Notes: a model not told the origin generated them from the sequence alone. Positions 1 through 64,000 are shown, numbered from the stretch's first letter. The stretch: 64,000 bases of DNA from Macrostomum hystrix (GCA_950097015.1 CATNEN010000024.1:6014001-6078000), one strand, 5' to 3'. Numbers and translations: made by a program.

Positions 1-80
1 TCTTGTACAATGGGCTGCACAGTTGGACTGAATCTCGCCACTGGAATGGCCAAATGTCGGTAAAGGCTGATTTCATTTCT

Positions 81-425
81 TCAGCTCATGTCCATTGGCT
101 CGGTGGGCGCGAGCGCTCCGTCATTGTCGGCAACGATGGCCACCGTTGTGCTGTCCGCGTCGCCGCCGCTGCAGCAGCCGAATTTGTCGCAGTCGATGAT
201 CAGTGCCTTCAGCACGTCGGACAGTGATACTAGGCCGGCGACGCGGCCCTCCGAGTCCGTAACAACTAGCCGATGAACCTCGGCCGTGACGAGCTTCTCG
301 ATGACGCTCTTTAATGAATCCTCGGCACGACAGCTGCTGACGCCTTCGAAACGATCGCGGCGATACTGCAGGGCCTCCTTCACGGAGATGTCCAGGTTGT
401 TGTAGGTCTTTGTGGCGGCCAGGTT
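81..425 (-). CDS. PRKAG: AMPK gamma subunit, last coding exon (CBS4 and C-terminus)
   Basis: Translates NLAATKTYNNLDISVKEALQYR..EGV..C..EVHRLVVTD..G.VSLSDVL, matching the AMPK-gamma C-terminal CBS region. Acceptor ttgcag|AAC at 426/425; TGA at 83-81; 345 bp, phase 0. Confidence 0.95.
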   Translation of the reverse strand, partial: NLAATKTYNNLDISVKEALQYRRDRFEGVSSCRAEDSLKSVIEKLVTAEVHRLVVTDSEGRVAGLVSLSDVLKALIIDCDKFGCCSGGDADSTTVAIVADNDGALAPTEPMDMS

Positions 426-701
426 CTGCAATTTAATAAGCATTGGAATGTGAGATGCCATTATTAAACCCGTGAAGCATTATTTTATGCAGTCGATATT
501 TCCTAGAAAATCACTCAACACAAGCCATTTAAAAATTAGTCCACATGCATAATACACTGAATTATAGGAGAACTAATACTTTACCATCTATCATATCAAT
601 TCAAGATTGTTTCGATTACAGATCCAAGCCCCTGGCAACAGTCATAATCCCATATTCATTAAAGGTTATTGCAGAGCCCTAGAATTCTCCCATTCCAGAT
701 C

Positions 702-1057
702 CGTATAATAATAATCGCAGGAGGGCTGCGGGCAGTGGCACATCATTTAGTAACACTAGACCCGCAGCCAGCGAGGAGGCAATTCTGCCCATTTCGCTGA
801 CTCCTGAGCACACACGCACACAGATACTGTACGCAGGCACACGCTCACACAGGTTTGTACGTCTGCCCTGACTTTCTCATCGTCAGGCAGTGTACACTTC
901 GCTGTGCCTTGGAAGTTGACCCTCAAGGGCATACATTGCACGACAAGCCGCCAAGCCTTCTCTCCGCGGCTGCGCCCCAAATAAATATGGCCTAGCCGTG
1001 GAATCGAACTTAGGAACCGAGGTGCGATGCCAACGCGTTAACCGCTCTGCCACCAAC
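702..1057 (-). mobile_element. tRNA-derived SINE (family A, copy 1)
   Basis: On the minus strand: A box TGGCAGAGCGG (1052-1042), B box GTTCGATTCC (1009-1000), (ATT)n tail (715-705). Homologous along its length to 51971-52339. Flanked by the 13-bp direct repeat CCCATTCCAGATC (689-701, 1058-1070), a possible TSD. Confidence 0.85.
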
Positions 1058-1126
1058 CCCATTCCAGATCTATAGAATCGTCCCTTTTTAGATCCTAGAA
1101 TTCACTCATTCCAGTTCATTTTATTC

Positions 1127-1303
1127 TCCCATTCCACATCCTAGAATCCTCCCATTCCACATCCTAGAATCCTCCCATTCCACATCCTAGAATCCTCCCA
1201 TTCCACATCCTAGAATCCTCCCATTCCACATCCTAGAATCCTCCCATTCCACATCCTAGAATCCTCCCATTCCAGATCCCAGAATCCTCCCATTCCAAAT
1301 CCC
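1127..1303. repeat. 23-bp minisatellite (CCCATTCCACATCCTAGAATCCT)n, ~7-8 copies
   Basis: Direct tandem periodicity, intronic, just past the donor at 1351. Confidence 0.95.
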
Positions 1304-1351
1304 AAACAGCTGCTCCGTCATCCCCGACCCGACTAAGCAAAAGTGGCTCAC

Positions 1352-1979
1352 AATCACGTCAAACTTGGAATAGATGTCAACTAGCCGGCCGTTTCCGTCC
1401 ACAACAGGCAGAGCGCTGACCCGATTCTGCACGAACAGGTTGAGCACCCGCACTAGTGGCGTACTCTCGCTCACCGTGATGATAGTGGTGTAGGTGCCGA
1501 TGCCCAACTGGCGCACTGGCCTGGCCAGCCAGGCTGGCATCGGCAGCTGGTGAATGTACAAGAAGATGTACTTTAGTATGCGCTTGTGAGTCACAATGAA
1601 TAGCGAGTTGCCAGTAGCCGGGTCGATCACTGGCAGGCGGTGCACCCGAGCCTGGAGCAGCAGGCGAACAGCGTCGAGAAGGGAGGCCTCGGGCGAGATC
1701 CAGATTAGCGGCTTGAGTCGGCTGCTCAACTCGGCGCGCCAGGTGCTGATGCGGTGGGTTTCAAGCTCCTCCATAGGTACCAGAGCTGAGCGATAATAAT
1801 TGTGTAGGATGTGAATAAAGTCGCTAATTGTCAGCATGCCAACAAAGCGCTGTTGCTGGGCGTCCCACAGAGGCGCGGCGCGCAGGCCGTTATAGACTAA
1901 AGCGAAGAAGGCTTTGCGCACATTCAGGCTGTTGTCGAACACCAGTAGCTTGCTGCTGGTGGGAATCAAATCGTAGCAC
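1352..1979 (-). CDS. PRKAG: AMPK gamma subunit, exon encoding CBS1-CBS3
   Basis: Translates (R)CYDLIPTSSKLLVFD..KAFFALVYNGLRAAPLWD..FVGMLTISDFI..HRLPVID..THKRILK..SALPVVD..VDIYSKFDVI, diagnostic AMPK-gamma motifs. Acceptor ctacag|G at 1980/1979; donor ATT|gtgagc at 1352/1351; 628 bp fits the phases of both neighbouring exons. Confidence 0.97.
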
Positions 1980-2139
1980 CTGTAGGAGCCGGGCGGGAGT
2001 TAGAAGAAGTTGCGGTGAAATCGAGTAGAAAAGCAGCCAGAAATAAAAGTAGTAACTAAAGGCCACAGTTATTTGCGTGCAGCCGCGGAATGAAAACATG
2101 CGGGGTTGCTGGGCAATTTAATCCCATAGGGGCCAATTC

Positions 2140-2439
2140 TTAAGACAGGGATAGTGCTAGTTTGCGGGTCATAAAAGTCGCGGGTTCGATTCCCAACTCC
2201 ACTGGAAAAATTTATGCACTAAAGCAAGACACTTAACTCCGCGTTGCTTCAGTTCACCCAGCTGTTAAAGGGTGCCAGCATCAGCTGGGGTAAATGAGAG
2301 TAGGTGTGGCGTCCTCCCAGTCCATGGACTGAACAGCCGTACGCTGGCTTCAGATGCGCAGCGCAATAGCTGCGGATGTGCTATCGGCTGCACATCTGGC
2401 CCAATTCGGACAGGTGTAATACGGATTCGGATTCGGATT
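2140..2439 (+). mobile_element. Second SINE type: tRNA-like head, CORE-like body and (CGGATT)n tail
   Basis: B box GGTTCGATTCC at 2183-2193, then GCAAGACACTTAAC...CACCCAGCTGTTAAAGGGT (2224-2273), which resembles the SINE CORE domain; tail CGGATTx3 at 2422-2439. The A box is degenerate, so the 5' end is approximate. Confidence 0.55.
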
Positions 2440-2574
2440 GGTGCACATTTTAGGGCCATTTATCGATTGCGCAAAAGAAGAGGAATCAACTAAAAACAGC
2501 TAACTTTTTAGTGCATTAATGTGTCATATCAAACATTGCTGCCCTTCTATTTCAACCCTCAGCCCCCAGCGCAC

Positions 2575-2870
2575 CGGTGCTTCTGAACGAAGATGGCGAA
2601 CACCCGGCTGGGATCGCCGAGAGATTCGGTGCGCACTTCGTCAATGTCCACCGAGCTGCAGTCGTTCTGGCAGCGCGACCGGAATATGATGTACTTTTCG
2701 TTCTCGGTTACTTGCACTTCGGCGCCAGACTGGGTCCGCTGACGGGCAGGCGGGTGGTGGCCGGAGCCGGAGGAGGGGGAGACTAGCGGCGGCTGACCGG
2801 AGGACATGCCGTGACTGTGGCCGAAACTGTTGGACCAGTGACTGCGCGACTCGGCCAAGGCTGCCGGAGA
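2575..2870 (-). CDS. PRKAG: AMPK gamma subunit exon preceding CBS1
   Basis: Ends ..DPSRVFAIFVQKH-CG|gtgcgc, which joins |G to give KHR-CYDLIP as in AMPK-gamma. An in-frame TGA lies just upstream, so the exon must start at an acceptor; catccag|TCT at 2871/2870 is phase 0. The 5' boundary is less certain than the 3'. Confidence 0.85.
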
Positions 2871-3415
2871 CTGGATGCTGCACTGGCCTGGTCAGAGGGA
2901 GTGGTTGGGGTGAGACTGGATGCTGCACTGGCCTGGTCAGAGGGAGTGGTTGGGGTGAGACTGGATGCTGCACTGGCCTGGTCAGAGGGAGAGTGGTTGG
3001 GGTGAGACTGGATGCTGCACTGGCCTGGTCAGAGGGAGAGTGGTTGGGGTGAGACTGGATGCTGCACTGGCCTGGTCAGAGGGAGAGTGGTTGGGCTGAG
3101 ACTGGATGCTGCACTGGCCTGGTCAGAGGGAGAGTGGTTGGGCTGAGACTGGATGCTGCACTGGCCTGGTCAGAGGGAGAGTGGTTGGGGTGAGACTGGA
3201 TGCTGCACTGAGGGAGTGGTTGGGGTGATGCTGGATGCTGCACTGAGGTAGTGGTTGGGGTGAGACTGGATGCTGCACTGAGGTAGTGAGACTGGATGCT
3301 GCACTGAGGGAGTGGTTGGGGTGAGACTGGATGCTGCACTGAGGTAGTGGTTGGGGTGAGACTGGATGCTGCACTGAGGTAGTGAGACTGGATAACCAGA
3401 CTGCACTGGCCTGGT
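2867..3415. repeat. GC-rich 44-46-bp minisatellite with shorter 27-34-bp derivatives, ~13 copies of the GAGACTGGATGCTGCACTG core
   Basis: Tandem periodicity. It accounts for the QHPVS-repeat ORFs at 2641-3446. Confidence 0.92.
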
Positions 3416-4564
3416 TAACCTGATCGCAGCTGCTCTGGTAGGTCAATAAAGTTCTATATTTCTATGAATTCAGTCAGCTCATAAAGACTCATAACCCCAT
3501 ACGTGTATTACGTCTGCATAATCTTTCTTATACGATCATAGTTAGCTACATACGAGCTAAAGTTTGCTGCAAAAATCTGCATAGGCTTCTTTTAGACGAA
3601 CTATAGTACCGGCTATCACACAGCAAGCAAGCGACTTCCTTTTCGGAGCAAAGACGAGAGAGATTTACTGCATTTCACTGTCACTCTGTAACTGTAATTT
3701 CAATTCACAATGCTGAGAAAATAAAGAGTAAAGTAGCCAGAAATTCATCTATAAGAGATGAAGACGAAATCCTTAGTTTCTTAGAAATAGTGCAGAATCC
3801 TAGTCCAATTTCATTTCCCCTTATCTGCTCTCACTTGGGGATGACAAATCCTGTGGGATAAGCCTTTTCCGCCCTGTCCACCGAATCCGAAGCTATGGCG
3901 ACATAATCAGGACCCGAGATGTGCCTATGGTATATTATGTATAGGGATATACGCTAGGCAAAAATTAGTATTCGGGTAGTGCTGTAAGACAAGCCAATGA
4001 CATGGAATACTAAATAGCAAAGTAGCTAATGAACCAGCTTCAGAAGACAAATGTCATAAGAAATTATCTGATATTAAATCACTTTTAAAGGTGTTTACGT
4101 CTAACTTAACCCTAGCCTAGGCCTAGAAAAGACCCTAGGCACTTAAAATGGGTTCAGATTACGTACGTACCTTCTGACTCCTGACCTCCTTGGGTGTGTA
4201 TGTCAAAGTGGCTTAATTTTCGTTCTTAAACACGATACATGCAGTCCTAGCGGTACAGACCATATAGCAAGTTTCAGTCACTTCAGGAATTATATTCACA
4301 TGACTCTTGTCATACAAGACAGGACAGAAACCGTCTGATAAGCCAGCAGAAAAATACAAAAATTCAAAGCTTACTGTGTAGATTGGTTGTAGATTGGCTG
4401 TCTTCTTTCCTTGATTGCCAAATCCCTAGTTTCGTTTAAGTGAGCGTGCTTTTACCTAGGCCTTGTTCGTTTGTAATGCAGAAAGCACTATATCTCTAGC
4501 TGGCCAGATAGAAGACTGCGAAAGTGAAGGGTTTGGCGGTCGGAGGGTAGGACCAAGGGCTCAA

Positions 4565-4596
4565 GTGTGTGTGTGTGTGTGGGTGGGTGTGTGTGC
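4565..4596. repeat. (GT)n microsatellite
   Basis: gtgtgtgtgtgtgtgtgggtgggtgtgtgtg. Confidence 0.85.
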
Positions 4597-4902
4597 CTGA
4601 GTGTACAATTGGCCCGAGGGGAGAGTAGGGAAGAGCGCGCTGTTAGCCGAAACCGGTGAATGTACATGCTGGATCACATGATAAAATTCTGCGTACATTT
4701 GTGGCGCGCAAAGAGAAGGAATGCGGCTGGCCGTGTTGATTGAAGAGTTTTGGGTGAGGGGTGGCGGGCAGGGAGAGGCGGAAAAAAACGCTTTCCAGTT
4801 GTGCAGATCATTCATTCTATAGAATCTAGCCCAAGGCGCCCAAGGCCAATAGCGCAGCACAAACCCCCTGATTTAAAAAAAATGTTTTAATTGTAATATA
4901 GT

Positions 4903-4910
4903 TAAGTTAG
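4903..4910. repeat. Left target-site duplication TAAGTTAG
   Basis: Identical to 45058-45065. The direct repeat extends to GTTAAGTTAG (4901-4910 and 45056-45065). Confidence 0.9.
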
Positions 4911-5379
4911 ACGTCTATACTTCCAGTACCAGAACCAGTACCAGAACCAGTACCAGAAAAAAATTATGTTATAGCCAACAAAAAATCGACAAGCAACTAA
5001 TAAAAAGACTTCTAACAGATGAAATACTTATATATCGGTCCGAAAATATCATTATTGAGAATAAAATTAATAAATATCGACGGACTTGCGCACAACACAC
5101 AAAAAATGGTTTACTTTCACAAAACGTTTTTTAATACATTTTTTCATAGAATAAAACAAATTTGCTCAACCAACTGAGTAAACGAATACAAAAAGCGGTT
5201 TACTAAATATCGCAACTACTAAAATCACAACTCAAAACTCACCTCATTAAATGTGTTTGTAAAATTTATTTTTTTTATAATCATCGTAAACTTCATCAAA
5301 AAAACTAAAAATATAACCTCACTTTTGCGCTTCGCAGGATTATTACTCGTACATCATATACAGCTGAGAGCAATGATAA
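4911..5379 (+). repeat. Left terminal inverted repeat, non-satellite part (469 bp, AT-rich, with CCAGTACCAGAA x3)
   Basis: Collinear reverse complement of 44589-45057 (paired coordinates sum to 49968). I found one mismatch by eye (5137 vs 44831). Confidence 0.95.
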
Positions 5380-8300
5380 GGAAGGAAACATTATCTGTGA
5401 ACACGGCTGTAAAATTTCAGAGCCCTGACGTGTCGCGTCTCGGAGTTGTAGACCCTCGAGTCCCCCCCACTCTGATATCTCCCATTTTAAAAGTACTTTT
5501 CGTCACCTCACTGAATCTGGTGGTCAAAAGAAGCTGAAAACTCAGATCTGGAAGGAAACATTATCTGTGAACACGGCTGTAAAATTTCAGAGCCCTGACT
5601 AGTCGCGTCTCGGAGTTGTAGACCCTCGAGTCCCCCCCACTCTGATATCTCCCATTTTAAAAGTACTTTTCGTCACCTCACTGAATCTGGTGGTCAGACG
5701 AGGCTAAAAACTCAGATCTGGAAGGAAACATTATCTGTGAACACGGCTGTAAAATTTCAGAGCCCTGACTATTCGCGTCTCGGAGTTGTAGACCCTCGAG
5801 TCCCCCCCACTCTGATATCTCCCATTTTAAAAGTACTTTTCGTCACCTCACTGAATCTGGTGGTCAAAAGAAGCTGAAAACTCAGATCTGGAAGGAAACA
5901 TTATCTGTGAACACGGCTGTAAAATTTCAGAGCCCTGACTAGTCGCGTCTCGGAGTTGTAGACCCTCGAGTCCCCCCCACTCTGATATCTCCCATTTTAA
6001 AAGTACTTTTCGTCACCTCACTGAATCTGGTGGTCAGACGAGGCTAAAAACTTAGATCTGGAAGGAAACATTATCTGTAAACACGGCTGTAAAATTTCAG
6101 AGCCCTGACTATTCGCGTCTCGGAGTTGTAGACCCTCGAGTCCCCCCCACTCTGATATCTCCCATTTTAAAAGTACTTTTCGTCACCTCACTGAATCTGG
6201 TGGTCAAAAGAAGCTGAAAACTCAGATCTGGAAGGAAACATTATCTGTAAACACGGCTGTAAAATTTCAGAGCCCTGACTATTCGCGTCTCGGAGTTGTA
6301 GACCCTCGAGTCCCCCCCACTCTGATATCTCCCATTTTAAAAGTACTTTTCGTCACCTCACTGAATCTGGTGGTCAAAAGAAGCTGAAAACTCAGATCTG
6401 GAAGGAAACATTATCTGTAAACACGGCTGTAAAATTTCAGAGCCCTGACTATTCGCGTCTCGGAGTTGTAGACCCTCGAGTCCCCCCCACTCTGATATCT
6501 CCCATTTTAAAAGTACTTTTCGTCACCTCACTGAATCTGGTGGTCAAAAGAAGCTGAAAACTCAGATCTGGAAGGAAACATTATCTGTGAACACGGCTGT
6601 AAAATTTCAGAGCCCTGACTAGTCGCGTCTCGGAGTTGTAGACCCTCGAGTCCCCCCCACTCTGATATCTCCCATTTTAAAAGTACTTTTCGTCACCTCA
6701 CTGAATCTGGTGGTCAAAAGAAGCTGAAAACTCAGATCTGGAAGGAAACATTATCTGTGAACACGGCTGTAAAATTTCAGAGCCCTGACTAGTCACGTCT
6801 CGGAGTTGTAGACCCTCGAGTCCCCCCCACTCTGATATCTCCCATTTTAAAAGTACTTTTCGTCACCTCACTGAATCTGGTGGTCAAAAGAAGCTGAAAA
6901 CTCAGATCTGGAAGGAAACATTATCTGTGAACACGGCTGTAAAATTTCAGAGCCCTGACTAGTCGCGTCTCGGAGTTGTAGACCCTCGAGTCCCCCCCAC
7001 TCTGATATCTCCCATTTTAAAAGTACTTTTCGTCACCTCACTGAATCTGGTGGTCAGACGAGGCTAAAAACTCAGATCTGGAAGGAAACATTATCTGTGA
7101 ACACGGCTGTAAAATTTCAGAGCCCTGACTATTCGCGTCTCGGAGTTGTAGACCCTCGAGTCCCCCCCACTCTGATATCTCCCATTTTAAAAGTACTTTT
7201 CGTCACCTCACTGAATCTGGTGGTCAAAAGAAGCTGAAAACTCAGATCTGGAAGGAAACATTATCTGTGAACACGGCTGTAAAATTTCAGAGCCCTGACT
7301 ATTCGCGTCTCGGAGTTGTAGACCCTCGAGTCCCCCCCACTCTGATATCTCCCATTTTAAAAGTACTTTTCGTCACCTCACTGAATCTGGTGGTCAAAAG
7401 AAGCTGAAAACTCAGATCTGGAAGGAAACATTATCTGTAAACACGGCTGTAAAATTTCAGAGCCCTGACTATTCGCGTCTCGGAGTTGTAGACCCTCGAG
7501 TCCCCCCCACTCTGATATCTCCCATTTTAAAAGTACTTTTCGTCACCTCACTGAATCTGGTGGTCAAAAGAAGCTGAAAACTCAGATCTGGAAGGAAACA
7601 TTATCTGTAAACACGGCTGTAAAATTTCAGAGCCCTGACTATTCGCGTCTCGGAGTTGTAGACCCTCGAGTCCCCCCCACTCTGATATCTCCCATTTTAA
7701 AAGTACTTTTCGTCACCTCACTGAATCTGGTGGTCAAAAGAAGCTGAAAACTCAGATCTGGAAGGAAACATTATCTGTGAACACGGCTGTAAAATTTCAG
7801 AGCCCTGACTAGTCGCGTCTCGGAGTTGTAGACCCTCGAGTCCCCCCACTCTGATATCTCCCATTTTAAAAGTACTTTTCGTCACCTCACTGAATCTGGT
7901 GGTCAGACGAGGCTAAAAACTCAGATCTGGAAGGAAACATTATCTGTAAACACGGCTGTAAAATTTCAGAGCCCTGACTAGTCGCGTCTCGGAGTTGTAG
8001 ACCCTCGAGTCCCCCCCACTCTGATATCTCCCATTTTAAAAGTACTTTTCGTCACCTCACTGAATCTGGTGGTCAAAAGAAGCTGAAAACTCAGATCTGG
8101 AAGGAAACATTATCTGTGAACACGGCTGTAAAATTTCAGAGCCCTGACTAGTCGCGTCTCGGAGTTGTAGACCCTCGAGTCCCCCCCACTCTGATATCTC
8201 CCATTTTAAAAGTACTTTTCGTCACCTCACTGAATCTGGTGGTCAGACGAGGCTAAAAACTCAGATCTGGAAGGAAACATTATCTGTGAACACGGCTGTA

Positions 8301-11300
8301 AAATTTCAGAGCCCTGACTAGTCGCGTCTCGGAGTTGTAGACCCTCGAGTCCCCCCCACTCTGATATCTCCCATTTTAAAAGTACTTTTCGTCACCTCAC
8401 TGAATCTGGTGGTCAAAAGAAGCTGAAAACTCAGATCTGGAAGGAAACATTATCTGTGAACACGGCTGTAAAATTTCAGAGCCCTGACTAGTCGCGTCTC
8501 GGAGTTGTAGACCCTCGAGTCCCCCCACTCTGATATCTCCCATTTTAAAAGTACTTTTCGTCACCTCACTGAATCTGGTGGTCAGACGAGGCTAAAAACT
8601 CAGATCTGGAAGGAAACATTATCTGTAAACACGGCTGTAAAATTTCAGAGCCCTGACTAGTCGCGTCTCGGAGTTGTAGACCCTCGAGTCCCCCCCACTC
8701 TGATATCTCCCATTTTAAAAGTACTTTTCGTCACCTCACTGAATCTGGTGGTCAAAAGAAGCTGAAAACTCAGATCTGGAAGGAAACATTATCTGTGAAC
8801 ACGGCTGTAAAATTTCAGAGCCCTGACTAGTCGCGTCTCGGAGTTGTAGACCCTCGAGTCCCCCCCACTCTGATATCTCCCATTTTAAAAGTACTTTTCG
8901 TCACCTCACTGAATCTGGTGGTCAAAAGAAGCTGAAAACTCAGATCTGGAAGGAAACATTATCTGTAAACACGGCTGTAAAATTTCAGAGCCCTGACTAT
9001 TCGCGTCTCGGAGTTGTAGACCCTCGAGTCCCCCCCACTCTGATATCTCCCATTTTAAAAGTACTTTTCGTCACCTCACTGAATCTGGTGGTCAAAAGAA
9101 GCTGAAAACTCAGATCTGGAAGGAAACATTATCTGTAAACACGGCTGTAAAATTTCAGAGCCCTGACTATTCGCGTCTCGGAGTTGTAGACCCTCGAGTC
9201 CCCCCCACTCTGATATCTCCCATTTTAAAAGTACTTTTCGTCACCTCACTGAATCTGGTGGTCAAAAGAAGCTGAAAACTCAGATCTGGAAGGAAACATT
9301 ATCTGTAAACACGGCTGTAAAATTTCAGAGCCCTGACTATTCGCGTCTCGGAGTTGTAGACCCTCGAGTCCCCCCCACTCTGATATCTCCCATTTTAAAA
9401 GTACTTTTCGTCACCTCACTGAATCTGGTGGTCAAAAGAAGCTGAAAACTCAGATCTGGAAGGAAACATTATCTGTGAACACGGCTGTAAAATTTCAGAG
9501 CCCTGACTAGTCGCGTCTCGGAGTTGTAGACCCTCGAGTCCCCCCACTCTGATATCTCCCATTTTAAAAGTACTTTTCGTCACCTCACTGAATCTGGTGG
9601 TCAGACGAGGCTAAAAACTCAGATCTGGAAGGAAACATTATCTGTAAACACGGCTGTAAAATTTCAGAGCCCTGACTAGTCGCGTCTCGGAGTTGTAGAC
9701 CCTCGAGTCCCCCCCACTCTGATATCTCCCATTTTAAAAGTACTTTTCGTCACCTCACTGAATCTGGTGGTCAAAAGAAGCTGAAAACTCAGATCTGGAA
9801 GGAAACATTATCTGTGAACACGGCTGTAAAATTTCAGAGCCCTGACTAGTCGCGTCTCGGAGTTGTAGACCCTCGAGTCCCCCCCACTCTGATATCTCCC
9901 ATTTTAAAAGTACTTTTCGTCACCTCACTGAATCTGGTGGTCAAAAGAAGCTGAAAACTCAGATCTGGAAGGAAACATTATCTGTAAACACGGCTGTAAA
10001 ATTTCAGAGCCCTGACTATTCGCGTCTCGGAGTTGTAGACCCTCGAGTCCCCCCCACTCTGATATCTCCCATTTTAAAAGTACTTTTCGTCACCTCACTG
10101 AATCTGGTGGTCAAAAGAAGCTGAAAACTCAGATCTGGAAGGAAACATTATCTGTAAACACGGCTGTAAAATTTCAGAGCCCTGACTATTCGCGTCTCGG
10201 AGTTGTAGACCCTCGAGTCCCCCCCACTCTGATATCTCCCATTTTAAAAGTACTTTTCGTCACCTCACTGAATCTGGTGGTCAAAAGAAGCTGAAAACTC
10301 AGATCTGGAAGGAAACATTATCTGTAAACACGGCTGTAAAATTTCAGAGCCCTGACTATTCGCGTCTCGGAGTTGTAGACCCTCGAGTCCCCCCCACTCT
10401 GATATCTCCCATTTTAAAAGTACTTTTCGTCACCTCACTGAATCTGGTGGTCAAAAGAAGCTGAAAACTCAGATCTGGAAGGAAACATTATCTGTAAACA
10501 CGGCTGTAAAATTTCAGAGCCCTGACTAGTCGCGTCTCGGAGTTGTAGACCCTCGAGTCCCCCCCACTCTTATATCTCCCATTTTAAAAGTACTTTTCGT
10601 CACCTCACTGAATCTGGTGGTCAAAAGAAGCTGAAAACTCAGATCTGGAAGGAAACATTATCTGTGAACACGGCTGTAAAATTTCAGAGCCCTGACTAGT
10701 CACGTCTCGGAGTTGTAGACCCTCGAGTCCCCCCCACTCTGATATCTCCCATTTTAAAAGTACTTTTCGTCACCTCACTGAATCTGGTGGTCAGACGAGG
10801 CTAAAAACTTAGATCTGGAAGGAAACATTATCTGTAAACACGGCTGTAAAATTTCAGAGCCCTGACTATTCGCGTCTCGGAGTTGTAGACCCTCGAGTCC
10901 CCCCCACTCTGATATCTCCCATTTTAAAAGTACTTTTCGTCACCTCACTGAATCTGGTGGTCAAAAGAAGCTGAAAACTCAGATCTGGAAGGAAACATTA
11001 TCTGTAAACACGGCTGTAAAATTTCAGAGCCCTGACTATTCGCGTCTCGGAGTTGTAGACCCTCGAGTCCCCCCCACTCTGATATCTCCCATTTTAAAAG
11101 TACTTTTCGTCACCTCACTGAATCTGGTGGTCAAAAGAAGCTGAAAACTCAGATCTGGAAGGAAACATTATCTGTAAACACGGCTGTAAAATTTCAGAGC
11201 CCTGACTATTCGCGTCTCGGAGTTGTAGACCCTCGAGTCCCCCCCACTCTGATATCTCCCATTTTAAAAGTACTTTTCGTCACCTCACTGAATCTGGTGG

Positions 11301-13186
11301 TCAAAAGAAGCTGAAAACTCAGATCTGGAAGGAAACATTATCTGTAAACACGGCTGTAAAATTTCAGAGCCCTGACTATTCGCGTCTCGGAGTTGTAGAC
11401 CCTCGAGTCCCCCCCACTCTGATATCTCCCATTTTAAAAGTACTTTTCGTCACCTCACTGAATCTGGTGGTCAAAAGAAGCTGAAAACTCAGATCTGGAA
11501 GGAAACATTATCTGTGAACACGGCTGTAAAATTTCAGAGCCCTGACTAGTCGCGTCTCGGAGTTGTAGACCCTCGAGTCCCCCCCACTCTGATATCTCCC
11601 ATTTTAAAAGTACTTTTCGTCACCTCACTGAATCTGGTGGTCAAAAGAAGCTGAAAACTCAGATCTGGAAGGAAACATTATCTGTGAACACGGCTGTAAA
11701 ATTTCAGAGCCCTGACTAGTCACGTCTCGGAGTTGTAGACCCTCGAGTCCCCCCCACTCTGATATCTCCCATTTTAAAAGTACTTTTCGTCACCTCACTG
11801 AATCTGGTGGTCAGACGAGGCTAAAAACTCAGATCTGGAAGGAAACATTATCTGTAAACACGGCTGTAAAATTTCAGAGCCCTGACTATTCGCGTCTCGG
11901 AGTTGTAGACCCTCGAGTCCCCCCCACTCTGATATCTCCCATTTTAAAAGTACTTTTCGTCACCTCACTGAATCTGGTGGTCAAAAGAAGCTGAAAACTC
12001 AGATCTGGAAGGAAACATTATCTGTGAACACGGCTGTAAAATTTCAGAGCCCTGACTAGTCGCGTCTCGGAGTTGTAGACCCTCGAGTCCCCCCCACTCT
12101 GATATCTCCCATTTTAAAAGTACTTTTCGTCACCTCACTGAATCTGGTGGTCAAAAGAAGCTGAAAACTCAGATCTGGAAGGAAACATTATCTGTGAACA
12201 CGGCTGTAAAATTTCAGAGCCCTGACTATTCGCGTCTCGGAGTTGTAGACCCTCGAGTCCCCCCCACTCTGATATCTCCCATTTTAAAAGTACTTTTCGT
12301 CACCTCACTGAATCTGGTGGTCAAAAGAAGCTGAAAACTCAGATCTGGAAGGAAACATTATCTGTGAACACGGCTGTAAAATTTCAGAGCCCTGACTAGT
12401 CGCGTCTCGGAGTTGTAGACCCTCGAGTCCCCCCACTCTGATATCTCCCATTTTAAAAGTACTTTTCGTCACCTCACTGAATCTGGTGGTCAGACGAGGC
12501 TAAAAACTCAGATCTGGAAGGAAACATTATCTGTAAACACGGCTGTAAAATTTCAGAGCCCTGACTAGTCGCGTCTCGGAGTTGTAGACCCTCGAGTCCC
12601 CCCCACTCTGATATCTCCCATTTTAAAAGTACTTTTCGTCACCTCACTGAATCTGGTGGTCAAAAGAAGCTGAAAACTCAGATCTGGAAGGAAACATTAT
12701 CTGTGAACACGGCTGTAAAATTTCAGAGCCCTGACTAGTCGCGTCTCGGAGTTGTAGACCCTCGATTCCCCCCCACTCTGATATCTCCCATTTTAAAAGT
12801 ACTTTTCGTCACCTCACTGAATCTGGTGGTCAAAAGAAGCTGAAAACTCAGATCTGGAAGGAAACATTATCTGTAAACACGGCTGTAAAATTTCAGAGCC
12901 CTGACTATTCGCGTCTCGGAGTTGTAGACCCTCGAGTCCCCCCCACTCTGATATCTCCCATTTTAAAAGTACTTTTCGTCACCTCACTGAATCTGGTGGT
13001 CAAAAGAAGCTGAAAACTCAGATCTGGAAGGAAACATTATCTGTAAACACGGCTGTAAAATTTCAGAGCCCTGACTATTCGCGTCTCGGAGTTGTAGACC
13101 CTCGAGTCCCCCCCACTCTGATATCTCCCATTTTAAAAGTACTTTTCGTCACCTCACTGAATCTGGTGGTCAAAAGAAGCTGAAAA
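5380..13186 (+). repeat. Left-arm tandem array of a 170-bp monomer, ~46 copies
   Basis: GAAGGAAACATT recurs at 5381, 5551, 5721 and onward. Monomers differ at only a few polymorphic sites. Confidence 0.98.
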
Positions 13187-13569
13187 ATGAGGTTTCGAAG
13201 GAGCTATTGTTTTTGTAGTCTGTATTTTTTGTAGTTTTTTTTTTTTGATTTTACTGAATATAATTTAAGATTTGCTTTTGGTAAATTTTTCGTGAGCCCT
13301 CCTCTTTTTGAAACCAGGCTTGGGACTGGCTAAGGCAGAGTTTTTCACAAAGTCTTTAATATATTTTAAGTTCGGTGTTAGAAGATTTTTGTTTATTTTT
13401 TAAGGTTTTTGTTCGTATTAGTGTTTCTGTGTCACACAAAGGCCACTATTTTGCATATGTCTTATAATATTTTGCAGCTTAGATTATTCACAGTTTTACA
13501 TTGCAAAGCGGTGCCATAATTGTTTACAGAATTGACTTGTTGTTATAACAAAAACTACAGAATTGACAT

Positions 13570-13575
13570 TTTATT
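13570..13575 (-). terminator. Candidate polyadenylation signal AATAAA of the transposase transcript
   Basis: AATAAA on the minus strand ~70 bp after the ORF stop at 13647, in an AT-rich stretch. Confidence 0.4.
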
Positions 13576-13646
13576 TTTAAGCAAGTAGCTTTTAGTAATT
13601 AGTGTGAGTACATTTTTTCGCTGCACTTCTTGGTGCATCCATCCAG

Positions 13647-16600
13647 CTATCGCGTTGCTGCGTACTCGGCACAGCAGCAGACGTAGCCGTTGGACGCGTG
13701 GCGCTGGTGCATATCTTTCGATGCACACTCATGGTGCAGCCATGAATCACAAAGATCACATTGCAGCCAAGTTCCAGTCGCACTGGGTTCAGCTTCATGA
13801 CAGCGAACGCACGAGTTGGTGGATTCTTCATTTTCTCTTTCCAAGTCTTTCCAGATGCAGATTCGAGCTCTGTTAAGAAATCCCTCCGTTGTTGGAAAGC
13901 ACAAAGCTCGGAACTCGGTATCAACGGATGTTACTAGAACTTTCGCGTACAGACAGACAAATACACCACAGCTATGACCATCAAACTGCAATGATCTCAA
14001 CATTGATTTATTTTTATACGTACCTAAAATTTCTGGCATGTCTTCGCGAATACTGGTGGTGCTTTTGATTAGGTTTTGCCATAGTTTTATAAAATGTTTT
14101 GGTATCGACTTATCTGAGATAGGTTTTGTGTCTAGGACAGCTAGTTCTTTGCGTGTTGTGTCAATATAGACTAAGTAGAAGTGGTCGTTCTGAAGAATCG
14201 GACAGATTAAACGGGTGCATTTGTTTGAAACTGTCGCTCTTAGCATGTCAATCGCAGCGCTCGAATCTCCTTTGCGAATGCAGCTAAAGAAGCTGGATGG
14301 TAGGTGGCCCGCTTTGCTGCTTGGGTTGCATACGCAAAGTAGATGTATGAATGAATTTACTATTCCGACAGAAAGCCACTTTCCGGGTTCCAATGATTCT
14401 CTATCAAACTCAGTTAGGAAGTCTCCAGCGCGGGTGCACCACACCTGTTCCCGTTCTGCTGTGCCTTGCTGCTTTCTATTCTTTGTCGCTGATTCTGTTC
14501 TCTGTCGCTTGTACTTTGAACGACTAACCCGCTCGGCCCTTCGCCACTCCTCGCGAGAAAAGGAAATATCTTCGTGCTTTCTCTTCCTTCCAGATAACGT
14601 TGCTTTCCCTACTTTGTTGATTATGTCGAAAGCTGTTAATCTTGTTTTTAAATATTTTAACCGTCCGCAAATAAAACTCGACACGTTCACCCTGGAAGCC
14701 TTGCCGAACCTTGTTTTTCGAGATTTAACGTCTGAAAAGTACGATTCTACGTAAGAGTTTGAAAACCAACTTTTATTCTTTCTGAAGCTCTTGATACTCC
14801 CGATGAAATGGCAGAACAATGGAGCTAAACTACACCAGTGCTTCAGCAAGTAAACCAGCAGTTTTGGTGAGTAATAGCTTTTAAATGGCCCGGCTGGCTC
14901 GTCGGTTGCATCAATACTTGCCTGTCGGGACTTGAAAAGAAAAATGTACGGAGAGCCTTCGCGCAGAGAAACAAATCGAGAACTTTCGGCCTGCTCTTCC
15001 TTATCGTTATTTATTTCATCGTCGTTGTAGAGCGAATATTCTTCGTCCACGGGCTCAGTTTCCCAATTGTTAATCGCTGATCTTAATTCTTTCGGATCTC
15101 GCTGCCCTAAAAATGTATCTACAGTGAGACTCAAGGTAGTTTCAAACGCTTCAAAAGTCTCCTGATGTAATAAAAAGACAAATGCGCTAATAAATAATTC
15201 CCGCATAGCTTTACCTTCCGCAGTTTTAGACTTTAGTTGTATGCCATTAATGAACGCACGGATTACGTGATTTGTGCAAATGAATGGAATCGTGTACTTG
15301 ATTTGTTTCCCCATGCGTAACGCACAATGCGTATCAATAAGGTATTGCTCTAAGCTGGTGCCAAATGACTGGCATACCGAGTGTAACATAGCCCAAGAGA
15401 AGTCCGTGACGATGACAGCGGGTAAATAGTCATGCGACATAATAGTACTGCTTGCTAGTGTGCCCAAATCTGCGCGGACAGAAAACAAAAAGTGTTGGAT
15501 TGATTTGGTCCTATGCTCACTTGTTATCATTTCGGCCACAGGCACACCACGCGTCTGACCGTTATCGGAGGGCATTGTCAGCGAGTAAAGAAATATTTGG
15601 CTACCTGCGAAATTCATTCTCTTGAAAATGCTTCCAGTGGCATCTAGATGTAAAACACACTGCGGCCTACTTGTAACAAGTCTAAGCTGTCTTTCGAGGT
15701 ACAGATGTACATGAAATGGATGGCGAGACACAGCTTGAATGTATCCGCGTATACTCTTACTCTCTGTGTCTGTTTCGCTCAGTATTCGTTGCAAAGCAGC
15801 AATTTCGACTTCAACATTTTTATGCAGCCGTTCTTCTGCGGCAACCAACCGCTTCGCGTTTACCCGCCGAATGGCATCCAAATTTTTTGATCGAGAAAAG
15901 TCATTTTCCTTTATCTCTTTATCTGTCATTTCCGAGAGTAGTCTATCATGTACATCAGTTGGTGCTTCAGTTTCAAGTAGTTTTGCTATCCTTTCTGATT
16001 CTAATGGCGTCATTCTAGACATCGTTGGATGATTATGATTCTTCTCACCTTTAGAATTAACAACTACCACCACAGGCTCATTTTCAGTTGGAAAATCTAT
16101 AATTCTAAAATCGTGTACTATTTTGCATGCGGGATGCTGGCATAATGCGACCTGTTTTACGAAATATTTTGGCTTTTGTGCTCTGAGATTTGGAAAGTTC
16201 AGATATCGATTCTTAAATTTAAGAACACAGTTACTTGCTTCCACATTCGAAGAGCAATATTGTCGATAATTTTCACGAATGCAGTTTAGCCACCAAAAAG
16301 CGGTTCTCTGACATATCGAATGCATTTTTTCTCCCCGCCTGATAAAAAAGTTATTTTTCCACTGGCTCCAAGCTATTCGAAAATGAAAAACTAAATTAGT
16401 TATTGATCCGCTTGCACCACTCTCGAAATCAACAGCAACTTCAGCATTAGTACAGTCCCTTACTTCTGAATCATCACTCCCAGCATCATCACTCCAACCA
16501 TCATCACTCCCAGCATCCTCACTCCCAGCATCATCACTCCCAGCATCCTCACTCCCAGCATCATCACTCCCAGCATCCTCACTCCCAGCATCATCACTCC

Positions 16601-18077
16601 AACCATCATCACTCCCAGCATCCTCACTCCCAGCATCATCACTCCCAGCATCACCACTCCTAGAATCACTCATATCATCACCACAAGCGTCATTACTTCC
16701 ATGAGCAGGCCCCACATAAGCAGCAACAGCACGACGGGCAGGCACAACAGAAGCAGCAACAGCACCACGGGCAGGCACAACAGAAGCAGCAACAGCACCA
16801 CGGGCAGGCACAACAGAAGCAGCAACAGCACCCCGGGCAGGCACAACAGAAGCAGCAACAGCACGACGAGCAGGCACAACAGAAGCAGCAACAGCACCCC
16901 GGGCAGGCACAACAGAGGCAGCAACAGCACGACGAGCAGGCACAACAGAAGCAGCAACAGCACCCCGGGCAGGCACAACAGAAGCAGCAACAGCACGACG
17001 AGCAGGCACAACAGAAGCAGCAACAGCACCCCGGGCAGGCACAACAGAAGCAGCAACAGCACGACGAGCAGGCACAACAGAAGCAGCAACAGCACCCCGG
17101 GCAGGCACAACAGAAGCAGCAACAGCACGACGGGCAGGCTCAACAGAAGCAGCAACAGCACGACGAGCAGGCACAACAGAAGCAGCAACAGCACGACGAG
17201 CAGGCACAACAGAAGCAGCAACAGCACCCCGGGCAGGCACAACAGAAGCAGCAACAGCACGACGAGCAGGCACAACAGAAGCAGCAACAGCACCCCGGGC
17301 AGGCACAACAGAAGCAGCAACAGCACGACGAGCAGGCACAACAGAAGCAGCAACAGCACCCCGGGCAGGCACAACAGAAGCAGCAACAGCACGACGGGCA
17401 GGCACAACAGAAGCAGCAACAGCACGACGAGCAGGCACAACAGAAGCAGCAACAGCACGACGAGCAGGCAAAACAGAAGCAGCAACAGCACCCCGGGCAG
17501 GCACAACAGAAGCAGCAACAGCACGACGAGCAGGCACAACAGAAGCAGCAACAGCACCCCGGGCAGGCACAACAGAAGCAGCAACAGCACCCCGGGCAGG
17601 CACAACAGAAGCAGCAACAGCACGACGAGCAGGCACAACAGAAGCAGCAACAGCACCCCGGGCAGGCACAACAGAAGCAGCAACAGCACGACGAGCAGGC
17701 ACAACAGAAGCAGCAACAGCACCACGGCCAGGCACAACAGAAGCAGCAACAGCAACTCGAGTGGATCTTACCACAGCAGATTTATGATTAGCAGTTTTCT
17801 TTCTTTTCGAAACAGAAGATTTTGACTTACCGACAATTTTACGCTGATAATAAAGCCAGACAACTCGACGGTTTTCAATAGTGTTCTTTGCTGAAAGCTT
17901 GCTCAGAATTTGCCCGCAAGCACCATAGGGACAGCGAAATGATTTGCCAAGGCACTCATCACTATAGTCTTCAAAATATTCAGGCGACAGTTCAAAAAAA
18001 GAAATGCGTCGATTGTGGGTTGCTTTGGAAATAAAGAAAATTGAAAGTAAAGCAATGATGCGAAGACTGAAAATCAT
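13647..18077 (-). CDS. 1476-aa MULE-type DDE transposase fused to a Ulp1/C48 peptidase and a PHD-like finger
   Basis: Uninterrupted ORF starting AACC-ATG. Zn-finger-like C646-x4-C651...H681-x-H683. Transposase motifs: LHLD(812)ATG, VIVTD(892)FSWAM, IC(934)TNH(937), SNSYVE(1111)SYFSDVK. Ulp1 motifs: LEPGKWLS, NDH(1299)FYLVYID, VLD(1316)T, Q(1364)FDGHSC(1370)GVFVC. C-terminal CVRC..WLQCDLCDSWLHHEC..YVCCC. Confidence 0.93.
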   Translation of the reverse strand: MIFSLRIIALLSIFFISKATHNRRISFFELSPEYFEDYSDECLGKSFRCPYGACGQILSKLSAKNTIENRRVVWLYYQRKIVGKSKSSVSKRKKTANHKSAVVRSTRVAVAASVVPGRGAVAASVVPARRAVAASVVPARGAVAASVVPARRAVAASVVPARGAVAASVVPARGAVAASVVPARRAVAASVVPARGAVAASVLPARRAVAASVVPARRAVAASVVPARRAVAASVVPARGAVAASVVPARRAVAASVVPARGAVAASVVPARRAVAASVVPARGAVAASVVPARRAVAASVVPARRAVAASVEPARRAVAASVVPARGAVAASVVPARRAVAASVVPARGAVAASVVPARRAVAASVVPARGAVAASVVPARRAVAASVVPARGAVAASVVPARRAVAASVVPARGAVAASVVPARGAVAASVVPARGAVAASVVPARRAVAAYVGPAHGSNDACGDDMSDSRSGDAGSDDAGSEDAGSDDGWSDDAGSEDAGSDDAGSEDAGSDDAGSEDAGSDDGWSDDAGSDDSEVRDCTNAEVAVDFESGASGSITNLVFHFRIAWSQWKNNFFIRRGEKMHSICQRTAFWWLNCIRENYRQYCSSNVEASNCVLKFKNRYLNFPNLRAQKPKYFVKQVALCQHPACKIVHDFRIIDFPTENEPVVVVVNSKGEKNHNHPTMSRMTPLESERIAKLLETEAPTDVHDRLLSEMTDKEIKENDFSRSKNLDAIRRVNAKRLVAAEERLHKNVEVEIAALQRILSETDTESKSIRGYIQAVSRHPFHVHLYLERQLRLVTSRPQCVLHLDATGSIFKRMNFAGSQIFLYSLTMPSDNGQTRGVPVAEMITSEHRTKSIQHFLFSVRADLGTLASSTIMSHDYLPAVIVTDFSWAMLHSVCQSFGTSLEQYLIDTHCALRMGKQIKYTIPFICTNHVIRAFINGIQLKSKTAEGKAMRELFISAFVFLLHQETFEAFETTLSLTVDTFLGQRDPKELRSAINNWETEPVDEEYSLYNDDEINNDKEEQAESSRFVSLREGSPYIFLFKSRQASIDATDEPAGPFKSYYSPKLLVYLLKHWCSLAPLFCHFIGSIKSFRKNKSWFSNSYVESYFSDVKSRKTRFGKASRVNVSSFICGRLKYLKTRLTAFDIINKVGKATLSGRKRKHEDISFSREEWRRAERVSRSKYKRQRTESATKNRKQQGTAEREQVWCTRAGDFLTEFDRESLEPGKWLSVGIVNSFIHLLCVCNPSSKAGHLPSSFFSCIRKGDSSAAIDMLRATVSNKCTRLICPILQNDHFYLVYIDTTRKELAVLDTKPISDKSIPKHFIKLWQNLIKSTTSIREDMPEILGTYKNKSMLRSLQFDGHSCGVFVCLYAKVLVTSVDTEFRALCFPTTEGFLNRARICIWKDLERENEESTNSCVRCHEAEPSATGTWLQCDLCDSWLHHECASKDMHQRHASNGYVCCCAEYAATR
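16471..16660 (-). repeat. In-frame 15-bp repeat encoding acidic (DAGSE/DAGSD)n, ~12-13 copies
   Basis: TCATCACTCCCAGCA-type units on the plus strand; they keep the transposase frame open. Confidence 0.93.
16719..17753 (-). repeat. In-frame 33-bp repeat encoding (ARRAVAASVVP/ARGAVAASVVP)n, ~31 copies
   Basis: AGCAGCAACAGCACGACGAGCAGGCACAACAGA-type units on the plus strand, within the N-terminal third of the ORF. Confidence 0.96.
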
Positions 18078-18645
18078 GGTTAAAAATATATGAATATACT
18101 AGCAGACGATTGAAATCTGCTTTCCTCAAGGCTTTATACTCGAAAATTTATGCATGGGTTGTTCGGATAGGGATATGAGATAGCAAGCAAGAAGCAGATA
18201 AAGCAGCTGATTGGATATTCCAGCTACTAGTGTAAAACAGAGCACGGTACACACCCCAGAACACTTATTTTGTCAGGCATTAGCGATAAAACGTAAGGAC
18301 AAAGCACTAAGAACTAAATGCAATAGAGGATACGCAATCGTCACTATAAAATACGAAGGCTTTTAATAATGCGAAGACTATAAAACACGAGGCTTGAAAT
18401 CTCAACACTCAACTTCAAACGCTAAAGCCTCAAAAGCCGACAAACATAAGAGGGCATTAGTACTTCAAATAATAAAAAAACAAATAGCAAAAATCAGATC
18501 CAACATGCAAAAATTGAGACCCATGTGCACGACAAGGCAAAAATATTACCCTGTATTACCAATTGCGCATTACATCCCTACATGTTGCGCAACTCAACGC
18601 TAAAAATACGCAGGCATCTCAGAGTGAGGGTGTTGTGTTGTGCCC

Positions 18646-21600
18646 ACTTTTAAAATGGGAAATATCAGAGTGGGGGGGACTCGAGGGTCTACAACTCCGA
18701 GACGCGACTAGTCAGGGCTCTGAAATTTTACAGCCGTGTTTACAGATAATGTTTCCTTCCAGATCTGAGTTTTTAGCCTCGTCTGACCACCAGATTCAGT
18801 GAGGTGACGAAAAGTACTTTTAAAATGGGAGATATCAGAGTGGGGGGGGACTCGAGGGTCTACAACTCCGAGACGTGACTAGTCAGGGCTCTGAAATTTT
18901 ACAGCCGTGTTCACAGATAATGTTTCCTTCCAGATCTGAGTTTTCAGCTTCTTTTGACCACCAGATTCAGTGAGGTGACGAAAAGTACTTTTAAAATGGG
19001 AGATATCAGAGTGGGGGGGACTCGAGGGTCTACAACTCCGAGACGCGACTAGTCAGGGCTCTGAAATTTTACAGCCGTGTTCACAGATAATGTTTCCTTC
19101 CAGATCTGAGTTTTCAGCTTCTTTTGACCACCAGATTCAGTGAGGTGACGAAAAGTACTTTTAAAATGGGAGATATCAGAGTGGGGGGGGACTCGAGGGT
19201 CTACAACTCCGAGACGCGACTAGTCAGGGCTCTGAAATTTTACAGCCGTGTTTACAGATAATGTTTCCTTCCAGATCTGAGTTTTTAGCCTCGTCTGACC
19301 ACCAGATTCAGTGAGGTGACGAAAAGTACTTTTAAAATGGGAGATATCAGAGTGGGGGGGACTCGAGGGTCTACAACTCCGAGACGCGAATAGTCAGGGC
19401 TCTGAAATTTTACAGCCGTGTTTACAGATAATGTTTCCTTCCAGATCTGAGTTTTTAGCCTCGTCTGACCACCAGATTCAGTGAGGTGACGAAAAGTACT
19501 TTTAAAATGGGAGATATCAGAGTGGGGGGGACTCGAGGGTCTACAACTCCGAGACGCGACTAGTCAGGGCTCTGAAATTTTACAGCCGTGTTCACAGATA
19601 ATGTTTCCTTCCAGATCTGAGTTTTCAGCTTCTTTTGACCACCAGATTCAGTGAGGTGACGAAAAGTACTTTTAAAATGGGAGATATCAGAGTGGGGGGG
19701 ACTCGAGGGTCTACAACTCCGAGACGCGAATAGTCAGGGCTCTGAAATTTTACAGCCGTGTTCACAGATAATGTTTCCTTCCAGATCTGAGTTTTCAGCT
19801 TCTTTTGACCACCAGATTCAGTGAGGTGACGAAAAGTACTTTTAAAATGGGAGATATCAGAGTGGGGGGGACTCGAGGGTATACAACTCCGAGACGCGAA
19901 TAGTCAGGGCTCTGAAATTTTACAGCCGTGTTTACAGATAATGTTTCCTTCCAGATCTGAGTTTTCAGCTTCTTTTGACCACCAGATTCAGTGAGGTGAC
20001 GAAAAGTACTTTTAAAATGGGAGATATCAGAGTGGGGGGGACTCGAGGGTCTACAACTCCGAGACGCGAATAGTCAGGGCTCTGAAATTTTACAGCCGTG
20101 TTTACAGATAATGTTTCCTTCCAGATCTGAGTTTTTAGCCTCGTCTGACCACCAGATTCAGTGAGGTGACGAAAAGTACTTTTAAAATGGGAGATATCAG
20201 AGTGGGGGGACTCGAGGGTCTACAACTCCGAGACGCGACTAGTCAGGGCTCTGAAATTTTACAGCCGTGTTCACAGATAATGTTTCCTTCCAGATCTGAG
20301 TTTTCAGCTTCTTTTGACCACCAGATTCAGTGAGGTGACGAAAAGTACTTTTAAAATGGGAGATATCAGAGTGGGGGGGACTCGAGGGTCTACAACTCCG
20401 AGACGCGACTAGTCAGGGCTCTGAAATTTTACAGCCGTGTTCACAGATAATGTTTCCTTCCAGATCTGAGTTTTCAGCTTCTTTTGACCACCAGATTCAG
20501 TGAGGTGACGAAAAGTACTTTTAAAATGGGAGATATAAGAGTGGGGGGGACTCGAGGGTCTACAACTCCGAGACGCGACTAGTCAGGGCTCTGAAATTTT
20601 ACAGCCGTGTTTACAGATAATGTTTCCTTCCAGATCTGAGTTTTCAGCTTCTTTTGACCACCAGATTCAGTGAGGTGACGAAAAGTACTTTTAAAATGGG
20701 AGATATCAGAGTGGGGGGGACTCGAGGGTCTACAACTCCGAGACGCGAATAGTCAGGGCTCTGAAATTTTACAGCCGTGTTTACAGATAATGTTTCCTTC
20801 CAGATCTGAGTTTTCAGCTTCTTTTGACCACCAGATTCAGTGAGGTGACGAAAAGTACTTTTAAAATGGGAGATATCAGAGTGGGGGGGACTCGAGGGTC
20901 TACAACTCCGAGACGCGAATAGTCAGGGCTCTGAAATTTTACAGCCGTGTTTACAGATAATGTTTCCTTCCAGATCTGAGTTTTCAGCTTCTTTTGACCA
21001 CCAGATTCAGTGAGGTGACGAAAAGTACTTTTAAAATTGGAGATATCAGAGTGGGGGGGACTCGAGGGTCTACAACTCCGAGACGCGAATAGTCAGGGCT
21101 CTGAAATTTTACAGCCGTGTTTACAGATAATGTTTCCTTCCAGATCTAAGTTTTTAGCCTCGTCTGACCACCAGATTCAGTGAGGTGACGAAAAGTACTT
21201 TTAAAATGGGAGATATCAGAGTGGGGGGGACTCGAGGGTCTACAACTCCGAGACGCGACTAGTCAGGGCTCTGAAATTTTACAGCCGTGTTCACAGATAA
21301 TGTTTCCTTCCAGATCTGAGTTTTTAGCCTCGTCTGACCACCAGATTCAGTGAGGTGACGAAAAGTACTTTTAAAATGGGAGATATCAGAGTGGGGGGGA
21401 CTCGAGGGTATACAACTCCGAGACGCGAATAGTCAGGGCTCTGAAATTTTACAGCCGTGTTTACAGATAATGTTTCCTTCCAGATCTGAGTTTTCAGCTT
21501 CTTTTGACCACCAGATTCAGTGAGGTGACGAAAAGTACTTTTAAAATGGGAGATATCAGAGTGGGGGGGACTCGAGGGTCTACAACTCCGAGACGCGAAT

Positions 21601-24600
21601 AGTCAGGGCTCTGAAATTTTACAGCCGTGTTTACAGATAATGTTTCCTTCCAGATCTGAGTTTTCAGCTTCTTTTGACCACCAGATTCAGTGAGGTGACG
21701 AAAAGTACTTTTAAAATGGGAGATATCAGAGTGGGGGGGACTCGAGGGTCTACAACTCCGAGACGCGAATAGTCAGGGCTCTGAAATTTTACAGCCGTGT
21801 TTACAGATAATGTTTCCTTCCAGATCTGAGTTTTCAGCTTCTTTTGACCACCAGATTCAGTGAGGTGACGAAAAGTACTTTTAAAATTGGAGATATCAGA
21901 GTGGGGGGGACTCGAGGGTCTACAACTCCGAGACGCGAATAGTCAGGGCTCTGAAATTTTACAGCCGTGTTTACAGATAATGTTTCCTTCCAGATCTAAG
22001 TTTTAGCCTCGTCTGACCACCAGATTCAGTGAGGTGACGAAAAGTACTTTTAAAATGGGAGATATCAGAGTGGGGGGGACTCGAGGGTCTACAACTCCGA
22101 GACGCGACTAGTCAGGGCTCTGAAATTTTACAGCCGTGTTCACAGATAATGTTTCCTTCCAGATCTGAGTTTTCAGCTTCTTTTGACCACCAGATTCAGT
22201 GAGGTGACGAAAAGTACTTTTAAAATGGGAGATATCAGAGTGGGGGGGACTCGAGGGTCTACAACTCCGAGACGCGACTAGTCAGGGCTCTGAAATTTTA
22301 CAGCCGTGTTTACAGATAATGTTTCCTTCCAGATCTGAGTTTTTAGCCTCGTCTGACCACCAGATTCAGTGAGGTGACGAAAAGTACTTTTAAAATGGGA
22401 GATATCAGAGTGGGGGGGACTCGAGGGTCTACAACTCCGAGACGCGACTAGTCAGGGCTCTGAAATTTTACAGCCGTGTTTACAGATAATGTTTCCTTCC
22501 AGATCTGAGTTTTTAGCCTCGTCTGACCACCAGATTCAGTGAGGTGACGAAAAGTACTTTTAAAATGGGAGATATCAGAGTGGGGGGACTCGAGGGTCTA
22601 CAACTCCGAGACGCGAATAGTCAGGGCTCTGAAATTTTACAGCCGTGTTTACAGATAATGTTTCCTTCCAGATCTGAGTTTTCAGCTTCTTTTGACCACC
22701 AGATTCAGTGAGGTGACGAAAAGTACTTTTAAAATGGGAGATATCAGAGTGGGGGGGACTCGAGGGTCTACAACTCCGAGACGCGAATAGTCAGGGCTCT
22801 GAAATTTTACAGCCGTGTTTACAGATAATGTTTCCTTCCAGATCTGAGTTTTCAGCTTCTTTTGACCACCAGATTCAGTGAGGTGACGAAAAGTACTTTT
22901 AAAATGGGAGATATCAGAGTGGGGGGGACTCGAGGGTCTACAACTCCGAGACGCGACTAGTCAGGGCTCTGAAATTTTACAGCCGTGTTCACAGATAATG
23001 TTTCCTTCCAGATCTGAGTTTTCAGCTTCTTTTGACCACCAGATTCAGTGAGGTGACGAAAAGTACTTTTAAAATGGGAGATATCAGAGTGGGGGGGACT
23101 CGAGGGTCTACAACTCCGAGACGCGACTAGTCAGGGCTCTGAAATTTTACAGCCGTGTTTACAGATAATGTTTCCTTCCAGATCTGAGTTTTTAGCCTCG
23201 TCTGACCACCAGATTCAGTGAGGTGACGAAAAGTACTTTTAAAATGGGAGATATCAGAGTGGGGGGACTCGAGGGTCTACAACTCCGAGACGCGACTAGT
23301 CAGGGCTCTGAAATTTTACAGCCGTGTTCACAGATAATGTTTCCTTCCAGATCTGAGTTTTCAGCTTCTTTTGACCACCAGATTCAGTGAGGTGACGAAA
23401 AGTACTTTTAAAATGGGAGATATCAGAGTGGGGGGGACTCGAGGGTCTACAACTCCGAGACGCGAATAGTCAGGGCTCTGAAATTTTACAGCCGTGTTTA
23501 CAGATAATGTTTCCTTCCAGATCTGAGTTTTTAGCCTCGTCTGACCACCAGATTCAGTGAGGTGACGAAAAGTACTTTTAAAATGGGAGATATCAGAGTG
23601 GGGGGACTCGAGGGTCTACAACTCCGAGACGTGACTAGTCAGGGCTCTGAAATTTTACAGCCGTGTTCACAGATAATGTTTCCTTCCAGATCTGAGTTTT
23701 CAGCTTCTTTTGACCACCAGATTCAGTGAGGTGACGAAAAGTACTTTTAAAATGGGAGATATCAGAGTGGGGGGGACTCGAGGGTCTACAACTCCGAGAC
23801 GCGAATAGTCAGGGCTCTGAAATTTTACAGCCGTGTTTACAGATAATGTTTCCTTCCAGATCTGAGTTTTCAGCTTCTTTTGACCACCAGATTCAGTGAG
23901 GTGACGAAAAGTACTTTTAAAATGGGAGATATCAGAGTGGGGGGGACTCGAGGGTCTACAACTCCGAGACGCGAATAGTCAGGGCTCTGAAATTTTACAG
24001 CCGTGTTTACAGATAATGTTTCCTTCCAGATCTGAGTTTTCAGCTTCTTTTGACCACCAGATTCAGTGAGGTGACGAAAAGTACTTTTAAAATGGGAGAT
24101 ATCAGAGTGGGGGGGACTCGAGGGTCTACAACTCCGAGACGCGAATAGTCAGGGCTCTGAAATTTTACAGCCGTGTTTACAGATAATGTTTCCTTCCAGA
24201 TCTGAGTTTTCAGCTTCTTTTGACCACCAGATTCAGTGAGGTGACGAAAAGTACTTTTAAAATGGGAGATATCAGAGTGGGGGGGACTCGAGGGTCTACA
24301 ACTCCGAGACGCGAATAGTCAGGGCTCTGAAATTTTACAGCCGTGTTTACAGATAATGTTTCCTTCCAGATCTAAGTTTTTAGCCTCGTCTGACCACCAG
24401 ATTCAGTGAGGTGACGAAAAGTACTTTTAAAATGGGAGATATCAGAGTGGGGGGGACTCGAGGGTCTACAACTCCGAGACGCGAATAGTCAGGGCTCTGA
24501 AATTTTACAGCCGTGTTTACAGATAATGTTTCCTTCCAGATCTGAGTTTTTAGCCTCGTCTGACCACCAGATTCAGTGAGGTGACGAAAAGTACTTTTAA

Positions 24601-27600
24601 AATGGGAGATATCAGAGTGGGGGGGACTCGAGGGTCTACAACTCCGAGACGCGACTAGTCAGGGCTCTGAAATTTTACAGCCGTGTTCACAGATAATGTT
24701 TCCTTCCAGATCTGAGTTTTCAGCTTCTTTTGACCACCAGATTCAGTGAGGTGACGAAAAGTACTTTTAAAATGGGAGATATCAGAGTGGGGGGGACTCG
24801 AGGGTCTACAACTCCGAGACGCGAATAGTCAGGGCTCTGAAATTTTACAGCCGTGTTCACAGATAATGTTTCCTTCCAGATCTGAGTTTTCAGCTTCTTT
24901 TGACCACCAGATTCAGTGAGGTGACGAAAAGTACTTTTAAAATGGGAGATATCAGAGTGGGGGGGACTCGAGGGTATACAACTCCGAGACGCGAATAGTC
25001 AGGGCTCTGAAATTTTACAGCCGTGTTTACAGATAATGTTTCCTTCCAGATCTGAGTTTTCAGCTTCTTTTGACCACCAGATTCAGTGAGGTGACGAAAA
25101 GTACTTTTAAAATGGGAGATATCAGAGTGGGGGGGACTCGAGGGTCTACAACTCCGAGACGCGAATAGTCAGGGCTCTGAAATTTTACAGCCGTGTTTAC
25201 AGATAATGTTTCCTTCCAGATCTGAGTTTTCAGCTTCTTTTGACCACCAGATTCAGTGAGGTGACGAAAAGTACTTTTAAAATGGGAGATATCAGAGTGG
25301 GGGGGACTCGAGGGTCTACAACTCCGAGACGTGACTAGTCAGGGCTCTGAAATTTTACAGCCGTGTTCACAGATAATGTTTCCTTCCAGATCTGAGTTTT
25401 CAGCTTCTTTTGACCACCAGATTCAGTGAGGTGACGAAAAGTACTTTTAAAATGGGAGATATCAGAGTGGGGGGGACTCGAGGGTCTACAACTCCGAGAC
25501 GCGACTAGTCAGGGCTCTGAAATTTTACAGCCGTGTTCACAGATAATGTTTCCTTCCAGATCTGAGTTTTCAGCTTCTTTTGACCACCAGATTCAGTGAG
25601 GTGACGAAAAGTACTTTTAAAATGGGAGATATAAGAGTGGGGGGGACTCGAGGGTCTACAACTCCGAGACGCGACTAGTCAGGGCTCTGAAATTTTACAG
25701 CCGTGTTTACAGATAATGTTTCCTTCCAGATCTGAGTTTTCAGCTTCTTTTGACCACCAGATTCAGTGAGGTGACGAAAAGTACTTTTAAAATGGGAGAT
25801 ATCAGAGTGGGGGGGACTCGAGGGTCTACAACTCCGAGACGCGAATAGTCAGGGCTCTGAAATTTTACAGCCGTGTTTACAGATAATGTTTCCTTCCAGA
25901 TCTGAGTTTTCAGCTTCTTTTGACCACCAGATTCAGTGAGGTGACGAAAAGTACTTTTAAAATGGGAGATATCAGAGTGGGGGGGACTCGAGGGTCTACA
26001 ACTCCGAGACGCGAATAGTCAGGGCTCTGAAATTTTACAGCCGTGTTTACAGATAATGTTTCCTTCCAGATCTGAGTTTTCAGCTTCTTTTGACCACCAG
26101 ATTCAGTGAGGTGACGAAAAGTACTTTTAAAATTGGAGATATCAGAGTGGGGGGGACTCGAGGGTCTACAACTCCGAGACGCGAATAGTCAGGGCTCTGA
26201 AATTTTACAGCCGTGTTTACAGATAATGTTTCCTTCCAGATCTAAGTTTTTAGCCTCGTCTGACCACCAGATTCAGTGAGGTGACGAAAAGTACTTTTAA
26301 AATGGGAGATATCAGAGTGGGGGGGACTCGAGGGTCTACAACTCCGAGACGCGACTAGTCAGGGCTCTGAAATTTTACAGCCGTGTTCACAGATAATGTT
26401 TCCTTCCAGATCTGAGTTTTCAGCTTCTTTTGACCACCAGATTCAGTGAGGTGACGAAAAGTACTTTTAAAATGGGAGATATCAGAGTGGGGGGGACTCG
26501 AGGGTCTACAACTCCGAGACGCGACTAGTCAGGGCTCTGAAATTTTACAGCCGTGTTTACAGATAATGTTTCCTTCCAGATCTGAGTTTTTAGCCTCGTC
26601 TGACCACCAGATTCAGTGAGGTGACGAAAAGTACTTTTAAAATGGGAGATATCAGAGTGGGGGGACTCGAGGGTCTACAACTCCGAGACGCGAATAGTCA
26701 GGGCTCTGAAATTTTACAGCCGTGTTTACAGATAATGTTTCCTTCCAGATCTGAGTTTTCAGCTTCTTTTGACCACCAGATTCAGTGAGGTGACGAAAAG
26801 TACTTTTAAAATGGGAGATATCAGAGTGGGGGGGACTCGAGGGTCTACAACTCCGAGACGCGAATAGTCAGGGCTCTGAAATTTTACAGCCGTGTTTACA
26901 GATAATGTTTCCTTCCAGATCTGAGTTTTCAGCTTCTTTTGACCACCAGATTCAGTGAGGTGACGAAAAGTACTTTTAAAATGGGAGATATCAGAGTGGG
27001 GGGGACTCGAGGGTCTACAACTCCGAGACGCGACTAGTCAGGGCTCTGAAATTTTACAGCCGTGTTCACAGATAATGTTTCCTTCCAGATCTGAGTTTTC
27101 AGCTTCTTTTGACCACCAGATTCAGTGAGGTGACGAAAAGTACTTTTAAAATGGGAGATATCAGAGTGGGGGGGACTCGAGGGTCTACAACTCCGAGACG
27201 CGACTAGTCAGGGCTCTGAAATTTTACAGCCGTGTTTACAGATAATGTTTCCTTCCAGATCTGAGTTTTTAGCCTCGTCTGACCACCAGATTCAGTGAGG
27301 TGACGAAAAGTACTTTTAAAATGGGAGATATCAGAGTGGGGGGACTCGAGGGTCTACAACTCCGAGACGCGACTAGTCAGGGCTCTGAAATTTTACAGCC
27401 GTGTTCACAGATAATGTTTCCTTCCAGATCTGAGTTTTCAGCTTCTTTTGACCACCAGATTCAGTGAGGTGACGAAAAGTACTTTTAAAATGGGAGATAT
27501 CAGAGTGGGGGGGACTCGAGGGTCTACAACTCCGAGACGCGAATAGTCAGGGCTCTGAAATTTTACAGCCGTGTTTACAGATAATGTTTCCTTCCAGATC

Positions 27601-30600
27601 TGAGTTTTCAGCTTCTTTTGACCACCAGATTCAGTGAGGTGACGAAAAGTACTTTTAAAATGGGAGATATCAGAGTGGGGGGGACTCGAGGGTCTACAAC
27701 TCCGAGACGCGAATAGTCAGGGCTCTGAAATTTTACAGCCGTGTTTACAGATAATGTTTCCTTCCAGATCTAAGTTTTTAGCCTCGTCTGACCACCAGAT
27801 TCAGTGAGGTGACGAAAAGTACTTTTAAAATGGGAGATATCAGAGTGGGGGGGACTCGAGGGTCTACAACTCCGAGACGCGACTAGTCAGGGCTCTGAAA
27901 TTTTACAGCCGTGTTCACAGATAATGTTTCCTTCCAGATCTGAGTTTTCAGCTTCTTTTGACCACCAGATTCAGTGAGGTGACGAAAAGTACTTTTAAAA
28001 TGGGAGATATCAGAGTGGGGGGGACTCGAGGGTCTACAACTCCGAGACGCGAATAGTCAGGGCTCTGAAATTTTACAGCCGTGTTTACAGATAATGTTTC
28101 CTTCCAGATCTGAGTTTTTAGCCTCGTCTGACCACCAGATTCAGTGAGGTGACGAAAAGTACTTTTAAAATGGGAGATATCAGAGTGGGGGGGACTCGAG
28201 GGTCTACAACTCCGAGACGTGACTAGTCAGGGCTCTGAAATTTTACAGCCGTGTTCACAGATAATGTTTCCTTCCAGATCTGAGTTTTCAGCTTCTTTTG
28301 ACCACCAGATTCAGTGAGGTGACGAAAAGTACTTTTAAAATGGGAGATATCAGAGTGGGGGGGACTCGAGGGTCTACAACTCCGAGACGCGACTAGTCAG
28401 GGCTCTGAAATTTTACAGCCGTGTTCACAGATAATGTTTCCTTCCAGATCTGAGTTTTCAGCTTCTTTTGACCACCAGATTCAGTGAGGTGACGAAAAGT
28501 ACTTTTAAAATGGGAGATATCAGAGTGGGGGGGACTCGAGGGTCTACAACTCCGAGACGCGAATAGTCAGGGCTCTGAAATTTTACAGCCGTGTTTACAG
28601 ATAATGTTTCCTTCCAGATCTGAGTTTTCAGCTTCTTTTGACCACCAGATTCAGTGAGGTGACGAAAAGTACTTTTAAAATGGGAGATATCAGAGTGGGG
28701 GGGACTCGAGGGTCTACAACTCCGAGACGCGAATAGTCAGGGCTCTGAAATTTTACAGCCGTGTTTACAGATAATGTTTCCTTCCAGATCTGAGTTTTCA
28801 GCTTCTTTTGACCACCAGATTCAGTGAGGTGACGAAAAGTACTTTTAAAATGGGAGATATCAGAGTGGGGGGGACTCGAGGGTCTACAACTCCGAGACGC
28901 GAATAGTCAGGGCTCTGAAATTTTACAGCCGTGTTTACAGATAATGTTTCCTTCCAGATCTGAGTTTTTAGCCTCGTCTGACCACCAGATTCAGTGAGGT
29001 GACGAAAAGTACTTTTAAAATGGGAGATATCAGAGTGGGGGGGACTCGAGGGTCTACAACTCCGAGACGCGAATAGTCAGGGCTCTGAAATTTTACAGCC
29101 GTGTTTACAGATAATGTTTCCTTCCAGATCTGAGTTTTCAGCCTCGTCTGACCACCAGATTCAGTGAGGTGACGAAAAGTACTTTTAAAATGGGAGATAT
29201 CAGAGTGGGGGGGACTCGAGGGTCTACAACTCCGAGACGCGACTAGTCAGGGCTCTGAAATTTTACAGCCGTGTTCACAGATAATGTTTCCTTCCAGATC
29301 TGAGTTTTCAGCTTCTTTTGACCACCAGATTCAGTGAGGTGACGAAAAGTACTTTTAAAATGGGAGATATCAGAGTGGGGGGGACTCGAGGGTCTACAAC
29401 TCCGAGACGCGAATAGTCAGGGCTCTGAAATTTTACAGCCGTGTTCACAGATAATGTTTCCTTCCAGATCTGAGTTTTCAGCTTCTTTTGACCACCAGAT
29501 TCAGTGAGGTGACGAAAAGTACTTTTAAAATGGGAGATATCAGAGTGGGGGGGACTCGAGGGTATACAACTCCGAGACGCGAATAGTCAGGGCTCTGAAA
29601 TTTTACAGCCGTGTTTACAGATAATGTTTCCTTCCAGATCTGAGTTTTCAGCTTCTTTTGACCACCAGATTCAGTGAGGTGACGAAAAGTACTTTTAAAA
29701 TGGGAGATATCAGAGTGGGGGGGACTCGAGGGTCTACAACTCCGAGACGCGAATAGTCAGGGCTCTGAAATTTTACAGCCGTGTTTACAGATAATGTTTC
29801 CTTCCAGATCTGAGTTTTCAGCTTCTTTTGACCACCAGATTCAGTGAGGTGACGAAAAGTACTTTTAAAATGGGAGATATCAGAGTGGGGGGGACTCGAG
29901 GGTCTACAACTCCGAGACGCGAATAGTCAGGGCTCTGAAATTTTACAGCCGTGTTTACAGATAATGTTTCCTTCCAGATCTGAGTTTTCAGCTTCTTTTG
30001 ACCACCAGATTCAGTGAGGTGACGAAAAGTACTTTTAAAATGGGAGATATCAGAGTGGGGGGGACTCGAGGGTCTACAACTCCGAGACGCGAATAGTCAG
30101 GGCTCTGAAATTTTACAGCCGTGTTTACAGATAATGTTTCCTTCCAGATCTGAGTTTTCAGCTTCTTTTGACCACCAGATTCAGTGAGGTGACGAAAAGT
30201 ACTTTTAAAATGGGAGATATCAGAGTGGGGGGGACTCGAGGGTCTACAACTCCGAGACGCGACTAGTCAGGGCTCTGAAATTTTACAGCCGTGTTTACAG
30301 ATAATGTTTCCTTCCAGATCTGAGTTTTTAGCCTCGTCTGACCACCAGATTCAGTGAGGTGACGAAAAGTACTTTTAAAATGGGAGATATCAGAGTGGGG
30401 GGACTCGAGGGTCTACAACTCCGAGACGCGAATAGTCAGGGCTCTGAAATTTTACAGCCGTGTTTACAGATAATGTTTCCTTCCAGATCTGAGTTTTCAG
30501 CTTCTTTTGACCACCAGATTCAGTGAGGTGACGAAAAGTACTTTTAAAATGGGAGATATCAGAGTGGGGGGGACTCGAGGGTCTACAACTCCGAGACGCG

Positions 30601-33600
30601 AATAGTCAGGGCTCTGAAATTTTACAGCCGTGTTTACAGATAATGTTTCCTTCCAGATCTGAGTTTTCAGCTTCTTTTGACCACCAGATTCAGTGAGGTG
30701 ACGAAAAGTACTTTTAAAATGGGAGATATCAGAGTGGGGGGGACTCGAGGGTCTACAACTCCGAGACGCGACTAGTCAGGGCTCTGAAATTTTACAGCCG
30801 TGTTCACAGATAATGTTTCCTTCCAGATCTGAGTTTTCAGCTTCTTTTGACCACCAGATTCAGTGAGGTGACGAAAAGTACTTTTAAAATGGGAGATATC
30901 AGAGTGGGGGGGACTCGAGGGTCTACAACTCCGAGACGCGACTAGTCAGGGCTCTGAAATTTTACAGCCGTGTTTACAGATAATGTTTCCTTCCAGATCT
31001 GAGTTTTTAGCCTCGTCTGACCACCAGATTCAGTGAGGTGACGAAAAGTACTTTTAAAATGGGAGATATCAGAGTGGGGGGGACTCGAGGGTCTACAACT
31101 CCGAGACGCGACTAGTCAGGGCTCTGAAATTTTACAGCCGTGTTCACAGATAATGTTTCCTTCCAGATCTGAGTTTTCAGCTTCTTTTGACCACCAGATT
31201 CAGTGAGGTGACGAAAAGTACTTTTAAAATGGGAGATATCAGAGTGGGGGGGACTCGAGGGTCTACAACTCCGAGACGCGAATAGTCAGGGCTCTGAAAT
31301 TTTACAGCCGTGTTTACAGATAATGTTTCCTTCCAGATCTGAGTTTTCAGCTTCTTTTGACCACCAGATTCAGTGAGGTGACGAAAAGTACTTTTAAAAT
31401 GGGAGATATCAGAGTGGGGGGGACTCGAGGGTCTACAACTCCGAGACGCGAATAGTCAGGGCTCTGAAATTTTACAGCCGTGTTTACAGATAATGTTTCC
31501 TTCCAGATCTAAGTTTTTAGCCTCGTCTGACCACCAGATTCAGTGAGGTGACGAAAAGTACTTTTAAAATGGGAGATATCAGAGTGGGGGGGACTCGAGG
31601 GTCTACAACTCCGAGACGCGACTAGTCAGGGCTCTGAAATTTTACAGCCGTGTTCACAGATAATGTTTCCTTCCAGATCTGAGTTTTCAGCTTCTTTTGA
31701 CCACCAGATTCAGTGAGGTGACGAAAAGTACTTTTAAAATTGGAGATATCAGAGTGGGGGGGACTCGAGGGTCTACAACTCCGAGACGCGAATAGTCAGG
31801 GCTCTGAAATTTTACAGCCGTGTTTACAGATAATGTTTCCTTCCAGATCTAAGTTTTTAGCCTCGTCTGACCACCAGATTCAGTGAGGTGACGAAAAGTA
31901 CTTTTAAAATGGGAGATATCAGAGTGGGGGGGACTCGAGGGTCTACAACTCCGAGACGCGACTAGTCAGGGCTCTGAAATTTTACAGCCGTGTTCACAGA
32001 TAATGTTTCCTTCCAGATCTGAGTTTTCAGCTTCTTTTGACCACCAGATTCAGTGAGGTGACGAAAAGTACTTTTAAAATGGGAGATATCAGAGTGGGGG
32101 GGACTCGAGGGTCTACAACTCCGAGACGCGACTAGTCAGGGCTCTGAAATTTTACAGCCGTGTTTACAGATAATGTTTCCTTCCAGATCTGAGTTTTTAG
32201 CCTCGTCTGACCACCAGATTCAGTGAGGTGACGAAAAGTACTTTTAAAATGGGAGATATCAGAGTGGGGGGGACTCGAGGGTCTACAACTCCGAGACGCG
32301 ACTAGTCAGGGCTCTGAAATTTTACAGCCGTGTTTACAGATAATGTTTCCTTCCAGATCTGAGTTTTTAGCCTCGTCTGACCACCAGATTCAGTGAGGTG
32401 ACGAAAAGTACTTTTAAAATGGGAGATATCAGAGTGGGGGGGACTCGAGGGTCTACAACTCCGAGACGCGAATAGTCAGGGCTCTGAAATTTTACAGCCG
32501 TGTTTACAGATAATGTTTCCTTCCAGATCTGAGTTTTCAGCTTCTTTTGACCACCAGATTCAGTGAGGTGACGAAAAGTACTTTTAAAATGGGAGATATC
32601 AGAGTGGGGGGGACTCGAGGGTCTACAACTCCGAGACGCGAATAGTCAGGGCTCTGAAATTTTACAGCCGTGTTTACAGATAATGTTTCCTTCCAGATCT
32701 GAGTTTTCAGCTTCTTTTGACCACCAGATTCAGTGAGGTGACGAAAAGTACTTTTAAAATGGGAGATATCAGAGTGGGGGGGACTCGAGGGTCTACAACT
32801 CCGAGACGCGACTAGTCAGGGCTCTGAAATTTTACAGCCGTGTTCACAGATAATGTTTCCTTCCAGATCTGAGTTTTCAGCTTCTTTTGACCACCAGATT
32901 CAGTGAGGTGACGAAAAGTACTTTTAAAATGGGAGATATCAGAGTGGGGGGGACTCGAGGGTCTACAACTCCGAGACGCGACTAGTCAGGGCTCTGAAAT
33001 TTTACAGCCGTGTTTACAGATAATGTTTCCTTCCAGATCTGAGTTTTTAGCCTCGTCTGACCACCAGATTCAGTGAGGTGACGAAAAGTACTTTTAAAAT
33101 GGGAGATATCAGAGTGGGGGGACTCGAGGGTCTACAACTCCGAGACGCGACTAGTCAGGGCTCTGAAATTTTACAGCCGTGTTCACAGATAATGTTTCCT
33201 TCCAGATCTGAGTTTTCAGCTTCTTTTGACCACCAGATTCAGTGAGGTGACGAAAAGTACTTTTAAAATGGGAGATATCAGAGTGGGGGGGACTCGAGGG
33301 TCTACAACTCCGAGACGCGAATAGTCAGGGCTCTGAAATTTTACAGCCGTGTTTACAGATAATGTTTCCTTCCAGATCTGAGTTTTTAGCCTCGTCTGAC
33401 CACCAGATTCAGTGAGGTGACGAAAAGTACTTTTAAAATGGGAGATATCAGAGTGGGGGGACTCGAGGGTCTACAACTCCGAGACGTGACTAGTCAGGGC
33501 TCTGAAATTTTACAGCCGTGTTCACAGATAATGTTTCCTTCCAGATCTGAGTTTTCAGCTTCTTTTGACCACCAGATTCAGTGAGGTGACGAAAAGTACT

Positions 33601-36600
33601 TTTAAAATGGGAGATATCAGAGTGGGGGGGACTCGAGGGTCTACAACTCCGAGACGCGAATAGTCAGGGCTCTGAAATTTTACAGCCGTGTTTACAGATA
33701 ATGTTTCCTTCCAGATCTGAGTTTTCAGCTTCTTTTGACCACCAGATTCAGTGAGGTGACGAAAAGTACTTTTAAAATGGGAGATATCAGAGTGGGGGGG
33801 ACTCGAGGGTCTACAACTCCGAGACGCGAATAGTCAGGGCTCTGAAATTTTACAGCCGTGTTTACAGATAATGTTTCCTTCCAGATCTGAGTTTTCAGCT
33901 TCTTTTGACCACCAGATTCAGTGAGGTGACGAAAAGTACTTTTAAAATGGGAGATATCAGAGTGGGGGGGACTCGAGGGTCTACAACTCCGAGACGCGAA
34001 TAGTCAGGGCTCTGAAATTTTACAGCCGTGTTTACAGATAATGTTTCCTTCCAGATCTGAGTTTTCAGCTTCTTTTGACCACCAGATTCAGTGAGGTGAC
34101 GAAAAGTACTTTTAAAATGGGAGATATCAGAGTGGGGGGGACTCGAGGGTCTACAACTCCGAGACGCGAATAGTCAGGGCTCTGAAATTTTACAGCCGTG
34201 TTTACAGATAATGTTTCCTTCCAGATCTAAGTTTTTAGCCTCGTCTGACCACCAGATTCAGTGAGGTGACGAAAAGTACTTTTAAAATGGGAGATATCAG
34301 AGTGGGGGGGACTCGAGGGTCTACAACTCCGAGACGCGAATAGTCAGGGCTCTGAAATTTTACAGCCGTGTTTACAGATAATGTTTCCTTCCAGATCTGA
34401 GTTTTTAGCCTCGTCTGACCACCAGATTCAGTGAGGTGACGAAAAGTACTTTTAAAATGGGAGATATCAGAGTGGGGGGGACTCGAGGGTCTACAACTCC
34501 GAGACGCGACTAGTCAGGGCTCTGAAATTTTACAGCCGTGTTCACAGATAATGTTTCCTTCCAGATCTGAGTTTTCAGCTTCTTTTGACCACCAGATTCA
34601 GTGAGGTGACGAAAAGTACTTTTAAAATGGGAGATATCAGAGTGGGGGGGACTCGAGGGTCTACAACTCCGAGACGCGAATAGTCAGGGCTCTGAAATTT
34701 TACAGCCGTGTTCACAGATAATGTTTCCTTCCAGATCTGAGTTTTCAGCTTCTTTTGACCACCAGATTCAGTGAGGTGACGAAAAGTACTTTTAAAATGG
34801 GAGATATCAGAGTGGGGGGGACTCGAGGGTATACAACTCCGAGACGCGAATAGTCAGGGCTCTGAAATTTTACAGCCGTGTTTACAGATAATGTTTCCTT
34901 CCAGATCTGAGTTTTCAGCTTCTTTTGACCACCAGATTCAGTGAGGTGACGAAAAGTACTTTTAAAATGGGAGATATCAGAGTGGGGGGGACTCGAGGGT
35001 CTACAACTCCGAGACGCGAATAGTCAGGGCTCTGAAATTTTACAGCCGTGTTTACAGATAATGTTTCCTTCCAGATCTGAGTTTTCAGCTTCTTTTGACC
35101 ACCAGATTCAGTGAGGTGACGAAAAGTACTTTTAAAATGGGAGATATCAGAGTGGGGGGGACTCGAGGGTCTACAACTCCGAGACGTGACTAGTCAGGGC
35201 TCTGAAATTTTACAGCCGTGTTCACAGATAATGTTTCCTTCCAGATCTGAGTTTTCAGCTTCTTTTGACCACCAGATTCAGTGAGGTGACGAAAAGTACT
35301 TTTAAAATGGGAGATATCAGAGTGGGGGGGACTCGAGGGTCTACAACTCCGAGACGCGACTAGTCAGGGCTCTGAAATTTTACAGCCGTGTTCACAGATA
35401 ATGTTTCCTTCCAGATCTGAGTTTTCAGCTTCTTTTGACCACCAGATTCAGTGAGGTGACGAAAAGTACTTTTAAAATGGGAGATATAAGAGTGGGGGGG
35501 ACTCGAGGGTCTACAACTCCGAGACGCGACTAGTCAGGGCTCTGAAATTTTACAGCCGTGTTTACAGATAATGTTTCCTTCCAGATCTGAGTTTTCAGCT
35601 TCTTTTGACCACCAGATTCAGTGAGGTGACGAAAAGTACTTTTAAAATGGGAGATATCAGAGTGGGGGGGACTCGAGGGTCTACAACTCCGAGACGCGAA
35701 TAGTCAGGGCTCTGAAATTTTACAGCCGTGTTTACAGATAATGTTTCCTTCCAGATCTGAGTTTTCAGCTTCTTTTGACCACCAGATTCAGTGAGGTGAC
35801 GAAAAGTACTTTTAAAATGGGAGATATCAGAGTGGGGGGGACTCGAGGGTCTACAACTCCGAGACGCGAATAGTCAGGGCTCTGAAATTTTACAGCCGTG
35901 TTTACAGATAATGTTTCCTTCCAGATCTGAGTTTTCAGCTTCTTTTGACCACCAGATTCAGTGAGGTGACGAAAAGTACTTTTAAAATTGGAGATATCAG
36001 AGTGGGGGGGACTCGAGGGTCTACAACTCCGAGACGCGAATAGTCAGGGCTCTGAAATTTTACAGCCGTGTTTACAGATAATGTTTCCTTCCAGATCTAA
36101 GTTTTTAGCCTCGTCTGACCACCAGATTCAGTGAGGTGACGAAAAGTACTTTTAAAATGGGAGATATCAGAGTGGGGGGGACTCGAGGGTCTACAACTCC
36201 GAGACGCGACTAGTCAGGGCTCTGAAATTTTACAGCCGTGTTCACAGATAATGTTTCCTTCCAGATCTGAGTTTTCAGCTTCTTTTGACCACCAGATTCA
36301 GTGAGGTGACGAAAAGTACTTTTAAAATGGGAGATATCAGAGTGGGGGGGACTCGAGGGTCTACAACTCCGAGACGCGACTAGTCAGGGCTCTGAAATTT
36401 TACAGCCGTGTTTACAGATAATGTTTCCTTCCAGATCTGAGTTTTTAGCCTCGTCTGACCACCAGATTCAGTGAGGTGACGAAAAGTACTTTTAAAATGG
36501 GAGATATCAGAGTGGGGGGACTCGAGGGTCTACAACTCCGAGACGCGAATAGTCAGGGCTCTGAAATTTTACAGCCGTGTTTACAGATAATGTTTCCTTC

Positions 36601-39600
36601 CAGATCTGAGTTTTCAGCTTCTTTTGACCACCAGATTCAGTGAGGTGACGAAAAGTACTTTTAAAATGGGAGATATCAGAGTGGGGGGGACTCGAGGGTC
36701 TACAACTCCGAGACGCGAATAGTCAGGGCTCTGAAATTTTACAGCCGTGTTTACAGATAATGTTTCCTTCCAGATCTGAGTTTTCAGCTTCTTTTGACCA
36801 CCAGATTCAGTGAGGTGACGAAAAGTACTTTTAAAATGGGAGATATCAGAGTGGGGGGGACTCGAGGGTCTACAACTCCGAGACGCGACTAGTCAGGGCT
36901 CTGAAATTTTACAGCCGTGTTCACAGATAATGTTTCCTTCCAGATCTGAGTTTTCAGCTTCTTTTGACCACCAGATTCAGTGAGGTGACGAAAAGTACTT
37001 TTAAAATGGGAGATATCAGAGTGGGGGGGACTCGAGGGTCTACAACTCCGAGACGCGACTAGTCAGGGCTCTGAAATTTTACAGCCGTGTTTACAGATAA
37101 TGTTTCCTTCCAGATCTGAGTTTTTAGCCTCGTCTGACCACCAGATTCAGTGAGGTGACGAAAAGTACTTTTAAAATGGGAGATATCAGAGTGGGGGGAC
37201 TCGAGGGTCTACAACTCCGAGACGCGACTAGTCAGGGCTCTGAAATTTTACAGCCGTGTTCACAGATAATGTTTCCTTCCAGATCTGAGTTTTCAGCTTC
37301 TTTTGACCACCAGATTCAGTGAGGTGACGAAAAGTACTTTTAAAATGGGAGATATCAGAGTGGGGGGGACTCGAGGGTCTACAACTCCGAGACGCGAATA
37401 GTCAGGGCTCTGAAATTTTACAGCCGTGTTTACAGATAATGTTTCCTTCCAGATCTGAGTTTTCAGCTTCTTTTGACCACCAGATTCAGTGAGGTGACGA
37501 AAAGTACTTTTAAAATGGGAGATATCAGAGTGGGGGGGACTCGAGGGTCTACAACTCCGAGACGCGAATAGTCAGGGCTCTGAAATTTTACAGCCGTGTT
37601 TACAGATAATGTTTCCTTCCAGATCTAAGTTTTTAGCCTCGTCTGACCACCAGATTCAGTGAGGTGACGAAAAGTACTTTTAAAATGGGAGATATCAGAG
37701 TGGGGGGGACTCGAGGGTCTACAACTCCGAGACGCGACTAGTCAGGGCTCTGAAATTTTACAGCCGTGTTCACAGATAATGTTTCCTTCCAGATCTGAGT
37801 TTTCAGCTTCTTTTGACCACCAGATTCAGTGAGGTGACGAAAAGTACTTTTAAAATGGGAGATATCAGAGTGGGGGGGACTCGAGGGTCTACAACTCCGA
37901 GACGCGAATAGTCAGGGCTCTGAAATTTTACAGCCGTGTTTACAGATAATGTTTCCTTCCAGATCTGAGTTTTTAGCCTCGTCTGACCACCAGATTCAGT
38001 GAGGTGACGAAAAGTACTTTTAAAATGGGAGATATCAGAGTGGGGGGGACTCGAGGGTCTACAACTCCGAGACGTGACTAGTCAGGGCTCTGAAATTTTA
38101 CAGCCGTGTTCACAGATAATGTTTCCTTCCAGATCTGAGTTTTCAGCTTCTTTTGACCACCAGATTCAGTGAGGTGACGAAAAGTACTTTTAAAATGGGA
38201 GATATCAGAGTGGGGGGGACTCGAGGGTCTACAACTCCGAGACGCGACTAGTCAGGGCTCTGAAATTTTACAGCCGTGTTCACAGATAATGTTTCCTTCC
38301 AGATCTGAGTTTTCAGCTTCTTTTGACCACCAGATTCAGTGAGGTGACGAAAAGTACTTTTAAAATGGGAGATATCAGAGTGGGGGGGACTCGAGGGTCT
38401 ACAACTCCGAGACGCGAATAGTCAGGGCTCTGAAATTTTACAGCCGTGTTTACAGATAATGTTTCCTTCCAGATCTGAGTTTTCAGCTTCTTTTGACCAC
38501 CAGATTCAGTGAGGTGACGAAAAGTACTTTTAAAATGGGAGATATCAGAGTGGGGGGGACTCGAGGGTCTACAACTCCGAGACGCGAATAGTCAGGGCTC
38601 TGAAATTTTACAGCCGTGTTTACAGATAATGTTTCCTTCCAGATCTGAGTTTTCAGCTTCTTTTGACCACCAGATTCAGTGAGGTGACGAAAAGTACTTT
38701 TAAAATGGGAGATATCAGAGTGGGGGGGACTCGAGGGTCTACAACTCCGAGACGCGAATAGTCAGGGCTCTGAAATTTTACAGCCGTGTTTACAGATAAT
38801 GTTTCCTTCCAGATCTGAGTTTTTAGCCTCGTCTGACCACCAGATTCAGTGAGGTGACGAAAAGTACTTTTAAAATGGGAGATATCAGAGTGGGGGGGAC
38901 TCGAGGGTCTACAACTCCGAGACGCGAATAGTCAGGGCTCTGAAATTTTACAGCCGTGTTTACAGATAATGTTTCCTTCCAGATCTGAGTTTTCAGCCTC
39001 GTCTGACCACCAGATTCAGTGAGGTGACGAAAAGTACTTTTAAAATGGGAGATATCAGAGTGGGGGGGACTCGAGGGTCTACAACTCCGAGACGCGACTA
39101 GTCAGGGCTCTGAAATTTTACAGCCGTGTTCACAGATAATGTTTCCTTCCAGATCTGAGTTTTCAGCTTCTTTTGACCACCAGATTCAGTGAGGTGACGA
39201 AAAGTACTTTTAAAATGGGAGATATCAGAGTGGGGGGGACTCGAGGGTCTACAACTCCGAGACGCGAATAGTCAGGGCTCTGAAATTTTACAGCCGTGTT
39301 CACAGATAATGTTTCCTTCCAGATCTGAGTTTTCAGCTTCTTTTGACCACCAGATTCAGTGAGGTGACGAAAAGTACTTTTAAAATGGGAGATATCAGAG
39401 TGGGGGGGACTCGAGGGTATACAACTCCGAGACGCGAATAGTCAGGGCTCTGAAATTTTACAGCCGTGTTTACAGATAATGTTTCCTTCCAGATCTGAGT
39501 TTTCAGCTTCTTTTGACCACCAGATTCAGTGAGGTGACGAAAAGTACTTTTAAAATGGGAGATATCAGAGTGGGGGGGACTCGAGGGTCTACAACTCCGA

Positions 39601-42600
39601 GACGCGAATAGTCAGGGCTCTGAAATTTTACAGCCGTGTTTACAGATAATGTTTCCTTCCAGATCTGAGTTTTCAGCTTCTTTTGACCACCAGATTCAGT
39701 GAGGTGACGAAAAGTACTTTTAAAATGGGAGATATCAGAGTGGGGGGGACTCGAGGGTCTACAACTCCGAGACGCGAATAGTCAGGGCTCTGAAATTTTA
39801 CAGCCGTGTTTACAGATAATGTTTCCTTCCAGATCTGAGTTTTCAGCTTCTTTTGACCACCAGATTCAGTGAGGTGACGAAAAGTACTTTTAAAATGGGA
39901 GATATCAGAGTGGGGGGGACTCGAGGGTCTACAACTCCGAGACGCGAATAGTCAGGGCTCTGAAATTTTACAGCCGTGTTTACAGATAATGTTTCCTTCC
40001 AGATCTGAGTTTTCAGCTTCTTTTGACCACCAGATTCAGTGAGGTGACGAAAAGTACTTTTAAAATGGGAGATATCAGAGTGGGGGGGACTCGAGGGTCT
40101 ACAACTCCGAGACGCGACTAGTCAGGGCTCTGAAATTTTACAGCCGTGTTTACAGATAATGTTTCCTTCCAGATCTGAGTTTTTAGCCTCGTCTGACCAC
40201 CAGATTCAGTGAGGTGACGAAAAGTACTTTTAAAATGGGAGATATCAGAGTGGGGGGACTCGAGGGTCTACAACTCCGAGACGCGAATAGTCAGGGCTCT
40301 GAAATTTTACAGCCGTGTTTACAGATAATGTTTCCTTCCAGATCTGAGTTTTCAGCTTCTTTTGACCACCAGATTCAGTGAGGTGACGAAAAGTACTTTT
40401 AAAATGGGAGATATCAGAGTGGGGGGGACTCGAGGGTCTACAACTCCGAGACGCGAATAGTCAGGGCTCTGAAATTTTACAGCCGTGTTTACAGATAATG
40501 TTTCCTTCCAGATCTGAGTTTTCAGCTTCTTTTGACCACCAGATTCAGTGAGGTGACGAAAAGTACTTTTAAAATGGGAGATATCAGAGTGGGGGGGACT
40601 CGAGGGTCTACAACTCCGAGACGCGACTAGTCAGGGCTCTGAAATTTTACAGCCGTGTTCACAGATAATGTTTCCTTCCAGATCTGAGTTTTCAGCTTCT
40701 TTTGACCACCAGATTCAGTGAGGTGACGAAAAGTACTTTTAAAATGGGAGATATCAGAGTGGGGGGGACTCGAGGGTCTACAACTCCGAGACGCGACTAG
40801 TCAGGGCTCTGAAATTTTACAGCCGTGTTTACAGATAATGTTTCCTTCCAGATCTGAGTTTTTAGCCTCGTCTGACCACCAGATTCAGTGAGGTGACGAA
40901 AAGTACTTTTAAAATGGGAGATATCAGAGTGGGGGGACTCGAGGGTCTACAACTCCGAGACGCGACTAGTCAGGGCTCTGAAATTTTACAGCCGTGTTCA
41001 CAGATAATGTTTCCTTCCAGATCTGAGTTTTCAGCTTCTTTTGACCACCAGATTCAGTGAGGTGACGAAAAGTACTTTTAAAATGGGAGATATCAGAGTG
41101 GGGGGGACTCGAGGGTCTACAACTCCGAGACGCGAATAGTCAGGGCTCTGAAATTTTACAGCCGTGTTTACAGATAATGTTTCCTTCCAGATCTGAGTTT
41201 TCAGCTTCTTTTGACCACCAGATTCAGTGAGGTGACGAAAAGTACTTTTAAAATGGGAGATATCAGAGTGGGGGGGACTCGAGGGTCTACAACTCCGAGA
41301 CGCGAATAGTCAGGGCTCTGAAATTTTACAGCCGTGTTTACAGATAATGTTTCCTTCCAGATCTAAGTTTTTAGCCTCGTCTGACCACCAGATTCAGTGA
41401 GGTGACGAAAAGTACTTTTAAAATGGGAGATATCAGAGTGGGGGGGACTCGAGGGTCTACAACTCCGAGACGCGACTAGTCAGGGCTCTGAAATTTTACA
41501 GCCGTGTTCACAGATAATGTTTCCTTCCAGATCTGAGTTTTCAGCTTCTTTTGACCACCAGATTCAGTGAGGTGACGAAAAGTACTTTTAAAATGGGAGA
41601 TATCAGAGTGGGGGGGACTCGAGGGTCTACAACTCCGAGACGCGAATAGTCAGGGCTCTGAAATTTTACAGCCGTGTTTACAGATAATGTTTCCTTCCAG
41701 ATCTGAGTTTTTAGCCTCGTCTGACCACCAGATTCAGTGAGGTGACGAAAAGTACTTTTAAAATGGGAGATATCAGAGTGGGGGGGACTCGAGGGTCTAC
41801 AACTCCGAGACGTGACTAGTCAGGGCTCTGAAATTTTACAGCCGTGTTCACAGATAATGTTTCCTTCCAGATCTGAGTTTTCAGCTTCTTTTGACCACCA
41901 GATTCAGTGAGGTGACGAAAAGTACTTTTAAAATGGGAGATATCAGAGTGGGGGGGACTCGAGGGTCTACAACTCCGAGACGCGACTAGTCAGGGCTCTG
42001 AAATTTTACAGCCGTGTTCACAGATAATGTTTCCTTCCAGATCTGAGTTTTCAGCTTCTTTTGACCACCAGATTCAGTGAGGTGACGAAAAGTACTTTTA
42101 AAATGGGAGATATCAGAGTGGGGGGGACTCGAGGGTCTACAACTCCGAGACGCGAATAGTCAGGGCTCTGAAATTTTACAGCCGTGTTTACAGATAATGT
42201 TTCCTTCCAGATCTGAGTTTTCAGCTTCTTTTGACCACCAGATTCAGTGAGGTGACGAAAAGTACTTTTAAAATGGGAGATATCAGAGTGGGGGGGACTC
42301 GAGGGTCTACAACTCCGAGACGCGAATAGTCAGGGCTCTGAAATTTTACAGCCGTGTTTACAGATAATGTTTCCTTCCAGATCTGAGTTTTCAGCTTCTT
42401 TTGACCACCAGATTCAGTGAGGTGACGAAAAGTACTTTTAAAATGGGAGATATCAGAGTGGGGGGGACTCGAGGGTCTACAACTCCGAGACGCGAATAGT
42501 CAGGGCTCTGAAATTTTACAGCCGTGTTTACAGATAATGTTTCCTTCCAGATCTAAGTTTTTAGCCTCGTCTGACCACCAGATTCAGTGAGGTGACGAAA

Positions 42601-44588
42601 AGTACTTTTAAAATGGGAGATATCAGAGTGGGGGGGACTCGAGGGTCTACAACTCCGAGACGCGACTAGTCAGGGCTCTGAAATTTTACAGCCGTGTTCA
42701 CAGATAATGTTTCCTTCCAGATCTGAGTTTTCAGCTTCTTTTGACCACCAGATTCAGTGAGGTGACGAAAAGTACTTTTAAAATGGGAGATATCAGAGTG
42801 GGGGGGACTCGAGGGTCTACAACTCCGAGACGCGAATAGTCAGGGCTCTGAAATTTTACAGCCGTGTTCACAGATAATGTTTCCTTCCAGATCTGAGTTT
42901 TTAGCCTCGTCTGACCACCAGATTCAGTGAGGTGACGAAAAGTACTTTTAAAATGGGAGATATCAGAGTGGGGGGGACTCGAGGGTCTACAACTCCGAGA
43001 CGCGACTAGTCAGGGCTCTGAAATTTTACAGCCGTGTTCACAGATAATGTTTCCTTCCAGATCTGAGTTTTCAGCTTCTTTTGACCACCAGATTCAGTGA
43101 GGTGACGAAAAGTACTTTTAAAATGGGAGATATCAGAGTGGGGGGGACTCGAGGGTCTACAACTCCGAGACGTGACTAGTCAGGGCTCTGAAATTTTACA
43201 GCCGTGTTCACAGATAATGTTTCCTTCCAGATCTGAGTTTTCAGCTTCTTTTGACCACCAGATTCAGTGAGGTGACGAAAAGTACTTTTAAAATGGGAGA
43301 TATCAGAGTGGGGGGGACTCGAGGGTCTACAACTCCGAGACGCGACTAGTCAGGGCTCTGAAATTTTACAGCCGTGTTCACAGATAATGTTTCCTTCCAG
43401 ATCTGAGTTTTCAGCTTCTTTTGACCACCAGATTCAGTGAGGTGACGAAAAGTACTTTTAAAATGGGAGATATCAGAGTGGGGGGGACTCGAGGGTCTAC
43501 AACTCCGAGACGCGAATAGTCAGGGCTCTGAAATTTTACAGCCGTGTTTACAGATAATGTTTCCTTCCAGATCTGAGTTTTCAGCTTCTTTTGACCACCA
43601 GATTCAGTGAGGTGACGAAAAGTACTTTTAAAATGGGAGATATCAGAGTGGGGGGGACTCGAGGGTCTACAACTCCGAGACGCGAATAGTCAGGGCTCTG
43701 AAATTTTACAGCCGTGTTTACAGATAATGTTTCCTTCCAGATCTGAGTTTTCAGCTTCTTTTGACCACCAGATTCAGTGAGGTGACGAAAAGTACTTTTA
43801 AAATGGGAGATATCAGAGTGGGGGGGACTCGAGGGTCTACAACTCCGAGACGCGAATAGTCAGGGCTCTGAAATTTTACAGCCGTGTTTACAGATAATGT
43901 TTCCTTCCAGATCTAAGTTTTTAGCCTCGTCTGACCACCAGATTCAGTGAGGTGACGAAAAGTACTTTTAAAATGGGAGATATCAGAGTGGGGGGGACTC
44001 GAGGGTCTACAACTCCGAGACGCGACTAGTCAGGGCTCTGAAATTTTACAGCCGTGTTCACAGATAATGTTTCCTTCCAGATCTGAGTTTTCAGCTTCTT
44101 TTGACCACCAGATTCAGTGAGGTGACGAAAAGTACTTTTAAAATGGGAGATATCAGAGTGGGGGGGACTCGAGGGTCTACAACTCCGAGACGCGAATAGT
44201 CAGGGCTCTGAAATTTTACAGCCGTGTTCACAGATAATGTTTCCTTCCAGATCTGAGTTTTTAGCCTCGTCTGACCACCAGATTCAGTGAGGTGACGAAA
44301 AGTACTTTTAAAATGGGAGATATCAGAGTGGGGGGGACTCGAGGGTCTACAACTCCGAGACGCGACTAGTCAGGGCTCTGAAATTTTACAGCCGTGTTCA
44401 CAGATAATGTTTCCTTCCAGATCTGAGTTTTCAGCTTCTTTTGACCACCAGATTCAGTGAGGTGACGAAAAGTACTTTTAAAATGGGAGATATCAGAGTG
44501 GGGGGGACTCGAGGGTCTACAACTCCGAGACGCGACACGTCAGGGCTCTGAAATTTTACAGCCGTGTTCACAGATAATGTTTCCTTCC
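18646..44588 (-). repeat. Right-arm tandem array of the same 170-bp monomer in inverted orientation, ~152 copies
   Basis: Reverse complement of the left-array monomer with the same polymorphic sites. Confidence 0.98.
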
Positions 44589-45057
44589 TTATCATTGCTC
44601 TCAGCTGTATATGATGTACGAGTAATAATCCTGCGAAGCGCAAAAGTGAGGTTATATTTTTAGTTTTTTTGATGAAGTTTACGATGATTATAAAAAAAAT
44701 AAATTTTACAAACACATTTAATGAGGTGAGTTTTGAGTTGTGATTTTAGTAGTTGCGATATTTAGTAAACCGCTTTTTGTATTCGTTTACTCAGTTGGTT
44801 GAGCAAATTTGTTTTATTCTATGAAAAAATATATTAAAAAACGTTTTGTGAAAGTAAACCATTTTTTGTGTGTTGTGCGCAAGTCCGTCGATATTTATTA
44901 ATTTTATTCTCAATAATGATATTTTCGGACCGATATATAAGTATTTCATCTGTTAGAAGTCTTTTTATTAGTTGCTTGTCGATTTTTTGTTGGCTATAAC
45001 ATAATTTTTTTCTGGTACTGGTTCTGGTACTGGTTCTGGTACTGGAAGTATAGACGT
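44589..45057 (-). repeat. Right terminal inverted repeat, non-satellite part (469 bp)
   Basis: Reverse complement of 4911-5379. The mirrored 94-aa ORFs (5253-5537 and 44431-44715) translate identically. Confidence 0.95.
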
Positions 45058-45065
45058 TAAGTTAG
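45058..45065. repeat. Right target-site duplication TAAGTTAG
   Basis: Identical to 4903-4910. Confidence 0.9.
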
Positions 45066-46645
45066 TACAAACGTATAATCCAAAGCCACCACCCTTGGCC
45101 TTGAGTGTCGTATTTTGCTCGCCGTAAAAGTACATAAAAACAAATCAGATTTGATGTTTATAATAAAATTAACTTGAAAACAATAACGCTCCCAACTTAT
45201 TGTAAATACGGCTGACTTCTTATAAAAAGTGCAGCAAAACATACGTGCTTAATATATCACTTGACAGTTCGAAACACTCATATCTACACGTATATAATAT
45301 CTACTCATATCTACTCATATCATATCTACTCATATAAACACTCTGTATATACGATTATTATTCAATTAGAGATTTAATCTAGGCGGATGTTACATTCAAC
45401 GTCACGCAACATCAAAATATACAGCGAAGCGAACCAATCTATTTTATTTCTGAAATTCTGAAATTCTCGAAATTTAATTTCCGTCGATAAATTTTAGCAG
45501 TTTTCGCTCTCCCATAAGTTGGCGGGAACTGCTCAATGATGTCCGGTGCTTAACGGCAATGGTATAAAACATAAACTGCGTGTACTACTGTTAAGTAGCA
45601 AGAGTCAGTTTCACGATGCTTTCTATACAAAATGACGAGGAATTTTTTAATTGAAAATTCGTTTCGATGCGAAGCAATTATAAGCAGTGTGTTATGTTAT
45701 TTACACCGCCATAGTCGAAAATCTAAATTCGATCATCGGAGTGGTGGGACAAGGAATCAGGTCGCGGGGGTATTGGAGACAAACACGCGGCCCTACATTT
45801 TGAGAAGAAAAATCAATCGCAAGGGATTAAACAGTGTCTTATAATTGGATTTTCCAAGCGTGCAGAAAGAGAGAAGGAGGGAAGGGAAAGACCAAGGGAA
45901 AGACTTCTATTTTACTCGCATTTTCTTTCAGTGAGAGCTGCAGGAAAATTGCACAAGTTCAATATCTAGCTGGAAAGGAGAAGTGTTAATCCTACCTATG
46001 TCTCTGGCCCCGCCGCCAGCAATTGTAAAGCGCTCTCCAAATTTTAGCGGGTTCGGCAAATACTAAGCCACATGCAGAAAGGTAAACACAGACAGCTGAT
46101 GCTACGGGAAAACGACAGACAGCTAGAGGGAGAATTGCAGAGCCACCCACACGTTGGGAAAGGAAATGATTATAGGGGATTATATGCGATATGTATGACA
46201 AAATAGCAGCTTGGTGATAAAAGTACAAATAATATCGGACCTTAGCCTACCTTCCGAGTCCGGTGTATGGCTGAGGTTTTCAAACAGATCCTTGTGCCGC
46301 TCCTGAATGAAGCCTGGCAGCGGCGAGTAGAGCTCCTGAAGATTGCATAGAGTATGGAATCATGAGCTAATCAATAATTTATTAGATCCATATCCAATTT
46401 AAAAAAAATCTGTCTTTTGCAATGATTTATTTTTATTCACAGTATAAATATTATTTATATTTATTAATAGTCCAGTTTCCATCAATGCCCAGTAGAATTG
46501 ATGAAGTGGAAACTGCTTCAGGCTCCTGAACGAGAGATCGAGAGTTCGAATCTCAGACTAACGGGGGGAAACAATCGACTCGCGCTCATTGATCTACAAA
46601 CAATTAGTAGCGGCATTCATACGAGATTTAAATCCCGCCCAAATC

Positions 46646-47218
46646 TTAGCATTGCTTTTGTCAGCCAAGTCGAGAATCCCCTTTCACTGCAGTAGCAGCC
46701 TTTGCCATAGAAGTACACTCAACCATAGACAAAAAAAGCCAACCGAGTAGAGAATTCCAGTAAAAATCAACCAACGAAACTATTGAGAATTGTTTCGAAT
46801 TGACATTAATATTGTTACAACTGGAACTATAATTACAACTGTTAGAAATGTGTCGCGTCCACCGCTTGGAACGGCAGCAACACGCCATTCAAGTCTATAT
46901 TGCCAAAACGATTTTGTAAACTGCTGACTTTAAAATGCTCAATATGGCTGCCACGTTTTGAAGCGAGTTCCCGTTATCGATGGCATCAATCAGACGCTGG
47001 CGATCTGCGAGAGGTTACAGCTTAGCTTGATTTATTATAGTCTATGGCCATAAGAGAGTGCAGCTAGGAATTCTCTACTTGGTTGGCTTTTTATCAACTT
47101 GATTGGCTTTTTGTCTATGGTCGAGCGTAGTTCTATGGCAGTGGCTGCTACTGCAGTGAATGGGGATTCTCAACATGATTGACTCCATTCTCGACTTAGC
47201 TGACAAAAGCAATACTAA
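46646..47218. mobile_element. Degenerate inverted-repeat element (MITE/foldback relic)
   Basis: 46646-46758 is an imperfect reverse complement of 47067-47218 (shared TTGCTTTTGTCAGC, TCACTGCAGTAGCAGCC, CCATAGACAAAAA, AGTAGAGAATTCC). The right arm has two small insertions. No TSD identified. Confidence 0.6.
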
Positions 47219-48035
47219 TCCATTTCTTAAGTCAGGTTTTCTATTAAGCATCCGTCTCAATCTATTACATCCGTAAGTCATAAAAAATAATTATTTTTTG
47301 CCAGTCCACTTGTAATCCGAATCCTAATCTGGTCTTAGAATACTTAGATAATACCAAATCGATACTCGCCCCAATTTAAATTGCATAATTTTCTTATAAG
47401 CTATCTAATTCAAATTCTGTCTTCGTTATCACAGGGATTAGTAGCGAAAAGAATTTATAACAATAATAGGCAGATAGATAGTACAAACACAGCCAGGGCT
47501 GTCATGCAGCTAACTCACCGCATCTCTCTGATACTCCCCGTCCATTGTGATTGTCTGAGACTGAAAATTGAGCGAAGGCAAATGCAGGCACGAGTTAGGC
47601 AAGGCTTGGTTGATTGGCATCTGTGCTACACTCTTTAAATTCGTTAACTCTAGTGCCTCTCAACAAATTTTAGTCTGCGGTTGTGGCCGTTAGAAATCTT
47701 ATTAAAAACCGAATTTTAAATATAAGCAAATCGAAATCGATTACTTGAGACAGAACGGTTGGGATAATACAAGGATCCCATGGGCCGAGAAACTGCCGAC
47801 CTAGATAGAAGCAGCACAACATGTATTACTAAGCTCAGAAAATAATGAATGCAAGCCCCACAATCACACTTGTCCCTGTGTCCAGTGCAGCATACATAGG
47901 TAAGCCAATAATATTAAGAGCGGGCATGACCTCAGTGTCCTCATCGTGACCTACTCCAGCCTAGCGACTAACAAAAAAAGTGCGAACTTATTCATGTTAA
48001 AGATAATTCTCTTTGAAGTTAGATGGCGAGCCAGG

Positions 48036-48725
48036 GAGAGAGGGAAGAGAGAGAGCCCAGAGAACTTGAGAGAGAAGGAAGAGAAGGGCGAGAGAATCTG
48101 AGAGATAGGGAAGAGAAGGGCGAGAGAATCTGAGAGAGAAGGAAGAGAAGGGCGAGAATCTGAGAGATAGGGAAGAGAATGGCGAGAGAATCTGAGAGAT
48201 AGGGAAGAGAAGGGCGAGAGAATCAGAGAGAGAAGGAAGAGAAGGGCGAGAATCTGAGAGATAGGGAAGAGAATGGCGAGAGAATCTGAGAGAGAAGGAA
48301 GAGAAGGGCGAGAATCTGAGAGATAGGGAAGAGAATGGCGAGAGAATCTGAGAGATAGGGAAGAGAAGGGCGAGAGAATCTGAGAGATAGGGAAGAGAAT
48401 GGCGAGAGAATCTGAGAGATGGGGAAGAGAAGGGCGAGAGAAACTGAGAGAGAAGGAAGAGAAGGGCGAGAGAATCTGAGAGATAGGGAAGAGAATGGCG
48501 AGAGAATCTGAGAGATAGGGAAGAGAATGGCGAGAGAATCTGAGAGATAGGGAAGAGAATGGCGAGAGAATCTGAGAGATAGGGAAGAGAATGGCGAGAG
48601 AATCTGAGAGATGGGGAAGAGAAGGGCGAGAGAATCTGAGAGATGGGGAAGAGAGGGCGAGGAATCTAAGTTGGAAGGTTGGAAATGGTGAGAAACTCGA
48701 GAGAGGGAAAAGAGAAGAGCGAGAG
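48036..48725. repeat. Purine-rich 30-32-bp minisatellite (GAGAGAATCTGAGAGATAGGGAAGAGAAKGGC)n
   Basis: Tandem periodicity with strong purine/pyrimidine strand asymmetry. Confidence 0.93.
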
Positions 48726-49254
48726 AATAGGAACGGGAGAATAGGAAAACAGTATATCAGTTAGCTAGATTAGAAATAGTGAAATAGGGAGAGCTCGGCT
48801 GGAAGAGGCTGATTAAAACAGTGCAGAAGTAAATCTGACACATACACACACACATCAGATTAGATGCCAACAGACCCAGCCTGTACCAATAGTGGTAGGT
48901 CCAGAGACATATGGAGACTGACTAGGAAGAGCAGCATGTGGAAGTTGCTGGCTCATCTCCTAAACACAGCTAGCCACTACAATCTCCAAGCTTGTAGAGC
49001 TTTGTGTATTTTACCTCTCCTCCGAGTCAGTCCAAGCCTCACTATCCCGCTATCACAAGGCCAATGCGATTTCTGGGAGCGGGTTGGTTTGGGTGGCTGC
49101 AGAGCACATTGAGAATGCCAGAGTTTAGACACGTCCCTGGCCACTACACACCCCACGGCAATAGCTAGACTAGACTCAAAAAAACTGCTCAAATATTGTA
49201 TTTTTCTGTGCAGGGGAAAATGAGGGCCTGCAATTCACCCAGCCGCCCCAAAAC

Positions 49255-49335
49255 CTCATGGCTGTGTCTGTCTGACAGAGCTTGGCCTGTTTGCACAGCG
49301 ACAACACTGGCCATTGGCCAAGCAGTTAAATTCCA
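49255..49335 (-). CDS. Possible 81-bp symmetric cassette exon of AMPK gamma (speculative)
   Basis: Strong acceptor ttttcttatatcttttaag|TGG, 27 open codons in phase 0, weak donor GAG|gttttg. No homology recognised. Confidence 0.2.
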
Positions 49336-50035
49336 CTTAAAAGATATAAGAAAAGCCCTCGAGACTCGACGAATTTCAAAGCCTATTTTGAAATTACTGC
49401 AAACGGTGTGTATAGAGCTATTAATTTTGCGAGTTCCCATACACTAGCTGTGAAAGGCGTCTTAGAAACTTCTGGGATCTTAAACATTTGGGATATAAAG
49501 TGTAATTTCTTGGTTGTGGGATTCTTCAAATCGGATTCCTGGGATTTGGAAAAAAAACTAGCTTCTAGGACTTTGGATTTCTAAATTGAATTCTTGGGAG
49601 TTGGGATTTTTAGATTAAATTAAAAGAATTTGGGGTTTAAAAAGGATTTTTTGGACTTTGGACTTGCTACGTAATCCAGGATTCACAATTTAAAATACCG
49701 AAAAGAGAAATCGCAAATTGTTTTTCGAAGGGATTCGGGATTCTGGACTCTGGGATTTCCTTTTCTTCTGTTCAACTCACAACAGAAAGACATATAGGAG
49801 AGTGTGAGAGGAGCAGCGCAAGCTCCTGCTTCCTGAATACGAGCAATCGATATTAACTGGCTGGGACCCGCAGTTCCCGCAGTATCACAGGCAGGCTATG
49901 AAGCCGGGAGATGAAAAGTTTCAACATCCCCCCGGAGTTGCGGAGTCGACTGAGCGGAAGAAAATGGCGTCCTTTAGCTTTTGGCAAACACAATAAAATA
50001 AGGTTTAAGTTGATACCCGTTGAATTGTGGTCAGT

Positions 50036-50420
50036 TCGTGACCCGAAACACAGGTCGTGACCCGAAACTCAGATCGTGACCCGAAACACAGGTCGTGACC
50101 CGAAACTCAGATCGTGATCCGAAACTCAGGTCGTGACCCGAAACTCAGGTCGTGACCCGAAACTCAGGTCGTGACCCGAAACTCAGGTCGTGACTTAAAA
50201 CTCAGGTCGTGACCCGAAACTCAGGTCGTGACCCGAAACTCAGGTCGTGACCCGAAACTCAGGTCGTGACCCTGGGGTCAGGTCTTTAGAAACTGGGGTC
50301 AGGTCTTTGCTAGAAACTGGGGTCAGGTCTTTACCAGAAACTGGGGTCAGGTCTTTGCTAGAAACTGGGGTCAGGTCTTAACCAGAAACTCGGGTCAGGT
50401 CTACCAGAAACTGCGGTCAG
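50036..50420. repeat. Two abutting minisatellites: 19-bp (TCGTGACCCGAAACTCAGG)n to 50271, then ~24-bp (CTGGGGTCAGGTCTTTRCYAGAAA)n
   Basis: Tandem periodicity. Confidence 0.92.
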
Positions 50421-50493
50421 TTCACTAAACAAAACAAAGCTTTCGTGGTGTCCATATAGTACAGGGTCAGGTTGTGTAAGTGATTTGACGCAC

Positions 50494-50856
50494 CTTTCGC
50501 ACGCGATTCTCGCACACCTCGGCGTGGTGAGCGCAGTCCAACGGCATCATGCTGGGGTGCGGCAGCCGCCGCTTCTGCTGACCGGAGGACCCAGCTCGAC
50601 GGTGCTGATGCTGCCGATCGCCGTCGGAGGCGGCCAGATGTCGGAGCCGGCTCACCAGGCCGCCGATTGGACTGCGAGGAGACGCGCCGGGAGGCGATGC
50701 CGTCGTGGTGACACCCGCTGCGCCGCGCGGCTTCGGCCGGGTCATTGTCTGAGCGTTCTCAGACTTTGCGCGCGGCCGAATACTGTCTAGAAAGAACTGC
50801 TTGACTGTTGAGCGCTGCTGCTGCTGCTGCTGCTCGTTCTGCTGCGCTCCATGTGA
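50494..50856 (-). CDS. PRKAG: Probable AMPK gamma long-isoform N-terminal exon
   Basis: Acceptor tcatttttag|TCA at 50857/50856; 121 open codons (SHGAQQNEQQQQQQRSTVKQFFLDSIRPRAKSE...RVRK); donor AAG|gtgcgt (alternative GAG|gtgtgc at 50518). Phase 0 at both ends fits 59687 upstream and 2870 downstream. The RPRxKS motif resembles invertebrate AMPK-gamma N-termini from memory; linkage is inferred. Confidence 0.65.
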
Positions 50857-50901
50857 CTAAAAATGAATTTACAATTTTGGTTGCAATAATAATTTCAAAC
50901 A

Positions 50902-51208
50902 GCCATCTCTGATATCCAACTGCCATCTCTTATACCCAACTGCCATTTCTTATATCCAACTGCCATTTCTGATATCCAACTGCCATTTCTGATATCCAAC
51001 TGGCACCTCTGATATTCAAATGCCACCTTTGATATCCAACTGCCACCTTTGATATCCAACTGCCACCTCTGATATTCAAATGCCATCTCTGATATCCAAC
51101 TGGCACCTCTGATATTCAAATGCCATCTCTGATATCCACCTGGCACCTCTGATATTCAAATGCCATCTCTGATATCCAACTGCCCTCTCTGATATCCAAC
51201 TGCCATTT
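50902..51208. repeat. 20-bp minisatellite (GATATCCAACTGCCATCTCT)n, ~15 copies
   Basis: Tandem periodicity. Confidence 0.93.
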
Positions 51209-51970
51209 CGTCTCCCTTTTAAATGAATTTTCTTAGTCGATAGTCACGAAAACACAAAACTCGGAAACACCAACTGAAGATGCTTTTGCACTAGCTAGAT
51301 CATCAGCAAGATTAAGAATCTGATCTGAGGCGGCAGGACCGTACATATCAAATGATCCCGCTTGTTCCTTCTCAGCTAATGGATTGCAGCAATTCTGCTT
51401 TCATCCCATATCGGATTAGTGTTTTACAATCGGTACACTATCAGCATATACTTGCATTTCCAAACGAGGGAATAGAAATGGGAAGAAAGACACGCTGCCA
51501 CTTTGATGAAGCGGCTATCGACTGTCGCCGTCTGTGTGGTTAACGTCTTCCTTATGTCACTCCATCCCATATGTTGTTTTGAGCACATCATTCCCAGGTT
51601 TGGCTTCGTTTACTCATGTCCTTCTATTTATGCGTTCCTTTACTTTGTTTACTACAGCTATGCTCATGTTTTTGCTGTCCTTCTTGTGCCACAACTCATG
51701 GAGGCTGAACTCATGCGCCTCCTCATTTATTTAGCATTTCCTCGACATGCCCGTGACAATCCGATACTCCTTCTTAAAATTCAAAATGCTCCACTTATCC
51801 CCCTTCCAAATTATCCCATTTTTATCCCAGTTTCCTATTCTACTCTTGTATTTCTGCCAGCCTATACGTCCGTTCTACCGATATACTTTCTACTTCACAA
51901 CTATCCCTCCCTTCTTCCCAAATCCCTAGTCTACTCTTCTCTCTTCACTCTCTACTTCCTTCTCAGATCT

Positions 51971-52339
51971 GGGAGGGTGAGTGGCAGAGCGGTTAACGCA
52001 TCTGTCTCTCGCGCCAAGGTCCCTGAGCTCGATTCCACGGCGAGGCCACATTTATTTGGGGCGCAGCCGCGGAGAGAAGGCTTGGGGGCTTGTCGTGCAA
52101 ATTACGCCCTCGAGGGCCAATCTCCAAGGCGCAGTGAGAGTGTACGCTGCCTGACGATGAGAAATTCAGGGCAGATGTACACCGCTGTGTGTTTGTGCCT
52201 GCGTACAGTATCTGTCTGCGTGTGTGCTCAGGAGTCAGCGAAATGGGCAGTATTGCCTCCTCGCCGGCTGCGGGTCTAGTGTCACACAATGGTGTGCCAT
52301 TGCCCACAGCCCTCCTGCAATTATTATTTTTATTATTAT
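51971..52339 (+). mobile_element. tRNA-derived SINE (family A, copy 2)
   Basis: A box TGGCAGAGCGG (51982-51992), B-box variant GCTCGATTCC (52027-52036), (ATT)n-like tail (52320-52339). Homologous to 702-1057 in opposite orientation. Confidence 0.85.
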
Positions 52340-53044
52340 CTCAGCCATATTATTATTATCATCCAACTTCTTCTTTACCTTAATATTCTTCTCAATCGGC
52401 ATAGAAAATTAAAATTTCAAGTGGCCTAAATATAACATATATACAGTATTCCAGCCCACTGCTAGAGAGAATTCGAGTACCTCTCTTTTTAATATCGTGA
52501 AATTTTGCTAATTACGAAAGCCTGCATTTAATAAGGAGGTAGAAAACGATGCAGAATGCAGATACGCTCGTATTAATCGCCGAACGAAATCACAACACAC
52601 GCCCACGCACTGATCATCATGGAATGCAGGCGGGATTAGGCTTGCTTGCCACCCACTCCCGAGCTGCCGTGAACTCATGCTCAGGAACGTTCTTGCTTGG
52701 GACTTTGATCAATGGAAAACGTTCAAAGCAATAGACGGGAGCAGCTTGAGTAGTACAGTGACATCAAAAACACAGAGTGTGTGTGAGAATAAGAGATCCT
52801 AACTGATAAAACCAATTAGTATCCGATATTAAAATCTAATTATTTGTATCCGTCTCTCGGTATCGATTACTAAGAATAGATTAAACGAATTTGATCTGCA
52901 ATATTATCACGACCAAGATTCCAAAAAATACTGATCCTAATCCATACATCTAAATCCTCCCTGATTCCAATCCTTAATCCCCAGGTCTAGATCCCACCTT
53001 ATCCGAATATATTAATCTCGATTCCACATTATCCAATTTATCCA

Positions 53045-53335
53045 GCTCTCGATCCCAGATCCCACCTTATCCCAATATCCGGATCTCGATCCCAGATCCC
53101 ACCTTATCCCAATATCCAGATCTCGATCCCAGATCCCACATTATCCCAATATCCAGATCTCGATCCCAGATCCCACCTTATCCCAATATCCAGATCTCGA
53201 TCCCAGATCCCACATTATCCCAATATCCAGATCTCGATCCCAGATCCCACATTATCCCAATATCCAGATCTCGATCCCAGATCCCACATTATCCCAATAT
53301 CCAGATCTCGATCCCACCTCATCCCAATATCCAGA
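53045..53335. repeat. 37-bp minisatellite (GATCCCAGATCCCACATTATCCCAATATCCAGATCTC)n, ~8 copies
   Basis: Period of 37 (53051, 53088 and onward). Confidence 0.93.
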
Positions 53336-54647
53336 TCTTCACCCGCCTGATCCCAATGCCTAGAGTTCAATCCCTGACCAAAATGGATCCCAATCCTAGA
53401 TCTTAATCCCACATAAAATCCATCACAATCCTCAGATTTCGATCGCCAATTAATTGCATCCCTATTATGTCTCGAGATCTTGATACCCACTTAGAACTGA
53501 TTCTAATCCCCCAAATTATATAATACGGATCTTAACCAACCCCAATAACCGTTCCTAATAACTAAAAATCAGCTTCAACTATTGGGATTCTATCTCAAAC
53601 CAAAACCCAATTGAAAAAACCCTGGTTTCCTCCCTTACCTGCATGTTGGTTGTCGCAAAAGTTCAATCGGGCGGCCAATAAAAAATAAACGAAAGCAAAC
53701 AACAAAGGGATTTAATAGTGTAGAGAGATTAACTGCTTTAGATGGGCAAGGAAACGGAAGACTGGGAATAATGGAGGAAAGGAGAGGTAGGAGAGGGGAT
53801 AGAGCAACACCTGGCTAGCAGCTCTAATAACTAAAGGGGTTGCCGGGAGGAGAAATGCGAGGTTGGCTGAAGGGGAAACGTCAACGCGGTTGAGTTTGGC
53901 CGCGAAAGAAAAAAAAGTGAAGGGAAGGGAAATGGGAGTCAAGCAAATGGGAGAATTTCTGCCGCCGGGAGGTAGGGCCGCTGGGTTTGGAACCTGTGCT
54001 GTCCAAAACTTTGCGCTTTGTATTCAGCATATACAGCATCATGCTATGCAGCTGTGCACACCCATTTTTAATGCCCAATAGGGCGGCTGGTAGCTGAGGC
54101 GGGCCCTGGAGTTTGCAAGACGAACCGGGGTTGGTTGGGTAAAAGAGAGAGAGAGAGAATGGGGAAGAATGAAGCCCACCCGACCGCCAGGGCCCTGTGG
54201 CTCCTGTGCATTAAGGCAGGCCATTGAGACGGGTGACAAGTCCAAGGAGATGTTGCCGCGCGTCGATGAAAACTAAAGAAGTATTCTCTCTCTTTCTCTC
54301 TGCCTCAGGAGAACTTATACAGTAAAACTGATGAAGCGAAGCGATGGCCATAATGTAGTAAATAAGAGTTAGGCATTTGGGGCAAGCTTTCCCATGTACG
54401 GAATCTGTGATAATATGCGCTAGGAACTGGCATACCGCTAGTGTTCAGCAATTTGAGAATTGGGAGTAGGAGCCACATTAAGCATCTCAAGGTGTCTAAG
54501 AAACAGTGCTTAATGCTTCTCAAAGAAGTCTTCAAGTTTTCCAGTTCGCGCACTAAAATGAAGTATTTTAATCGTTCGCAGTTCACCTTCTCATGGTTGA
54601 AGTATTTTGTCTTGTGTCTAATTGGGTTGGGGTTTCAGAAACAATGG

Positions 54648-55497
54648 GAGAGTCTGGAAGGCCGGTGGAGAGTCTGGGAGGTCGGAAAGAGTCTAGGAGG
54701 CCACGGGATAGTCTGGGAGATCAGGAGAGAGTCTGAGGTGTCGTGGCCCGTGGGAGAGTCTGGGAGGTCGGAAAGAGTCTAGGAGGCAACGGGATAGTCT
54801 GGGAGATCAGGAGAGAGTCTGAGGTGTCGTGGCCCGTCGGAGAGTCTGGGAGATCAGGAGAGAGTCTGAGGTGCCCGGTGAGGGTCTGGGAGATCAGGAG
54901 AGAGTCTGAAGAGCCGGGGAGAGTCTGGGAGATCAGGAGAGAGTCTGAAGTGCCGGGGAGAGTCTGGGAGATCAGGAGAGAGTCTGAAGTGCCGGGGAGA
55001 GTCTGGGAGATCAGGAGAGTCTGAAGAGCCGGGGAGAGTCTGGGAGATCAGGAGAGAGTCTGAAGTGCCGGGGAGAGTCTGGGAGATCAGGAGAGAGTCT
55101 GAAGTGCCGGGGAGAGTCTGGGAGATCAGGAGAGAGTCTGAAGTGCCGGGGAGAGTCTGGGAGATCAGGAGAGAGTCTGGGAGATCAGGAGAGAGTCTGG
55201 GAGATTAGGGGAGAGTCTAGGAGATTAGGAGAGAGTCTGGGAGATCAGGAGAGAGTCTGGGAGATCAGGAGAGAGTCTGGGAGATCAGGAGAGAGTCTGG
55301 TTAGATCAGGAGAGAGTCTGGGAGATCAGGAGAGAGTCTGGGAGATCAGGAGAGAGTCTGGGAGATCAGGAGAGAGTCTGGGAGATTAGGGGAGAGTCTA
55401 GGAGATTAGGAGAGAGTCTGGGAGATCAGGAGAGAGTCTGGGAGATTAGGGGAGAGTCTGGGAGATTAAGAGAGAGTCTGGGAGATCAGGAGAGAGT
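54648..55497. repeat. Composite GA-rich minisatellite built on GAGAGTCTGGGAGATCAGGA (20 bp), with 39-bp and longer units
   Basis: Tandem periodicity. It accounts for the WEIRRESE-repeat ORFs. Confidence 0.92.
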
Positions 55498-57163
55498 GTA
55501 GGAGTCCAGTAGAGACAGGATAAATGTTAAATATTAAATATATCCCTGCGTCCGCCCCAGACCTAAGTTACTTTTTATCCGCTACCGAAAATAGTGTTAT
55601 TCTCTAGTGAGGAAGCAGCTTGGGCCACTTCTCTGTCCCCGAACATTATAAATCATAATCGATTCTTTCAAACGGGTAGGCCGCAATAGCTGTATCCATA
55701 GGCTCGAGACTGCCTGCTAGTGAAGTGGTCGCGATTTTCCGCTCGGTAAAGGCTCTATATGCTGAATGAATGAAGGGCAGGAAGCACTGCTGCAGTTACA
55801 ACCCCGCAATCGAACTCCTACTTGGTCGATCGAACCTGACCCGACCCGAAACGTAATCTCTTGCTACAAATATACAGCTGTAGTGTACGAGTATCTGCTC
55901 CACTAATACTAATTTCGATGTGAGCACGCATGGCTAGATGATATATAAAAGGGTTTTTTACTTTCTCTATAAAAATCAATTTCATTACAGCTGATCAGAT
56001 TTCCTAGGTCCATACATTTTAATGCATAGTAAAAATACACTTATGATCTTGAGATGAATTTTTTGCTTCTTTAATCGGCAAGGTGTTGGTGAAATTTTAG
56101 CTTATCAACTAATCAACTCGAGTAAAATTGATCTTTGTCGGACTAAAAATCCAACTGTTCAAATATATTTTTATAGAAAAATTAAAACGGCTCATACTAC
56201 TCAGTAAGAGTGTAGTGATGTTTAAAGTAGTAGGTTGCAGACAGAAAAAATTCTTAAAACAAATGTCAGGATATTTCTCTTTAAATCTGTCTTACTGATC
56301 TTACTGAAAGTAGCTAATTTCTGCTAATATTTGGCAAATATGAAGAGCTTTAAACTGAACAGACTTTGTTGTAAATATAGCGTTTAGCATATGACTCTTG
56401 ACGACTGAATCCATTAGGACAGTTCATGGACAGGTAGGTAATCAGTTAGCTAATCCTCCCGCAGCTCTTTATAAAATTTATTAAAATCATCATTGTTTGT
56501 GCTGAGACATGACTGTAGCAGAAGTATAAGCTGAAGCAATTTAAATCTGCTTTACCGTTGGGAGCAAATTTGTCGACTGGATTTTATGCCTTAACTCGCC
56601 AACCGATAACCTCTATTAGGTTTTGTTCAAGTCATTAGCTTCAATAGGTAAAAACAATGGATAAAATACGCGCTGCAGAGGCACTATATGGCACGGATTC
56701 TCATAATTTTTTCTCCGCTGTTTTATTTCAAATACTGGGGACCTTATAGCTTAATAATGCTTTACTAATGTATCGCGACCCGACTCGAGCCGTACTCAAT
56801 CAACAACGCGAGTCAAGGCACTTAGCCAACACAGTCATTCATAATTAAAACAGACCTGTTTTTTCCGCTTTTTGTTTTAAATTGCACCTTCTTGACTGCG
56901 TATCCAAACAGAGATGATTAATTAACTTGCTATTAGCTCGTGTCTATCTGTGTATTTTATAGCGTGCTTCGCGCATAGTGTTCGGATAAATTCATGGTTT
57001 CGGGTCAAATGGTGTGGTTGGTGGCGAATCCGTTGTGCGGAGGTAAATCGTGCGCGTGTTTCGTATTTATTTCTGAGCAATTTGCATGGTGTTTACTTTT
57101 TAGGGGAAATTGGATGGATTTGGGATCAATGATTTAGTTTTAGTTAGCTAGTTAATATTGAAA

Positions 57164-57843
57164 TTTAGGGGCAGCGCGGTCAATCATGTGATTCAGGGGA
57201 AGATCAAGTAATTTAGGGGTAGATCATGTGATTTAAGGGTAGATCTTTTGACTTAGGCGTAGATCATGTGACTTAATTATAGATCTTGTGACTCAGGGAT
57301 AGATTTTGCGACTTAGGGGTAGATCATGTGACTTAGGGGTAGATCTTGTGATTTAGGGGTAGATCTTGTGATTTAGGGATGGATCTTAGTGATTTAGGGA
57401 TGTGATCTTGTGATTTAGGGATAGATCTTGTGACTTAGGGATAGATCTTGCGACTTAGGGGTAGATCATGTGACTTAGGGGTAGATCTAGATCATGTGAC
57501 TTAATTATAGATCTTGTGACTCAGGGATAGATCTTGTGGTTTAGGGATAGATCTTGTTACTTAGGGATAGATCATGTGACATAATTATAGATCTTGTGAG
57601 TCAGGGATAGATTTTGCGACTTAGGGGTAGATCATGTGACTTAGGGGTAGATCTTGTGATTTAGGGGTAGATCATGTGACTTAGGGGTAGATCATGTGAC
57701 TTAATTATAGATCATGTGACTTAGGGGTAGATCTTGTGATTTAGGGATAGATCTTATGATTTAGGGATATATCTTGTGACTTAGGGATAGATCTTGCGAC
57801 TTAGGGGTAGATCATGTGACTTGGGGATAGATCATGTGATTTA
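57164..57843. repeat. 20-bp minisatellite (TAGATCWTGTGACTTAGGGG)n
   Basis: Tandem periodicity with variants. Confidence 0.92.
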
Positions 57844-58379
57844 GCACTCCTTAATTTAAGACTATCATTAATCTGAGTTTTTAGTAAGAAATTATTAAAT
57901 TCAGGTGACACTTTATAAACATTTGAAACGATTTTCAATCACGTCATGAAGCCAGAGACGCCAGGTTAAGCGTGCTTGCACCAAAGTCATTTATAAAAAC
58001 AACTCTTAGGACAGACAGGGATCGATCGAGTCTTCTTTGTCTAGACTAGACCCAAAGCGTTCAGACGTGAAACAATATTTATATAGAAAAAGCTACCTGT
58101 TCACATTCCGATTGCAGAAAGCTATACTGTTGGAAGTTAACTACAAATTACACATTTTTAAGCTAGCAGCACATTATTGCAGTAACAGATTGCTTCCATA
58201 TAAATCGACCCTATAAATCCTGTAATTTACAAGGAAAATCCCATAATCCATTAATCTTAAAACCGAAAATAACGTCGTGAATCCTAAGATAATCATTCAA
58301 ATTCATTGATTATAATAGAAACCTCAAGACATTGGAAATGGAAATGGAAATGTCTTGAGTTGATGGAAATCAATAAATA

Positions 58380-59350
58380 ACCCTGGAAATCCCTAGCTAA
58401 CCTGGAAATCCCTAGCTAACCTGGAAATCCCTAGCTAACCTGGAAATCCCTAGCCAACCTGGAAATCCCTAGCCAACCCTGGAAATCCCTAGATAACCCT
58501 GGAAATCCCTAGCTAACCCTGGAAATCCCTAGATAACCCTGGAAATCCCTAGCTAACCCTGGAAATCCCTAGATAATCCTGGAAATCCCTAGATACCCTG
58601 GAAATCCCTAGCTAACCCTGGAAATCCCTAGATAATCCTGGAAATCCATAGATAACCCTGGAAATCCCTAGCTAACCCTGGAAATCCCTAGATAACCCTG
58701 GAAATCCCTAGCTAACCCTGGAAATCCCTAGATAACCCTGGAAATCCCTAGCTAACCTGGAAATCCCTACCTAACCTGGAAATCCCTAGCCAACCCTGGA
58801 AATCCCGAGCTAACCTGGAAATCCCTAGATAACCCTGGAAATCCCTAGCTAACCCTGGAAATCCCTAGATAATCCTGGAAATCACTAGATACCCTGGAAA
58901 TCCCTAGATAATCCTGTAAATATCAGATAACCCTGGAAATCCCTAGATAGTATCTTAAGTCTCCAGATAATCCTGAATAATACCTTGATAACCCTGGATA
59001 CCTAGATAGTAATCATTATATTATTCTGTAAATCCCTAAAAGATCCTGTAAATCCCTACCTAGACCTAGATAATACTGGATAATCCTTAGATAACCCTCG
59101 AAATACCTAGATAGCCCTGGTCATCTTTAGATAATTCAATAAATCCCATGATAGTCCATAGATAGTCCATAGATAATCCATAGATAGTCCTGTAAATCGC
59201 TAGATAATCCTGGAAATCCTAAGCAAATATTGTACATCGCTAGATAGATAAAGGTGGATAAGATCTCTAGATAACCCAGTAAGTTCCTAGATAACCCTGG
59301 AAATCGCTAGATAATCCTGTAAAATCCTTAAATAATCATAGAAATCCCTG
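58380..59350. repeat. 20-21-bp minisatellite (CTGGAAATCCCTAGMTAACC(C))n, degenerating after ~58950
   Basis: Tandem periodicity. Confidence 0.9.
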
Positions 59351-59686
59351 GATAGCCCTGTAAATCCAAAGAATCAAAAATGATCTCGTAGCTCGGAAAT
59401 CCATAGGCCATACTGCGAATCCCTAGATAATACGGCAAAAATACATATATCGATATATAAGGCTAGATAATCACAGAAATCCTAAGACAACCCTATATAC
59501 ACGACACATTTACGATATACTAAATAAAACGAAAATATAGCCAATAATATATATACGAAAATATTCTACGACAATCCATACAACCCGCCTTGGATTATCT
59601 TGGAACATTTTGACATCACAGCATTACTCGATAGCTAATCTCGAAATCCAACAAAAAGCCCTAAATTACATAAGGCGGACACTCAC

Positions 59687-60340
59687 CCGCCTGTCCTCTA
59701 TTTCATACTCGCCCTCCTCTGCTATGGACTGATTCCTTTGTCGTCTGCTTCCGCCGCTGCTGCTGCACGAATTGTGAGCTGGCCTGCTCGAGTTGGTAGT
59801 CAACGACAGCCGCTGCTTCTGGTGCCCGACAAAGGCTCGAAGATCTTCGCGCAAGCTGGCCAACCTGCTGCCAGTGCCGCAGGCTGCAGTTGCCGTTGCT
59901 CCAGGCGATTGCGCTGGCGCAACCTCTTCGCTCTTTGTTCGCCGTCGGCGCCGACGCATTAGCAGACTGGAACTGGCCACCTGCATCGGCTCCAGCGGCG
60001 AAGTCGGCGACACTGCGGCGACGCCGCTGTCTTCAGACCGATGCGTTGTACCGATGTCGCGATCAAGGCCAGGTGATTTAGTATGCGACTGCGTCGGCGA
60101 CAGCGGTGTAGTTGGCAGATCGGCGAACACACTATCGTCAATGTCGACGTCGCCGCCGCCATACTGGGTGCTGCTGCAGGGCGAGTACTCCGGCTGGCAG
60201 CGGCCCAGAGAGGCTTCCTCGGGTGACGAAGAAAACTGAGGCTGCTGCTGGGTCGATTCACTAGCTGAGACAGTTTTGCGTCCAAGGCTTGGTGTCCGCT
60301 CACTGTTATCTTTTTCAGAAGCTGTAGGATCGCGCTGCAT
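59687..60340 (-). CDS. Probable first coding exon of the AMPK gamma long isoform (Ser/Pro/Arg-rich, disordered)
   Basis: ATG at 60340 (the longer ORF call starts at a GTG); 218 open, GC-rich codons; canonical donor CGG|gtgagt at 59687/59686, phase 0, matching the 50856 acceptor. Assignment to PRKAG rests on strand and phase only. Confidence 0.55.
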
Positions 60341-62301
60341 TGTTTTTTGTATTTTTTTCTCGCAGTCAAATTGAGTCGAGCTCACAATATTTTCAGTACA
60401 ATAAGCTGGATTTTATTTTGTTCTATTCTTAATTTGCTATATAAGATGGGACCAATACGCCTGAGTGGGCCTGTGGGCCTGTAGGAAAGCTGTTCACATT
60501 TGCACTTACGCCGGAGCCACGCCAGGGATAGCTAAGGAAAATAAAGGGTTGGCCTAAAATGGATAGAGTATGGGTCCCGGGATAGGCTTTGACGCGATAA
60601 CTCACTCTGCGCGTGAGGGTTGCGTTTCACGAGGTGGCGGCCTGGGAATGGGAGTGGGGTGGCGTTTAGCAGATCGCCCCCTGTCTTTCCGTTGTCTTTA
60701 TTGCGAGAGTTTAAGGCTGCTGGGGTGGTGGGTCAGAATCAGCCAATTGCGTACATAGTGTCAACACCCACCCCCTCCGTCGTTCAGCCGCCGCGCCCCA
60801 CCATTCTAAACAGACAGCTATCGGGGCCCTGTTTTTGACGCTAATCTATTTAACAACTTGTGTTTTTAAAAGGGCCCTCACAGTCAGGCTTCGACAGGCC
60901 TTGGAAAAGTGTTTTTCTGGGTCTCACACCGTCCTTTCCGTTCCCAATTTGCCCTGGCATGACCCCGCTGGACCCGGGCGTCCTTCTCCCCCGTGTTCAA
61001 TTGAAACTTGTTGTACCCTTATAAGGCCTTTGTTGTTTTCATCTCTTTGGCCTTTTTTCTAGGTTAGTTAGTCTGGCGGCTCTGGCCTGCTCAGCTTTGT
61101 TACTGTATTTGATTGCCAACAACCTTGAAATGTTCATATCATTGAAGTTGTCACGTGACTGACAGAGACGCCTTAGTAATCAAAATTATTAATTAGCGAC
61201 TAGCGTTCAATTAGTTGTATCCATTCAATTCAGACAAGCACTACGACTGCTCTGCTCCCATGCCAATACCAACCAATGCCCTTCACAAGTCAGATAAACT
61301 TGTCATGTGAAATCATTTATTGCATGTATCAAATTATATGTATCCAAGTAAGAAAAAATGTACTAATGATGTCTCGACGCATTTAGGCTCAGTTGAGCAC
61401 ATTTGCTGGCTTTCCATTATTTCGCCCCTGGGCCCCATTAAGATGTGCTGTTCCAATCCCGGCGCCAAGCTGCCATATAATTGCTGAATATTTGATAGCA
61501 CATCTATGCTGCTTCTGTCTGGAATTCTCTGTCGTCGCCTATTTTTCCTAATTCCCACACTTGTTTTAATGCATGCTGTTTGTCAAAAAGAACTGATAAG
61601 AGATGACGTATAAACAATTTTCAAATGTACTTTAAAAACTTTCAAGGAATCGTGGTTTCTCAAAACACGCAAATGACTTATTTAAGATTGTACTTTTATC
61701 ACACATAGATTTAAACAAATCTCCCAAATAACTCTGAACTAAAAATCCATAAAACAAGCAGAAAGGGGCAGAAAAAGATCGAGCGTTAGATAAAGGGAAA
61801 CGAGACGGAGGAAGGGTTACTTAGGAAAAAATTTAATATAGTAAATTGTTGCGTTTCGCATGATGAAAGCATTTTGTCAGGCAGAATTGTTTATCAAATT
61901 GACTTCATTCAGGTTTATCTAATATTGCATCGACTTGCATGTTGCAGCAAGCATATTTTGTAATACCGAGATTCATCATAAATCATAATCGCTTTTTCTA
62001 GCTTAAGATATTTGATTTAATAAAACAGAACACCAGCTTACATAATACGCTACTATAAGTAGCTGCATTGAACACAGACAAACTGTTAGAAAAAATGTTT
62101 CTTTCCAGCGAATCTGCCATTTCGGAGTAAAATCGTCAAATCTCATTCAATGCTGAGTCTCCCAGCTGGCCACCGGTGCAACTGACGTTTCGACGTCGAG
62201 TAGATCGCTAAAAGTGCACGCGATGGAAAAATTTGGCGATAGGCTCACAACTGTTTATCTGTACCCAACGGACATACAGTATTACTATACTGTAGGTACT
62301 C

Positions 62302-62496
62302 GTGGATTTTAAGAATTTCGATGAGAGAAACGCGTATCGTACACTGCCCTGACGTCTAGGGTGGGAGCTAGGGTAAGAGGTAGGGTGAGAGGTGGGGTGG
62401 TTAGAGGGTTTTGATACTGACGCAATACATACTACTACTGCCTAACAGGGCAGTAGTATTATACGCGTTTTTCTCATTGAAATTCTGAGAAACCAC
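62302..62496. mobile_element. Small MITE-like inverted-repeat element with a G-rich centre
   Basis: 62302-62351 is an imperfect reverse complement of 62446-62496 (AGAATTTCRATGAGARAAACGCGTAT...CTGCCCTG). The centre has TAGGG-like runs. Confidence 0.6.
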
Positions 62497-62617
62497 TAGG
62501 TCCTGTGCACGAATAGTAGTGCTGGCACCCAATTAATATCAGTGTGAACTGAAGCGCTAACCTCTAGGCTTAGGCTTCAAGCTCTAGCAATTTTGTTCCA
62601 CGCGTATTAGATAATTC

Positions 62618-63043
62618 TCACCTGATTGATGCCCAATTAACTTTAGCGAAATCTTCATCTTCCTCGGCCGAGTCCCCGCCACCTCGCGCTCGCCTGACTA
62701 GACAGGCCGCTTCCTTAGACGACAGGCGCAGCGGCAGCAGCAGCAGGCGTGCTCGTTGATCGCTCAAGTCTACACCGGTGCGACCGCTGCCCCGCAGCAG
62801 CCGGAGCATGCGGAAGCTCTGCGACCGGGCGATCACCTGCAACACCTGTGCGGCATCAGCCTGTAGCCGCTGCTGCAACTGCAAGCTGGGCGGGCCGCCC
62901 GCTCCATCAGCAGCTCGTCGAGGATTCGCCAGTCCGACTGGCAGGGCGCCGGGACTCAAGCTCAGCGATTCGAACTTCAGACGCAGGTCGGGACGAACCG
63001 CCGGCAGGGCGGCAGCCAAGGTGTGATAGGTGATGCTCACATT
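62618..63043 (-). CDS. LRR protein (LRRC74-like), exon with degenerate EF-hand-like C-terminal region
   Basis: Acceptor gagcag|AAT at 63044/63043, in frame with the two LRR exons upstream. It ends either at TGA 62620-62618 or at the overlapping donor AG|gtgaga (62622/62621). The family call is from domain layout only. Confidence 0.7.
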   Translation of the reverse strand, partial: NVSITYHTLAAALPAVRPDLRLKFESLSLSPGALPVGLANPRRAADGAGGPPSLQLQQRLQADAAQVLQVIARSQSFRMLRLLRGSGRTGVDLSDQRARLLLLPLRLSSKEAACLVRRARGGGDSAEEDEDFAKVNWASIR

Positions 63044-63131
63044 CTGCTCAGGTTAGAGAAGTATTTAACATTATTTCTCATATTCCTACTACATTAGCAG
63101 AAATACAAAGACATGGGATTGCCAAGCCAAC

Positions 63132-63227
63132 CTTCATGTCCAGCAGCTTCAGAGCGGAGCTGTCGTTGTTCATCAGCATGCCGAGGATCTCTTCGGCGCC
63201 CTGAGCCGTGAATGAGTTCTGGTCCAG
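63132..63227 (-). CDS. LRR protein exon (LDQNSFTAQGAEEILGMLMNNDSSALKLLDMK)
   Basis: Acceptor aag|CTG, donor AAG|gttggc, 96 bp phase 0-0; RI-like LRR pattern. Confidence 0.75.
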
Positions 63228-63318
63228 CTTCGATTGGGGACGAGAGATTAGAGAGACTTCATTCGTATTCTTGACATTATTCACTTTAGACATGATGTGA
63301 AATCAAAAAGACACTCAC

Positions 63319-63513
63319 AAACAGCTCCTGCAGGCAGTTGTTGACCGCCAGCATTTGGCCAATAGCTTTGGCGCCCTCCAGAAAGATTCGATTCGAAGAC
63401 AAGTTCAGCGTCGTCAACGAGGCATTCCTAAGTAGGCCGCTGGATAGGGCTGCCGTGCCCGCGTCGGCGAAGCCGTTTAAGCTGACGTCGAGCCACTGCA
63501 GGCTGGAATTCGT
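63319..63513 (-). CDS. LRR protein exon, ribonuclease-inhibitor-like repeats
   Basis: TNSSLQWLDVSLNGFADAGTAALSSGLLRNASLTTLNLSSNRIFLEGAKAIGQMLAVNNCLQELF, with 28-aa LxxLxLxxN repeats. Acceptor ggccag|ACG, donor TTT|gtgagt, 195 bp. Upstream exons lie outside the window. Confidence 0.85.
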
Positions 63514-63541
63514 CTGGCCAAGAAGAACGCGTTGATGTGGC

Positions 63542-64000
63542 TTGTAGGGAGTCTACTCTATTTTTTAGGGAGTCTACTCAAGTCTACTCAAACTTTTAGC
63601 GACTCTAGAGTCTACTCTCGTTTGTAGGGAGTCTACTCTAGTTTGCAGAGAGTCTACTCTAGTTTGTAGGGAGTCTACTCTAGTTTGTAGGGAGTCTACT
63701 CTAGTTTGTAGGGAGTCTACTCTAGTTTGCAGGGAGTCTACTCTAGTTTGTAGGGAGTCTACTCTAGTTTGTAGGGAGTCTACTCTAGTTTGTAGGGAGT
63801 CTACTCTAGTTTGTAGGGAGTCTACTCAAGTCTACTCAAACTTTTAGCGACTCTAGAGTCTACTCTCGTTTGTAGGGAGTCTACTCTAGTTTGCAGAGAG
63901 TCTACTCTAGTTTGTAGGGAGTCTACTCTAGTTTGTAGGGAGTCTACTCTAGTTTGTAGGGAGTCTACTCTAGTTTGCAGGGAGTCTACTCTAGTTTGTA
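63542..64000. repeat. 21-bp minisatellite (TTTGTAGGGAGTCTACTCTAG)n with a ~248-bp higher-order duplication, running off the window
   Basis: Tandem periodicity; the interruption AACTTTTAGCGACTCTAGAG occurs at 63591 and 63839. Confidence 0.93.

What the first reader, a model, noticed from the sequence alone, without database searches (positions are those of the whole stretch)
4911..45057. 40-kb autonomous-looking foldback MULE whose inverted arms are mostly satellite arrays
Seen: perfect terminal inverted ends, a perfect TSD, 469-bp TIRs with one visible mismatch, inverted arrays of one 170-bp monomer (arms 8.3 kb and 26.4 kb) and a single intact 4.4-kb transposase ORF in the loop. Known: MULEs have ~9-bp TSDs; Drosophila FB-NOF, Rehavkus and some Phantom MULEs have foldback arms with internal tandem repeats. 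Inference: this is a young element of that structural class, several-fold larger than typical ones, with ~85% of its length being satellite. The intact TSD suggests it inserted as one unit, although the arrays may have expanded afterwards.
Basis: partly seen in the sequence, partly recalled or inferred. Interest (0 to 1): 0.9.

Follow-up and report, generated by a model that had tools for sequence, protein, structure and literature searches.

The report
Giant Rehavkus-type foldback transposon, satellite arms
This is a real, young-looking 40-kb cut-and-paste transposon of the Rehavkus/NOF branch of the Mutator superfamily in a Macrostomum flatworm. About 84% of it is two oppositely oriented arrays of a 170-bp satellite, which makes it an extreme example of a design already described in beetles and flies, not a new kind of element.

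Summary
The element spans 4911-45057. Its 469-bp terminal inverted repeats differ at one base, and a perfect target-site duplication flanks it: 8 bp flush, readable as 9 or 10 bp. Inverted arrays of a 170-bp monomer hold 46 copies (left) and 153 copies (right). One intact 1476-aa ORF sits in the loop.

The ORF's catalytic core has no Pfam match. It is homologous to the published Rehavkus-1_TC transposase of Tribolium, and its closest fold is the Drosophila NOF-FB protein, followed by FAR1, ZSWIM and IS256 relatives. The core, Ulp1 protease and PHD finger lie in the same order as in Rehavkus-1_TC. I re-derived the Tribolium element: 9.5 kb, a 9-bp duplication, a 412-bp unique inverted repeat, then inverted 164-bp arrays of 4.7 and 9.3 copies. 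That is the same plan with arms 10-16 times shorter.

Two cautions apply. The long arm contains an exact 8.5-kb direct duplication at a 9.9-kb offset, which is either very recent growth or an assembly artefact. No long reads were available.

The host is a Macrostomum flatworm; the Rehavkus survey I read lists only arthropods and annelids. This scan had already noted sister copies of 15-35 kb elsewhere in this genome. Verdict: a new, extreme member of a known kind.

The parts
4903..4910 (.). Left target-site duplication TAAGTTAG (readable as 4901-4910, GTTAAGTTAG)
   Evidence: the identical 8-mer lies flush against both ends
4911..5379 (+). Left terminal inverted repeat, unique 469-bp part; holds a 12-bp x3 subterminal repeat CCAGTACCAGAA at 4923-4958
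   Evidence: 468/469 identical to the reverse complement of 44589-45057
5380..13186 (+). Left arm: 46 monomers of the 170-bp satellite
13187..13646 (-). Unique loop sequence downstream of the ORF; other copies in the reads diverge to the left of 13293
   Evidence: loose ends at 13293 in X1 and X2; depth 151 against 528
13647..18077 (-). Intact 1476-aa ORF: Rehavkus/NOF-type transposase with a C-terminal Ulp1 protease and PHD finger
13677..13811 (-). PHD-type zinc finger
   Evidence: Pfam PHD E 0.046, below cut-off; collinear with the Tribolium PHD, which passes Pfam
13905..14429 (-). Ulp1/SENP (C48) protease domain; catalytic H, D, Q and C aligned with SENP2
   Evidence: (SENP2 E 2.2e-6)
14745..15644 (-). 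RNase H-like catalytic core: D at 15642-15644 (LHLDATGS), D at 15402-15404 (VTDFSW), CxxH at 15267-15278, E at 14745-14747 (NSYVES)
   Evidence: invariant or near-invariant columns; strand and helix positions; the same motifs in six Rehavkus sequences
16014..16238 (-). Four-stranded zinc-binding N-terminal domain (conserved C..C..H), WRKY/FLYWCH-like; presumed DNA-binding part
   Evidence: strands 21-78 of the model; conserved C48, C53, H83; the function is inferred
16470..17754 (-). In-frame minisatellites inside the ORF: 15 bp x 13.3 (16470-16668) and 33 bp x 31.8 (16705-17754)
   Evidence: other frames are open too, so translation is not shown
18078..18645 (-). Unique loop sequence upstream of the ORF (presumed promoter region)
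18646..44588 (-). Right arm: 153 monomers of the same satellite in inverted orientation; includes an exact 8500-nt duplication (32437-40936 and 22582-31081)
44589..45057 (-). Right terminal inverted repeat, unique part
45058..45065 (.). Right target-site duplication TAAGTTAG

Best explanation
The element is a structurally complete, probably autonomous cut-and-paste DNA transposon of the Rehavkus/NOF group (Mutator superfamily in the wide sense), sitting in a Macrostomum flatworm genome.

Shown here: the single ORF encodes, in order, a zinc-binding N-terminal domain, an RNase H-like DDE core with a CxxH motif and a helical insertion, a Ulp1-type protease with a complete catalytic set, and a PHD finger.

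Inferred: the transposase binds the 469-bp terminal inverted repeats, possibly at the 12-bp x3 subterminal repeat. It excises the element and re-inserts it at a staggered cut, which leaves the 8-10-bp duplication.

Shown: inside each terminal repeat lies an array of a 170-bp monomer. Shown by the pattern of monomer variants and inferred as to process: these arrays change length by multi-monomer unequal exchange or replication slippage. That produced arms of 46 and 153 monomers whose outer 11 monomers are still mirror images. The inner parts differ, and the long arm carries an exact 58-monomer duplication.

The element is thus both a transposon and a mobile seed of satellite DNA, as described for Rehavkus elements in Tribolium and for Tetris in Drosophila virilis. 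A role for Ulp1 and PHD in chromatin targeting or in countering silencing is speculation.
For: Ends, duplication, arrays and ORF.

Family: phmmer finds 842 representative clusters, none with a Pfam model for the core. They include Mytilus and Holothuria proteins and Tribolium TC003225. TC003225 is the published Rehavkus-1_TC DDE domain (BLASTP 7e-11).

Catalytic residues D, D, CxxH and N-x3-E are invariant or nearly so in 37-50 relatives and are present here.

Fold: the AF2 model has pLDDT 80. Its best match is NOF-FB P16320, E 1.6e-26, TM 0.55 over 579 residues; next come alpha3, FAR1/FRS, ZSWIM and IS256, and ISCth4 among solved structures.

C-terminal domains: Ulp1 matches SENP2 at 2.2e-6 with H, D, Q and C aligned. 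The Ulp1+PHD module is collinear with Rehavkus-1_TC.

Same plan in a reference element: L002 7136-16634 has a 9-bp duplication, a 412-bp unique inverted repeat, and inverted 164-bp arrays of 4.7 and 9.3 copies.

Multiple near-identical copies: public contigs cover the ORF core at 99.6-99.7% identity in two organism labels.

Literature: Rehavkus elements are foldback transposons with satellite termini, arms over 11 kb and arrays up to 80 kb.
Against: No long read or independent assembly spans an arm, so arm lengths rest on one assembly. The exact 8.5-kb duplication could be an artefact.

No empty site was found.

Transcription is not shown: the only RNA-labelled evidence is one 232-nt contig, from another organism label.

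The ORF start is uncertain, because the N-terminal 480 codons are minisatellite.

Pfam's MULE model does not match.

No similarity was found between the terminal repeat and the monomer that would show the monomers to be transposase-binding sites.

Intra-element gene conversion could keep the arms identical, so identity is a weak clock.
Confidence: 0.85

Rival explanations
1. The element is real, but its present size is not the size that transposed. A much smaller element (arms of a few kb or less) inserted, and the arrays, above all the right arm, expanded in place afterwards. The 40-kb form may be too large or too palindromic to move.
For: The right arm holds an exact 8500-nt duplication at a 9855-nt offset, plus further exact duplications of 2573 and 1451 nt. 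These have zero mismatches and so may postdate the one mismatch seen between the arms. The arms are very unequal, 46 against 153 monomers, and only the outer 11 monomers mirror each other. In a second organism label the satellite-to-ORF depth ratio is about 7, against 190-290 in the first. Tribolium orthologues show in-place bursts up to 80 kb.
Against: Notes from this scan list sister copies of 15-35 kb with multi-kb arms elsewhere in the genome (unverified). That suggests large arms are carried along by transposition. Contig depth is a poor measure of copy number.
Confidence: 0.5
2. Part of the structure is an assembly artefact. The assembler over-expanded or mis-joined the satellite, so one or both arm lengths, or even the link between an arm and the loop, is wrong.
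For: The 8.5-kb zero-mismatch tandem duplication is what a collapsed or duplicated read path would give. Only short-read-derived contigs were available, and none spans an arm. The specific junction of left array and loop has lower depth, 151 against 528.
Against: Both outer junctions are precise and carry a perfect duplication. Contigs in X1 lie on both loop flanks up to the arrays (13302-13488 and 18424-18634). A verified Tribolium reference element has the same architecture.
Confidence: 0.2
3. It is not a Mutator-type element but belongs to another superfamily with long inverted repeats and an 8-bp duplication, such as P (like Galileo), hAT or Zisupton.
For: The flush duplication is 8 bp. 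Pfam MULE does not match. The P-element transposase and Hermes appear among weak matches to solved structures.
Against: The top fold matches are NOF, MULE-derived proteins and IS256-family transposases, at E 1e-26 to 1e-5. P and hAT appear only at about 1e-3 to 1e-2. There is direct sequence homology to Rehavkus-1_TC and a shared domain order.
Confidence: 0.03
4. It is a domesticated host gene derived from a transposase that happens to lie between satellite blocks, not a mobile element.
For: The ORF is intact and carries chromatin-related domains (Ulp1, PHD). Many MULE transposases, such as FAR1, ZSWIM and alpha3, have been domesticated.
Against: It has precise inverted termini and a target-site duplication. 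Sequence variants and loose ends in the reads point to several copies. Other copies are noted in the genome.
Confidence: 0.02

Closest known systems
Rehavkus-1_TC and Rehavkus-3_TC of Tribolium castaneum (Repbase), and the Rehavkus-linked satellites of T. castaneum and T. freemani (bioRxiv 10.1101/2024.12.02.626372)
   Same: Homologous DDE core with the same motifs, DATGS, TDFS, C-x-x-H and N-x3-E. Same order of core, Ulp1 and PHD. Same plan of a unique inverted repeat (412 against 469 bp) followed by inverted arrays of a nucleosome-sized monomer (164 against 170 bp) with unequal arms. Arrays reported to reach 50 monomers per terminus, arms over 11 kb, and an 80-kb free array.
   Different: Only about 23% protein identity. 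Terminal sequences are unrelated. Arms here hold 46 and 153 monomers, against 4.7 and 9.3 in the copy I examined. Total length is 40.1 kb, against 9.5-18.5 kb catalogued. The host is a flatworm; the survey I read lists Arthropoda and Annelida only. This element also has an N-terminal in-frame minisatellite block.
FB-NOF of Drosophila melanogaster (NOF 120.7 kDa protein, P16320)
   Same: Best structural match, E 1.6e-26. It has the same catalytic motifs, and its core motif stretches read almost the same as those of Rehavkus-1_DY in the published alignment. The foldback arms are built of tandem repeats.
   Different: 16% identity. By my reading, the NOF C-terminus looks like a ubiquitin hydrolase (UCH-type) and not Ulp1+PHD; this was not tested. 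FB arms have short, degenerating repeats. The title of a 2013 Gene paper, listed in the references returned, calls FB-NOF non-autonomous.
Tetris (Drosophila virilis foldback element; PMC4079207)
   Same: Inverted repeats with internal ~220-bp tandem repeats that also form kb-size satellite arrays; 8-10-bp duplications.
   Different: No Tetris copy encodes a transposase, so its superfamily is only inferred. Here the transposase is present and intact.
Canonical MULEs (MuDR, Phantom, Tm1) and plant MULEs that carry Ulp1 (KI-MULEs; from my own knowledge)
   Same: RNase H-like core with CxxH and a helical insertion; duplication of about 9 bp; long inverted repeats, with tandem repeats in Tm1; a Ulp1 domain in some plant MULEs.
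   Different: Pfam MULE (PF10551) does not match. Rehavkus is used as the outgroup to MULEs in published trees. No FLYWCH or SWIM domain was detected.

Membership tests
Rehavkus / NOF group (MULE superfamily in the wide sense) | Transposase core homologous to a catalogued Rehavkus transposase | tested here: met
   P0166 (Tribolium TC003225) matches the family profile at E 1e-84 and the window core at BLASTP 7e-11 over about 400 aa. Its sequence is the Rehavkus-1_TC entry in the supplementary alignment of Dupeyron et al. 2019.
Rehavkus / NOF group (MULE superfamily in the wide sense) | Catalytic signature D ... D ... C/DxxH ... E, as DATGS, (V/C)(T/S)D, xAH and (S/N)x3E | tested here: met
   LHLDATGS, VTDFSW, CTNH and NSYVES are present. 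These columns are invariant or near-invariant in 37-50 relatives. The same motifs occur in six Rehavkus entries and in NOF. In the model they sit on strand 1, after strand 4 and on a helix.
Rehavkus / NOF group (MULE superfamily in the wide sense) | PHD finger in the transposase | tested here: met
   Pfam PHD scores E 0.046, below its cut-off. The stretch is nonetheless collinear and homologous with the Tribolium Ulp1+PHD module (BLASTP 6e-13), which passes Pfam (PHD 26.3 bits, C48 44.5 bits). PHD is found in 7 of 37 relatives.
Rehavkus / NOF group (MULE superfamily in the wide sense) | 9-bp target-site duplication | tested here: inconclusive
   The duplication is 8 bp flush and can be read as 9 or 10 bp, because the target bases GT match the element's terminal AC. 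The Tribolium reference copy has a clean 9-bp duplication.
Rehavkus / NOF group (MULE superfamily in the wide sense) | Long terminal inverted repeats with subterminal tandem repeats | tested here: met
   A 469-bp unique inverted repeat is followed by inverted 170-bp arrays. The same is seen in Rehavkus-1_TC, and the literature describes it.
Rehavkus / NOF group (MULE superfamily in the wide sense) | Fold closest to NOF and MULE-derived proteins, not to other DDE superfamilies | tested here: met
   NOF-FB E 1.6e-26; alpha3, FAR1/FRS, ZSWIM and IS256 at 1e-10 to 1e-5. ISCth4 (IS256 family) is the best match among solved structures.
Canonical Mutator-like elements (Pfam MULE domain PF10551) | Match to the Pfam MULE transposase model | tested here: not met
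   No Pfam family at E up to 10 for the core, and none in 37 relatives. This fits Rehavkus being a sister or outgroup of canonical MULEs.
Foldback (FB-like) structural class | Very long inverted arms built mostly of tandem repeats around a short loop | tested here: met
   Arms of 8.3 and 26.4 kb around a 5.5-kb loop; 84% of the element is satellite.
Autonomous element | Intact transposase that is expressed and mobilises its own ends | not testable with these tools
   The ORF is intact with all catalytic residues. The only RNA-labelled evidence is one 232-nt contig in another organism label, and there is no activity assay.

The most novel reading that the evidence does not exclude
This Rehavkus lineage may be currently active in Macrostomum and may be the main generator and spreader of an abundant 170-bp satellite. 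On this reading, whole multi-kb arrays ride along with transposition and then burst in place, differently in closely related lineages. Contig-depth ratios of satellite to transposase are about 190-290 in one organism label and about 7 in another that carries the ORF at 99.6% identity. That would make it a tractable animal model for the birth of satellite DNA from a transposon that still has its own transposase. The conserved Ulp1-PHD module could be a chromatin or anti-silencing device common to the Rehavkus group.
Probability: 0.3. Interest if true: 0.55.

Novelty: new member of a known kind. Interest (0 to 1): 0.35.

Why it matters
Satellite DNA born inside transposon termini is documented, for example by Tetris and by the Tribolium Rehavkus elements. 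In the best-known cases the transposase is missing or decayed.

Here an element with intact ends, an intact duplication and an intact three-domain transposase carries nearly 200 satellite monomers. Sister copies are reported in the same genome, in a laboratory-tractable flatworm genus.

It therefore offers a place to measure how arm length affects mobility, and how arrays grow. The exact 58-monomer duplication shows growth in large steps.

It also extends the Rehavkus group beyond the arthropods and annelids listed in the survey I read. And it shows that Ulp1+PHD is a shared module of the group and not a one-off fusion. None of this changes the known picture; it is a strong example within it.

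Tried and rejected
1. Pfam on the whole ORF and on its three pieces gave no family for the core, only weak Ulp1 and PHD hits.

2. The word-indexed protein search found only 4 proteins in each of two runs. In the second I suspect the low-complexity N-terminal words swamped the seeds. The exhaustive HMMER search was what opened up the family.

3. An exact look-up of the ORF product in public assemblies found nothing on record.

4. Metagenome scans for the reconstructed empty site and for the 32-nt terminus found nothing.

5. I tested whether the 170-bp monomer derives from, or repeats, the terminal inverted repeat or the loop flanks. The best local score was 22, against a shuffled mean of 19 +/- 2, so there is no evidence for it.

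6. I looked for a second inverted repeat at the inner ends of the arms. There is none. The arrays end at different monomer phases and abut unrelated unique sequence.

7. Four other homologue loci were checked for satellite arms. A metagenomic one (L001) has a 186-bp array on one side only. The Mytilus, Holothuria and ENA loci show no comparable arms within 10 kb. Giant arms are therefore not universal in the family.

8. Yuan & Wessler 2011 could not be read: the PMC id I recalled for it was not held.

9. Literature searches for MULE-NOF + foldback, NOF + foldback + MuDR, and a Macrostomum satellite found nothing relevant.

10. The reads tool was given 5901 letters, as the operators advised.

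Full report
OBSERVATION

The 22-nt terminus ACGTCTATACTTCCAGTACCAG occurs exactly twice in the 64-kb window, at 4911-4932 (+) and 45036-45057 (-), against none expected by chance.

An alignment of the two ends shows 469 bp of non-satellite inverted repeat with one mismatch. A base-by-base comparison shows that the arms stay identical for 2391 nt apart from that mismatch.

Tandem Repeats Finder reports two arrays of one 170-bp unit in opposite orientation: 5380-13186 (45.9 copies, 98% matches) and 18646-44588 (152.7 copies, 97% matches). Together they make up 84.1% of the 40,147-bp element.

The loop holds one long ORF, 13647-18077 on the minus strand, 1476 aa.

The target-site duplication is perfect, but its length is ambiguous. 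With symmetric termini it is 8 bp (TAAGTTAG, 4903-4910 and 45058-45065). The target bases GT happen to match the terminal AC of the element, so it can equally be read as 9 or 10 bp.

ARM ANATOMY

I cut the arrays at a fixed anchor and labelled each distinct monomer. There are 25 variants among 197 full monomers.

- The outer 11 monomers of the two arms are in the same order. Further in, the orders differ.
- The long arm is built of large repeated blocks.
- A scan for exact direct repeats found an 8500-nt stretch repeated without a single mismatch at an offset of 9855 nt, which is 58 monomers (40936-32437 and 31081-22582). It also found exact repeats of 2573 and 1451 nt.
- The arrays end at different monomer phases and abut unrelated unique sequence.
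- Neither the terminal repeat nor the loop flanks resemble the monomer beyond chance.

So the arms change by multi-monomer duplication or deletion, not by copying from one another. About 10 kb of the long arm is either very recent or an assembly artefact.

THE PROTEIN

Pfam gives nothing for the core, and only sub-threshold Ulp1 (E 0.029) and PHD (E 0.046) hits at the C-terminus.

An exhaustive HMMER search with the 601-aa core found 842 representative clusters at E <= 1e-3, the best at 34% identity. Named members come from Mytilus coruscus and Holothuria leucospilota. None of 37 aligned relatives has a Pfam model for the core. Of the 37, 7 carry PHD, 3 carry Peptidase_C48 and 1 carries UCH.

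The alignments show invariant or near-invariant D (DATGS), D (TDFSW), C-x-x-H and N-x3-E. All are present in the window ORF, at 15642-15644, 15402-15404, 15267-15278 and 14745-14759.

An AlphaFold2 model built on the alignment (mean pLDDT 80.4, pTM 0.71) places these residues as follows:
- the first D at the end of strand 1;
- the second D after strand 4;
- the E on a helix that follows a long all-helical insertion;
- in front of the core, a small four-stranded domain with conserved C, C and H.

Foldseek against Swiss-Prot models gives the Drosophila "120.7 kDa protein in NOF-FB transposable element" as by far the best match (E 1.6e-26, TM 0.55 by query, 579 residues aligned). Next come K. lactis alpha3, Arabidopsis FAR1/FRS proteins, ZSWIM proteins and IS256-family transposases. 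Among solved structures the best is ISCth4, an IS256-family transposase. A language-model look-up pointed the same way, to MULE clusters (a lead only).

The C-terminal part matches SENP2 (E 2.2e-6) with the catalytic His, Asp, Gln and Cys aligned.

MEMBERSHIP IN REHAVKUS

A profile search returned Tribolium castaneum TC003225 (P0166) at E 1e-84. It aligns pairwise to the window core at E 7e-11 across all catalytic motifs.

The supplementary alignment of Dupeyron et al. 2019 (PMC6446971) prints the DDE domains of six Rehavkus elements. Its Rehavkus-1_TC entry is the P0166 sequence, and all six share the motifs listed above. In the same file the NOF-FB protein carries the same motifs, and its motif stretches read almost the same as those of Rehavkus-1_DY. 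NOF and Rehavkus are therefore one lineage, which explains the fold match.

I then fetched the Tribolium locus (L002) and re-derived the element:
- it spans 7136-16634, 9499 bp;
- it has a perfect 9-bp duplication, CATTATTCA;
- it has a 412-bp unique inverted repeat;
- inside that lie inverted arrays of a 164-bp unit, 4.7 copies on one side and 9.3 on the other, 97-98% alike.

These figures agree with the catalogued 9485 bp, 412-bp inverted repeat and 9-bp duplication.

Downstream of its DDE core, in frames broken in this copy, lie a Peptidase_C48 domain (E 2.1e-11) and a PHD finger (E 7.9e-6). They are collinear and homologous with the window's C-terminus (BLASTP 6e-13).

The window element therefore shares sequence, catalytic signature, domain order and terminal architecture with a reference Rehavkus element. 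It differs in having arms 10-16 times longer.

HOST AND COPIES

An exon of an AMPK gamma-subunit gene in the left flank (1259-1969, minus strand) is 92% identical to a Macrostomum lignano protein and about 60% identical to those of other animals. The host is therefore a Macrostomum flatworm or a very close relative.

Public contigs laid on the loop gave the following:
- In run X1 (organism label A), one 2725-nt contig covers the ORF core with 9 differences, at word depth 528. The satellite has depth of 1.0-1.5 x 10^5.
- In run X2 (organism label B), one 2948-nt contig covers the core with 12 differences, at depth 15.5. The satellite has depth of only about 108, and nothing lies on the right inner junction.
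- Loose ends at 13293 in both runs, together with lower depth on the junction of left array and loop, show that other copies differ there.

Contig depth is a poor measure, so these ratios (about 190-290 against about 7) are a lead and not a result.

Earlier notes of this scan list sister copies of 15.6 to 34.8 kb elsewhere in the same genome. Two were followed up and read as Rehavkus/NOF-type. I did not see those sequences. My tests of the family and of the host were made independently on this window.

WHAT IS KNOWN

- Rehavkus is treated as part of, or sister to, the Mutator superfamily.
- Its listed features are a 9-bp duplication, inverted repeats of 26-400 bp, a PHD finger and a minisatellite, in Arthropoda and Annelida.
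- Catalogued lengths are 4.9-18.5 kb.
[quoted passage not shown] It reports up to 50 monomers per terminus, Rehavkus-like elements with inverted termini over 11 kb, and one derived array of 80.5 kb.
- Tetris in D. virilis shows the same link between inverted-repeat tandem repeats and satellite arrays, but has no transposase.

The design is therefore published. What is new here is the host phylum, the size (40 kb, up to 153 monomers in one arm) and the combination of giant arms with an intact three-domain ORF and an intact duplication. The Ulp1 domain is not mentioned in the papers I could read, but I found it in Rehavkus-1_TC as well. It is a feature of the group and not of this copy.

MECHANISM AND CONFIDENCE

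Shown:
- precise inverted ends and a duplication;
- a DDE-type core with all catalytic residues;
- Ulp1 catalytic residues;
- inverted arrays with block-wise rearrangement;
- several near-identical copies in reads.

Inferred:
- the protein binds the 469-bp ends and moves the element by cut-and-paste with a staggered target cut;
- the arrays grow by unequal exchange or slippage;
- the N-terminal zinc domain binds DNA.

Speculative: Ulp1 and PHD act on chromatin or SUMO marks at the element.

Not shown: transcription, the true start codon, present-day mobility of a 40-kb copy, and the exact length of the long arm.

I put 0.85 on the reading [quoted passage not shown]. I put about 0.5 on a large share of the arms having expanded after insertion.

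VERDICT

This is a new and extreme member of a known kind, already met by this scan on other DNA of the same genome. Interest is moderate to low.

Noticed in passing
L002:11352-12277 (Tribolium castaneum CM000278.3) and window 13677-14429: The reference Rehavkus-1_TC copy also encodes Ulp1 (Pfam C48, E 2.1e-11) followed by a PHD finger, collinear with the window ORF. The papers I could read list only the PHD finger for Rehavkus. Ulp1+PHD therefore looks like a conserved, under-described module of the group.
   Followed up: yes
Supplementary file 2 of PMC6446971 (NOF-FB entry), and one member of alignment A2: The C-terminal third of the Drosophila NOF protein reads like a ubiquitin C-terminal hydrolase, with Cys-box-like and His-box-like stretches. 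One relative in A2 hits Pfam UCH (E 0.0056). Different lineages of this transposase family may thus have fused to different ubiquitin-like proteases (Ulp1 or UCH). The NOF part is judged by eye only.
   Followed up: partly
window 13000-18900 laid on runs X1 and X2: A second organism label from the same study carries the ORF core at 99.6% identity. Its satellite-to-ORF contig-depth ratio is about 7, against 190-290 in the first label, and nothing lies on the right inner junction. This may be a lineage-specific satellite burst, or a depth artefact.
   Followed up: partly
window 22582-40936: An exact 8500-nt direct duplication at a 9855-nt (58-monomer) offset lies inside the long arm. Growth is by large blocks, or else this is an assembly artefact.
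   Followed up: yes
window 16470-17754: About 1.25 kb of in-frame minisatellites (33 bp x 32 encoding AVAASVVPAR(R/G); 15 bp x 13 encoding acidic DAGS(D/E) units) makes up the first third of the ORF. Relatives such as P0005 start right at the zinc domain, so this block is lineage-specific and may not be translated.
   Followed up: partly
L001:14208-17143 (JGI metagenome contig): A 31%-identical homologue (P0006, 1212 aa, with a PHD finger) has about 15 copies of a 186-bp repeat just downstream of the ORF, on one side only. This matches the 'minisatellite before the 3' inverted repeat' described for Rehavkus.
   Followed up: partly
window 81-1969 (-): Exons of an AMPK gamma-subunit (CBS-domain) gene, 92% identical to Macrostomum lignano BOX15_Mlig024209g1. 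I used this to identify the host genus.
   Followed up: yes
window 1058-3423 and 48036-64000: The flanks are crowded with unrelated minisatellites of 19-47-bp period, for example 2867-3210, 48036-48667, 54668-55515, 57183-57844, 58378-58946 and 63608-64000. This fits the tandem-repeat-rich genome reported for M. lignano (PMC5730564).
   Followed up: no
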